Assembly: GCA_026397385.1 (NCBI GenBank) | Contig: JAPLUY010000040.1 | Location: forward strand, 1-38,083 | DNA: 38,083 nucleotides | Direction of reading: 5' to 3' | Origin: Candidatus Aenigmatarchaeota archaeon | GTDB taxonomy: Archaea > Aenigmatarchaeota > Aenigmatarchaeia > CG10238-14 > SCSR01 | Part shown: positions 1 to 38,083 of the stretch, in pieces | Layout of the letters: the number at the start of each line of letters is the position of its first letter | How positions within the stretch are numbered: the stretch's first letter is position 1 | Notes under the pieces: model-generated | Databases searched by the model: none | Seen by the model: the letters and a program-made list of their open reading frames with translations, nothing else | What the model was told of the DNA's origin: nothing | Program-made: the position numbers and the translations under genes

Positions 1-2397
1 CGTGGCGACGATCGACGCCTTCGCGATGGATATGGTCTCGAGCGACATCGCCTCCTGAAGCTTGATCATGTCCTGCGGGGCCACGTGGCTGAACTCGTCG
101 ATCGCGCAGATAGAGCGGTTCGCCAGGACAAGCGCGCCCGCCTCCAGCACCCAGCCGCCCACGAACTTCTCCTCGCGCACGACCGTCGCGGTAAGGCCCG
201 CACCTGATACGGCCGTCCCGGACGCGTACTTGCCGCGCGGTATCATCGTGGACGCGAGCTTCATTATCTGCGACTTGGCCGTGTTGTGCACCACTATGCC
301 GTTCGCCACGAACCTGTGGTGCACGGGCACCTCGATGTCGAACACGTCCTCCGGAGCGTGGTATATTATCTGGACTATCTTCTCGGCGCGCTCTTGGTGC
401 ACGCGGTGCGCGTGCGTCTTCGCGTACTCGGCCGCCTTTTCCATCCGCGCCTTCTTCTTCGCGCTTACGAAACCTATGCTCTTCGAAAACTTCGTTATCG
501 ACTCGGAACGGCGTATCATCAGAGTGCCGCTCGGATTGCCCTTCACGACGCGTCCGTCTATCGTCGATGTCCTGGACTTGCCGTCCCAGAGTATGCGCGA
601 TTGTATGCCGAATCGCAGAAGCAGCATCTGCACGTCACGCAGCAGCTCGATGCTCACCGAACGCAGGCTCACGGACGTGCGGCCGCGGCCGTTCGTGAAC
701 ACGGTGCCGTCGCCCTCGTACAGCCACCGCAGGAACGACGCGACCACGCGGTCGCCTGACTTGAACACGAGGCCGGGCACGCGCTTCTCCTTCAGGAACT
801 GCAGCAGCTCGGCAGCGTGCGTCCTGTTGACCTGGTAGTACGCGATGCGTTCGCTCGCGCGCTTGTGCACGTACGTGGACACGGGCGCCCCGAAGCAGTC
901 GGCGAACGCGCCTTCGAGCTGCGGCAGTATGTCCGACTTATCGTTGCTCACGACGAACCCGATCCTCCTCTTCTGGATCCAGCCGTCGGCGATGATATAA
1001 CCGAATATTGAAGCCAGCTTCTCGTCCACGCGCGCCGGTACGCTGATCTTCCACTCCTGCTTCTTGTGATAATAGGACTTGTCGCTCCAGCCCGTCTCCA
1101 CAGGCGACTTGATCCTGCACTCGATCCTGGAGAGCGTCCGCACCTTGTCGCCTATGCGTATCTCGTCCAGCCTCTTCCAGACGTTCTTCGTGTCCTCGAG
1201 CACGAGCAGCGGCTGGTTGTACGAGCCCTTGATGCTCTTGCCCGTCTCCGTGACGACCTCCATCACAGGCTGCCTGCGGTACAGGTGGAACCTGTCGGCG
1301 CGGCCGTAGTTGCGCCCGCTGCCCGTGTGCACGTGCAGGTCTATGTCCTGCATGTGGCGAGCACCGGCGTCGCCCATCTTCATGATGGTGCCGTCCGCGA
1401 GCACGACGCGCTCGTCCGCCACCAAACACGCGGGATCGCCGACTAACAGCAAATGGAGGTTGCCGCGTATGCGCGTCTTGTCGCGGAGCACGTGCTGCAC
1501 GCCTGCGAACATCTGCAGGATTATGGCCTCCTTGATGTCGCTAAGGCCGTATATCGTCGGCGCGAGCGACGCGACCAGGTGTTCGTACAGCAGCGGGTCC
1601 TTCGACATCTCGATGATCTTCTGCTCGTCCTCGTCGCTGATGTTGAGCTCCTCCCACCCGACTTCGATGGAAGAGACGTGGTTCGCGTCGAGGTATATGT
1701 CCATCATGCGCGTGGCCGGCTCCTTAGTGCTGCGCGGCGTGGACTTGAGCACGCCGCTTATGAGTATGCGGTTCCCGGGCTCGGTGCGGTTCTGCATCAG
1801 CGGCGTTGTAAGGTCCTCCTTCATGAGTATCGTAAGCTCGCTCGGCTGCTCGCCTGATGTGATCTCGAACGGCTCTTCTACAGTGACCCAGCGCACGTCG
1901 AACATCTTCTGGTCCACGAGAGAGAAGCCGCGCCTGCATCCGCACTCGCACCGGTCCGGCGCCTTGATAGCGCGGTCGGCCTGCAGCACGGACATGCGCA
2001 TCCCGCACTCGGGGCATGCGAACACGGCCTCTGATATCTCCGGCCGTATCTCGCTCGCGCTCTTCACGACGCCGTCCACTATTATCAGCTTGCCGAGGTG
2101 TTCGGCGCGTATGTTGCGTATGCGGAAGTTCTTGCTCGCCGGCAGGCCGAAGAATCGCACGCGCAGCTTGTTTTCGGCCATGCCCGTGTCTATGCTTTTG
2201 ATGGCTTCTTCAATGGCGGACAACGCGTCCTCCGGATTCTCAAGAAGGTAGTCTCCGAGCTCCACGTCGAACTTGTCAAGTAGCGAGAAGTCTATAGAGA
2301 CGGACTTTTTGTTCTCGGTCAACGAGGTGACTAGGTCGTCTAGGCAGTTTTCGTTGAGGAACTCCGAGAACTTTTCTATAAGCTCTTCGCGTTCCAT
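1..2397 (-). CDS. mcm: MCM replicative helicase (3' end runs off the window), host gene of an intein
   Basis: Absent from the ORF track because it leaves the window. My reverse-strand translation from ATG 2397 stays open to base 1: MERELIEKFSEFL..., C4 Zn motif CPECG..CECGC, then LLLVGDPA|intein|TAKSQIMKLA...AIDEFSHV (MCM AAA+ Walker A/B). The plus-strand ORFs 62..838 and 1310..2251 are its antisense shadows. Confidence 0.9.
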   Translation of the reverse strand, partial: MEREELIEKFSEFLNENCLDDLVTSLTENKKSVSIDFSLLDKFDVELGDYLLENPEDALSAIEEAIKSIDTGMAENKLRVRFFGLPASKNFRIRNIRAEHLGKLIIVDGVVKSASEIRPEISEAVFACPECGMRMSVLQADRAIKAPDRCECGCRRGFSLVDQKMFDVRWVTVEEPFEITSGEQPSELTILMKEDLTTPLMQNRTEPGNRILISGVLKSTPRSTKEPATRMMDIYLDANHVSSIEVGWEELNISDEDEQKIIEMSKDPLLYEHLVASLAPTIYGLSDIKEAIILQMFAGVQHVLRDKTRIRGNLHLLLVGDPACLVADERVVLADGTIMKMGDAGARHMQDIDLHVHTGSGRNYGRADRFHLYRRQPVMEVVTETGKSIKGSYNQPLLVLEDTKNVWKRLDEIRIGDKVRTLSRIECRIKSPVETGWSDKSYYHKKQEWKISVPARVDEKLASIFGYIIADGWIQKRRIGFVVSNDKSDILPQLEGAFADCFGAPVSTYVHKRASERIAYYQVNRTHAAELLQFLKEKRVPGLVFKSGDRVVASFLRWLYEGDGTVFTNGRGRTSVSLRSVSIELLRDVQMLLLRFGIQSRILWDGKSRTSTIDGRVVKGNPSGTLMIRRSESITKFSKSIGFVSAKKKARMEKAAEYAKTHAHRVHQERAEKIVQIIYHAPEDVFDIEVPVHHRFVANGIVVHNTAKSQIMKLASTMIPRGKYASGTAVSGAGLTATVVREEKFVGGWVLEAGALVLANRSICAIDEFSHVAPQDMIKLQEAMSLETISIAKASIVAT
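283..1428 (-). mobile_element. Intein with LAGLIDADG homing endonuclease inserted in the MCM Walker A (P-loop)
   Basis: In-frame insert between GDPA and TAKSQ. It starts with Cys (TGT 1428-1426), CLVADERVVLADGT (block A). It ends VFDIEVPVHHRFVANGIVVHN (blocks F/G, Asn 285-283), followed by Thr +1. Two LAGLIDADG motifs are present (LASIFGYIIADGW and VASFLRWLYEGDGT, roughly 439-1026). Length 1146 nt = 382 codons. Confidence 0.85.
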
Positions 2398-2426
2398 AAT
2401 CTCCAAAAGTCTTCTTCGGTTCGGAT

Positions 2427-2436
2427 GTTATTATCG
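2427..2436 (-). promoter_or_regulatory. TATA-like box upstream of mcm
   Basis: Reverse strand reads CGATAATAAC about 30-37 nt upstream of ATG 2397. It lies in the loop of a 7-bp inverted repeat, TTCGGTT (2415-2421) / AACCGAA (2439-2445). Confidence 0.3.
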
Positions 2437-2638
2437 TTAACCGAATTTTATGGCATTTCCAACCCGGATGGGAGTTAGGAAAACCGCATTGCCGGCCCGG
2501 CCGCACGAGGCGGGCGCGGGCCATTTGCAGCTTCCGCATCATGCCATGCGTTCGCTGCGTGCTGCGGTTGATAGATGATTGTGCGCGATGCCTATAGCCG
2601 CTTGCGGGACCTCGCTTCCGCTGATTCGGTGTCGTGCG

Positions 2639-3406
2639 TCAAACTTCCGAAGACAGGATTTCATATATGTTTTTTGCGCTCAGGAGTTCGAAATGGACTT
2701 TTCCTGTGAGCATTCGTGACTCCTGCGAGATTGGCTCGGATGTTATGATTTTTGTATTTTGTCCCTCGGATGCAACCTCTGTCACGTAGGAACCAGCCAT
2801 TCTCATGTCTTTTATTTTTTCGAGCAATGCGCAGAGCGAACCCTCTTCCAGCGTAGGTATGTCGTTAGGCGCAGGCCTGTCCCGCACGATCTTCAGGACG
2901 TCGAATTCCCAGTCGAATTGTCCAAGCAGGTAGCGGCCTATCGGCTCGGCTGGTCCTGCGGAGTACAAGCATCTCTTCGCTTGAAGAGGTTCGTGGTAGC
3001 CTTCCACGAGAACTCTGAAATTTTTCCTATCCTCCCTCTCGATAGCCATCCAATGGGTAGGTTCGTAGAGACGGTTCACCTCTATCGACACCAGTTCCGG
3101 GAATTCATAAATCGCGTCCAACACCGCGTTACTTCCATTGTCATCGGTGCATATCACAGGGCCGGTGCAGTGTGTGAATTTCATGCCGAGGGACAAATTC
3201 TCGTATAGGTCCTTCTTCAACGGATTCCATATGCCGGGCTCGGTGATGCCCACGTTCGCAAGTAGCCGGATCCTGTTATCGTTCTCGAGCTCTTCTTTTC
3301 CGAACTCTAGCATGGATCTTATCGAATTCGTTACCTCTGATTTTTCGTACAGTGGGGCGTCCTCGATTAACAGATACGTCGGGAACGCCCTTCTAGGACT
3401 ATCCAT
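2639..3406 (-). CDS. Hypothetical protein (orphan, AT-richer than its neighbours)
   Basis: The ORF track gives 2639..3448. The first 14 codons (MSSLFLFFKHTSVF) overlap a TTTTTATTTTTTAAA stretch that looks like the promoter, so ATG 3406 (MDSPRRAFPTYLLIED...) is the likelier start. I recognise no family. Confidence 0.55.
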   Translation of the reverse strand: MDSPRRAFPTYLLIEDAPLYEKSEVTNSIRSMLEFGKEELENDNRIRLLANVGITEPGIWNPLKKDLYENLSLGMKFTHCTGPVICTDDNGSNAVLDAIYEFPELVSIEVNRLYEPTHWMAIEREDRKNFRVLVEGYHEPLQAKRCLYSAGPAEPIGRYLLGQFDWEFDVLKIVRDRPAPNDIPTLEEGSLCALLEKIKDMRMAGSYVTEVASEGQNTKIITSEPISQESRMLTGKVHFELLSAKNIYEILSSEV

Positions 3407-3451
3407 GAAAACAGATGTGTGTTTAAAAAATAAAAAGAGAGAAGACATTTA

Positions 3452-3468
3452 ATTTGCGCTCTGCAAAT
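3452..3468. promoter_or_regulatory. Perfect 6-bp inverted repeat in a divergent promoter region
   Basis: ATTTGC-GCTCT-GCAAAT lies between the divergent orphan gene (start 3406) and the HIT gene (start 3484). It is a possible operator; sequence pattern only. Confidence 0.2.
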
Positions 3469-3483
3469 CATAGATAGGTTTTC

Positions 3484-3939
3484 ATGGAAGACTGCATATT
3501 CTGCCGGATAGTAAAAGGAGACGCGCCCTGCCACAAGATATGGGAGGACGAGAAGCATCTTGCGTTCCTGTCGATATTCCCGAACACCGAAGGATTCGCG
3601 GTCGTCACGACCAAGAAGCATTATCCAAGCTATGCGTTCGACCTGCCGGACGACGTACTATGTGGACTTGTGACGGCGTCGAAGAAGGTCGCGAAGCTGC
3701 TGGACGCGAAGCTCGAAGACGTCGGCAGGACCGGCATGATTTTCGAAGGGTTCGGAGTGGATCACGTACACGCGAAGCTTTTTCCGATGCACGGGACTAA
3801 AGACATGGCCGCATGGAAACCGCTGAAGTCGAACGTCGACAAATATTTCGACAAGTACGAAGGCTACACCTCATCGCACGACTACAAGCGGGCGGACGAC
3901 GAAAAGTTGTCTGCTCTAGCCAAGAAAATAACGCAATAG
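3484..3939 (+). CDS. HIT (histidine triad) family nucleotide hydrolase/transferase
   Basis: N-terminal CIFCRIV Zn motif, FLSIFPNTEGFAVV, and triad region GVDHVHAKLFP. This reads H-x-H-x-K: the third His of the classical HxHxHxx motif is Lys. Confidence 0.85.
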   Translation: MEDCIFCRIVKGDAPCHKIWEDEKHLAFLSIFPNTEGFAVVTTKKHYPSYAFDLPDDVLCGLVTASKKVAKLLDAKLEDVGRTGMIFEGFGVDHVHAKLFPMHGTKDMAAWKPLKSNVDKYFDKYEGYTSSHDYKRADDEKLSALAKKITQ

Positions 3940-3955
3940 AATAAGATGGAAACGG

Positions 3956-3966
3956 AAAATAAAAAA
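3956..3966 (-). terminator. Oligo-T tract downstream of tbp
   Basis: Reverse strand reads TTTTTTATTTT 16-26 nt after the tbp stop codon, which fits an archaeal oligo-T terminator. Confidence 0.3.
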
Positions 3967-3981
3967 TTCCTAAACTCCGGT

Positions 3982-4575
3982 TCACTTCACGGGTTTCTGC
4001 TTCACCAGCGCGCCGATGCTCTTCAGCTTCTTCGAGACCTTGGTGACGGCGATGCCGACGTCCTTCACGCTGCGCGCTCCCGTGCACACGACCTTTCCGG
4101 AACCGAACAGGAGGAACGCGACCTTCGGGTCCTTCATGCGATAGACAAGACCTGGGAACTGCTCGGGCTCGTACTCTGAGTTCTCCAAGTTGAATGCGAT
4201 AGTGTCGAGGTTCAGTTTTCCGTCCAGCTTCGCCGACGCGACGATGTTCTCGACCTGCGTCTTGAAGTCCTTGGGCACTTTCACGCCCGAACGGGCCACG
4301 ACATCCGCGACTTTCTTGAAAACAGTATTGACGTCCGTTATGCTGCGCGCTCCCGTGCACACGACCTTTCCGCTGCCGAATATCAACGCGGCCGCCTTCG
4401 GGTCCTTCATCCTGTACACCAGCCCGGGGAACTGCTCGGGCTCGTACTCCATGCCTTCGAGCTTCGACACGACCTTCTCGAGCGGTATCGCGACGCCGAA
4501 AGCCGCGGACGCGACGATGTTTTCTACGCGAATGCCGAATTCCTTTGCAGCAGTCATGACTTTCGTAGCAGTCAC
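3982..4575 (-). CDS. tbp: TATA-box binding protein
   Basis: Two TBP repeats are present (VENIVAS...EYEPEQFPGLVYRMKDPK...FGSGKVVCTGARS, twice). A GTG start at 4575 is preceded by AGGTGA on the reverse strand. Confidence 0.95.
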   Translation of the reverse strand: MTATKVMTAAKEFGIRVENIVASAAFGVAIPLEKVVSKLEGMEYEPEQFPGLVYRMKDPKAAALIFGSGKVVCTGARSITDVNTVFKKVADVVARSGVKVPKDFKTQVENIVASAKLDGKLNLDTIAFNLENSEYEPEQFPGLVYRMKDPKVAFLLFGSGKVVCTGARSVKDVGIAVTKVSKKLKSIGALVKQKPVK

Positions 4576-4744
4576 CCAAAAATCACCTTAGGATAAATTT
4601 ATCGCAAAAAACATTTATATTAGAGTTTTATCCTTTTCGATACGGCTTTTATATCCGCCTTTTAAACCGGCCTGAAAGCAGCGACGGATTAAAATCCTGC
4701 GAGCGATATAGGAATTAAGACAGGATAAACGGCGGTGTATTCAT

Positions 4745-5167
4745 TTGGATTCGCCCGAGATGCAGATGATCAAGTACAACTACGTGTTCGTGCACGTCGC
4801 GGTGCACCTGGCCGTGGCGGCGATGCTGTACTTCGTCGTAAATCCCAGCCTCACACTGGACATCGGCAAGGCTGCGGCCGTTGCGCTCGGCACGGCCGCG
4901 TTGGACTTCGACCACGTGCCGCTCTGGCTGAACGTGGGCATACGCGGCTACCTGAAGCTGCGGACGGTGGAGGAGTACGGCAAGCCGCGCAGGTACGCGC
5001 TGCACAACTTCATGGTCCTCTTCGTCGCGCTTGGCGGATCGCTGGTCATGGCGCTGAACGAGTACTTCCTCGTGGGGCTGTTCTTCGCTGCCGTCGTGAT
5101 GCACATCGCGTGGGACTTCGTCGAGGACGTCGCGGTCTTCAAGACGGGCTACAGGCACTGGATATGA
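4745..5167 (+). CDS. Hypothetical polytopic membrane protein (possibly DUF457/YdjM-like metal-dependent hydrolase)
   Basis: Four hydrophobic segments with conserved-looking His/Asp (LDFDHVP, HIAWDF). The track start is TTG at 4745, and ATG 4760 or 4766 are alternatives. The family guess is weak. Confidence 0.5.
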   Translation: MDSPEMQMIKYNYVFVHVAVHLAVAAMLYFVVNPSLTLDIGKAAAVALGTAALDFDHVPLWLNVGIRGYLKLRTVEEYGKPRRYALHNFMVLFVALGGSLVMALNEYFLVGLFFAAVVMHIAWDFVEDVAVFKTGYRHWI

Positions 5168-5237
5168 GTCCGGATGGAAATTTTTTCGCAGAGATGGTTG
5201 ATTGAAAAGAACGACTTCAAAAAAAGACGACAGCATT

Positions 5238-6001
5238 ATGGTCACCGGGATTGATGAGGCTGGAAATAGGCATGGCTGAGAGGCCGTCCTACCAGAAGAG
5301 GCGCGCTCATAGGCCCGATGGTAATATGCGGGATAACCGCGGAGAAACGCGTAGTCGCCAAGCTGAAGAAGATCGGTGTGCGCGACTCGAAGGAGCTGAC
5401 CCCGGAGAAGCGCGAGCGGCTTTACCCGATGATAAAGGAAATCGTGCAGACGGAGAGCCGGGCTTCCGGGATACTGCCGATCTTCGTACAGCCATGCAAA
5501 ATAGACGCGCAAAAATCGGAGAACAGCAACCTCAACCTGCTCGAGGCGCGCACGATGGCGCAGATCATCGGCACGATAGGCGGGGAGGAGGTCTACATAG
5601 ATGCGCTCACGTCGCGGCCGGAACGGTTCAAGAAGGTCGTTCTCGGCTTCCTCAACGAAGGCAAGAGCGGCAATGAACTGAAGATCGAGGGAAAAAATTT
5701 CCGCGTGATCGCCGAGAACAACGCTGACAAGACATACCCTATCGTCAGCGCGGCATCGATAATCGCAAAGGTCGAGCGCGACCGGGCGATAGAGGAGATA
5801 AAGAAGGAGGTGGGCGTGGACTTCGGCGTGGGCTATCCGCACGACGAGCGCACGGTGGCGTTCGTCGAACAGCTCATCAAGACGCACCGCCGGCTGCCGG
5901 CGTACGTGCGCAAGAGCTGGATAACTACGCAGGAGCTGCAGAGGCGCAACTGGCAGCGCAGGATAAAGGATTTTATCCTTGGAAAAGAGAAGAAGATGTA
6001 A
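5238..6001 (+). CDS. rnhB: Ribonuclease HII, reading frame interrupted by a 32-nt insert (5266..5297)
   Basis: ATG 5238 gives MVTGIDEAG, then NRHG-stop. The ORF-track ORF 5318..6001 is in another frame and, extended upstream, reads RGALIGP-MVICGITAEKR.... The body has RNase HII motifs (VRDSKELTPEKRE, YPIVSAASIIAKVERDR, GYPHDERT). Removing 5266-5297 joins GIDEAG to RGALIGPMV. Confidence 0.8.
5266..5297 (+). other. Candidate bulge-helix-bulge (relaxed HBh') intron in rnhB mRNA
   Basis: Central helix CUGG 5260-5263 : CCAG 5292-5295. Bulge AAA 5264-5266. Inner helix UAGG 5267-5270 : CCUA 5288-5291, plus AUGGC 5272-5276 : GCCGU 5283-5287 with loop UGAGAG. A second unpaired triplet, AAG 5296-5298, follows. 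Cuts after the 2nd bulge nt remove exactly this 32 nt and restore the frame. Confidence 0.5.
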
Positions 6002-6027
6002 GGCGCTGACGTCGTTTTCGCGCCGGA

Positions 6028-6294
6028 TTGATGGACCGTATGGAATTCAAAACCGATCAGAAACTGGCAAGCGCATACCTCGCGCTCGGGGCCGCATGCG
6101 GCCTGCTGTCGAACTCGCTTACGCAGATAATGCTCCCGTACGCGCTAATCCTGCCGCTCGTGATATACGTGGCGACGACCTTCGCGCTGCTCAGGTTCAT
6201 GCACGGGCAGAAGAGGATGCCGATGATAACCACCAGCTTCCTGACGTTCGTTCTCGTCTGGGCTGTCGTGTGGGTGTTCCTCTTCAACATCTAG
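6028..6294 (+). CDS. Small membrane protein, unknown function
   Basis: 88 aa with three hydrophobic helices (AYLALGAACGLL, LPYALILPLVIYVATTFALL, FLTFVLVWAVVWVFLF). It fills the gap between rnhB and aspS. Confidence 0.5.
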   Translation: MMDRMEFKTDQKLASAYLALGAACGLLSNSLTQIMLPYALILPLVIYVATTFALLRFMHGQKRMPMITTSFLTFVLVWAVVWVFLFNI

Positions 6295-6310
6295 GCGCGC
6301 CTTTTTTGGG

Positions 6311-7633
6311 ATGTGTTTGCATATGGCGGGCAGGAAGACCGAAGAGCGCACTTACATAGCCGAACTCGGCGGGAAGATAGGGGAGACCGTCAGGCTCGAA
6401 GGCTGGGTGCACGATACGCGCCTGCTCGGGAAGATAAGCTTCATCGTGCTTCGCGATGCGACGGGCAAGGCGCAGGTCACGGCCGTGCGCAGCAAGGCCA
6501 GCGACGAAACGATGAAGCTGGTCGACGGTCTCAGGCAGGAGGACGTCATCGCAGTTACGGGCAAGGTCACGAAGAGCAAGGAGGCGCGCGCCGGCTACGA
6601 GGTGCTGCCAGACGCCATAGATATTGTCAACAAAGCAGCGACGCCCCTGCCGCTCGACCCGCGCGCCGTCACGAAGGCGAACATGGACACGCAGCTCGAC
6701 TGGCGCGTTCTGTACATGCGCACGGACGAGGCGCAGGCGATATTCCGAATCCAGTCGCGCGTGCTGGATAGTTTCCGCGACTTCCTTCTAGGGCGCAACT
6801 ATCTGGAGATACAGCCGCCCGTGATCATCGCCTCGGCGTCGGAAGGCGGCTCGGAGCTGTTCGAAATCCCGTACTTCGAGAAGAAGGCGTACCTAGCGCA
6901 GTCGCCTCAGTTGTACAAGCAGATGTGCGCGCTCGCGTTCGAGAAAGTGTTTACTGTCCTGCCGATCTTCCGCGCGGAGAAGTTCGACCAGCCCACGCAC
7001 CTCAACGAAGTGCGTCAGATGGACATCGAGCAGGCGTTCGCGACGGACGATGACGTGATAGCAGTTCTGGAAGAGTGCTTCGTGCAGATGCTGAACGACG
7101 TGAAGAAGGACTGCGCCGACGATTTGAAAGTTCTGGGCCGCGAGCTGAAGGTTCCGAATCTGCCGCTGCGCCGCGTGACTTACGACGAGGTCGTGAAGCT
7201 GCTGCAGAAAGCAGGCGAGAAGGTCAAGTGGGGCGACGACTTTTCCAAGACGCAGGAGAAGATGATGGCCAAGCTCGTCGGAGAGGAGGCGTTCGTGCTC
7301 AAGGACTGGCCGACGCAGGCGCGCGCGTTCTACTCGATGCCGCACGAGGACAACCCGAAGATATGCAAGGCCTTCGACCTCGTGTACAACGGACTGGAGA
7401 TTTGCTCAGGCGCTCAGCGCATACACATACCCGAGCTTCTGGAGAAGCAGCTGCGCGCGAAGGATCTCGACCCGGCGAACTTCAAGTTCTACATAGACGT
7501 GTTCCGCTACGGCGCTCCTTACCACGCAGGCTGGAGCATCGGGCTGGAACGGTTGACGATGCAGATTACGGGCCGCAGCAACATTCGCGAGGCCACGATG
7601 TTCCCGCGCGACAGGAACAGGATAACGCCTTAG
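6311..7633 (+). CDS. aspS: Aspartyl-tRNA synthetase, archaeal type (class IIb)
   Basis: ATPLPLDP, LAQSPQLYKQ, motif 2 FRAEK, ICKAFDLVYNGLEICSGAQRIH, motif 3 GWSIGLERL, and C-terminal FPRDRNRITP. About 440 aa, as in archaeal AspRS. ATG 6323 is an alternative start. Confidence 0.9.
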   Translation: MCLHMAGRKTEERTYIAELGGKIGETVRLEGWVHDTRLLGKISFIVLRDATGKAQVTAVRSKASDETMKLVDGLRQEDVIAVTGKVTKSKEARAGYEVLPDAIDIVNKAATPLPLDPRAVTKANMDTQLDWRVLYMRTDEAQAIFRIQSRVLDSFRDFLLGRNYLEIQPPVIIASASEGGSELFEIPYFEKKAYLAQSPQLYKQMCALAFEKVFTVLPIFRAEKFDQPTHLNEVRQMDIEQAFATDDDVIAVLEECFVQMLNDVKKDCADDLKVLGRELKVPNLPLRRVTYDEVVKLLQKAGEKVKWGDDFSKTQEKMMAKLVGEEAFVLKDWPTQARAFYSMPHEDNPKICKAFDLVYNGLEICSGAQRIHIPELLEKQLRAKDLDPANFKFYIDVFRYGAPYHAGWSIGLERLTMQITGRSNIREATMFPRDRNRITP

Positions 7634-7634
7634 G

Positions 7635-8252
7635 CTAGACGATTCTGTCTGCAACTTTCTTGAGGAAGTTAAGGTATTCTATGTGCTGTATGTTGTGCCT
7701 GAAGTATTCGTCCGGTAGCGAGTTAATTTCGCCAGTGAACACGCCTGCTTCATGTTGAAGGTCGGTGGCGTGCAGTACGATGTAGCCCACGTCGCCGTCC
7801 TTGTTGTACAGCGGGTCTATCTTCTTCCTCACGTATATGCTGGCCGTTTCCCTCGGCGTGTCAGTCCATATCGTGAGCCTGCTGGGTTTGAGGATTTCAA
7901 GCTCATGGGAAATATATTCAGGCACGTTGATTTCCTCCACTGCCGCCATCGACGCGTCGATTAGTTCCGCGATGGTCTTTCCCTCGACGAGCTTCGCTAT
8001 CGACATGACCTTGCTCCTCTTCGATTTGTCGGCCCTGAATATTTTTTCTGCCGACTCCGCTATGTTTTTGTCCAGCTGTCTGAGCATGCACATCGCGAGG
8101 TGCTTGTCCGTAAGCGTGAGGTTCAAATCCGCGTATAACGTGTCCGGGAACGGCGTGTAGTAGAACTCCTTTCCCTCGGACAGTAACGTGTAGAACTTTT
8201 TAATTTTCCTCGTCTGTTCGGCATCCAAGGCGAAGTCGGCCGGTTTTATCAT
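7635..8252 (-). CDS. Hypothetical protein (orphan, AT-richer than its neighbours)
   Basis: The ORF track gives 7635..8285. The first 11 codons overlap a TTTATATATTAT box, so ATG 8252 (MIKPADFALDAEQ...) is the likelier leaderless start. I recognise no family. Its stop lies 1 nt from the aspS stop (convergent). Confidence 0.55.
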   Translation of the reverse strand: MIKPADFALDAEQTRKIKKFYTLLSEGKEFYYTPFPDTLYADLNLTLTDKHLAMCMLRQLDKNIAESAEKIFRADKSKRSKVMSIAKLVEGKTIAELIDASMAAVEEINVPEYISHELEILKPSRLTIWTDTPRETASIYVRKKIDPLYNKDGDVGYIVLHATDLQHEAGVFTGEINSLPDEYFRHNIQHIEYLNFLKKVADRIV

Positions 8253-8271
8253 ATTCGCTACTTTAAAGTGA

Positions 8272-8282
8272 TAATATATAAA
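8272..8282 (-). promoter_or_regulatory. TATA box for the 7635..8252 gene
   Basis: Reverse strand reads TTTATATATTA, 20-30 nt upstream of ATG 8252. Confidence 0.4.
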
Positions 8283-8291
8283 CATTCCTAT

Positions 8292-8555
8292 TTACGGCCG
8301 CGTTTCGTTTTTCTCATGCAGCTTGCACGCGTAGATGTGGCTGCACTCGCGCGCCTTCATGGACGAGAACTTGCAGTCGCACGACCATTCGTTGCGCGTC
8401 TTGTCGAACACGACCGAGTGCAGCTCGGTCTCGCCCTGGACGTTGAAGTATGAGCGGCGCTCAGCCTCCATATCCTTCTTCACCTTGCCCTCGGCGAACA
8501 TGCGCGCTCCCTTGCGCTTCACTCCCATCGAGCTCTCGCCAGACGCAACATCCAT
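8292..8555 (-). CDS. Small SWIM-type zinc-finger protein
   Basis: WSCDCKFSSMKARECSHIYAC fits the SWIM signature C-x-C-x(n)-C-x-H. 87 aa. Confidence 0.6.
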   Translation of the reverse strand: MDVASGESSMGVKRKGARMFAEGKVKKDMEAERRSYFNVQGETELHSVVFDKTRNEWSCDCKFSSMKARECSHIYACKLHEKNETRP

Positions 8556-8607
8556 AATAATTACTTTTTCGAAACCCTTTTAAGCTTAACATTTTATCGT
8601 TTAGTCA

Positions 8608-9861
8608 GTGTTCGGCATGAAGTTTGACAGGAAGGTTTTCGCGTTTGTAACAGTATTCTCTATAGCTGTCATATCCACGTTCGCGCTCGCGATCGGTGCT
8701 GCAAAAGCGTCGTGCGACGGCTATTACTATGGCCAGGCGTGCAACCAGCAGTCAGCGAGCGTGGCGATGTCGACCCCCCAGAACGTCAACGAAGGCCAGA
8801 CCGTCTACGAGAGCATGAACATCCAGAACAACGCCCAGTATGGCAGGAACTATCACATAGACGTTTTTGTGTGCAGGTCGGACGGCTACGACAGCTATGG
8901 CTGCGGGTCGTACAACGGCTGCGACGTTAACAGCTGCGCGGAGATGTCCTGCGACTCCAACGATATCTACATCAGCGCCAACGGCTACCATTCGGTCGGC
9001 TGCTCGCTCGGCATGCACTACGCTGGCCATTACAAGGTCAAGCTGATGCTGTCCGAGGACGGCATTGGCAGCGCCCGCACGTTCTACTCCAGCGATTTCA
9101 CCGTTTTCAACCAGTACGGCACGACATACCCGAGCAACTACTGCGCCGGCGACGGCTGCCAGCGCTACAACAACTACAATTATAACTTCAACGGGAACTA
9201 TCCGTGCGTCGGATCCGCATGCGGACTCAGAGCCGACGAGAAGTCGACGGCCGACTATCGCATCGGGGACTATCGCTGCTTCGGAAGCTACAGGCAGCAG
9301 CTCTTTGCCGACGGATGGAACGAGAGGGTATGGAAGCTGGTAGACTACTGTCCGTACGGCTGCCAGGACGGCAAATGCACAGTGCCTACGAGCGTGCCGA
9401 AGACCGGCAGTCCGGAGATGTACATGCCGAAGCAGTACGATGCAGCGCGCTGCCAGGTCACGCAGGCGCAGTTCTCCGTGAAGAACACCGGGAGCGACGG
9501 CAGCTTCGACCTGAAAGTCTCAGGCGACGCGGCCGCATGGGTCGAGGTCGCGCCTAGCGTAGCTGTTGCCCAGGGCGAGACCAAGCAGGTTACCGCGTTC
9601 GTCTCTGTGCCGTGCGACGCTGCTGCGGGTGAGCATTCGTTCACGATAACTGCCGTCGGAGCGACTATGGACTCGCGCACAACGTCCGTCACGATCCAGA
9701 GCATTAGCATGTTCAACACGCAGCTTTCCGATATCTTCGTGCTTCTGGTGTTGGTTGTCATAGTCGCGGCGCTCGTGTTCAAGCGCGACGACGTGCTCGC
9801 TTACTTCAAGCACAACATGTCTAAGAACGGCAAGGAGGAGAAGTTCTGCAAGCCTATTTAA
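8608..9861 (+). CDS. Cys/Tyr/Asn-rich surface protein with N-terminal signal/anchor and C-terminal TM helix
   Basis: N-terminus KVFAFVTVFSIAVISTFALAIGAAKA. A central Cys-rich region follows. An Ig-like, CARDB/NEW3-type segment reads FSVKNTGSDGSFDLKVSGDAAAWVEVAP...GETKQVTAFVSVP. The C-terminal TM is IFVLLVLVVIVAALVF. ATG 8617 is an alternative start to GTG 8608. Confidence 0.7.
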   Translation: MFGMKFDRKVFAFVTVFSIAVISTFALAIGAAKASCDGYYYGQACNQQSASVAMSTPQNVNEGQTVYESMNIQNNAQYGRNYHIDVFVCRSDGYDSYGCGSYNGCDVNSCAEMSCDSNDIYISANGYHSVGCSLGMHYAGHYKVKLMLSEDGIGSARTFYSSDFTVFNQYGTTYPSNYCAGDGCQRYNNYNYNFNGNYPCVGSACGLRADEKSTADYRIGDYRCFGSYRQQLFADGWNERVWKLVDYCPYGCQDGKCTVPTSVPKTGSPEMYMPKQYDAARCQVTQAQFSVKNTGSDGSFDLKVSGDAAAWVEVAPSVAVAQGETKQVTAFVSVPCDAAAGEHSFTITAVGATMDSRTTSVTIQSISMFNTQLSDIFVLLVLVVIVAALVFKRDDVLAYFKHNMSKNGKEEKFCKPI

Positions 9862-9903
9862 GTTTCATTTTTAGATTTCGAGTAGACGACAAAGAGAAAG
9901 CAA

Positions 9904-10260
9904 ATGGGAATGATTGAAATGGCAGAGAACGAAGATTGGAAAGAGTTCCTCGTCCCGGAAGCGCAGAAGACGCTCGCGGACCTGCTGAACGCCGCTAAGA
10001 AACACAAAGGCGCGTACATGCAGGCCGAGGACGTCAAGGTCGCGCAGCTGTGGGCCGCGCTGGTGGAGATGAAGACCCAGCTCGACTGCATACAGTGTGC
10101 GCAGGCCAAGTCCGAAGGTCCTTTCCGCGCCATCGTCGAGATGGGCGAAGCGGAGAAGCGCAAGGCGATTGAGCGCATGATACGCGACATGATCAAGCCT
10201 GAGGACGATTCCGCAGAGGAAGCGACGCAGAAGCTGGTCGACAGCCTGATGAAATTCTAA
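9904..10260 (+). CDS. Hypothetical small helical protein
   Basis: 118-aa ORF with coding-like composition that fills an otherwise empty slot. I recognise no motif. Confidence 0.5.
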   Translation: MGMIEMAENEDWKEFLVPEAQKTLADLLNAAKKHKGAYMQAEDVKVAQLWAALVEMKTQLDCIQCAQAKSEGPFRAIVEMGEAEKRKAIERMIRDMIKPEDDSAEEATQKLVDSLMKF

Positions 10261-10326
10261 GGCCGCGCGTTTTATGTTGTTCGACGCGGCGCTATATTTT
10301 AATACTCCCGATTCTATCTGTTTTCC

Positions 10327-11256
10327 ATGAGCGCGAGCATCGTGCCTGCGGTCGAAAAGCTGAAGCGCTTCAATGCGAAGCGCGTTTTCGTGCAGTACCC
10401 CGAGGGGCTGAAGCTGCGCGTGCAGGGCATTGCGAAGGAGCTTGAGGCTGCCGGGTTCGAAGTCATCGTCTCCGTCGAGCCGTGCTACGGCGCGTGCGAC
10501 CTGCGCGACGCGGAGGCGAAGCGTCTCGGATGCGACGCGCTGCTGCACATCGGTCACGAGGATTTCGGCGTGAAGTCGGAGCTGCTGGTCGTTTTCTGGG
10601 AGTATTTCATCGACACCGATCCGGCGCCGATCATCGAGAAGGAATTCGCAAAGCTGAAACCTTATGGCAGGATAGGGATTGTGACTAGCATCCAGTTCGT
10701 GCACGCCGTCGAGAAGGCGAGGAAGTTCTTGGAGAAGAACGGGAAGAAGGTTCTCACACACAAAGCGCTGCAGTACGAAGGCCAGATACTCGGATGCAAC
10801 CTTGACGCTGCGCTGAAAATCGAGAATGACGTCGACGCGTTCCTGTGCATTTCCGCGGGCAAATTCTACGGGCTCGGCCTCGTGATGAAAACTGACAAAC
10901 CGATGTTTTGCCTTGATTTGGAAAAAGGCACGCTGTCGGACATGGACGAGCTGAAGAAAAGGATTCAGAAGACAATCGCGTGGAACCGCGCCGCGCTCGA
11001 CGATGCGAAGCGCGTGGCGTTGCTCGTGAGCTGGAAACGCGGGCAGGCGAAATCTCCGTTCGAACTGAAGAAGAAGCTCGAGGCGAAAGGGAAGGAAGTT
11101 ATAATTCTGGCGATGGACGAGATAACGCCTGAGAAGCTGACTGGTCTGAAGATAGACGCCGCGCTCAACCTCGCGTGCCCACGCATAGGCATCGACGACC
11201 TGGGGCGGTACAGGATGCCGGTGCTGAATCTGGAAGACGCTGGAACCTTAATTTAA
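10327..11256 (+). CDS. dph2: Diphthamide synthesis protein Dph2 (2-(3-amino-3-carboxypropyl)histidine synthase)
   Basis: AKRVFVQYPEGLK, CYGACDLRDAEAKRLGCDALLHIGH, ILGCN and LACPRIGIDD all line up with archaeal Dph2. Confidence 0.88.
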   Translation: MSASIVPAVEKLKRFNAKRVFVQYPEGLKLRVQGIAKELEAAGFEVIVSVEPCYGACDLRDAEAKRLGCDALLHIGHEDFGVKSELLVVFWEYFIDTDPAPIIEKEFAKLKPYGRIGIVTSIQFVHAVEKARKFLEKNGKKVLTHKALQYEGQILGCNLDAALKIENDVDAFLCISAGKFYGLGLVMKTDKPMFCLDLEKGTLSDMDELKKRIQKTIAWNRAALDDAKRVALLVSWKRGQAKSPFELKKKLEAKGKEVIILAMDEITPEKLTGLKIDAALNLACPRIGIDDLGRYRMPVLNLEDAGTLI

Positions 11257-11289
11257 ACAAGCAAGAGAAATTATCTTTCAGGTGTTTGC

Positions 11290-11619
11290 ATGCCGAGACG
11301 CAAGAAATCTGAAGCGATGGAGGAAAAGTTCGAGAAGTCCGAGGAACCCGCGGATCGCGAGTCTGCGGAGGAGACGTCTACAGGTATGGACACGGAACAG
11401 CAGAAGGACATAAAGCTCGGCGAGTTCCAGCTCAGGCCGGACTCGGTGCTGCTCGTCAAGAAGACCACGTACAAGGGCGACGAGCGCATAGACTTCCGCG
11501 TCTGGAAGAACACGGCGATGTACAAAGGCCCCACAAAGCAGGGGTTCGTGCTGCCGATGGACATGCTCGACGACTTCATCAAGATGGTAAGCTTGATGAA
11601 GAAGAAGCTCGCCGGTTAG
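11290..11619 (+). CDS. PC4/p15-like ssDNA-binding domain protein
   Basis: An acidic N-terminus is followed by LVKKTTYKGDERIDFRVWKNTAMYKGPTKQGFVLPMDMLDDF. This resembles the PC4 C-terminal fold pattern (..IDIRE(W/Y)....G...PTKKGISL...). Confidence 0.6.
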   Translation: MPRRKKSEAMEEKFEKSEEPADRESAEETSTGMDTEQQKDIKLGEFQLRPDSVLLVKKTTYKGDERIDFRVWKNTAMYKGPTKQGFVLPMDMLDDFIKMVSLMKKKLAG

Positions 11620-11676
11620 ACGGAGCGGGCGCGGCCGTATTTCTGAACAGTTAACAATAATACTCCTCAGACGAAG

Positions 11677-11685
11677 ATATAATTA
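11677..11685 (+). promoter_or_regulatory. TATA-like box upstream of the giant ORF
   Basis: ATATAATTA is centred about 31 nt upstream of the TTG start at 11712. Confidence 0.3.
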
Positions 11686-11711
11686 GGCTTCCGCTGGTCT
11701 GGTGAAACCGT

Positions 11712-14700
11712 TTGTACAAGGGCGTTGGTAAATACGCTGTCACGTTTCTGGCTCTCGCAGTCTTAGCAGGCGTTATGCTCGGCGGCCTGAACTCGATGGT
11801 GTCAAGCATCAGCGGATTCGCCTCCGCCGTAGGTTCGCCGTCCTCCGCCGGCAGCACTTATGACGTCTACACCTCCGGATCGGTATATTACGCCAAAGAC
11901 CCTTCCGGCAAAGTCATCTATTCCGATACGGACGCCGTGTCCGTGATACAGGCCGCGATTAACAAGGCCGCATATGGCGACTTGGTGCGCATAGAAGCCG
12001 GGAACTATGCGATTTCCAAGACGCTGTACGGCAAGAACGGCGTGTCGCTTTCAGGAAACGGGGCGGTTTTCAACGCCACGCGATACACCGGCATCTACAT
12101 CCTCAAGTACGTCGGCTCCGTCGTCAGCCAGGCTTCCCTCCAGTCCGCTTCGGCCGGCAGCACGTCGATAACGGTCGGTACGCCAAACTTCGCAGCGCCC
12201 GGCGACCTGATAAAGATATACGAAGGCGCGGTGTGGAAGAGCAACGGCATGGGGCAGATGAAAGGCGAGCTGGCAATCGTGGCGTCCGTGAGCGGAAACA
12301 CGCTCGTGCTCAAGACGCCGCTGATGGACAGCTACTCCGGAGCGCTCGTGGGCAAATACTCGCCAGTGAACGACTTCGAAATCTCCGGCCTCAAGGTCGT
12401 CGGATACGAGGGGAGCCAGCACGTGGGCATAACGATCTACGGCGGCACCAACATACACATCCATGACAACTCCTTCTACGACGTGGAGGTGCAGTCTATC
12501 GCCATAAGCGACGTGACAAACGCGCTCGTCGATTATAATTATTTCGAGAGGTCGGACGCTGCCGGGATGGGGTACGGCGTTGCTCTTGGCTATGCAACGG
12601 ACCACGTGATCGTGCAGTACAACGAAGGACACCATTGCAGGCACGTCATAGCCATCGGCGGTGGGGCGTCGACGTTCCCGCTAGGCGGCGTACCGCGCTA
12701 CCTCACGATGAAATACAACAAGGCATACGACAGCGGCGCGGACGGCGGCGGCTCCAGCTCGGCCTTCGACTGCCATTCGGTGGGCGAGCACATAGACTAC
12801 ATCGGCAACGAGGTCTACGGCGGCCTGCAGGGCATATGGGTCCAGCAGTACAGCGGGCTGATAGACGGCAACATCATCCAGGGCGTGACGAACCGCGGCA
12901 TAACTGTCACCAACTACCCGAACAACGGCGGGATTACGATTTCAGGCAACACCGTCGACGGGCCGGGCGCTTATGCGCTGCTTATAACAGAACCCAACGT
13001 CCTCGTCACGGGCAACACGCTGAGGAACGGCCTAGGCAGCGGCCTCGTCATAGACGGCGCGAACGGCACGAAGGTGTACGGGAACACCATATCCAACTTC
13101 GCCGGGAACGACATTGATATCTGGCACGGGAGCAGCAACACCGACATCTCCGGAAACACCATCTCCGGAGGCGCGAACAGCATAAAGATAGAGAGCGCCG
13201 ACTGCAAGCAGACCAACATCTACGGCAACTGCTTCACGGGGCGGAGCATAGTCGACTACGGCACCGGTACAATTATAGGCAAGGACGTATGCCCGGCGAC
13301 TACAACCATCACCGTGCCTTCATCGTCCACGTCAACGACCACCACCATCGCAGGCACTTGCACGACCCACGCTCAGTGCTCCCGGGCGTGCTCTGCGTCC
13401 TGCCCGGCCGGCGTGTACGGTTGCTGCTACGGCTGCAACCTGGGCCAGTGCGTCGGCGGCGCGTGTGTATGTTTGCAAGACACGCCGTACTGTTCCAACT
13501 TCCCGCCATACCAGGTGGGCAGCTCGTGCGCGTCCGGCACAACTACAACGACGGTCCCTCCGGCGACCACGACTACGTTGCCGTCGTGCACGTTGCTCAC
13601 GCTCTCGCCGTCATCGGGCGCGCCCGGCTACACGGTCACGGCCACGATGTCATACAGTACGTGCAAGATATGCGATTATCTCGGATGCTCGGGCAGCAGC
13701 TGCGTAGGCTCGCAGGGCCGCACGGGCAGCGGCACGTTCACATCACCGGGCGCGGCCGGGACGTTCGGATACTACGCCTGCCCGGGCGGAGGGCATGCGG
13801 TGATAATCGTCACTGCTGCTACTACAACGACGATTCCGGCAGCCACGTACAAGCTTACCATGTTATCATCCGTAGGCGGCACGACCGACCCGGCCGCGGG
13901 CGTGCGCACGTACCCGAACAACACATGGGTGAACATCACCGCCTACCCCGCGTCCGGTTACAGGTTCGTGAGATGGCTGAGGAACGGCGTGAACGCCTCG
14001 ACGGACAACCCGTCTTACCTGATAACGAATGCGGACAAGACGGCACAGCCCGTGTTCGAAACAATACCGACTACGACTACCACCGTCGCAGGAAGCTGCA
14101 CGACCCACGCTCAGTGCTCCCGGGCGTGCTCTGCGTCCTGCCCGGCCGGCGTGTACGGCTGCTGCTACGGCTGCAACCTGGGCCAGTGCGTCGGAAGCAA
14201 GTGCATATGCAGGCAGGATGCGCCGTACTGTTCCAACTTCCCGCCCTATCAGGTAGGCAGCTTGTGCACGTCTGCAACGACCACCACTACATCTACTTCC
14301 ACAACTACGACAACCGTCCCTTCCGGTTACACATACACCCTATCGATCTTAGGTTCGACCATCAAGGCTGTCAACTCCGCAGGCACAACGGTAAAAACCG
14401 GCTCAGATTTCGGAGCCGTTTTCAATTATCTAGACTCCGTACTTCAGACAGGCAACTCGATTCATCTCACCGGCGGAACATATCCTGTGTCAACCTTTGC
14501 AAAACTCACGAAGGCACAAACCCTCGTAGACGCCGACTCTGGTGCCATACTGAGCGGTCAGACCGGACTCAATCAGGATCCCCTGATGATAATCCAAGGA
14601 TTGCATAACACTGTTAAAGGCATAAACTTCGTCGACAACTACAGAGGTGGGGTCTCCTGCTCCGTAGTCATAATGGGTAGCTACAACACCGTCCGGGAAT

Positions 14701-17700
14701 GCACCCTAGACGACTCCGACCGCTACGGGTTCTGCACAGACGCGGCTGACCACTTCACCATCGTATATAATACCATTTACAAGGCACAGTACGGAATCTC
14801 AGGGAGCGACAACGGAGCCAACAGCGTGTGGTCTACCAACGGATACGTAGCCTACAACACGATCGGCGACTGCAACCAGTGCGGCATAAAGATGAAGATG
14901 TGGAAGGACGTCCTGGTCACCCAGAATACAATCGATGTCGGCTACAAAGAATGGGATAACACGTCTTACAACAATGGTCAGTTTTCAGACCCAAGCCGTT
15001 ACCAGACCTACGGGAGTGTCGGAATAAGATATTACCAAGCCGATACGCCCACGCAGAACGTGACGGTCAGCTACAACACCATAATCGACACCACTCGGAA
15101 ATATCCCAAAGGAGCCGGTATACTGGTGGATGCAGATAAACATTTGGATTGGACTAGCTGTCCCTACCCTGCTTCCGGCGAGAAGATCCTGCACAACACC
15201 GTGTCAACGCCTTGGTACGGCCTAATAATCCAGCACGATGGGGTGGATGCCGAATACAACGACTTTAGCGGCGTCACTGGCAGTCCAGGCATATTCAACG
15301 GTTGGGGAATCGACATCAGGGCGAACAACTGCCAAATCATTGGCAACACTGGTTCAATAAACAATCAGGGAACAGGGAACACGATAACATCCCCGATAAC
15401 AACTTCAACGACGACCACCACCATCGCAGGCACTTGCACGACCCACGCTCAGTGCTCCCGGGCGTGCAGCGCGCTCTGCCCTGCAGGCGTGTACGGTTGC
15501 TGCTACGGCTGCAACATAGGTCAGTGCGTCGGTGGCGCCTGCATATGCGAGCAGGACACGACGTACTGCTCTAATTTCCCGCCATACCAGGTGGGCAGCT
15601 CGTGCGCGTCTGCAACGACCACGACGATCCCGGCAGCCACGTACAAGCTTACCATGTTATCATCCGTTGGCGGCACGACCGACCCGGCTGCGGGCGTGCG
15701 CACGTACCCGAACAACACATGGGTGAACATCACCGCCTATCCGGCGTCCGGTTACAAGTTCGTGAGATGGTTGAGGAACGGCGTCAACGCTTCGACGGAT
15801 AACCCGTCGTACCTAGTAACGAACGCTGACAAGACGGCCCAGCCGGTGTTCGAAGCCACGACGACCACAACAACTATTATTCAGCCGACGACATCGACGA
15901 CTGCCACTTCCACGACGACAACAAGCACAACCACTACGATTCCATCGACGACGACCACGAGACCCTCGTCCACCACGACGACTGCGATCATTCCAACCAC
16001 TACGACTCTCCTTCAAACATGCAAGCTTGCAACAGTCACGCTAAAACAGAACTGCGCGGCCGGAAGCTCGTCCGCATGCGAACAGGGCGAGACTGTTGTC
16101 GTGTCGGGCACTTATACTGGCGACTGCGCCGCGGCGGACTTCCTGCAGGCAGACGCGCTCTCGAGCGACGGCCTTTGCGACATCGAGTACCTCGGCGGGA
16201 ACATGCGAGGCATAGGCGCGTCTTCCATAACATTGTCAGGCGGGACGGTCAGTGGCGCTTGGACTGTCCCAGTGATAGCGTCGGCATGCTCCGGGAAAAT
16301 CATAAGCCCGACCGCAGCGGCGCTGTACGACGGAGGCGCGCCAGGCACGGGCACGATGGTAAACATCACGCGAACTGTCGCAGGGTCTTTCGCGCTTGCC
16401 GCAGCTGCGACTACTACGACAATCACGACGACTACGACGAGCACGACCACCACGACCATTCCGCAGCCCTGCAAACTGACGTCTGTGTCATTGTCGCCGA
16501 ACTGCGCGGCCGGAAGCCCGTCCGCATGCGAACAGGGCGAGACTGTTGTCGTGTCGGGCACTTATACTGGCGACTGCGCCGCGACGGACTTCCTGCAGGC
16601 AGACGCGCTCTCGAGCGACGGCTCGTGCACGATACAGAACGCGGGCGGCAGCATGCAAGGCATCGCCACCGCAGTATCGCCGTCCGGCGGCGCGATTTCC
16701 AGCACATGGACCGTGCCTTTCATAAGCTCTGCGTGCTACGGGACGGTCATAAGCCCGGTGCGCGCCACGCTTTATACAGGCCTAGTGTCGTCCAGCTCGG
16801 CGACCTCCGTCAGCGGCTCCTTCGCGTTTGCCGCGTGCTCCAACCACGCGCAATGCTCGCAGGTCTGCTCGTCCTCGTGCGCGGCGAACGTCTACGGCTG
16901 CTGCTCCGGGTGCAACATAGGCCAGTGCAACTCCCAGACGCACAGATGCTACTGCTCTTCCGACAGCACGTACTGCTCGTCGGCCCCGTCGTACCAAGTG
17001 GGGCAGGCGTGCGGCGCGACGACCACGATCGTGCCCACGACGACAACGATAAAACCTACTACGACCACGACGACAATGCCGGCCACAACTACTACTAAAC
17101 CGCCGACGACTACCACGACAACCACACCCACAACAACGCCTTACACGGTGTCGGCATCGGGTTCCACATACACCGCTAAAAACCCGTCCGGCGGCGTCAT
17201 CTATTCGGGCTCTTCGGCGTCGACGGCCATACAATCTGCAATAACCAGCCTGCCGTCCGGAAGGACGTCAAAGGTAAAAATCTTACTGCAAGGCGATTTC
17301 ACACTAGCCAAGACAATAACCATCGCCAATTACATGGTCCTTGAACTTAACGGTAAAATAACTCTGGCGAATTCAGCGAACCAGCATATGCTTTACGCCA
17401 GCGGTAAGAGCAACTTCGAGATTATCGGTGGGGAGTGGGACGGCAACAAGGCGAATCAGGTCGGGTATGCCTATCAGAGCGATGTCAGGGGATTCGAGTT
17501 GGAGTCGTGCACTGACTACCTCGTAAGCGGCGTGACCGTCCACAACACCGTGGACGACGCGGTAGCCTCGCTTTACTGCTCCCGGGCGACGATTGACCAC
17601 AACAACGTATACGACTGCGGCGGAGCAATCCCGCTCTATTACACTAGCGACAGCCGAGTAACCAACAACATAATTCACGACGCCCATGCCGGAATCTACA

Positions 17701-20700
17701 TGTACACGGAGGACGATGGCATAGTGCAGCACGTGGACAACAACGTTGTCACGGGGAACACCGTCTCTAGGACCTGGCTCTCTGGCATAGTCGTTTCCCT
17801 TCGCGGGATGGAGGACTTCGGGCAGCATAACACGATAGCATACAACACCCTCATCGACTGCGGCACGGATCAGACCCACTCGGGCATCAGCATCGGCTGG
17901 GGGTTGGGAAACGCGGTCGTCGGCCACGCAGACTACAACGAATGCCACGATAACGAGATATACGAGACGGGAGCCTACGTCGTCAGCAATCCCATGGTGA
18001 TCAAGGGTGTGTCTAACCACGTGTGGTCGAACACGATACACGACGTGGGCACGACGGCCATAGTCATCAGCGGGCATGACAATCTGGTGGAGAACAACTC
18101 GGTGAGCAGGGTCAAGAACCTAGCTTCCTTCGGGATAGAGCTCTGGAACGCGAACAGCAACACGGTTCGGAACAACACCGTCAATCAGGTGCCGCATAGC
18201 TGCATCTGGCTGCTCAACGACTGCAGCGGGAACAAGATAGACGGGAATACTATCATGGGCTGGGGCGTTTACGGAGCATACATCGAGGGGAGCGGTAACT
18301 ACATAACCAACAACAAGTTCTACGGGCTCGCATCGACCATGATTATGGATTCCGGTGTCGGGAACGTGAAGACGAACAATATCAATTATCCCACCGCCAC
18401 GCCAACCACGACGACCGCACCGACCACGACAACGACTACAACCACACTTCCCTCGTGCACGTCGCTCACGCTTTTCCCTGCGTCGGGTGCGACGAGCTAC
18501 ACCGTGACGGCCACGATGCCGTACAGCACGTGCAAACTCTGCGATTATCTCGGATGCTCGGGCAGCAACTGCATGGGAACGTCAATACGCACGGGCAGCG
18601 GGACATTCACCGCGCCCGGAGCCGCGGGCGTGTTCGGATATTATGCATGCCCGGGCGGAGGGTATGCGAGTATAACGGTCGCCGCGGCGACAACGACTAC
18701 TGTGCCTGCGACCACTACGACCGTTCTTCCAACGACCACGACCTCGCCGACTCCGGCAGCTTACGGTTATACAGTTTCCACCGACGGCACCAACTATTAC
18801 GCCAAGACGGCTTCTGGAAATGTAGCAGCGCAAGGCACGGACTTCGGCGCGTTGATGAACACGCTCAACGGGCAACTTAAGACTGGCGACGTGGTACTTT
18901 TCAAAAACGGAGTTTACCTTGTCGGTGCGACCACCGTCACCAACGCGAACAAGGATGGCATAACGTATCGCGGCGAGAGCAGGGACGGGGCGATAATCAG
19001 GGCGGCTTCCGCGACATCGACCGGCGCGCTGCTCGTAATCTACAGCGGAGCGGGCGGCATGCACCCCGCGAACAACATCGTCCAGAGCCTCACATTCGAC
19101 GGCAACTTCAACACGGTCATCTCCCCGACGGTGGCGATAGGCGGCTACAACAACACCGTTGAGAACTGCCACTTCATCAACACGATGCAATACGGTCTGC
19201 ACGCGTGGCGCGGGCACAACTTCCGGTTCATCAACAACCGCGTGGAGAAGGCTCAGTACGGCATAAGCACGGGCGCGGACAACACCGAATGGAACACCGG
19301 CGGCATCATCGCGAACAATTACATCACCGACCCGATGGAGGTCGGGATAAAACTCAGGTGGATCAAGGACACGCTCGTGTACAACAACACGGTCGACGTC
19401 ACGTACGTGACGTGGCTCGGAGACGTATACAACGGCCTTTCGTACGACAACGCGGCCGGCATAACGTACTACCACGGCGACGGCCCGACCCAGAATGTGA
19501 CTGTTGCGAACAACACTATATACGACAGGTCGACTACACCAGGCGGGACGGCCGGCGTCTGGGTGTCCGCAGACAACCTTGCGAACCAGGGGTTGTCTTC
19601 GAGCATCTCGGCGAACGAGAAGATAATAAATAACACCATCTACGGCACGAACTGGGGCATAGGGTCGGCGCTCCCCGGCGTCGTGATACAGGGCAACACC
19701 ATATCGAACATCGTCGTCGGCTATTCGATGGGCGGGATGGGCATAGACCTTACGGCTTCACCGAACACTCAGATAACTTCAAACACGTTGGTCAACACGG
19801 GGATAAGCATACGCGGCAGCTCTTCCGGTGTAAGCATCTCCAAAAACACAATCTCCGGAGGCAACACCTACTGGCGGCTAGACGGCGACTGCATAGGCGT
19901 GTGGAACGACGGCACGTCGACGCACGCCGACAGAGCCGTTATAGACGGCAACACTATCAAGAACTGCAGGAGATACGGCGTCGACCTGTACAATTATATA
20001 TCCAATCCGGTCTCAGGCACGACAATAAGCAACAACTGCTTCTCAGCATCCGCGTCCGGAAACATCCTAGACGGCGGCACGGGGACTGTCAACACGAACA
20101 ACGCCGCATGTTCCACCGCGACAACCACTACGACGACTTCGACAACCAGTACAACGACCACTACGATGCCTTCGTGCACGTCGCTCACGCTCTCGCCGTC
20201 ATCGGGCGCGCCCGGGTACACCGTCACAGCGACGATGCAGTACAGCACGTGCAAGATATGCGATTATCTCGGCTGCTCGGGTAGCAGCTGCACAGGCTCG
20301 CAAGGCCGCACGGGCAGCGGCACGTTCACGGCGCCCGGGGCAGCAGGCGCGTTCGGATACTATGCGTGCCCGGGCGCAGGATACGGCACGCTGACAGTAG
20401 TCGCGCCCACTACGACCACCACACTCCCGGTCACCACGACTACGACCACAACGACATCTACGACAGTCCCGGCAACAGGCGGAACAACATACTCCGCAGA
20501 TTTCGAATCCGACGACTCGTTCAAATGGGGCGTAGACGGAGTGGGCGACTATATGTTATACGGCAACCACGTGACCAGCGGTTCCCCACCGCCGTATTGG
20601 ACAAGAGGAGGATGGCCGGCGTATGTGTACCCTGCAGCGCTGACCTTTACCCCGAGCACCCAATTCGTCCATGGCGGCACCCAGTCCGCCAAGCTCTCGA

Positions 20701-23700
20701 TCGTGAACACGAGCCTCGAAGCTACGAGGAGGCTCGAAGTGCTGCATGACTGGGATCCGTCCTCGTCACAATATCTGCAGGAGACGGTCTGGTACTACTT
20801 CCCGTCCTCGATCGCGCCGCTCGACGGCTGGGTGACCTTCCACAGGCCGGTCTACGAGCGGATGTGGGACCAGAACAAAGCCGTCTACTACCAGAACTTC
20901 CAGATATCGGTATCCGCGATGACCGATGGCAGGTCGGCGACGATCGGGCAGCAGATAATGGTCCTGAGCCTGGGCAAGGGCAACATCGACAACAACAACG
21001 ACGGCGTTACGGAGACGTGGACGAACATGAACGCCGACCTCTACTCCAATCGTGACTCCAGCCAGACCGTGCCCAGCTCTTGGCAGACCCAGCGGTCGGG
21101 GCTGCAGCTCCCACTTGACAAGTGGTTCAAGGTCACTTCCATTGTATACAGGAACCTCACCGACTTCAACAACGGCTACGTGAAGGTGTGGATCGACGAC
21201 AACCTCGTCTGGGACGTTCAGTGGACGAGGACGGTCGGCATCGCACCATCCGTGCTAAAAGCGATCGATTCGCTGCCGTCCGACCCTCAGGGATACTTAT
21301 GTTCGGGATTTGGTTTGTACACCGATATCGGTACGAAGCCTAAAACGATCTACGCCGATGATGTCACGATCTCCAGTTCGACGCTTTCATCATCCACGTA
21401 CAAGCTTACCATGTTATCATCCGTAGGCGGCACGATCGACCCGGTCCCCGGCGCGTACACGTATCCGAACAACACGAGGGTGAACATCACCGCCTATCCA
21501 ACGTCCGGCTACAGGTTCGTGCTATGGCTGAGGAACGGCGTTAACGCTTCGACAGACAACCCGTCATACCTGATGACGACCTCGGACAAGACGGCACAGC
21601 CGATGTTCGAAACCGTAACGACCACGACGCTCCCATCAACGACCACGACGCTCCCATCAACGACTACGACGATCAAGCCAACGACCACGACCCTTCCGCA
21701 GCCCTGCCGCCTGGCGTCCGCGTCATTGTCGCCGAACTGCGCGGGCGGCAGCTCGTCCGCATGCGAGAAAGGCGAGACGGTATCGATGTCCGGCACTTAT
21801 ACGGGCGACTGCGCCGCGGCGAACTTCCTGCAGGTCGACGCGCTATCGAGCGACGGCCTCTGCGACATCCAGTACGTCGGAGGGACCATGCAGGGCGTAA
21901 GCGCGCCTTCCATAACATTGTCTGGCGGAACGGTCAGCGGTTCATGGGCCGTACCTGTGATTGCATCCTCGTGCTCTGGTAAAACCATGAATCCTACTTA
22001 TGCAGCTCTCTGGAAAGGCGTGCCAGTCACGGGCACGCAGATTAACATGACCTCGTCGACGAGCGGCTCGTTAGCGCTCGCCGCCACTCCGACTACGACG
22101 ACAACCATAGCGCAGTCCACGACTACGACCCAGCAGAGTACCACTGCGTACGTGGTGTCGGCTTCCGGTTCCACGTACTACGCCAAGTCCCCGTCAGGAA
22201 GCACGCTCTACTCCGGCGCGTCAGCCACGTCCGCTATACAGACTGCGATAAACTCCGCAAGTGCCGGAAGCTCGGTGCTGCTGAAGGCAGCGACGTATCT
22301 TCTGGACAGTACGATATACGGCAAGAACGGAGTAAGCCTGAAGGGCGAAGCCGGATCGATACTTTCGCTCAGTAACCTCGGCACCTACGGCCAGGCCTTG
22401 GACTACAGCGGCACTACAGGCGCCTCCACGATCAGTGCCGCGCAGGCGGCAAAGGGAGCGACTTCGATAACTGTGTCGTCCGCATCGGGCATATCGGCCG
22501 GCAGCCTCGTCTTCATCTATAACAACGGCGTCGAATGGAAGGGTAACACCCGGCACCAGAAACAGGGAGAGATTCGCGCAGTAAGCTCGGTCAGCGGTGG
22601 CACCGTCTACCTGGCGCAGCCGCTCGAGGACACGTACGCGTCTGGGTCGAGTGTCGTCGTTGTCAATCCGGCGAAGAACTTCGAAGTGTCCGGACTGACA
22701 TTCAACGGAGTCCGAGGTCTTGACCAGTATGGCGTGACTGTCGAGTACGGCCAGAACGTGAAGATACATGACAACAACTTCAGCTATTGCCAACTGAACG
22801 GCGTAGGGTTCAGGAACGTCCTCGACTCGGAGATCTACAAAAACAGGATGGTGCATTCCGACACGGCCGGCTACGGGTACGGGGTGTCGCTGGCCTACGC
22901 CTGCCAGAATGTCTCGGTGTACGACAATTATATGGAGACGAACAGACACGCGATAGCCATCGGCGGCGGGTCGGGTGCGGGGATACCCAGGCATATCAAC
23001 CTGTACAGGGACCATTCATACAACGCCACGAACGCCGGCTTCGACTGCCATCCTGTCGGCGAGGACATCAACTATGTAAACTGCTGGTCTGAGAGCGACC
23101 AGCACGGGTTCAACGTCGAGATGTTCTCCGGTGTCGTTAGCGGCAACCTCGTGACGAACTCGCACGAGGAGGGCATCGAGATAAGCAACCTCGTCGGATC
23201 GGACAACGTCACGATATCTAACAACACGGTTGTCGGCTCATGGCACATGGGGATACAGTCGAACAGCAAGCGCGTCAACATACTTTACAACAACCTCACG
23301 AACTGTGGCCAGTCGGCCGGATACTACGCCATCTACCTCGCGCGCGGTTCCAACACGGACAACGACGCCATAGTCTACAACTACAGCGCCGACTATAACA
23401 ACATCTACGGGAACACCATCAAGTCGACCACCGGAAGCGGAACGACCTACATCGCCACCGGAGTGGTCGGCACGACTTACAATGCCCCAACCACGACTAC
23501 AACGACTTTGCCGTCGGCGAGCAACACTTACACAGTTTTGGTTTCGGGTTCGACATACACTTCAAAGAACCCATCGGGTTCGACAATCTACTCGGGCACC
23601 TTGGCTGCCTCCGCGATCCAGTCGGCGTTGAACTCCGTCGGGACGGGGCAGACCGTGTACATAAAAAGCGGCACCTATCCTATCAACTTGCCGCTGAGTG

Positions 23701-25520
23701 GAGGGAAGAACGGCGTCACAATAACGGGCGACATGACAACGATAATCAAAGCCAATGCTGAAATGGGGTACATGTTCTTATGGACGGGCTCAAGCGGCAC
23801 CCATCTGAACACGTTCCACCTGAATAACATCATATTCGACGGCGGCAGAACCACCGCCTGGCCTGACACGGGAACCACCGGGCTTTCCGCTGGCCCGGCA
23901 ATCGAATATGTTGATCACGTTATAGTTGATGGCATCACCGTCCAGAACACGAAACGCAATCCTCCGACCAAGGGCGCGGATGGATTAATTCTTCAGGGCG
24001 CCACCGGAGTCCCGGTGACCGACTATGAGGTGAAGAACAGCCACTTCTCCAACATATACGGCTCGGGAATCGCGGCTGCCTACATCACCCACCTCAACAT
24101 CCATGACAACGTTTTCGTGGATTGCGCCCAGTGGTATCCGATCGGAGGAGCGGTGTACGCAGGCGACGAAGTCGGCTACGTAACCCTATCCAACAACGAC
24201 ATATCCGGGCACACGGACAATGACGGCATCTACGTCGGAACCTCTAGAAGTGCCGCCACCAACGTCCTCATCACCCAGAACACCATAAACATCCAGCTCT
24301 ACGGCATGGGCGGAGGCGACACGCACCCAGAGAACCCAGGAGGATACGCGGGATCTGGGATAAAGCTGTATGGCACAGGCGGCGAGATATCGAGTAACAC
24401 CATCAACTGGAACAATGCCCACTTTAGTAATTCCACCGTAAGCTGGCCCGTCTATGTAGGCGGCATAGGGCTATGGGGTAACGGCACAAACGTTCACGAC
24501 AACATCGTCAGCAACTCCAAGTACGGCATCGAGAGCTGGAACGGGGTCACGTCGGTCGGGAACCACGTAATAACCTCGAACCAGGTCAGCGGCTGCACTT
24601 ATGGCATATATCTTCTCCAGACAGGAAGCACCGTTACAGGCAACACCCTCTCGGGCTGCGGCACCCCGGTGTACAATGCCGGAGGCAACACGGTGAGCGG
24701 CAACGCAATCGCCACTCCACAGGCTCCCATAATCGTCGATTCCACCATAAAACTGACGAGCTCGTTTGACGGCGGAGGCAGGACTTACAAGCACGGCCCT
24801 AACCTCGGAGACAACCCGATATTCAGCCTTACAGGGACCGGTGTCACGCTCTCGAACGTCGTTCTGGACGACGACAACTTCAACGGCGTCAGCGGGACGT
24901 GCGCGCTCGGAGGGACTGACAACACCATCCAGGACGTCACCCTCAACAACTGCCAGCGCTACGGCCTGATATTTACGAAAGCCACAAGGGGGACCATCCG
25001 CCACGTCACGATAACCAAGGCGCAGCACGGCATCAGCGGCAGCAGCGGCTCAGTCGGAGAGTGGAACCCGAGCACGGACTGCGTAATCGAGGACAACTAC
25101 ATCAGCGGGATGATAATAGACGGCATCAAGCTGAAGAACATGCTCAGGACCACGGTGAGGAACAACGTTATCGACGTGTACCCGTCCAACCCCGGGTACA
25201 TAGGGGACACGACGACCTACACGAAGAGCGGGATATACCTAGCAGCTTCCGACACGGCCAACAAGGATTGCACCATAGAGAACAACTACATCTACCAGTC
25301 CGCCCCACACGCACTGAAGAACCGCGGGATCCTTGTGAATCCGGACCAGACGAGCGTTACGAGCGTGTACTCTTCGGGTAACAGGATTGTAGAGAATTAC
25401 ATGGAAGGGATGGAATACGGGATCGTGGTGAAGGGGAACGATTATTATCTGGCGGACAACACCATGGCGAAAGTGAATACGCCGATACTCGACCAAGGCA
25501 CAGGAAACACTATAGTCTAG
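11712..25520 (+). CDS. Giant (4602 aa) modular secreted/surface protein: 7 beta-helix regions, a lectin/lyase-like region, Cys-rich modules and poly-Thr linkers
   Basis: Single uninterrupted 13,809-nt ORF. TTG start gives a signal-like N-terminus, MYKGVGKYAVTFLALAVLAGVMLGG. It contains repetitive N-x-(I/V)-x-x-N beta-helix turns, four internally repeated module families and long T/S/P linkers. No C-terminal TM or sorting signal was seen. Confidence 0.9.
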   Translation: MYKGVGKYAVTFLALAVLAGVMLGGLNSMVSSISGFASAVGSPSSAGSTYDVYTSGSVYYAKDPSGKVIYSDTDAVSVIQAAINKAAYGDLVRIEAGNYAISKTLYGKNGVSLSGNGAVFNATRYTGIYILKYVGSVVSQASLQSASAGSTSITVGTPNFAAPGDLIKIYEGAVWKSNGMGQMKGELAIVASVSGNTLVLKTPLMDSYSGALVGKYSPVNDFEISGLKVVGYEGSQHVGITIYGGTNIHIHDNSFYDVEVQSIAISDVTNALVDYNYFERSDAAGMGYGVALGYATDHVIVQYNEGHHCRHVIAIGGGASTFPLGGVPRYLTMKYNKAYDSGADGGGSSSAFDCHSVGEHIDYIGNEVYGGLQGIWVQQYSGLIDGNIIQGVTNRGITVTNYPNNGGITISGNTVDGPGAYALLITEPNVLVTGNTLRNGLGSGLVIDGANGTKVYGNTISNFAGNDIDIWHGSSNTDISGNTISGGANSIKIESADCKQTNIYGNCFTGRSIVDYGTGTIIGKDVCPATTTITVPSSSTSTTTTIAGTCTTHAQCSRACSASCPAGVYGCCYGCNLGQCVGGACVCLQDTPYCSNFPPYQVGSSCASGTTTTTVPPATTTTLPSCTLLTLSPSSGAPGYTVTATMSYSTCKICDYLGCSGSSCVGSQGRTGSGTFTSPGAAGTFGYYACPGGGHAVIIVTAATTTTIPAATYKLTMLSSVGGTTDPAAGVRTYPNNTWVNITAYPASGYRFVRWLRNGVNASTDNPSYLITNADKTAQPVFETIPTTTTTVAGSCTTHAQCSRACSASCPAGVYGCCYGCNLGQCVGSKCICRQDAPYCSNFPPYQVGSLCTSATTTTTSTSTTTTTVPSGYTYTLSILGSTIKAVNSAGTTVKTGSDFGAVFNYLDSVLQTGNSIHLTGGTYPVSTFAKLTKAQTLVDADSGAILSGQTGLNQDPLMIIQGLHNTVKGINFVDNYRGGVSCSVVIMGSYNTVRECTLDDSDRYGFCTDAADHFTIVYNTIYKAQYGISGSDNGANSVWSTNGYVAYNTIGDCNQCGIKMKMWKDVLVTQNTIDVGYKEWDNTSYNNGQFSDPSRYQTYGSVGIRYYQADTPTQNVTVSYNTIIDTTRKYPKGAGILVDADKHLDWTSCPYPASGEKILHNTVSTPWYGLIIQHDGVDAEYNDFSGVTGSPGIFNGWGIDIRANNCQIIGNTGSINNQGTGNTITSPITTSTTTTTIAGTCTTHAQCSRACSALCPAGVYGCCYGCNIGQCVGGACICEQDTTYCSNFPPYQVGSSCASATTTTIPAATYKLTMLSSVGGTTDPAAGVRTYPNNTWVNITAYPASGYKFVRWLRNGVNASTDNPSYLVTNADKTAQPVFEATTTTTTIIQPTTSTTATSTTTTSTTTTIPSTTTTRPSSTTTTAIIPTTTTLLQTCKLATVTLKQNCAAGSSSACEQGETVVVSGTYTGDCAAADFLQADALSSDGLCDIEYLGGNMRGIGASSITLSGGTVSGAWTVPVIASACSGKIISPTAAALYDGGAPGTGTMVNITRTVAGSFALAAAATTTTITTTTTSTTTTTIPQPCKLTSVSLSPNCAAGSPSACEQGETVVVSGTYTGDCAATDFLQADALSSDGSCTIQNAGGSMQGIATAVSPSGGAISSTWTVPFISSACYGTVISPVRATLYTGLVSSSSATSVSGSFAFAACSNHAQCSQVCSSSCAANVYGCCSGCNIGQCNSQTHRCYCSSDSTYCSSAPSYQVGQACGATTTIVPTTTTIKPTTTTTTMPATTTTKPPTTTTTTTPTTTPYTVSASGSTYTAKNPSGGVIYSGSSASTAIQSAITSLPSGRTSKVKILLQGDFTLAKTITIANYMVLELNGKITLANSANQHMLYASGKSNFEIIGGEWDGNKANQVGYAYQSDVRGFELESCTDYLVSGVTVHNTVDDAVASLYCSRATIDHNNVYDCGGAIPLYYTSDSRVTNNIIHDAHAGIYMYTEDDGIVQHVDNNVVTGNTVSRTWLSGIVVSLRGMEDFGQHNTIAYNTLIDCGTDQTHSGISIGWGLGNAVVGHADYNECHDNEIYETGAYVVSNPMVIKGVSNHVWSNTIHDVGTTAIVISGHDNLVENNSVSRVKNLASFGIELWNANSNTVRNNTVNQVPHSCIWLLNDCSGNKIDGNTIMGWGVYGAYIEGSGNYITNNKFYGLASTMIMDSGVGNVKTNNINYPTATPTTTTAPTTTTTTTTLPSCTSLTLFPASGATSYTVTATMPYSTCKLCDYLGCSGSNCMGTSIRTGSGTFTAPGAAGVFGYYACPGGGYASITVAAATTTTVPATTTTVLPTTTTSPTPAAYGYTVSTDGTNYYAKTASGNVAAQGTDFGALMNTLNGQLKTGDVVLFKNGVYLVGATTVTNANKDGITYRGESRDGAIIRAASATSTGALLVIYSGAGGMHPANNIVQSLTFDGNFNTVISPTVAIGGYNNTVENCHFINTMQYGLHAWRGHNFRFINNRVEKAQYGISTGADNTEWNTGGIIANNYITDPMEVGIKLRWIKDTLVYNNTVDVTYVTWLGDVYNGLSYDNAAGITYYHGDGPTQNVTVANNTIYDRSTTPGGTAGVWVSADNLANQGLSSSISANEKIINNTIYGTNWGIGSALPGVVIQGNTISNIVVGYSMGGMGIDLTASPNTQITSNTLVNTGISIRGSSSGVSISKNTISGGNTYWRLDGDCIGVWNDGTSTHADRAVIDGNTIKNCRRYGVDLYNYISNPVSGTTISNNCFSASASGNILDGGTGTVNTNNAACSTATTTTTTSTTSTTTTTMPSCTSLTLSPSSGAPGYTVTATMQYSTCKICDYLGCSGSSCTGSQGRTGSGTFTAPGAAGAFGYYACPGAGYGTLTVVAPTTTTTLPVTTTTTTTTSTTVPATGGTTYSADFESDDSFKWGVDGVGDYMLYGNHVTSGSPPPYWTRGGWPAYVYPAALTFTPSTQFVHGGTQSAKLSIVNTSLEATRRLEVLHDWDPSSSQYLQETVWYYFPSSIAPLDGWVTFHRPVYERMWDQNKAVYYQNFQISVSAMTDGRSATIGQQIMVLSLGKGNIDNNNDGVTETWTNMNADLYSNRDSSQTVPSSWQTQRSGLQLPLDKWFKVTSIVYRNLTDFNNGYVKVWIDDNLVWDVQWTRTVGIAPSVLKAIDSLPSDPQGYLCSGFGLYTDIGTKPKTIYADDVTISSSTLSSSTYKLTMLSSVGGTIDPVPGAYTYPNNTRVNITAYPTSGYRFVLWLRNGVNASTDNPSYLMTTSDKTAQPMFETVTTTTLPSTTTTLPSTTTTIKPTTTTLPQPCRLASASLSPNCAGGSSSACEKGETVSMSGTYTGDCAAANFLQVDALSSDGLCDIQYVGGTMQGVSAPSITLSGGTVSGSWAVPVIASSCSGKTMNPTYAALWKGVPVTGTQINMTSSTSGSLALAATPTTTTTIAQSTTTTQQSTTAYVVSASGSTYYAKSPSGSTLYSGASATSAIQTAINSASAGSSVLLKAATYLLDSTIYGKNGVSLKGEAGSILSLSNLGTYGQALDYSGTTGASTISAAQAAKGATSITVSSASGISAGSLVFIYNNGVEWKGNTRHQKQGEIRAVSSVSGGTVYLAQPLEDTYASGSSVVVVNPAKNFEVSGLTFNGVRGLDQYGVTVEYGQNVKIHDNNFSYCQLNGVGFRNVLDSEIYKNRMVHSDTAGYGYGVSLAYACQNVSVYDNYMETNRHAIAIGGGSGAGIPRHINLYRDHSYNATNAGFDCHPVGEDINYVNCWSESDQHGFNVEMFSGVVSGNLVTNSHEEGIEISNLVGSDNVTISNNTVVGSWHMGIQSNSKRVNILYNNLTNCGQSAGYYAIYLARGSNTDNDAIVYNYSADYNNIYGNTIKSTTGSGTTYIATGVVGTTYNAPTTTTTTLPSASNTYTVLVSGSTYTSKNPSGSTIYSGTLAASAIQSALNSVGTGQTVYIKSGTYPINLPLSGGKNGVTITGDMTTIIKANAEMGYMFLWTGSSGTHLNTFHLNNIIFDGGRTTAWPDTGTTGLSAGPAIEYVDHVIVDGITVQNTKRNPPTKGADGLILQGATGVPVTDYEVKNSHFSNIYGSGIAAAYITHLNIHDNVFVDCAQWYPIGGAVYAGDEVGYVTLSNNDISGHTDNDGIYVGTSRSAATNVLITQNTINIQLYGMGGGDTHPENPGGYAGSGIKLYGTGGEISSNTINWNNAHFSNSTVSWPVYVGGIGLWGNGTNVHDNIVSNSKYGIESWNGVTSVGNHVITSNQVSGCTYGIYLLQTGSTVTGNTLSGCGTPVYNAGGNTVSGNAIATPQAPIIVDSTIKLTSSFDGGGRTYKHGPNLGDNPIFSLTGTGVTLSNVVLDDDNFNGVSGTCALGGTDNTIQDVTLNNCQRYGLIFTKATRGTIRHVTITKAQHGISGSSGSVGEWNPSTDCVIEDNYISGMIIDGIKLKNMLRTTVRNNVIDVYPSNPGYIGDTTTYTKSGIYLAASDTANKDCTIENNYIYQSAPHALKNRGILVNPDQTSVTSVYSSGNRIVENYMEGMEYGIVVKGNDYYLADNTMAKVNTPILDQGTGNTIV
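11859..13290 (+). other. Right-handed parallel beta-helix region 1 (PbH1/CASH, pectin-lyase-fold-like)
   Basis: Turns such as GNTISNFAGNDIDIWHGSSNTDISGNTISGGANSIKIE, plus HCRHVIAIGGG and FDCHSVGEHIDY. It is a paralog of region 5. Boundaries are approximate. Confidence 0.6.
13359..13529 (+). repeat. Module A copy 1 (57 aa, 12 Cys)
   Basis: CTTHAQCSRACSASCPAGVYGCCYGCNLGQCVGGACVCLQDTPYCSNFPPYQVGSSC. Its first 98 nt differ from copy 2 at 1 position. Confidence 0.9.
13578..13811 (+). repeat. Module B copy 1 (78 aa, 6 Cys)
   Basis: LPSCTLLTLSPSSGAPGYTVTATMSYSTCKICDYLGCSGSSCVGSQGRTGSGTFTSPGAAGTFGYYACPGGGHAVIIV. Confidence 0.9.
13848..14060 (+). repeat. Module C copy 1 (71 aa, divergent InlB B-repeat-like)
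   Basis: YKLTMLSSVGGTTDPAAGVRTYPNNTWVNITAYPASGYRFVRWLRNGVNASTDNPSYLITNADKTAQPVFE. The pattern ..A.P..GY.F..W.. is typical of bacterial InlB B-repeat domains. Confidence 0.8.
14097..14267 (+). repeat. Module A copy 2
   Basis: CTTHAQCSRACSASCPAGVYGCCYGCNLGQCVGSKCICRQDAPYCSNFPPYQVGSLC. Confidence 0.9.
14325..15390 (+). other. Beta-helix region 2
   Basis: NTIYKAQYGISGSDNG, NTIGDCNQCGIKMK, QNTIDVGY, HNTVSTPWYGLII. Same class as regions 4 and 7. Boundaries are approximate. Confidence 0.55.
15435..15605 (+). repeat. Module A copy 3
   Basis: CTTHAQCSRACSALCPAGVYGCCYGCNIGQCVGGACICEQDTTYCSNFPPYQVGSSC. A 55-nt block spanning its 5' edge and a 35-nt block at its 3' edge are identical to copy 1. Confidence 0.9.
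15642..15854 (+). repeat. Module C copy 2
   Basis: Same 71 aa with 2 substitutions relative to copy 1 (R/K, I/V). The nucleotide differences are almost all synonymous third positions. Confidence 0.85.
15855..16019 (+). repeat. Thr-rich low-complexity linker
   Basis: ATTTTTTIIQPTTSTTATSTTTTSTTTTIPSTTTTRPSSTTTTAIIPTTTTLLQT, encoded by ACN-rich DNA. Similar shorter linkers separate most modules. Confidence 0.85.
16020..16400 (+). repeat. Module D copy 1 (about 127 aa, 6 Cys)
   Basis: CKLATVTLKQNCAAGSSSACEQGETVVVSGTYTGDCAAADFLQADALSSDGLCDIEYLGG...IASACSGKIISP...GSFALA. Confidence 0.85.
16470..16832 (+). repeat. Module D copy 2
   Basis: CKLTSVSLSPNCAAGSPSACEQGETVVVSGTYTGDCAATDFLQADALSSDGSCTIQNAGG.... 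Positions 16499-16622 match 16049-16172 at 122 of 124 nt. Confidence 0.9.
16836..17012 (+). repeat. Module A copy 4 (diverged)
   Basis: CSNHAQCSQVCSSSCAANVYGCCSGCNIGQCNSQTHRCYCSSDSTYCSSAPSYQVGQAC. Same Cys spacing with a 2-aa insertion. Confidence 0.85.
17013..17138 (+). repeat. Thr/Pro-rich low-complexity linker
   Basis: GATTTIVPTTTTIKPTTTTTTMPATTTTKPPTTTTTTTPTTT. Confidence 0.85.
17139..18392 (+). other. Beta-helix region 3
   Basis: HNNVYDCGG, NNIIHDAHAGIYMY, GNTVSRTWLSGIVV, NNTVNQVPHSCIWL, GNTIMGWGVYGAYI. The N-terminal cap TYTAKNPSGGVIYSGSSASTAIQSAI is shared with region 6. Boundaries are approximate. Confidence 0.55.
18447..18680 (+). repeat. Module B copy 2
   Basis: LPSCTSLTLFPASGATSYTVTATMPYSTCKLCDYLGCSGSNCMGTSIRTGSGTFTAPGAAGVFGYYACPGGGYASITV. 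Confidence 0.9.
18756..20113 (+). other. Beta-helix region 4
   Basis: NNRVEKAQYGIST, NNYITDPMEVGIKL, NNTIYGTNWGIG, GNTISNIVVGY, GNTIKNCRRYGVDL. Boundaries are approximate. Confidence 0.55.
20166..20399 (+). repeat. Module B copy 3
   Basis: MPSCTSLTLSPSSGAPGYTVTATMQYSTCKICDYLGCSGSSCTGSQGRTGSGTFTAPGAAGAFGYYACPGAGYGTLTV. Confidence 0.9.
20478..21375 (+). other. Beta-sandwich region, concanavalin-A-like lectin/glucanase or polysaccharide-lyase-like (tentative)
   Basis: TYSADFESDDSFKWGVDG...HGGTQSAKLSIVN...WYYFPS...WVTFHRPVYE...GYVKVWIDDNLVWDV. The assignment rests on motif pattern only. Confidence 0.4.
21399..21611 (+). repeat. Module C copy 3
   Basis: YKLTMLSSVGGTIDPVPGAYTYPNNTRVNITAYPTSGYRFVLWLRNGVNASTDNPSYLMTTSDKTAQPMFE. 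Confidence 0.85.
21705..22082 (+). repeat. Module D copy 3 (more diverged)
   Basis: CRLASASLSPNCAGGSSSACEKGETVSMSGTYTGDCAAANFLQVDALSSDGLCDIQYVGG...IASSCSGKTMNP...GSLALA. Confidence 0.85.
22146..23487 (+). other. Beta-helix region 5 (paralog of region 1)
   Basis: GKNGVSLKGEAG, HDNNFSYCQLNGVGF, TNRHAIAIGGG, FDCHPVGEDINY, NNTVVGSWHMGIQS. Boundaries are approximate. Confidence 0.6.
23521..24715 (+). other. Beta-helix region 6
   Basis: Cap TYTSKNPSGSTIYSGTLAASAIQSAL, then HDNVFVDCAQWY, SNNDISGHTDNDGIYV, HDNIVSNSKYGIESW, SNQVSGCTYGIYL. Boundaries are approximate. Confidence 0.55.
24716..25517 (+). other. Beta-helix region 7 (C-terminal)
   Basis: LNNCQRYGLIF, ITKAQHGISGS, EDNYISGMIIDGIKL, RNNVIDVYP, ENNYIYQS. 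Boundaries are approximate. Confidence 0.55.
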
Positions 25521-25534
25521 GAACGGACTAGACT

Positions 25535-27043
25535 TTACGTACCCTCCTTCCAGGACGACAGGTACTTCTTCTGCTCATCCGTCAGCGTGTCGATGCGCAC
25601 GTCCATAGACGCGAGCTTCAGCCGCGCGACGCGCAGGTCGATGTCCTCGGGCACGTCGTAGACGAGCGGCTCGAGATCCTTCGCATGCTTCGCAAGGTAC
25701 TCGGCGCACAGCGCCTGGTCGGCGAAGCTCATGTCCATAACTTCAGACGGATGCCCTTCGGCCGCCGCGAGGTTGACGAGCCGACCTTCTGCCAGAAGGT
25801 ACAGCCGCTTGCCCGCTCGCGTTGTGTATTCGTCCACGTTGTCACGCATCCTGCGCTTGCTCGCTGAGATGCTCTCGAGGTCGGGTATCGAGATTTCCGC
25901 GTTGAAGTGGCCCGAGTTCGCGAGGATAGCGTTGTCCTTCATCACGGCCATGTGCTCGGCCCTGATGACGTTCTTGTCCCCGGTCGCCGTCACGAAGATG
26001 TCGCCTATGCGCGCCGCTTCGGCTATCGTCATCACCCTCAGCCCGTCCATCGTCGCCTTCAGTGCCTTTGTCGGGTCTACCTCGGTTATTATGACGTTAG
26101 CGCCCATTCCCCGCGCCACCTTCGCTATGCCGCTCGCGCAGTAGCCGTAGCCGCAGACCACGAAGTTCTTGCCCGCCAGCAGCACGTTCGTCGCGCGGAT
26201 GATGCCGTCGATTGTGCTCTGGCCGGTGCCGTAATAATTGTCGAACATGTGCTTGGTCGGGGTGTCGTTCACGGCGAACAGCGGGTATCTCAGCGCGCCG
26301 TCCGCTGCCATCGCGCGCATGCGTATGACGCCCGTGGTCGTCTCCTCCTGCCCGCCGAAGACGTTCGGTATAAGGTCCGCGCGCTTCGAGTGCACGGTGC
26401 TTATCAGGTCGGCGCCGTCGTCCATCGTTATGTTCGGGCGCGTGTCGAGCGCGCGGTTCAGGCACCAGTAGTACTCGTCGTTCGTCACGCCGCGCCAAGC
26501 GAAGACCTTGATGTCTTCAGCAGCCAGTGCGGCCGCGACGTCGTCCTGCGTGCTCAACGGGTTCGACCCGCACAGCGCGACCTCGGCACCGCCGGCCTTC
26601 AGCGTGCGCATCAACACAGCGGTCTCCTTCGTGACGTGCAGGCACGCTGCGATGCGCACGCCCGATAGCGGCTTCGACGCCTCGAACTCGCGGCGGATCC
26701 GCATCAGCACAGGCATGTGGCGTTCGGCCCACTCGATCTTAAGACCGCCCTGCCCGGCGAGCCCGATGTCCTTCACGCGATAATTTCCATTCTGGGGCTT
26801 CTGCGGCTGCGCCTGGGGCTGCAACCTGGGCTGCATCTGTGCCTTCAAAACTGGAGCAGGCTTGACGGCTTCCGGCTGCGGCAGCTGCGTCTGCATCCCT
26901 GGCTCGACCTTGACAGGATGCGCCGACCGCTCGCGGTTCAGCATCGGCAGAAGGCTCACGTAGAAAGCGTCTATCTTCCTCTCGATGGCCCGCATCTCCT
27001 CTTCGAGCTCCTCGAGCCGCATGGTGTTTCCTTCGTAGACCAT
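25535..27043 (-). CDS. ahcY: S-adenosyl-L-homocysteine hydrolase with an extra N-terminal segment of about 86 aa
   Basis: From residue ~88 on: [50 protein letters not shown], and the NAD site [12 protein letters not shown]. The core of about 416 aa matches archaeal SAHH length. Residues 1-86 are a heptad-like acidic helix plus a P/Q-rich tract. Confidence 0.9.
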
Positions 27044-27104
27044 ACGAATGACTTTGAAGTAAAAGTATTAATAATCTACCAACTATGGATTGACGTGATG
27101 GAAA

Positions 27105-27566
27105 ATGGCGGTAATAGGCGTGAAAGCGCTTGAAGCGCTGAACAGGGGAAAGTTCGAACTCAGGACCCGCGAGGATCTCGATGATCTTAAACTCGGCAAG
27201 CACGCGCGCAAGATAGCGGAGTACGCTTCGGTCGGACCCATTGACAAACCCGTTCGCGTCGAAAACATAGCAAGAAATGTCGGGCTCAGCAAGAAGCAGG
27301 CTTACATGGCTCTCGAATGCATGGTGGATCGCCGCGATCCGGTGTTCGCCAAGTTCAAGGACCAGGACGTCATCGAGTACCTGCGCACGCCACCGCGGGC
27401 CGGCTGGCTCCATGAGGCGCTGCAGGACCTTACCGTGGCGATAGACGAGCTCGGCCAAAAGATGCCCAGTTACGGTAAGACGTCGTGGAACTACGTGCCA
27501 CTCATCGAAAAGAACGGCATGCCGATATACAGCAGCATGCAGCTCAACTTCCTGCGCGGCATATGA
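27105..27566 (+). CDS. Hypothetical protein, possible winged-helix DNA-binding domain
   Basis: 153-aa ORF. VRVENIARNVGLSKKQAYMALECMV looks like an HTH recognition segment. No family is recognised. Confidence 0.5.
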   Translation: MAVIGVKALEALNRGKFELRTREDLDDLKLGKHARKIAEYASVGPIDKPVRVENIARNVGLSKKQAYMALECMVDRRDPVFAKFKDQDVIEYLRTPPRAGWLHEALQDLTVAIDELGQKMPSYGKTSWNYVPLIEKNGMPIYSSMQLNFLRGI

Positions 27567-27611
27567 GCACGCCGGGCAATGTTTTTCTTCGTTGCGGTCC
27601 AATCTTAATCC

Positions 27612-28259
27612 ATGCTAGCTAAGAAGCAGCTTGAGATAGCGCTGTCGAAGCTCCGCGTGCCGGAGAAGCCGGACGTGAAACTCGAGCAGTATGCGATTCC
27701 TTCGGACCTCGCTGCCGAGGTAGTGAACATGGCGACCGTCGCAGGCGACATCGAAGGCAAGGTCGTCTTCGATATGGGGTGCGGCAGCGGACGCCTGGCC
27801 ATAGGTGCGGCGCTTATGGGCGCGGACCGCGTTGTCGGTGTGGACGTGGACGACGCGTCGATTGCGCTGGCGAAGGAGAACGCGAATTCCGCCGGCGTTT
27901 CCGATGTAACGGACTTCGTGCAGGCGGACATAGGAGAGTTCTCGGACAACTGCGACACGGTTCTGCAGAACCCGCCCTTCGGCATGCGCAGCACAAAGGG
28001 CGCGGACCGCGCGTTCCTCCTGAAGGCGCTGCAGTGCGTGCGGCGCGGCGGACGCGTCTACAGCCTGCACCGCGGCGGCTACGAGGGCGAGCACGGCAAC
28101 GAGCGGACTCGCGAGTTCCTGACGAACTTCGTGGAGCAGAACGGCGGGAAGGTGCTCGGCGTGCAGGAATTTAAATTCGATGTACCATATATGTTTAAAT
28201 TCCACAGAAAACCAAAGGTAAGTTATAACGTCGACCTTTTCGTCGTGGAAAGAGTTTGA
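27612..28259 (+). CDS. SAM-dependent N6-adenine methyltransferase, COG2263/METTL5-like (putative rRNA m6A MTase)
   Basis: SAM motif I VVFDMGCGSGRLAIGAAL, acidic loop VVGVDVD, and catalytic motif IV DTVLQNPPFG. About 200 aa, as in archaeal COG2263 proteins. Confidence 0.8.
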   Translation: MLAKKQLEIALSKLRVPEKPDVKLEQYAIPSDLAAEVVNMATVAGDIEGKVVFDMGCGSGRLAIGAALMGADRVVGVDVDDASIALAKENANSAGVSDVTDFVQADIGEFSDNCDTVLQNPPFGMRSTKGADRAFLLKALQCVRRGGRVYSLHRGGYEGEHGNERTREFLTNFVEQNGGKVLGVQEFKFDVPYMFKFHRKPKVSYNVDLFVVERV

Positions 28260-28269
28260 GGTTTTGTAA

Positions 28270-28548
28270 ATGGAACTGAAATCCGTCAAAGAATCGGACG
28301 ATACGCTATTGCTCGAAGTCAAGAACGAGACCGTCACCGTCACGAACGTCATCAAGGGCGAGCTTTGGGACGATGAGAACGTGAAGGAGGCGGCGCAGAT
28401 CAAGGAGCACCCTTATCTCGCGGAGCCGAAGATATTCGTGAAGGTCTCGAAGGGCAAGCCCGTGGTCGCGCTGGACAAGGCGGCCGAGCGCGTGATCAAG
28501 CAGATAGACGAGTTCTCTGAATCGTTCAAGAAGGCGCTGAAGGCGTAG
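28270..28548 (+). CDS. rpoL: DNA-directed RNA polymerase subunit Rpo11 (RpoL)
   Basis: LLLEVKNETVTVTNVIKGEL...AAQIKEHPYLAEPKIFVKVSKGKPVVALDKAAE aligns with the archaeal Rpo11 pattern (L.LEI.GEDHTLGN....L....V.FA.Y...HPL...P.I.I.T.....P..AL). The DHT of GEDHTL is replaced here. Confidence 0.75.
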   Translation: MELKSVKESDDTLLLEVKNETVTVTNVIKGELWDDENVKEAAQIKEHPYLAEPKIFVKVSKGKPVVALDKAAERVIKQIDEFSESFKKALKA

Positions 28549-28553
28549 GCCGC

Positions 28554-29126
28554 TCAGCAGATGCTTTCTCCGTTGTCTTGGAGCAGCTGCGTCCGCACGT
28601 ATATGGGCACCTGCATCCGCACTGCAATCGCAGTGGCGTCGCTCGGCCGGGCGTCGAGGCTCGCGACGCGGTCGCCGTCACGCAGAACTATCCTCCCGTA
28701 GAACGTCTGGTTGCGCACGTCTGTGACCTTCACCATGAGCACCTGTATGCCCAGATTCTGGAAAGCATCCGCGGCGATGTCGTGCGCGTTCGGGCGCGCG
28801 GGCGTTATGCCGTTCATCCCGTTGTATATGCTCTCGGCCTGCGCCGCCTCCACGTGCGTGCGTATCTCCATGCAGCCTGACGTCAGCGTGACGACTCCGT
28901 CGCCATTGCTGTCAATGCTCGCGTCCACGAGCACCTGGCTGTATCCTATGGTCGAAAGCTCCGGCAGGTCGATGAGCGTGTTGCTGTAGTTGTTGTACGC
29001 AACGTAGAAGGATACGGCTCCGATTGCCAGCAGAGCTACGATCAAAATAGTAACAGCATGCCTGCGAAGGAATCCCTTCGATGTCGAGGAGCTGCGCCAC
29101 GGGCGCCTTGACTTCCTTTCCGCCAT
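28554..29126 (-). CDS. Bifunctional nuclease (BFN/DUF151) domain protein with N-terminal membrane anchor
   Basis: Basic N-terminus MAERKSRRPWRSSSTSKGFLRRH, TM AVTILIVALLAIGAVSFYVAY, then BFN motifs ARPNAHDI, VKVTDVRNQTFYGRIVL, LDARPSDATAIAVRMQVPIYV. Confidence 0.75.
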   Translation of the reverse strand: MAERKSRRPWRSSSTSKGFLRRHAVTILIVALLAIGAVSFYVAYNNYSNTLIDLPELSTIGYSQVLVDASIDSNGDGVVTLTSGCMEIRTHVEAAQAESIYNGMNGITPARPNAHDIAADAFQNLGIQVLMVKVTDVRNQTFYGRIVLRDGDRVASLDARPSDATAIAVRMQVPIYVRTQLLQDNGESIC

Positions 29127-29194
29127 TCAAAAGACCTTTTATATCATTCGTCCCGGCGTTTAATTAAACTTTGTCCGCTGACGGTAATTCGCGG

Positions 29195-30289
29195 TCAGAC
29201 TATGTTCTTCAGTCCTATCTTTTTCGCGTACGCCACGACCTCGTCACGCTCTTCGGGCAGCAGCAGCCTGTTCATGCCCATGAACTCGCGCGCGCGGAAG
29301 CTGGGTTCGTACCCGCCTAGTATGTTCACGCGCGTCCACGGTCCGAGATTGTCCTTTATCCACTTCAGCGCGGGCTTCGCGTCACAGTCGAGGTGGTCCG
29401 GCAGCAGCGGCACGCGTGCGACCAGTTCGGCCTGCATCTTCGCGAGCAGGTGGCTGCGTTTGGCAGCTTCGGCGTACCTCGGCGCGGACGAGAGCACGCG
29501 CGCGCAGTCGTCGTTGAAGTAGTGGAACTCCAACAGGTAGATGTCCACGATCCCGTCCAGCAGTTCCATCGCCTTCTCTGAGAGGTAGGCGTTCGAGTTG
29601 AAAACTACTGGGATGTTGGCGCGGCACGCTCCCATGACCTTCAGAAAGTTCAGCACGTACAGCGTCGGCTCCCCACCCGTCATGGCCAGAGTCCTGCATC
29701 CCGCCTTGTGTTGCTCCTCAGCCCAGCGCGCGACCTTGCCTTCGGGCCACTCCGTGCCAGCGCTCGCGTCCGAGTTGCCCTGGTTCTCGCATTCCACGAA
29801 GCGCACCGTGCAACCTGCGCAGAAGATGCTGAAAGAGGGCGTCAACTCCTGCTCATAGTCCGTGCGCACGTGGCTGCCCGTCAGCCTGAACTCCATACCT
29901 GCGCCGCATATGCCGCGCTTGCCGGCCGTCCTGTCCACGCCGCACCGATGCTCGCACATGACGCAGTCGCGCATCACGTCCTCCGCCAGCTTGGTCTTGA
30001 GGTCCAACAAGGAGAAGCGCGGCACATCCAGCTCCCGTAGGTCGAGCTTGCCTTCGTCTATCATGGCCTGCGCCTGGGAGTATTTGCGCATGAGCTTGGC
30101 ATGTTCGCGCCACATGGCCGCGGACGTCATGCTCTTCTGCGGTTCGAAGACGATGCGCCTGGCTATCTGGAACTTCGTGGGCAGGTCGTCCATGATCATG
30201 CGCCCGTACCTAGGCAGCGCCTTCCTCATGTTAGGCGCACGGAGCGCCGCCAGGCTGTCCAGCCTTCCGCGCTTGCGATGTTCGGCCAT
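29195..30289 (-). CDS. Radical SAM superfamily protein, PflX-like (COG1313)
   Basis: N-terminal CVMCEHRCGVDRTAGKRGICG, TGGEPT, PVVFNSNAYLSEKAMELLDGIVDIYLLEFHYFND. The cluster-motif region reads IFCAGCTVRFVECEN instead of the usual ..GCNLRCVFCQN. The start may be an internal Met. Confidence 0.75.
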   Translation of the reverse strand: MAEHRKRGRLDSLAALRAPNMRKALPRYGRMIMDDLPTKFQIARRIVFEPQKSMTSAAMWREHAKLMRKYSQAQAMIDEGKLDLRELDVPRFSLLDLKTKLAEDVMRDCVMCEHRCGVDRTAGKRGICGAGMEFRLTGSHVRTDYEQELTPSFSIFCAGCTVRFVECENQGNSDASAGTEWPEGKVARWAEEQHKAGCRTLAMTGGEPTLYVLNFLKVMGACRANIPVVFNSNAYLSEKAMELLDGIVDIYLLEFHYFNDDCARVLSSAPRYAEAAKRSHLLAKMQAELVARVPLLPDHLDCDAKPALKWIKDNLGPWTRVNILGGYEPSFRAREFMGMNRLLLPEERDEVVAYAKKIGLKNIV

Positions 30290-30320
30290 ATGTAATGATT
30301 GTGCCCGCGCCGATAAAACG

Positions 30321-30749
30321 TCAGACGATCAGGCCGCGCAGGCAGCGCTCCGCATCCGCGATTCCGTCCGGCACTTTCGATGCGTCGACGAACACGACGT
30401 CGTGCATCCTCCATAGCCTGCGGCACTTGCGTTCTATTACGGCGCGGTCGATGTCCGTCTCTACCTCGTATGCCACGAGGCTGTCCGCATCGAGCACGTC
30501 GACTATGCCGCCCGCGGTCTCTATCTCCGTGCCTACCGTCCTGCCGAGATCGCGCAACGCCTTGAAGAGGAGCGCCTTCACGATCCAGTGCTTCATGCTC
30601 TCCTTGCCGCTGTGCGCGAAGAGGCAGTTGCTGTTTGCGCCGTCGAGCACGGCTCCGCGCTCGCGAAGAAGTCTGTCCGCACGCAGGAACGAGACGCGCT
30701 TCTGGCTCGGTATTCCGTAGCTGCGCCTCTTCGCAGAGACGATGCCCAT
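30321..30749 (-). CDS. Hypothetical protein, possibly PD-(D/E)xK nuclease-fold-like
   Basis: 142-aa ORF. GIVDVLDADSLVAYEVETDIDRAVIERK resembles a D...E-x-E/K restriction-endonuclease-like core. This is weak, and competing shadow ORFs overlap it. Confidence 0.4.
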   Translation of the reverse strand: MGIVSAKRRSYGIPSQKRVSFLRADRLLRERGAVLDGANSNCLFAHSGKESMKHWIVKALLFKALRDLGRTVGTEIETAGGIVDVLDADSLVAYEVETDIDRAVIERKCRRLWRMHDVVFVDASKVPDGIADAERCLRGLIV

Positions 30750-30872
30750 GAACCGAGTTCGTGCCGGACGGTTGATATGGTGCAGCGACCACCCCCGGTC
30801 GTGCTTTCGTCGGCAACGTCTATGTCCGTCCGCCGTGCAACGTTTATCTCCTGAAAAATGGAAAATTAATCT

Positions 30873-31343
30873 ATGGGAGCCGCGGCAGGTAGGCTTGACG
30901 CTTTTATGTCCGGTCTGGGGATATCGCCACTGGCGGCCGCAGTCATACTGATAGCAGTAACGATGACCGTCTCAGGCGTGCTTGCCTACTGGGCCACGAA
31001 CTTCGTCAATGCCCCGTCCGGAGCGGCCGCGACTGAGTCGTGCGGAGCGGCCGACTTTTTGATTTACTACTGCAATTTCGACAGCTCCAGCAGCAACCTC
31101 AACAGCAACCTCAACATAATACTCGAGAACCTCAAGAGCGTCGAACTGAACGACCTGCGCGTGTACTTGGTATATCAGGACTCGACCGTCTCCAACGCAT
31201 TGCCGCTCGGCTCTTCACTCTCGGGCGGCGTGCTCAAGTCGTACACCGTGACCGGCGTCGCTTCCAGCTTCGCCAAGATAGTCGTGAAGACTCAGTGCCC
31301 AGAGCTTACCAGAGAGGCGGTGTGCTCGAGGACCACGGGCTGA
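30873..31343 (+). CDS. Archaeal type IV pilin-like protein (class III signal peptide, DUF361-type N-terminus)
   Basis: GISPLAAAVILIAVTMTVSGVLAYW is the typical archaeal pilin/flagellin N-terminal hydrophobic segment. The start may be ATG 30906 (MSGLGISPL). Confidence 0.7.
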   Translation: MGAAAGRLDAFMSGLGISPLAAAVILIAVTMTVSGVLAYWATNFVNAPSGAAATESCGAADFLIYYCNFDSSSSNLNSNLNIILENLKSVELNDLRVYLVYQDSTVSNALPLGSSLSGGVLKSYTVTGVASSFAKIVVKTQCPELTREAVCSRTTG

Positions 31344-31373
31344 GTGGCGATTGTCGTTTTCAGAGAGGCTGCT

Positions 31374-31832
31374 ATGGCGCGCAAAAAGGCAATCTCCGAC
31401 ATGATAGCGACCGTGTTGCTGATAGCGTTCACGGTCGCGGTCGGCGGGATAATAAGCGTATGGATAACCGGCTTCACAACGCAGAGCACCGAGGCGGTCA
31501 CTTCGCAGTCTAACAACGCGCTCTACTGCGCGTACGCGGGCATGTCCGTGTCGAGCCTGAATTATTGCGGCGGCTATTTTTCCGGCATCGTGACCAACAC
31601 GAACCTCAAGGACATAGGCAACATAACCCTGCAGATAATCTACGACAACTCCAGCAGCCAGATGTTCAAGCTCAACAGCAGCGCCGGCGGAGCGGCGATG
31701 GCACTCACGCCGCGGCAGATAGACTCGTTCAACATATCCATCGGCGGGAGCAACTACAACAAGATACACTTCTACGCCAACTGCTCCAATGTGTACGACG
31801 ACGCGACGAGCGCGGACGTAACGGCCTGCTGA
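31374..31832 (+). CDS. Archaeal type IV pilin-like protein 2
   Basis: MARKKAISDMIATVLLIAFTVAVGGIISVW is a class III signal. The track ORF begins at GTG 31344, but ATG 31374 gives the canonical short basic leader. Confidence 0.7.
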   Translation: MARKKAISDMIATVLLIAFTVAVGGIISVWITGFTTQSTEAVTSQSNNALYCAYAGMSVSSLNYCGGYFSGIVTNTNLKDIGNITLQIIYDNSSSQMFKLNSSAGGAAMALTPRQIDSFNISIGGSNYNKIHFYANCSNVYDDATSADVTAC

Positions 31833-31841
31833 GCATCCTCC

Positions 31842-32849
31842 TTACCCGGCCACGGCGAACACGACGAACCCGACGAGCATCATCAGCGCGCTGTGCTTCA
31901 CACCGCCCAGTATCTCGCCTTCGGCCATCTTGCCTACGGACAGGCCGGCGAACAGGCCCTGTATGATTATCAGGTTGCGGAAGATGACCTTGTACTCGCC
32001 TGCGATGTCCAAAGACTGCGGCCCGGATGCGCTTCCTGTGAGCGAACCGAGCGATCCGGCCACGCCCGCGCTGTTGATGTTTCCGAGGCTGGGGACGAGG
32101 AAATTCTGCAGGCCCAGCATCACGCCCAGGAAGACGAAGAACACCACGTAGCCTGTTATCATCTGCGAGTTCATCGACAGACTCCTCTCTTGGCGTAGCC
32201 TGTCTATCTGCACCGCAGTATTGCTCAGCGCCTCGAACGTGTCAGAGATGTTCCCGCCGAACCTCTGGCTCTCGACGACCGAGGAGATTATCCGCATTAT
32301 CAGCTTGGATTTGCTGCGCTTGCCGAAGCTTATCATGACGCGCTCAACCGCGATGCCCCAGTCGAGCTGCGCTGCCATGCGCTTGACGTACGAGTTGAGC
32401 GCCTTGTAGTCGTTCTTCGCAACGGCCTTTATAGCCGCGGGCAGGGTCATGCCGCCGCGTATGGTCTCGACGAAGTCTCGCAGGAATACGGGGAACATCT
32501 CCTCGATCTCCTTGACCTCGTTGTACTCCGTGTACCTGAGCAGCACTATGGGCAGCGCGAATATGACAACGGCGATTATGTTTATTGTGGAGAACAGCTC
32601 AGGCACGTCGCTGAGCATGAGGAAGTTTATGGTGAGTATGGATGCGACCAACGCCGTGTTCAGCGCTATCATCAGCAGTACTTTCTTCTTCAGCGTGAAC
32701 TTCGCTACCCTCAGGTCTATGACCAGCTCGTCCGCATCCCTGATCTCCAGATCGGCGTACTGCGGCACGGCCGCGTTCACTGACGGCGGCTTCACCGGCT
32801 CCGGCTCCCTCGTGTCGACCCTCGGCTTCTTCGTTTCAGGTTCGGACAT
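31842..32849 (-). CDS. T2SS-F domain membrane protein (FlaJ/TadC-like, C-terminal-half equivalent)
   Basis: IEEMFPVFLRDFVETIRGGMTLPAAIKAVA...LDWGIAVERVM...FGGNISDTFEALS, plus TM helices. Confidence 0.8.
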   Translation of the reverse strand: MSEPETKKPRVDTREPEPVKPPSVNAAVPQYADLEIRDADELVIDLRVAKFTLKKKVLLMIALNTALVASILTINFLMLSDVPELFSTINIIAVVIFALPIVLLRYTEYNEVKEIEEMFPVFLRDFVETIRGGMTLPAAIKAVAKNDYKALNSYVKRMAAQLDWGIAVERVMISFGKRSKSKLIMRIISSVVESQRFGGNISDTFEALSNTAVQIDRLRQERSLSMNSQMITGYVVFFVFLGVMLGLQNFLVPSLGNINSAGVAGSLGSLTGSASGPQSLDIAGEYKVIFRNLIIIQGLFAGLSVGKMAEGEILGGVKHSALMMLVGFVVFAVAG

Positions 32850-32852
32850 GGC

Positions 32853-33725
32853 TTACATCTCCACCTCGGTGCCCTGCAGGAACGCCAGGAACCCCAGGTT
32901 CAGCATCGGCACGATCCCGTATATGCTCACCTTGACCAGGAAAAGTATGTCGAACCCGGCTATGGTGGGCTGTATCATGTTCATGACCGCGAACAGCGCT
33001 ATGATGAAGAGAGGCGCTGCTATCATTATGCCGGTGTAGAACTCCGAGTAGGCGTCCAGCGACTGCAGGTAGCGCTCGCGCTTGATGCGCCAGTCGAACA
33101 GCGCCGAGTCGCCGGCGTTCTTCAGGAAAACTTTCACGTCTCCGCCCGACTCCGTGGTCGTGACGAAACCGAGCAGCATCTGCTTCAGCTTATCCGACGG
33201 CGTCCGCTCCGCCACTTCCTTGACGGCCTTCAGTGGGTCCAGCCCGAAGTTGTCCATGTTGCGGACTATCTTCTTCATCTCGTTGGCCACCTGGCCGTAC
33301 TCGTTGAACTCGGATATGAGCTTGAATATCACGTACGGCGGCACGCCCGATTCCGCGACGGCGCCCATGTGCGTCAGCACGAACGGCAGGTTCGTCTCGA
33401 TGCTCTTCTTCCGCTCGGTCAGTTTCTGGTAAGGATAGAAGACCATCATCGTCATAGCCGATATGCCCACGAGGAACGGGATGAAGAGCACGTACACGAC
33501 CTCCATCATGAACGACACGGCGACGAACCTAAGCACGAAAAGCAGCATCACCAGCGAGGCTACGTACGCTACGACGGACGTCATGAACACGCCGCTCATG
33601 TACGTTCGGAACGTCACGTATATGTCCGCCTTCGGAAGGCTGGTCCTCACGATGGAGAAGTTCTCGCCGTACTTGTCCACCAGCCCGCCGAACACCGAGT
33701 CGGCCAAGGAGTTGAAGTTGGCCAT
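32853..33725 (-). CDS. T2SS-F domain membrane protein (FlaJ/TadB-like, N-terminal-half equivalent)
   Basis: IETNLPFVLTHMGAVAESGVPPYVIFKLIS...GLDPLKAVKEVAERTPSDKLKQ...ESGGDVKVFL, plus TM helices. It is in the same frame as the next ORF, separated only by TAA and one codon. Confidence 0.8.
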   Translation of the reverse strand: MANFNSLADSVFGGLVDKYGENFSIVRTSLPKADIYVTFRTYMSGVFMTSVVAYVASLVMLLFVLRFVAVSFMMEVVYVLFIPFLVGISAMTMMVFYPYQKLTERKKSIETNLPFVLTHMGAVAESGVPPYVIFKLISEFNEYGQVANEMKKIVRNMDNFGLDPLKAVKEVAERTPSDKLKQMLLGFVTTTESGGDVKVFLKNAGDSALFDWRIKRERYLQSLDAYSEFYTGIMIAAPLFIIALFAVMNMIQPTIAGFDILFLVKVSIYGIVPMLNLGFLAFLQGTEVEM

Positions 33726-33765
33726 AGGCTTACAATTATTATTCGTGCCCCATTAAGAAAATGCT

Positions 33766-35970
33766 TTACACGGCGGCCATGTTGCGCAGCTCCCGCTTCA
33801 GCTGCTCTCGCATCTCCTTCACGAACTTGAAGTTGAAGAGACCCAGCACGGCAGGGGTGCCGTTGAACGGACCGACGTAGCCTATCTGCGCTCCGGTTTT
33901 CGCTGCCTCCTCCTCGCCCGTCCCGGCCAGCCCGCCGCGCATCTTGCCTTCTGCAGCCAGCTTCTCGATATCCGCCTCCTCCTTCGCCATGCTATCGAGC
34001 GGATTCTCGGCAGCCATGAAGTTCAGCGGCTTCGGCCTTTCCGCCTTCGCGGCAGGCCGCCTCGGCGGTTCCGGTTCGACGGCCACGGGCTCCGGTTCCG
34101 GCGGCGCGGTCACTGGCACCGGCTCGAACACGAGGACCTGCGGTTGCGGCCTCGCGACAGGCGGGGGCGCTACAGTCTCGGCCGGCCGCGGAAGGATTGC
34201 CGGCCTCGGTATCACGACGGGCTCCACCGCCCTCAGCGGCTCCGCCTCATTCTCTATTATGACTTCCGGCTGCATCGGCAGCGGATGCAGCTCCTCGATC
34301 TTCCCGATCTTTATCTCGGCGTCCTTGGGCGTCTGGAAGGCCCCAATCTGCGCCATCAGTACCTTCGGTTCCTTGTAGTAGCGGTTTATAATCTTCGTGA
34401 CCTCGGCAAAGTCGGTTATGCCCTGGGCGCGCATCCACTCGAGCACGCGCGTGCGCTGCTTGATCTCCTTGGCCGCGTCCTCGGCACTGCCGCCCTTGGC
34501 CTCCACGAGCTTCCTGACCATTATGCTGGTGTTCAGCTGCAGGAACCTGTCCGCGACCGGGTCCCACGTGAACACGACGTTCGTCTTCACTTCGGCCGTC
34601 TTGGGGTCGACGCTGATTATCTCCGTGACCTCCTTCATGCGCCGCGCGGACTTGCCCTTCTCGCGCGCGTGCACCATAACCGCGATGACGTTCAAGCTCT
34701 CTATCAGCGTGGGCGAGAGGTCGATTGGCGGAGTCGTCAGCCTCTTGACGACACTGTCGACGGACCCACCGTGGAACGTGCTCATGCTCGGGTGGCCGGA
34801 GCTCATCCCTTGGAACATGACGTAGGCCTCGGGGCCGCGCGTCTCACCGACTATCACATAGTCGGGATTCTGCCTGAAACTCTGCTTCAGGAGGTCGAAC
34901 AGCGATACGCCTCCGTACTTCTCGCCGCCCGGAAGCGGTATCCCGAATCCCACGCGCGCGAGCGTCGGCACCCAGTGTTCGTTCGGTATGCGCAGCTCGC
35001 GCGTGTCCTCGATGCTGACAATCTTAGACTCGGGCGGTATGAACATGCATATGCTGTTGAGGAAGCTCGTCTTGCCGGTCGCGACGCCGCCGACCACGAG
35101 TATCGACGCGCCGTACTCGATTAAGTACCAGAAGTATGCCATCAACGGGGAGGAGATGGTCTTCGAGTTTATGACGTCGATCGGCGAGAACGGCCGCTCG
35201 CTGAACTTGCGGATTGTGAACGTCGGGCCGCGCGCGTACATCGGTGCACCGGTGCCGTCGCAGCTGATGTCCTCTATGTTCGGGTCCTGGAGGAATGGCT
35301 CGATCTCGTTGAAGCCTACGAAGTTGCGGTAGATGAAGTACATTATGCGCGCATATTGCGCGGGCGGCAGGTCCAGTCCGAACTGGCGGAGTATCTTAGC
35401 AATCTGCTTCTCGAGATACTCGATTATCTTGCCCTCCTCCTTGATGGACGTCAGTTCGACTTCGACGAGCTCGATGAGGGCTTCGGATATCTTCTTGATC
35501 ATCTGCCTGTCCTTGTCGTCAAGCTCCGGCTGTATGACGTTGTAGACGAGCTCCTTGTTGACCGAGTCCCACTTTATGTTAGCGTATGCGAACGGCTCGA
35601 TCAGAGGATAAGTGATGTCGATCTGCGATATGTCGTCGTACTTTGGGAAGTCTATGTTGGGCTTGACGTTCTTCAGCCTGAACCCCGGAAGCGCCATCAT
35701 CTCCGGCTCGGCCGGTTTCTTCGTTTTCTCCACGTTCTCCGCTTCAGGTCCCTTCCCCACCTTCGTGCGGGCCATCTGGTCGGTTATCACGCGGTACAGC
35801 GCGCCGCGCATGGAGCCTATCCGTTCCAGTCTGTCGGTTATGCCGCTCAGTATTCCGGGCTGCGCTTCGGCCGGCTGCTGCTTCTTCGGAGCCGCGTCAG
35901 CATCCGGGGTCTTTGACTGGTCCACGGGCTGCGGCTGCGCTTCTGCTTTCGGAGGATTCTCGTCGGCCAT
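33766..35970 (-). CDS. FlaI/GspE-family secretion ATPase (type IV pilus/archaellum assembly), atypical architecture
   Basis: NIEDISCDG, RGPTFTIRKF, Walker A GGVATGKTS, SIEDTRELR, Walker B PDYVIVGETRG, STFHGGS. It also has P/Q/A-rich N-terminal (~95 aa) and Pro-rich C-terminal (~190 aa) extensions. Confidence 0.9.
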   Translation of the reverse strand: MADENPPKAEAQPQPVDQSKTPDADAAPKKQQPAEAQPGILSGITDRLERIGSMRGALYRVITDQMARTKVGKGPEAENVEKTKKPAEPEMMALPGFRLKNVKPNIDFPKYDDISQIDITYPLIEPFAYANIKWDSVNKELVYNVIQPELDDKDRQMIKKISEALIELVEVELTSIKEEGKIIEYLEKQIAKILRQFGLDLPPAQYARIMYFIYRNFVGFNEIEPFLQDPNIEDISCDGTGAPMYARGPTFTIRKFSERPFSPIDVINSKTISSPLMAYFWYLIEYGASILVVGGVATGKTSFLNSICMFIPPESKIVSIEDTRELRIPNEHWVPTLARVGFGIPLPGGEKYGGVSLFDLLKQSFRQNPDYVIVGETRGPEAYVMFQGMSSGHPSMSTFHGGSVDSVVKRLTTPPIDLSPTLIESLNVIAVMVHAREKGKSARRMKEVTEIISVDPKTAEVKTNVVFTWDPVADRFLQLNTSIMVRKLVEAKGGSAEDAAKEIKQRTRVLEWMRAQGITDFAEVTKIINRYYKEPKVLMAQIGAFQTPKDAEIKIGKIEELHPLPMQPEVIIENEAEPLRAVEPVVIPRPAILPRPAETVAPPPVARPQPQVLVFEPVPVTAPPEPEPVAVEPEPPRRPAAKAERPKPLNFMAAENPLDSMAKEEADIEKLAAEGKMRGGLAGTGEEEAAKTGAQIGYVGPFNGTPAVLGLFNFKFVKEMREQLKRELRNMAAV

Positions 35971-36056
35971 CGGAGCATCGCCCGTCCAGCCCGTCCGATG
36001 ACGGGCACTAACGGTTCGAACAGTCGCACGGAGAATTCAAAGGAGCGTCGGGTGGC

Positions 36057-36344
36057 CTATGCGCGGCCTTCGTACTTCTTCCTCACGGACTTGCCGGGCT
36101 GCGATATGCCCCTGGACCTCGCGCATGACGGGCAGAACCTCTCCTCCCTGCGCATCAGGTGCACCATCCTGCGGTCGATCTGCCTCATGAGGTACGGGTC
36201 GCCCAGGCTGAAACCGCGGACCTTGGTGAAGGTCTTGTACCTCGGCACCTGGCGGCCGCACGAGTCGCACGTGACCATCTGCTCGCCACCGCGGCTCTTT
36301 GTATGGCGGTATTCGCGCTTGTATGGCGCGGTGCTTATAGGCAT
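36057..36344 (-). CDS. rps26e: Ribosomal protein eS26
   Basis: 95 aa, basic. VTCDSCGRQVPRYK ... RFCPSCARSRG fits the eS26 C-x2-C-G-x3-P-x2-K ... (Y/F)C-x-S-C-A pattern. AGGAG lies about 11 nt upstream. Confidence 0.62.
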   Translation of the reverse strand: MPISTAPYKREYRHTKSRGGEQMVTCDSCGRQVPRYKTFTKVRGFSLGDPYLMRQIDRRMVHLMRREERFCPSCARSRGISQPGKSVRKKYEGRA

Positions 36345-36380
36345 TTTCCCAACTCCTTTGAAATATCCTGCACGTTGTTC

Positions 36381-36388
36381 TTTATATA
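36381..36388. promoter_or_regulatory. TTTATATA box in the divergent eS26 / rtcB spacer
   Basis: A near-palindromic TATA element 37-44 nt upstream of the eS26 ATG. It is too close to ATG 36402 to serve that start. A second box, TAAAATAG (~36450), lies ~30 nt before ATG 36486. Confidence 0.3.
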
Positions 36389-36485
36389 GTATTCTCTCGG
36401 CATGGGTAATAAAGTTGGGAGCAGGCGAAAAGCGTTAAAGCCGAGGACGCGTAAAATAGATTACAATACGGACGGTGCGTTGGAT

Positions 36486-37934
36486 ATGCCGCTGAAAGAT
36501 CAGCTGAAGGAGGTCAGGAAGGACGTTTGGGAGCTGCCAGCGTCCGCGAAGCCGGGCATGCGCGTGCCTGCGAGAATGTTTCTGTCGAAGAAGCTGCTCG
36601 GCGATGTCGAGGAAGGCGCGCTGGAACAGGTCGCGAACATCGCATTCCTTCCGGGCATCCAGCAGAACAGCATCGCGATGCCTGACATGCACTTCGGCTA
36701 CGGTTTCCCGATAGGCGGCGTGGCGGCGCTCGACTATGAGACGGGCGGTCTGAGCCCTGGCGGTATAGGTTTTGACATAAACTGCGGGGTTCGGCTTCTG
36801 CGTTCGAACCTCCGAGCGGACGACATACGTCCGAAACTGCCGAAGCTGCTTGATGCTGTTTTTCACAACGTGCCGTCCGGTGTGGGCGTGGGCGGTAAGA
36901 TAAAGCTCACCGCAGCGCAGCTGCGCGACGTGCTCGAACGCGGAGCGGCCTGGGCAGCGGAAAACGGCTACGGCACGAAGCGCGACATCGAGCACCTGGA
37001 GGAGCGCGGATGCATGAAGGGCGCGGACGCGTCGAAGGTTTCTGACAAGGCGCTGAAGCGCGGGGCTCCGCAACTGGGCAGCCTCGGCGCGGGCAACCAC
37101 TTCCTCGAAGTGCAGCGCGTTGAACGCGTGTTCCTGCCGGACGTCGCGAAGGCGTTCGGCATCACTGGCGAAGGACAGGTGACGTTTATGATACACTCGG
37201 GCTCCCGGGGGCTCGGGCACCAGGTCTGTACGGACTATCTGCAGACCCTGGAGAACAAGTTCCGTGACGAAATCCGCAGCCTGCCAGACCGCGAGCTCGT
37301 CTACGCCCCGGCAGGCACCAAGGAGTGCGACGCCTATTTTGCGGCGATGGCGTGCGGCGCGAACTTCGCCTGGACCAACCGGCAGATGATAATGCACTGG
37401 GTGCGCGAGAGCGTGCTGCAGGCGCTCGGAGCGAAGGAAGCGGATGCCGGCATAGAAGTGGTGTACGACGTGGCGCACAACATCGGCAAGATCGAGGAAC
37501 ACGAGATAGACGGCCGCAAGCGCAAGGTGTACGTGCACCGCAAGGGCGCGACGCGCGCGTTCCCCGCCGGGCACGCGGACATACCTGCCGATTATCGCAA
37601 GTTCGGCCAGCCCGTGCTGATCCCCGGTTCTATGGGAACGGCGTCGTACGTGCTAGTGGGCACGGAGACGGCGAAAGAGACGTTCTACTCGACCGCTCAC
37701 GGAGCCGGCCGGGCAGCTTCGCGCACGAAGATGCTGCGCGGCATGAGCGGCCAGGACGTTGCGAAGAAGCTGCTCGACGCCGGAATCCTGAGCAAGGCCG
37801 CGAACTGGCAGGTCATGGCCGAAGAGGCTCCCGAGGCGTACAAGGACGTGGACGAAATCGTGCGCGTCTGTGAAAGCACGGGCATAGCGCGCATAGTCGC
37901 GAAGTTGCGACCTATGGCCGTGGCGAAAGGATGA
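36486..37934 (+). CDS. rtcB: RtcB RNA 3'-phosphate ligase (tRNA-splicing ligase)
   Basis: MPDMHFGYGFPIGGV, GFDINCGVRL, GAGNHFLE, HSGSRGLGHQV, VAHN, HRKGATRA, PGSMG, TAHGAGR. The track ORF starts at 36402, but ATG 36486 (MPLKDQLKEV...) gives the usual ~482 aa. No intein is present. Confidence 0.92.
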   Translation: MPLKDQLKEVRKDVWELPASAKPGMRVPARMFLSKKLLGDVEEGALEQVANIAFLPGIQQNSIAMPDMHFGYGFPIGGVAALDYETGGLSPGGIGFDINCGVRLLRSNLRADDIRPKLPKLLDAVFHNVPSGVGVGGKIKLTAAQLRDVLERGAAWAAENGYGTKRDIEHLEERGCMKGADASKVSDKALKRGAPQLGSLGAGNHFLEVQRVERVFLPDVAKAFGITGEGQVTFMIHSGSRGLGHQVCTDYLQTLENKFRDEIRSLPDRELVYAPAGTKECDAYFAAMACGANFAWTNRQMIMHWVRESVLQALGAKEADAGIEVVYDVAHNIGKIEEHEIDGRKRKVYVHRKGATRAFPAGHADIPADYRKFGQPVLIPGSMGTASYVLVGTETAKETFYSTAHGAGRAASRTKMLRGMSGQDVAKKLLDAGILSKAANWQVMAEEAPEAYKDVDEIVRVCESTGIARIVAKLRPMAVAKG

Positions 37935-37943
37935 GACGCAGGC

Positions 37944-38083
37944 TCACACGTCGAATATGACCTGCACGCGGTAATACTCGCCGTCCTTGCCTATCTCCAT
38001 CTTGTGGTACGTCACGGCCTTGACCTCGCCGCGCATCTCGTGCTTCTTCGGGTCGGTCTTCTCGCCCCACGCCGTGCCCTTCA
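37944..38083 (-). CDS. Archease (RtcB activator), C-terminal part only; 5' end lies beyond the window
   Basis: My reverse-strand translation gives ...KGTAWGEKTDPKKHEMRGEVKAVTYHKMEIGKDGEYYRVQVIFDV-stop (TGA 37946-37944). E(V/I)KAVTYH and the (V/I)DV terminus are archease hallmarks. Confidence 0.75.
   Translation of the reverse strand, partial: KGTAWGEKTDPKKHEMRGEVKAVTYHKMEIGKDGEYYRVQVIFDV

Follow-up and report, generated by a model that had tools for sequence, protein, structure and literature searches.

The window analysed here is a contig of 38,083 nucleotides from a Candidatus Aenigmatarchaeota archaeon (JAPLUY010000040.1), and it carries an rnhB gene, encoding RNase HII, in two pieces that lie in different reading frames. 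The frame that opens at ATG 5238 encodes MVTGIDEAGNRHG and terminates at TGA 5277-5279, and the main rnhB frame runs from ATG 5318 to 6001 (227 aa). Deletion of nucleotides 5266-5297, or of the equivalent stretches shifted by -1 to -3, yields MVTGIDEAGRGALIGPMVICGI… and places exon 1, which is short (…VTGIDEAG), in frame with the long rnhB ORF. A preliminary description of this DNA had proposed that removal of these 32 nt restores rnhB. Its coordinates and sequences were all confirmed base for base, and the junction that it predicted is identical to that of six intronless relatives (79-92% identity), whose DNA is uninterrupted and lacks the 32-nt insert. When compared with the Pfam RNase_HII profile, the product of the ATG 5318 frame scored 108 bits over profile positions 15-199, and the spliced product scored 143.5 bits over positions 2-199. 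The parts of the gene are as follows:

5202..5265, + strand: rnhB exon 1, start at TTG 5202 (probable) or ATG 5238
5266..5297, + strand: predicted 32-nt intron, AUAGGCAUGGCUGAGAGGCCGUCCUACCAGAA, placed by the cleavage rule and by relatives without the insert
5298..6001, + strand: rnhB exon 2, GA GGC GCG … to the stop codon

Exon 1 encodes (MKRTTSKKDDSI)MVTGIDEAG together with the first base of an Arg codon, and bears the first two catalytic carboxylates (D and E). Its start is probably TTG 5202, since KKDDSIMVTG in the window has a conserved counterpart at the N-terminus of relatives that lack the intron (KKDDCVLVTG in P0002). That exon 1 is translated is shown by the synonymous changes that it carries among interrupted alleles. 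The intron contains a stop codon in each flanking frame, UGA 5277-79 in the frame of exon 1 and UAG 5267-69 in that of exon 2. Unspliced mRNA would give only a peptide of 13-25 aa, or an N-terminally truncated protein without the Asp-Glu pair, and spliced mRNA would encode an RNase HII of 243 or 255 aa with the GIDEAGRGALIGP catalytic motif intact. The predicted splice junction is GATGAGGCTGGA/AGAGGCGCGCTCATAGG (GCUGGA/AGAGGC in RNA), and the tryptic peptides predicted at it are …GIDEAGR and GALIGPMVICGITAEK. The 227-aa frame from ATG 5318 is the portion of exon 2 that gene callers report, and the NCBI annotation of rnhB on this contig is a protein of 230 aa starting MGPMVICG (P0123).

The RNA around the insert contains the following elements:

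5254..5258, + strand: AUGAG, 5′ strand of a displaced outer helix, codons GAU GAG, pairs with 5306-5310
5260..5263, + strand: CUGG, 5′ strand of the central helix (4 bp), in exon 1, pairs with 5292-5295
5264..5266, + strand: AAA, 3-nt 5′ bulge, predicted 5′ cleavage between 5265 and 5266
5267..5291, + strand: inner intron hairpin, UAGG 5267-70:CCUA 5288-91 and AUGGC 5272-76:GCCGU 5283-87
5292..5295, + strand: CCAG, 3′ strand of the central helix, at the 3′ end of the intron
5296..5298, + strand: AAG, unpaired after the central helix, predicted 3′ cleavage between 5297 and 5298
5306..5310, + strand: CUCAU, 3′ strand of the displaced outer helix, codons CUC AUA

In the transcript, the 4-bp helix would be made of CUGG from exon 1 and CCAG from the intron's 3′ end. 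On the inner side of this helix would lie the AAA bulge and then the intron hairpin, in which C5271 is bulged and the loop is UGAGAG. On its outer side, AAG would open a larger loop, closed by the displaced exon-exon helix AUGAG:CUCAU; an alternative pairing joins G5259/C5260 with G5303/C5304. The central helix, bulge, inner helix, AAG and displaced outer helix had all been named in the preliminary description, and each is present; the minimum-free-energy fold gives the same architecture. The 43-nt core is more stable than expected (z = -3.0), and the 64-nt region has a z of only -1.1, which is not unusual. The structural motif alone is weak evidence.

In tRNA introns of BHB geometry, cleavage occurs after the second nucleotide of each bulge flanking the helix. 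The BHB itself is described as two 3-nt bulges separated by a 4-bp helix (PMC5829648). The window allele departs from the canonical hBHBh′ form: AAG 5296-5298 opens an asymmetric loop of 8-10 nt and makes no closed 3-nt bulge, and the outer helix is displaced. It has the elements of the relaxed form (HBh′ or BHL), namely CUGG:CCAG, AAA, UAGG:CCUA and the unpaired AAG. The loop of 8-10 nt around the 3′ site makes the motif a relaxed one, for which a broad-specificity EndA would be needed. The comparative data that follow lend strong support to the earlier proposal of a relaxed (HBh′-type) BHB intron of exactly 32 nt at 5266-5297.

Interrupted rnhB alleles were found 14 times in NCBI, JGI, ENA and Logan assemblies. 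The inserts are 20-38 nt long (20, 28, 29, 29, 32 in six alleles, 33, 33, 37 and 38 nt) and have 10 distinct core sequences. The hosts are Aenigmatarchaeota, Hadarchaeota, one Bathyarchaeota MAG and one MAG labelled Hodarchaeaceae, and the alleles are independent gene copies spanning at least three archaeal groups. Besides the window allele, 13 further alleles are broken at the same site, with inserts that differ in sequence and share an architecture; a second insertion site, 6 nt away, is represented by L032. The intron of the window occurs also in L001 and L007, with 3-10 substitutions. Alignment of rnhB from related genomes had been suggested as a check for presence or absence of the insert and for compensatory changes in the helices, and both were found. 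Cutting 2 nt 3′ of each strand of the 4-bp helix restores …DEAGRG…GP exactly in 14 of 14 alleles. The frame shift caused by the insert is 0, 1 or 2 depending on the allele, the peptide is restored in each, and both of the in-frame 33-nt inserts contain stop codons.

Minimum-free-energy folds gave the same architecture in seven of eight Aenigmatarchaeota alleles. Alleles of the Hadarchaeota type (L043, L056 and L111) are near-canonical hBHBh′ motifs, their outer helix being of 3 bp and their 3′ bulge of 4 nt. The displaced outer helix AUGAG:CUCAU had been described as poor; both of its halves (GAUGAG and CUCAU) are kept in 7/8 interrupted alleles compared, the exception being L031 with AUGAA, and in 0/8 intronless alleles.

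The pattern common to these alleles can be put as a rule. It asks for a helix of 4 bp next to a 3-nt bulge, with an inner helix of 4 bp or more beyond the bulge, and it places both cuts 2 nt past the strands of the 4-bp helix. For any one fixed pair of cut sites in this window, chance alone satisfies the rule with a frequency of 4.6e-4. It holds at the sites required by the protein in all 14 interrupted alleles, with a slight bias in its favour in that the choice among sequence-equivalent cut sites was made knowing the rule; the central helix of L037 consists of 3 bp and a C·A mismatch. A generic canonical BHB pattern had 75 matches across the window and 31-72 in shuffles, showing no enrichment, and a scan with the canonical pattern is therefore without discriminating power. 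No other truncated genes were apparent among the Pfam-annotated genes of the window. Rfam gave no match in the whole window at the gathering score, nor in 5150-5400 at E<=10, and a known RNA family was rejected on this result. A repeated mobile element was likewise rejected, the type-A core (that of the window) being confined to rnhB among the sequences examined. When the whole collection was scanned with a pattern for this core, one Aenigmatarchaeota representative and two bacterial matches were obtained, and the latter are taken to be due to chance.

Covariation was assessed across intron types on an alignment anchored at the splice sites, as a MAFFT alignment of all types misaligned types B and C within the intron. 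All eight core base pairs covaried with two-sided changes, including the four pairs of the central helix and the proximal four of the inner helix. Paired cells made up 98.8% of this alignment, as against 54% in shuffles (0 of 500 reached the observed value) and 36-42% in slid registers. In the six type A alleles the core helices are invariant and RNAalifold shows no covariation, so that cross-type comparison is needed to detect it. In the distal hairpin, L007 carries changes of G:C to A:U at both 5274:5285 and 5275:5284. Judged from these alignments, the helices appear to have been kept by compensatory change in evolution.

One component of the splicing machinery is encoded in the window:

36402..37934, + strand: RtcB RNA ligase (Pfam RtcB, 563 bits; NCBIfam RtcB family)

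The true start of this gene is probably downstream of 36402, since the Pfam match begins at residue 76. The preliminary description had placed both RtcB and archease in the window. RtcB was borne out, but archease was not found: the ORF at 35998-36438, which adjoins RtcB, matched nothing in Pfam, NCBIfam or PDB and appears to be spurious, and a search of the other unassigned window ORFs gave nothing. Nor did the scan of window ORFs reveal an EndA gene. Intron-containing tRNA genes were absent from the window and from the rnhB loci examined, and the specificity of EndA therefore cannot be deduced from tRNA introns. According to PMC5829648, the EndAs of TACK lineages have broad, relaxed-motif specificity, as do the L3-loop EndAs of DPANN and Hadesarchaea, and most of the interrupted alleles come from these lineages.

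The reading that we prefer, with a probability of about 0.85, is that rnhB of the window is split by a 32-nt intron of archaeal type, a mobile passenger that would be cut by EndA and joined by RtcB. EndA, the tRNA-splicing endonuclease, would make its two cuts after 5265 and 5297, in each case 2 nt 3′ of a strand of the central helix, and the RtcB encoded in the window would ligate the exons. Products of EndA carry 2′,3′-cyclic phosphate and 5′-OH ends, and introns released by it are often circularised. We infer both cleavage and ligation, and any regulatory role of the intron would stand on the same footing. Directly shown are the anatomy, how it is conserved and covaries, the selection on each exon, and a distribution that is patchy and recombining.

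Other explanations of the insert must be weighed against splicing. It is unlikely that RNase HII functions only from the internal Met (ATG 5318), or that the gene is a decaying pseudogene, with exon 1 as a relic and the insert as neutral DNA that is never removed. Gene callers and NCBI do annotate only the 227/230-aa product, and an ATG lies 20 nt past the insert in many alleles. However, the truncated product lacks the Asp-Glu pair and covers the Pfam profile only from position 15, and Met17 belongs to a conserved GPMV motif in intact genes as well. GIDEAG is retained with synonymous changes in lineages at only 53-67% protein identity, and in the insert, length class, position and paired helices have all been retained, with compensatory changes. 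Values of dN/dS between interrupted alleles are 0.10-0.19, the same as for intact pairs, and this holds for both exons, which are under purifying selection. Further frameshifts, which the preliminary description had expected in relatives if the gene were decaying, were not seen in the interrupted alleles. A pseudogene was rejected on the dN/dS values, the absence of extra frameshifts and the conservation of exon 1. An assembly or sequencing artefact, whether an indel or a chimeric join, is scarcely credible. The window is a metagenome-assembled contig, but the exact 227-aa ORF is present on an independent Logan contig, JGI and ENA assemblies contain 90%-cluster relatives truncated to the same length, and an allele of the L007 type was found on at least four contigs from different samples (and P0050 on 11 contigs). 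The recurrence of the same allele in independent assemblies led us to reject this explanation.

Translational recoding past the insert would require a -1/+1 frameshift, stop readthrough or a hop like that of T4 gene 60, with the hairpin as signal, and we consider it very unlikely. Although a stable hairpin lies just 3′ of GGA AAU, and in-frame stops lie near the 5′ junction as in gene 60, the UAG and UGA in the two frames confine a frameshift to about 8 nt, and it would add about 11 unconserved residues inside the catalytic motif. Frame relations of 0, 1 and 2 all occur in different alleles, so three different recoding mechanisms would be needed; taken with the stops in the in-frame 33-nt inserts, this means that no single recoding trick can explain the inserts. 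The peptides encoded by the inserts are unconserved. Matched take-off and landing codons are also absent, the take-off being GGA 5262-64 and the sole downstream Gly codon GGC; the codon following take-off is AAU and not a stop, and in L029 a GGU-to-GGU hop would remove Arg-Gly. Neither the window allele nor L029 thus resembles programmed bypass of the T4 gene 60 type. Frameshift, readthrough and bypass were rejected on stop positions, mixed frame relations and absent landing codons. There is also a slim chance that the insert is removed from RNA without EndA, by self-cleavage, by another endonuclease or by a guide-RNA-dependent system. The position of the 3′ site outside a canonical bulge would fit such a route, as would the lack of an EndA gene among the ORFs scanned. 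Against it, inserts of 20-38 nt are far below the size of group I or group II self-splicing introns, whose catalytic core takes up hundreds of nt, and Rfam has no match in the window; the Hadarchaeota versions are near-canonical BHBs; and across the 10 sequence types the sole invariant is a geometry of EndA type (4-bp helix, 3-nt bulge, cuts 2 nt past the strands).

The distribution of the rnhB intron is patchy, and interrupted and intact alleles share one 90%-identity cluster. The intron together with approximately 100 nt of flanking exon has a phylogeny of its own, which indicates spread by homologous recombination. The intron has the appearance of an evolutionarily mobile passenger, spread or erased via homologous recombination across the conserved DEAGRG codons. 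More tentatively, and at odds that we put a little short of even, it may be a mobile BHB mini-intron without a homing endonuclease, which recombines through the near-invariant DEAGRG codons, moves between lineages and possibly even archaeal phyla, and co-converts the approximately 100 nt of flanking exon; expression of RNase HII would thus have become dependent on EndA and RtcB. If this is true, conserved catalytic-motif codons would be a recurrent landing site, and archaeal mRNA introns would be commoner, and more often missed by annotation, than the single case of cbf5 suggests.

Papers of 2018 and 2020 cite cbf5 in Crenarchaeota as the sole spliced archaeal protein-coding gene (PMC5829648, PMC7714728), in agreement with the preliminary description, which took BHB introns in protein-coding genes to be documented essentially for cbf5 alone. 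The literature searched contained no mention of an intron in rnhB, and rnhB is probably the second archaeal protein-coding gene family known to require RNA splicing. Like the rnhB intron, that of cbf5 (Watanabe 2002; Yokobori 2009, PMC2738675) is short, BHB-like and often relaxed, lies inside a protein-coding ORF, and must be removed for the conserved protein to be made. Its phylogenetic distribution is also patchy, with gain and loss inferred, and its hosts are lineages with a broad-specificity EndA. The rnhB intron differs in its gene and in its position within the codons of the DEAGRG catalytic motif, and in its hosts (Aenigmatarchaeota/DPANN, Hadarchaeota and one Bathyarchaeota MAG). Its sequence types are numerous, L032 marks a second site at a distance of 6 nt, and alleles with and without it occur in a single 90%-identity cluster, with a clear, co-conversion-like mark of recombination. 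Splicing of cbf5 has been shown experimentally; that of rnhB is predicted from sequence.

Archaeal tRNA introns are canonical hBHBh′ at 37/38 and relaxed HBh′/BHL elsewhere, and the geometry in rnhB is that found at 37/38: the 4-bp helix forms between the 5′ exon and the intron's 3′ end, with cuts (predicted for rnhB) after the second nucleotide in each of the bulges. Introns of tRNA are of comparable size (about 12-100 nt), and an RtcB ligase is present. The rnhB intron departs from them in that its host is an mRNA without a tRNA body. The window allele further has its 3′ site within a loop of 8-10 nt, and codons make up its outer helix, which is displaced. Haloferax volcanii HVO_1309 has a BHB intron in its 5′ UTR (PMC7714728) that is an EndA substrate in an mRNA, as is predicted for rnhB, and that is also small (46 nt), but it lies in an untranslated leader where the coding frame is uninterrupted, has a canonical BHB, and is supported by experimental proof. 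In eukaryotes, the HAC1/XBP1 introns (IRE1 and RtcB) are also small and frame-changing, and are removed from mRNA by a structure-recognising protein endonuclease with joining by RtcB. IRE1, however, recognises paired 7-nt loops and is stress-regulated, and no homology is implied.

A second gene family would mean that EndA-dependent mRNA splicing is not a one-off. The ten sequence types, the two sites 6 nt apart, the mixed 90% cluster and the recombination tract centred on the intron together make rnhB a natural experiment in which gain, loss and sliding of introns can be studied. The intron also offers a short, defined, non-tRNA substrate with which the splicing endonucleases of DPANN and Hadarchaeota could be probed for relaxed specificity. 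A practical consequence is that gene callers, including that of NCBI on this contig, report a truncated RNase HII without two catalytic residues. Approximately 13 of the 120 closest protein clusters appear to be mis-called: 10 are truncated at or near the internal Met, and three are ORFs that read through the 3′ end of the intron.

The reading frame from ATG 5238 encodes MVTGIDEAGNRHG and ends at TGA 5277-5279, and the long rnhB frame runs from ATG 5318 to 6001 in the +2 frame. Deletion of nucleotides 5266-5297 yields MVTGIDEAGRGALIGPMVICGI…; so do deletions shifted by -1 to -3, since both junctions carry a copy of GAA. Against Pfam RNase_HII the score rose from 108 bits (profile positions 15-199) for the ATG 5318 product to 143.5 bits (positions 2-199) for the spliced one. 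Exon 1 probably starts at TTG 5202, and its segment KKDDSIMVTG agrees with the N-terminus of intact relatives. Reading frames, stops, deletion product and helices were exactly as set out in the preliminary description, and the minimum-free-energy fold reproduced every helix named there. The 43-nt core of the window allele had a fold z-score of -3.0 and the 64-nt region one of -1.1; other intron types scored -2.1 to -3.5. The window allele is of the relaxed (HBh'/BHL) form.

All six of the nearest protein clusters, at 92-79% identity, are full length (256-258 aa) and read …TGIDEAGRGA[LM]IGPMV…, in agreement with the predicted splice junction; the DNA of these relatives was uninterrupted. Intact junctions have the codons GCN GGN CGN GGN (the Gly codon being GGC in 5/6 alleles), whereas interrupted ones have GCU GGA A/GR GGN, the slash here and below marking the predicted splice site. 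One intronless locus, L003:3010-3050 (CAZEGD010000006), differs from other intronless relatives, which use GGN CGN: its junction is GCT GGA AGA GGA, identical to that of spliced type A alleles, the intron type of the window. Either an empty target site or precise loss of the intron could account for this.

Four close interrupted alleles aligned with intact ones over 242 codons without a gap, with dN/dS values of 0.10-0.19, equal to those of intact pairs. GIDEAG of exon 1 is kept through synonymous changes (ACC GGG AUU, ACU GGA AUC, ACG GGA AUA). Judged by their sequences, the interrupted genes are 'alive'. The codons GAU GAG … CUC AU[ACU], which form the displaced outer helix, are fixed in interrupted alleles; both helix halves occur in 7/8 interrupted alleles compared and 0/8 intact ones, a count weakened by shared ancestry of the tract.

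In the NCBI annotation of the contig, RNase HII is a 230-aa protein that begins MGPMVICG (cluster P0123) at 5309-6001 (+), and no pseudogene flag was set on this truncated gene. Signs of interruption were found in 13 of the 120 closest protein clusters, of which 10 are N-terminally shortened to the internal Met or close to it and three (P0019, P0027 and P0062) are read-through frames that run through the intron 3' end, recognisable from the peptide …TRRGAL… that ACCAGAAGAGG encodes. About 13/120 of the nearest clusters look mis-called like the window gene. The nearest match in the genome collection was a Candidatus Aenigmatarchaeota MAG, remoter protein relatives bear Aenigmarchaeota names, and the relatives' loci show all or part of the gene order of the window (HIT, TBP, YdjM-like protein, rnhB, 88-aa protein, AspRS).

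A survey of 80 rnhB loci of GTDB species representatives showed 74 contiguous genes and 6 interrupted ones (L032, L037, L043, L056, L058 and L111). The interrupted alleles found in relatives were as follows.

Interrupted rnhB alleles of relatives
L001: 32-nt insert at the same site as in the window, 3 substitutions
L007/L013: 32-nt insert at the same site as in the window, 10 substitutions
L023, L031: Aenigmatarchaeota, type A, 32 nt
L025: Aenigmatarchaeota, type A, 38 nt, longer hairpin
L028: Aenigmatarchaeota, type B, 37 nt, AGGA AG/U … UCCU AA/A
L029: Aenigmatarchaeota, type C, 33 nt, in frame with internal UGA, CGGU AG/A … GCCG UU/A
L032, 1190-1209: JAVZHQ010000001, Aenigmatarchaeota DRTY-6, 20 nt, insertion site 6 nt further upstream
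L037: Aenigmatarchaeota, 33 nt, in frame with internal UAA
L056, 594-621: Hadarchaeota MAG, 28 nt
L111, 1171-1202: Hadarchaeota MAG, 32 nt
L043, 1171-1199: MAG labelled Hodarchaeaceae, 29 nt
L058, 1171-1199: Bathyarchaeota MAG, 29 nt

Two G:C pairs of the distal hairpin are A:U in L007. The L032 intron (GACG AA/A UUGC UUUUU GCAA CGUC AA/G) lies at a second rnhB site, where it separates the Glu codon of DEAG from the Ala codon, and has an 8-bp outer helix; NCBI calls its protein as MPEQRQAGRGALIGP… (P0049-like). The last four loci of the list are interrupted within the same Arg codon. Their folds are near-canonical BHB, the Hadarchaeota-type fold being close to hBHBh' (outer helix of 3 bp, 3' bulge of 4 nt). 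Because the L043 gene has 76% nucleotide identity to that of Hadarchaeota L056, its Hodarchaeaceae label or binning may be wrong.

For each allele, deletions restoring G[IVLM]D[DE]AGRG…GP were listed; the rule then applied was that each cut falls 2 nt past a strand of a 4-bp helix, with a 3-nt bulge and at least 4 bp of inner helix. This geometry was present in 14/14 interrupted alleles, L037 having 3 bp and a C·A mismatch as its central helix; its frequency at a fixed site pair in the window is 4.6e-4. Depending on the allele, the insert moves the reading frame by 0, 1 or 2, and both in-frame inserts contain stop codons. RNAalifold detected no covariation within type A, because the core is invariant there. 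In a splice-site-anchored alignment of 10 distinct cores, 98.8% of cells were paired, against 54% in shuffles (0/500 reached the observed value) and 36-42% in slid registers. All 8 core pairs showed two-sided changes, and the covariation score was 1.19 versus 0.26 in shuffles. A caveat on these figures is that, where an allele offered several equivalent cut positions (up to four), the one used was picked with knowledge of the rule. Independent minimum-free-energy folds gave the same architecture in 7/8 Aenigmatarchaeota alleles.

An exon-1-frame stop lies inside the intron, 3-6 codons from the 5' splice site, in 9/11 introns inspected; the L043 stop straddles the 3' junction, and that of L032 falls just beyond the intron. 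CUGA also recurs in or near the hairpin loop of several unrelated types (window, L007, L025, L028). These post hoc patterns may have arisen by chance, or because selection favoured early termination on unspliced transcripts.

In the rnhB tree, interrupted alleles fall in three subclades, each with an intact sister of 87-93% identity. Over the first ~90-140 nt of the window coding sequence L001 is favoured at 33 informative sites against 8, and over the rest the intact sister L018 is favoured at 77 against 15 (Fisher p = 1.5e-12). L001 shows the same switch, from the window to L022 (p = 7e-10); both p values refer to the best breakpoint, with no correction for having searched for it. Members of 227 aa and of 258 aa share one 90%-identity cluster. 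The switch in affinity and this mixed cluster therefore indicate that the intron and ~100 nt of flanking exon have their own history, as expected if homologous recombination had transferred or erased them. The tract resembles the co-conversion tracts of homing introns, although no homing endonuclease is involved here. Mobile-element content differs among the close relatives L007, L008, L022 and L023: in L007:1-829 the upstream MCM gene carries a LAGLIDADG-domain intein, absent in L022 and L023, and L008 has a free-standing LAGLIDADG/HTH ORF after AspRS.

The analysis shows the anatomy of the insert, its conservation and covariation, selection on both exons and the distribution. In the proposed pathway EndA would cut after 5265 and after 5297, RtcB (36402-37934, Pfam 563 bits) would join the exons, and the spliced mRNA would give active RNase HII. 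The layout of the rnhB intron is that of an archaeal tRNA intron at 37/38, in which the 5' exon gives one strand of the 4-bp helix and the cuts fall after the second bulge nucleotide. In the BHB motif a 4-bp helix separates two 3-nt bulges; relaxed forms are cut only by EndAs with a specificity loop, L3 in DPANN and Hadesarchaea and L1 in TACK lineages (PMC5829648). As a consistency argument, the occurrence of interrupted alleles mainly in lineages with loop-bearing EndAs would fit relaxed cleavage. No EndA gene was found among the ORFs scanned in the window, and no tRNA genes in the window or in 18 loci scanned. Beyond tRNA and rRNA, the only known BHB substrates are crenarchaeal cbf5 mRNA and the HVO_1309 5' UTR (PMC7714728, 2020), and gain and loss of the cbf5 intron have been described (PMC2738675). 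The full-text literature searched, whose coverage is incomplete, described neither an rnhB intron nor BHB introns in DPANN mRNA. From the comparative evidence, the rnhB feature is real and well supported and probably joins the archaeal mRNA BHB introns, with an unexpectedly wide phylogenetic spread and a recombination signature.

Archease, said in the preliminary description to be encoded in the window, was not found in the ORF beside RtcB or in the other ORFs scanned. The ORF presumably meant, 35998-36438 (+) just upstream of RtcB, had no match in Pfam, NCBIfam or PDB and looks like a spurious frame from its Arg/Ser/Leu/Cys-rich composition. Two further features of the window were observed.

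11712-25520 (+): single 4602-aa ORF
30873-35970: type IV pilus/archaellum-like cluster, with two pilin-like ORFs (archaellin/pilin N-terminal domain), two T2SSF membrane proteins and a 734-aa T2SSE ATPase

Giant proteins like that of the first are common in DPANN genomes.

What the first reader, a model, noticed from the sequence alone, without database searches (positions are those of the whole stretch)
11712..25520. 13.8-kb single ORF: giant modular beta-helix / Cys-knot-like / poly-Thr surface protein
One uninterrupted ORF of 4602 codons occupies 36% of the window in an otherwise minimal gene set. The architecture read from the translation is: signal-like N-terminus - BH1 - A1 B1 C1 A2 - BH2 - A3 C2 - Thr linker - D1 D2 A4 - Thr linker - BH3 - B2 - BH4 - B3 - lectin/lyase-like - C3 D3 - BH5 - BH6 - BH7. 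The seven right-handed beta-helix regions fall into three paralog classes (1/5, 2/4/7, 3/6). This fold is typical of polysaccharide lyases/hydrolases, adhesins and phage tailspikes. The TTG start is the only way to keep the hydrophobic leader, because the first in-frame ATG (11775) falls inside it. No C-terminal anchor is visible. In a compact, possibly host-dependent archaeon this is a plausible glycan-binding or glycan-degrading attachment protein, but that function is inference.
Basis: partly seen in the sequence, partly recalled or inferred. Interest (0 to 1): 0.65.

Follow-up and report, generated by a model that had tools for sequence, protein, structure and literature searches.

The report
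Giant multi-depolymerase surface protein, DPANN archaeon
A tiny, probably host-dependent archaeon (Aenigmatarchaeota) carries one 4,602-residue secreted protein that strings together seven beta-helix modules, two of them related to phage tail-spike sugar-cutting enzymes, plus a further lyase-like module; it is most likely a tool for gripping and cutting the sugar coats of other cells, but no activity has been tested.

Summary
The ORF is real: 11712-25520 (+), TTG start, 4,602 codons, no stops. Eighteen of 22 strain differences in two public runs are synonymous third-position changes, so this frame is under purifying selection. Pfam finds Beta_helix/NosD (E 1e-82), and the 'C' modules are InlB-B-repeat-like (Flg_new_2).

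- **BH1 and BH5** are homologous to the phage LKA1 gp49 O-antigen lyase (E 1.5e-19). They keep its proposed Asp497, His499 and Arg459. The BH5 model (pLDDT 87) best matches phage capsule depolymerases.
- **The 'lectin/lyase-like' module** is 60-68% identical to stand-alone secreted proteins, two of them labelled Bathyarchaeota. Its model weakly matches jelly-roll polysaccharide lyases.
- **Modules A, B and D** are unannotated Cys-rich extracellular domains. D occurs mainly in Aenigmatarchaeota MAGs.
- **The whole gene is an accessory insertion.** It is missing at this site from the otherwise collinear closest relative.

One correction: BH3 and BH6 are not a paralogue pair. The module order across Thr linkers and repeats could not be verified from short-read contigs.

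Best reading: a secreted or surface-held array of glycan depolymerase and binding modules, used on neighbouring or host cell envelopes. It is a new variant of a known kind, of moderate interest.

The parts
11675..11711 (+). Putative promoter and ribosome-binding region: an ATATAATTA TATA-like box, GGTGA at 11701-11705, and an in-frame TGA at 11703-11705.
   Evidence: Read from the sequence. Similar GGTG motifs lie upstream of three other genes. Function is inferred.
11712..11843 (+). TTG start and Sec-type signal peptide or signal anchor (MYKGVGK, then hydrophobic aa 8-26, then ...GFASA|VG).
   Evidence: It is the only hydrophobic 19-mer in the protein. ATG 11775 lies inside it. The cleavage site is inferred by eye.
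11844..13301 (+). BH1: beta-helix with an insertion domain, LKA1 gp49-like (class 1/5). Motifs RHVIAIGGG (aa 310) and FDCH (aa 352-355).
   Evidence: Pfam Beta_helix 1.5e-16. PHROG tail spike 5e-14. Profile hit to 4ru4. Motif positions.
13302..13577 (+). A1: 12-Cys module, preceded and followed by short Thr linkers.
   Evidence: No Pfam hit. Homologues occur in other large extracellular proteins.
13578..13811 (+). B1: 6-Cys module, proposed to be CBM-like.
   Evidence: No Pfam hit.
13812..14069 (+). C1: Flg_new_2 (divergent InlB B-repeat) domain.
   Evidence: Pfam PF18998, 3 stretches, E 6.5e-13. Repeat structure.
14070..14291 (+). A2: 12-Cys module. A 93-nt core is 99% identical to A1.
14292..15416 (+). 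BH2: beta-helix of class 2/4/7, with the conserved KAQYGISG motif.
   Evidence: Pfam Beta_helix 9e-11. Class assignment. Motif.
15417..15881 (+). A3 (12-Cys module) followed by C2 (Flg_new_2).
15882..16007 (+). Core of the longest Thr-rich linker (the full Thr-rich stretch is 54 aa, 15846-16007).
   Evidence: There are 15 Thr-rich stretches in all, 365 aa in total. O-glycosylation is inferred.
16008..16808 (+). D1 and D2: ~130-aa 6-Cys domains with the family motif DFFQIDA (here DFLQADA).
   Evidence: No Pfam hit. 154 cluster representatives at E<=1e-3. Domain alignment. Found mainly in Aenigmatarchaeota MAGs.
16809..17141 (+). A4 (divergent 12-Cys module) followed by a Thr/Pro linker.
17142..18401 (+). 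BH3: a singleton beta-helix that shares only the common N-terminal cap. This block may be variable in the population.
   Evidence: Pfam Beta_helix 1.4e-25. Comparison with other BH modules. Lower depth and a 49-nt unitig joining 17120 to 18411 in frame.
18402..18686 (+). Thr linker followed by B2.
   Evidence: The runs carry an in-frame 9-nt insertion at 18426.
18687..20111 (+). BH4: beta-helix of class 2/4/7.
   Evidence: Pfam Beta_helix 1e-19. PHROG tail spike 3.5e-5. Class assignment.
20112..20396 (+). Thr linker followed by B3.
20397..21398 (+). X: beta-jelly-roll module resembling polysaccharide lyases (core about aa 2920-3225).
   Evidence: 19 homologues at 39-68% identity (most 60-68%), all stand-alone or short fragments; two carry PF14099. 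Model pLDDT 65. Best folds are PL36, PL14 and PL20 lyases, E 4e-6, TM 0.35-0.47.
21399..22091 (+). C3 (Flg_new_2) followed by a linker and D3.
22092..23516 (+). BH5: beta-helix with an insertion domain, LKA1 gp49-like (class 1/5). Motifs RHAIAIGGG (aa 3745) and FDCH (aa 3777-3780).
   Evidence: PHROG tail protein 2e-24. AF2 pLDDT 87. Foldseek 7w1c at 1e-17 and BFVD at 7e-21. Profile hit to 4ru4 at 1.5e-19. tblastn hits in 29 phage records, tail-spike genes among those listed.
23517..24746 (+). BH6: divergent beta-helix with a weak full-length similarity to BH1 and BH5.
   Evidence: 24-25 bits by phmmer over the full length. No Pfam hit when tested alone.
24747..25520 (+). BH7: beta-helix of class 2/4/7 without the N-terminal cap, abutting BH6 with no linker, followed by the stop codon.
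   Evidence: Pfam Beta_helix 4e-19. Class assignment. No C-terminal hydrophobic segment.

Best explanation
The gene encodes a Sec-exported, extracellular or surface-retained giant protein of an Aenigmatarchaeota (DPANN) archaeon. It works as a chain of glycan-recognising and glycan-cleaving modules.

Proposed mechanism:
- The N-terminal signal sends the chain across the membrane. If the signal is not cleaved, it tethers the protein to the cell.
- Fifteen Thr-rich linkers, probably O-glycosylated and extended, space out eight large modules.
- Two of these modules (BH1, BH5) are tail-spike-type beta-helix polysaccharide lyases. One (X) is a jelly-roll lyase-like module. Five more beta-helices have unknown specificity.
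- Small disulfide-rich modules (A, B, D) and InlB-B-repeat-like modules (C) sit between them and act as binding or spacer domains, as CBMs do in CAZymes.
- Like a phage with several tail spikes, the protein would bind surface polysaccharides of neighbouring cells, most plausibly the archaeal host, and depolymerise them locally. That would let the small cell reach and hold the host envelope.

What is shown: the ORF, export signal, folds, homology, partly conserved catalytic residues and accessory-gene status. What is inferred: enzymatic activity, substrate, host, O-glycosylation and tethering.
For: - The ORF is intact and selected: 18 of 22 strain variants are synonymous.
- It has an N-terminal signal and no other hydrophobic segment.
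- Beta_helix and NosD hits are strong and multiple.
- The BH1/BH5 profile hits LKA1 gp49 (4ru4) at E 1.5e-19. This is an experimentally shown O-antigen lyase (PMC5701251). The alignment covers the insertion domain. It conserves Asp497 and His499 (FDCH) and Arg459 (RHxIAIGGG).
- The BH5 model has pLDDT 87. Its best structural matches are the Klebsiella phage K1 capsule lyase 7w1c (E 1e-17, TMq 0.64), depolymerase S2-4 of phage K64-1, and the AP22, LKA1 and phi297 tail spikes. In BFVD it matches phage tail spikes at E 7e-21, TMq 0.74. PHROG tail-spike families also hit, and phage records match by tblastn.
- X is 60-68% identical to most of 19 stand-alone homologues; the full-length ones carry an N-terminal hydrophobic, signal-like stretch (read from the alignment). 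Two of the 19 carry PF14099, and one sits in a glycan-biosynthesis cluster. The X fold best matches PL36, PL14 and PL20 lyases.
- D modules co-occur elsewhere with CBM60, CHB_HEX_C, G8 plus CEMIP beta-helix, and Pel9A-like domains. B follows another domain through a Thr linker in P0020.
- The organism is a DPANN archaeon.
- The gene is a 13.9-kb insertion that is absent at the syntenic site of three relatives, as expected for a fast-turnover interaction gene.
- In the cultivated DPANN Nanobdella, pectin-lyase-fold and lectin-like extracellular proteins have been proposed for host-envelope interaction (bioRxiv 10.1101/2023.10.27.564410).
- Gene flow from Bathyarchaeota to Aenigmarchaeota is documented (PMC8407114).
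Against: - No activity, expression or localisation data exist. No RNA run holds the gene.
- LKA1 His494 is not conserved, and Arg329 is only approximately matched in BH5 and absent in BH1. The gp49 active site is itself only 'putative'.
- Five of the seven beta-helices have no characterised relative, and beta-helices can be purely adhesive or structural.
- The X model is of low confidence (pLDDT 65, TM <= 0.47), and X itself gets no Pfam hit.
- The host is unknown. The Bathyarchaeota link rests on two protein labels and one MAG, and MAG binning can be wrong.
- No retention mechanism other than the N-terminus is visible.
- Module order across the repeats is unverified.
Confidence: 0.55

Rival explanations
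1. Nutritional exo-enzyme. The protein is a secreted multi-catalytic CAZyme that breaks down environmental polysaccharides (biofilm EPS, plant or algal polymers in freshwater sediment) to feed the cell. It would have no specific role in contacting a host.
For: The architecture of catalytic modules, Thr linkers and small binding modules is the classic CAZyme layout. There is no cell-wall anchor. The sample is a freshwater sediment metagenome. Carbohydrate metabolism genes are reported in Aenigmarchaeota (PMC8407114). D-module relatives carry CBM60 and Pel9A-like domains.
Against: The closest characterised relatives of BH1 and BH5 are phage depolymerases for cell-surface capsule and O-antigen, not plant-polymer enzymes. 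The only stand-alone X homologue whose neighbourhood was examined lies in a cell-glycan biosynthesis cluster. No sugar transporters or catabolic genes were seen among the ORFs scanned next to the gene. A released 4,602-aa enzyme would be costly for a cell with a very small genome.
Confidence: 0.2
2. Non-catalytic structural protein or adhesin. The beta-helices are rigid rods for cell-cell or cell-surface adhesion, or part of an outer sheath or S-layer-like coat. Analogues are the PfbA and filamentous-haemagglutinin-type adhesins. No bonds are cleaved.
For: The beta-helix adhesin PfbA is among the structural matches. Five of the seven beta-helices have no enzyme relative. Thr-rich glycosylated regions are typical of archaeal surface glycoproteins (general knowledge). 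The protein is very large and repetitive.
Against: Conservation of the gp49 Asp, His and Arg residues in both BH1 and BH5 and in their stand-alone homologues suggests a maintained active site. There is no S-layer domain and no C-terminal TM or PGF-CTERM-type anchor. The gene is absent from the closest relative, which is unlikely for an essential envelope component.
Confidence: 0.15
3. Assembly artefact. The single ORF is a chimera in which blocks from several paralogous genes or strains were joined through Thr-linker and repeat sequences. The true gene(s) would be shorter or differently ordered.
For: Public-run contigs break at every repeat or linker. Alternative joints exist only at linkers. 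A 49-nt unitig joins 17120 to 18411 and skips BH3. BH3 depth is lower (6.1 and 4.0, against 9.6 and 7.7 on either side in X1). Window 18338-18399 has zero depth in X1 and X2.
Against: Both ends of the ORF are on long contigs continuous with the single-copy flanks. The long unique blocks listed lie at similar depth (6-11x in X1). None of them carries a stop in this frame or a second signal peptide, so they are internal pieces of very long ORF(s) whatever their order. Internal DNA repeats are mostly 66-89% identical, with only one 93-nt stretch at 99%. The skipped segment is exactly 430 codons, so it could equally be a real in-frame population variant.
Confidence: 0.1

Closest known systems
Phage tail-spike depolymerases of the LKA1 gp49 / phi297 gp61 / Klebsiella K1-lyase type (PDB 4ru4, 4ru5, 7w1c, 9k4a)
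   Same: BH1 and BH5 share detectable sequence homology with gp49 (E 1.5e-19). They share the beta-helix interrupted by an insertion domain and the Asp497, His499 and Arg459 equivalents. BH5 has TMq 0.61-0.64 to the K1 lyase and S2-4 structures (0.52-0.60 to 4ru4/4ru5) and 0.74 to predicted phage tail spikes.
   Different: There is no virion-binding N-terminal domain and no discoidin C-terminal domain. Trimer formation is unknown. His494 is not conserved. Identity is only ~17-18%. The modules are embedded twice in a cellular 4,602-aa chain of an archaeon. No close relative was found in IMG/VR.
Pectin-lyase-fold and lectin-like extracellular proteins of cultivated DPANN (Nanobdella aerobiophila MJ1_0451, 0701, 0776 and 0179; bioRxiv 10.1101/2023.10.27.564410)
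   Same: These are DPANN extracellular proteins with signal peptides that combine parallel beta-helix and concanavalin-like folds. They are proposed to act on glycosylated host envelopes.
   Different: Those proteins are 908-1,320 aa with one beta-helix plus Ig-like folds and many N-glycosylation sites. This protein is 3.5-5 times longer and has seven beta-helices, Thr linkers, Cys-rich modules and fewer sequons than expected (33 against 74). Sequence homology between them was not tested.
Jelly-roll polysaccharide lyases (Pfam PF14099 Polysacc_lyase; PL36 Aly36B, PL14 vAL-1, PL20 glucuronan lyase)
   Same: The X module's homologues P0015 and P0019 carry PF14099. The X model's best PDB matches are these lyases.
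   Different: X itself scores below Pfam reporting. TM is only 0.35-0.47 on a pLDDT-65 model. Catalytic residues were not mapped. The X family (about 345-aa stand-alone proteins) is unannotated.
Giant multi-domain envelope-attacking proteins of small or predatory prokaryotes (Omnitrophota 'Archaeovorins', bioRxiv 10.1101/2023.11.21.568195; Nanohaloarchaeota SPEARE proteins)
   Same: Each is one very large gene in a small or host-dependent cell. Each combines adhesion and envelope-degrading domains, and each is prone to assembly fragmentation.
   Different: The domain content is different. None of these domains is found here.
Multimodular CAZymes and cellulosomal enzymes (catalytic modules, Thr/Pro linkers and CBMs)
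   Same: The layout of large modules separated by Thr-rich linkers and followed by small binding-type modules matches. A-module relatives carry dockerin and CARDB domains, and D-module relatives carry CBM60.
   Different: Eight large modules in one chain is far more than usual. The small modules A, B and D are not known CBM families (no Pfam hit).

Membership tests
Right-handed parallel beta-helix (Pfam Beta_helix PF13229 / NosD PF05048; pectin-lyase fold) | An HMM match above the gathering score in each proposed region. | tested here: met
   The whole protein scores 275.8 bits over 12 stretches. BH1, BH2, BH3, BH4 and BH7 pass individually. BH5 was not scanned alone; it rests on its fold and on homologue P0023's PF13229. 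BH6 alone gives no hit and only aligns to BH1 and BH5.
Right-handed parallel beta-helix | A three-strand-per-coil helical fold. | tested here: met
   The BH5 AF2 model has pLDDT 87 and pTM 0.88 with a regular E-E-E coil pattern. The other BH modules were not modelled.
LKA1 gp49-type tail-spike polysaccharide lyase | Sequence homology of the catalytic module, including the beta-barrel insertion domain (gp49 residues 284-370). | tested here: met
   The BH1/BH5 profile hits 4ru4_A at E 1.5e-19. Chain positions 57-349 correspond to gp49 residues 224-516, which span the insertion domain.
LKA1 gp49-type tail-spike polysaccharide lyase | The proposed active-site residues Asp497, His494, His499, Arg459 and Arg329. 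| tested here: inconclusive
   Asp497, His499 and Arg459 are conserved in BH1, BH5, P0023 and P0024. At the His494 position BH5 has Ala, so it is not conserved. The Arg329 equivalent is shifted by one residue in BH5 and absent in BH1.
LKA1 gp49-type tail-spike polysaccharide lyase | [quoted passage not shown] | tested here: not met
   The alignment stops at chain position 349 of 602. No phage genes were found among the neighbouring ORFs scanned with Pfam. No IMG/VR relative was found. The module therefore works like the catalytic module but is not a tail spike.
LKA1 gp49-type tail-spike polysaccharide lyase | Beta-elimination (lyase) activity on a uronic-acid-containing surface polysaccharide. 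| not testable with these tools
   This needs a biochemical assay.
Jelly-roll polysaccharide lyase (PF14099; PL14, PL20, PL36-like) for module X | An HMM match to PF14099. | tested here: not met
   X alone gives 0 families at E<=1. Only two of its 19 homologues carry a precomputed PF14099 hit.
Jelly-roll polysaccharide lyase for module X | A beta-jelly-roll fold superposable on known lyases. | tested here: inconclusive
   The best hits are 6kcw (PL36, E 3.6e-6), 3gne and 5gmt (PL14) and 2zzj (PL20). However, TM is 0.34-0.47 and model pLDDT is 65. Lectins, neprosin and GH131 also match.
Flg_new_2 / divergent InlB B-repeat (PF18998) for module C | An HMM match above the gathering score. | tested here: met
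   48.9 bits against a cutoff of 23.6, in 3 stretches.
Archaeal S-layer glycoprotein | An S-layer domain and/or a C-terminal TM or PGF-CTERM anchor, and presence in close relatives. | tested here: not met
   There is no S-layer Pfam hit and no C-terminal hydrophobic segment. The gene is absent at the syntenic site of three relatives.
Nanohaloarchaeota SPEARE giant proteins | Serine protease, adhesion and restriction-endonuclease domains (definition from my own knowledge). | tested here: not met
   Pfam finds only Beta_helix, NosD and Flg_new_2.
Cystine-knot / known Cys-rich CBM (for example hevein CBM18) for module A | An HMM match or the characteristic Cys spacing. | tested here: not met
   There is no Pfam hit at E<=1. 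The module has 12 Cys in about 57 aa, with a spacing that differs by eye from the hevein pattern. Disulfide topology was not tested.

The most novel reading that the evidence does not exclude
The protein is the cellular, single-chain equivalent of a multi-tail-spike phage. It would be a host-range determinant in which each beta-helix or lyase cassette targets a different envelope glycan. Cassettes would be gained, lost and exchanged by recombination at the Thr-linker DNA. Some would come from the hosts' own glycan-processing enzymes, as suggested by X and the C+BH architecture shared with Bathyarchaeia. The in-frame 430-codon BH3-skipping joint and the gene's absence from the nearest relative would be snapshots of this cassette turnover. 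This would be a modular way for a DPANN episymbiont to switch or broaden hosts.
Probability: 0.2. Interest if true: 0.8.

Novelty: new variant of a known kind. Interest (0 to 1): 0.55.

Why it matters
How DPANN archaea recognise and breach the envelopes of their hosts is largely unknown, and no Aenigmatarchaeota host has been identified. This gene offers concrete, expressible modules: two tail-spike-type lyase domains with mappable catalytic residues and one jelly-roll lyase-like domain. Their substrates could point to the host's surface glycan.

The gene is an accessory insertion with modules shared with Bathyarchaeia-labelled sequences. That suggests a link between host interaction and gene exchange. 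It also defines three unannotated extracellular domain families (A, B, D). The D family is seen mainly in Aenigmatarchaeota MAGs in the one GTDB scan made.

If the cassette-turnover reading holds, this would be a cellular parallel to the evolution of phage receptor-binding proteins.

Tried and rejected
- **Whole-protein homology search.** It timed out, probably because of the poly-Thr words. I used single modules instead.
- **Whole protein against PDB sequences.** No hit. BH3, BH6 and the 2/4/7 profile also gave nothing meaningful.
- **Pfam on A, B, D and X alone.** Nothing at E<=1. NCBIfam found only a generic beta-helix repeat.
- **Orthologue search with the A1-B1-C1-A2 segment.** None was found in GTDB species representatives. 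In JGI metagenomes only isolated B or A modules turned up, in other proteins. No full-length orthologue was found anywhere.
- **BH1/BH5 profile in IMG/VR.** No relative was found, so a prophage origin is unsupported. No phage or integrase genes were found among the neighbouring ORFs scanned, and the window has no tRNA.
- **RNA evidence.** No RNA run holds the gene.
- **Cluster look-up for taxonomy of D and X homologues.** No names were returned.
- **Large ORFs near Dph2 in relatives.** I checked them as possible counterparts. They are intein-containing MCM and Lhr helicase genes and are unrelated.
- **Class III (type IV pilin) signal.** The N-terminus has KG followed by VGKY, which does not fit the usual motif of a hydrophobic run directly after the cleavage site (by eye). 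I rejected it tentatively.
- **S-layer and SPEARE membership.** Both were rejected (see the membership tests).
- **GH5-like look of P0020's N-terminal part.** Pfam does not support it, so I make no such claim.
- **Depth argument for a BH3-lacking variant.** It is weak, because block depths vary from 6 to 11x anyway.


Full report
**1. The observation**

The ORF listing gives one ORF at 11712-25520 (+), 4,602 aa, with a TTG start. Translation shows no internal stop. It occupies 36% of the window.

The sequence just upstream reads ...ATATAATTAGGCTTCCGCTGGTCTGGTGAAACCG-TTG.
- An in-frame TGA at 11703-11705 makes the TTG the first possible start.
- The only other candidate, ATG 11775, lies inside the one hydrophobic segment of the protein (aa 8-26, YAVTFLALAVLAGVMLGGL). 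That segment is preceded by two Lys and followed by ...GFASA|VG.
- GGTGA sits 6 nt before the TTG, and GGTG-type motifs precede three other genes of the window.

The frame is under selection. Of 22 single-base differences between the window and contigs of two public runs, 18 are synonymous third-position changes (binomial P = 4e-6). The one indel is 9 nt and in frame, in a Thr linker.

**2. Is it one gene?**

The sequence is found in freshwater-sediment metagenome runs.
- In runs X1 and X2, one contig joins the upstream flank to the start, BH1 and A1 (11000-13345). Another joins BH5, BH6, BH7 and the stop to the downstream gene (23017-26000+).
- The unique inner blocks are present with 0-1 differences, apart from the BH4 block (12-17 differences), at depths like the flanks.
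- Contigs break at the internal repeats (A/B/C at 13345-14221, D at 15464-16593) and at Thr linkers.
- Alternative joints occur only in linkers. One is a 49-nt unitig joining 17120 to 18411, which skips BH3 by exactly 430 codons. BH3 depth is somewhat lower, and window 18338-18399 has zero depth in X1 and X2.
- Internal DNA repeats are 66-89% identical, apart from one 93-nt stretch at 99%.

None of the long unique blocks listed has a stop in this frame or a second signal peptide. They are therefore interior pieces of very long ORF(s) whatever their order. A mis-join of short genes is unlikely, but the order and number of modules are not proven.

**3. Anatomy**

Chunked self-BLAST and phmmer give this layout:

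signal - BH1 - A1 B1 C1 A2 - BH2 - A3 C2 - linker - D1 D2 A4 - linker - BH3 - B2 - BH4 - B3 - X - C3 D3 - BH5 - BH6 BH7

There are 15 Thr-rich stretches, 365 aa in total.

- **Pfam.** Beta_helix (E 1e-82, 12 stretches), NosD (8 stretches) and Flg_new_2 (3 stretches, the C modules).
- **Classes.** BH1/BH5 (216 bits) and BH2/BH4/BH7 (123, 58, 54 bits) are real.
- **BH3 and BH6.** They share only the ~80-aa N-terminal cap (Y-x-V-x-x-S-G-S-x-Y-x-A-K-x-P-S-G...A-I-Q-x-A-I) that BH1 and BH5 also have. BH6 is weakly similar to BH1 and BH5 over its whole length.
- **A, B, D and X.** A has 12 Cys, and B and D have 6 Cys each. None of the four has a Pfam hit.

**4. BH1 and BH5**

- PHROGs assigns them to tail-spike or tail families (5e-14 and 2e-24).
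- A profile of BH5, BH1, BH6 and two metagenomic homologues hits phage LKA1 gp49 (PDB 4ru4) at E 1.5e-19 over chain positions 57-349.
- LKA1 gp49 is an experimentally shown O-antigen lyase. Its proposed active site is Asp497 (critical), His494, His499, Arg459 and, from the insertion domain, Arg329 (PMC5701251).
- With chain index + 167 equal to gp49 numbering, all five residue types fall where the paper says. In the alignment, Asp497 and His499 align with the invariant FDCH motif (aa 352-355 and 3777-3780). Arg459 aligns with the Arg of RHxIAIGGG (aa 310 and 3745). His494 is not conserved. Arg329 has a neighbour Arg in BH5 only.
- The AF2 model of BH5 is confident (pLDDT 87, pTM 0.88).
- Its best matches are the Klebsiella phage K1 capsule lyase (7w1c, E 1e-17, TMq 0.64), depolymerase S2-4 of phage K64-1, and the AP22, LKA1 and phi297 tail spikes. 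Among predicted viral structures it matches phage tail spikes at E 7e-21, TMq 0.74.
- tblastn finds 29 phage records; the 12 listed are 23-28% identical and most of these matches lie in genes annotated as tail spike or tail fibre.

**5. Module X**

- Nineteen homologues were found, most at 60-68% identity. All are stand-alone or short fragments; the full-length ones are about 345 aa with an N-terminal hydrophobic, signal-like stretch (by eye).
- Two are labelled Candidatus Bathyarchaeota, and two carry PF14099 Polysacc_lyase.
- One lies in a glycan-biosynthesis cluster of glycosyltransferases, an epimerase and DUF2206.
- The model is mediocre (pLDDT 65). Its core is a beta-sandwich whose best PDB matches are jelly-roll lyases PL36, PL14 and PL20 (E about 4e-6, TM 0.35-0.47). 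Lectins and other jelly-rolls follow.

**6. Small modules**

- **D and A.** An exhaustive search with D1-D2-A4 finds 154 cluster representatives (76 at E<=1e-10). Many are in proteins of 600-2,900 aa.
- **D-bearing proteins** carry CBM60, CHB_HEX_C, Big_7, G8 plus CEMIP beta-helix, Pel9A-like and FG-GAP/ASPIC domains.
- **A-bearing proteins** carry CARDB, dockerin, LTD and Flg_new_2.
- **Taxonomy of D.** In GTDB genomes, D occurs mainly in Aenigmatarchaeota MAGs, including relatives of this organism.
- **B** occurs after another domain and a Thr linker in P0020, and in Cys-rich, Thr-linked proteins of low-GC contigs.
- **Shared architecture.** A Bathyarchaeia MAG encodes a 1,045-aa Flg_new_2 + BH1/5-like protein. 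P0023 has the same C+BH order.

**7. Organism and context**

- Neighbours are housekeeping genes: HIT, AspRS, Dph2, AdoHcy hydrolase, methyltransferase, radical SAM and RtcB. A type-IV-filament assembly set (two T2SSF-like genes and one T2SSE-like ATPase) is also present.
- RtcB and Dph2 relatives are Aenigmatarchaeota MAGs.
- The window is collinear at 71-86% nt identity with JBDRGB010000006.1 (L082). The exception is that 11610-25535, exactly the giant gene with its promoter, corresponds to about 20 bp there.
- The two more distant relatives compared (L083, L085) also lack it at that site. The gene is therefore a lineage-specific accessory insertion.
- Its GC content (0.54-0.63) matches that of the genome.
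- No tRNA or Rfam element is present in the window.

**8. Mechanism**

The most likely reading is a Sec-exported chain of glycan-binding and glycan-cleaving modules held apart by glycosylated Thr linkers. It would be used on the surface polysaccharides of neighbouring cells, most plausibly the host.

The grounds are these:
- The best characterised relatives cut cell-surface capsule and O-antigen.
- X relatives sit with cell-glycan biosynthesis genes.
- The organism belongs to a host-dependent clade.
- The gene is variable between close relatives.
- Similar but smaller pectin-lyase-fold and lectin-like proteins have been proposed for host interaction in cultivated Nanobdella.
- Bathyarchaeota-to-Aenigmarchaeota gene transfer is documented.

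Activity, substrate, host, tethering and glycosylation are all inferred. The rivals are a nutritional exo-enzyme, a non-catalytic adhesin or coat protein, and an assembly chimera.

**9. Novelty**

Giant surface proteins and pectin-lyase-fold proteins in DPANN and other small-celled or predatory prokaryotes are known as a kind. What is unusual here:
- the number of depolymerase-type modules in one chain;
- the demonstrable homology to a characterised phage lyase;
- the unannotated domain families A, B and D;
- the accessory, possibly cassette-variable nature of the gene.

No full-length orthologue was found. I rate it a new variant of a known kind, with interest 0.55.

Noticed in passing
window 17120-18411 (BH3 block): A 49-nt unitig in run X1 (depth 4.7) joins the Thr linker before BH3 to the linker after it, skipping exactly 1,290 nt (430 codons, in frame). 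BH3 depth is 6.1 and 4.0, against 9.6 and 7.7 on either side. This may be a population variant that lacks one beta-helix cassette, or a sign of linker mis-assembly.
   Followed up: partly
window 18426 and 18338-18399: Both runs carry an in-frame 9-nt insertion (CGACCGCAC) in the Thr linker before B2, and their contigs diverge from the window upstream of 18411. Window 18338-18399 has zero depth in both runs (X1 and X2).
   Followed up: partly
window 2625-3938: This stretch is absent from the otherwise collinear relative L082 and has lower GC (0.49-0.53). It holds a 269-aa ORF of unknown function (2639-3448, minus strand) and a HIT-domain ORF (3484-3939). It looks like a second small insertion.
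   Followed up: partly
window 31842-35970 (- strand): Two T2SSF-like membrane proteins and a 734-aa T2SSE-type ATPase with a weak, sub-threshold PilB3_C match: a type-IV-filament (pilus or archaellum-like) assembly set about 6 kb downstream of the giant gene. It may be relevant to cell-cell contact.
   Followed up: no
window 8608-9861; L085 6177-9545: The 417-aa ORF upstream of Dph2 has weak Ig-like hits. At the same position, relative L085 has a 1,123-aa protein with Disintegrin domains. This looks like a second variable slot for a surface protein.
   Followed up: partly
window 11712-25520: N-x-S/T sequons are about two-fold depleted (33 observed against 74 expected from composition), although the protein is rich in N, S and T. 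No explanation was tested.
   Followed up: no
window 19253-19315 (BH4): A cluster of 12 differences in 63 nt against runs X1 and X2. Ten are synonymous. This is a local patch of strain divergence or recombination.
   Followed up: partly
window 25535-27043 (- strand): The AdoHcy hydrolase ORF is 502 aa, but the Pfam domain starts at residue 87. Either there is an N-terminal extension or the true start is further downstream.
   Followed up: no
L086, L091, L092, L095 (relatives): MCM genes in related Aenigmatarchaeota carry one or more inteins with LAGLIDADG endonuclease domains.
   Followed up: no
window 13289-14608 and 16019-17098 (+ strand, other frames): Long alternative-frame ORFs of 439 and 359 aa lie inside the giant gene. 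They are probably by-products of its biased composition.
   Followed up: no
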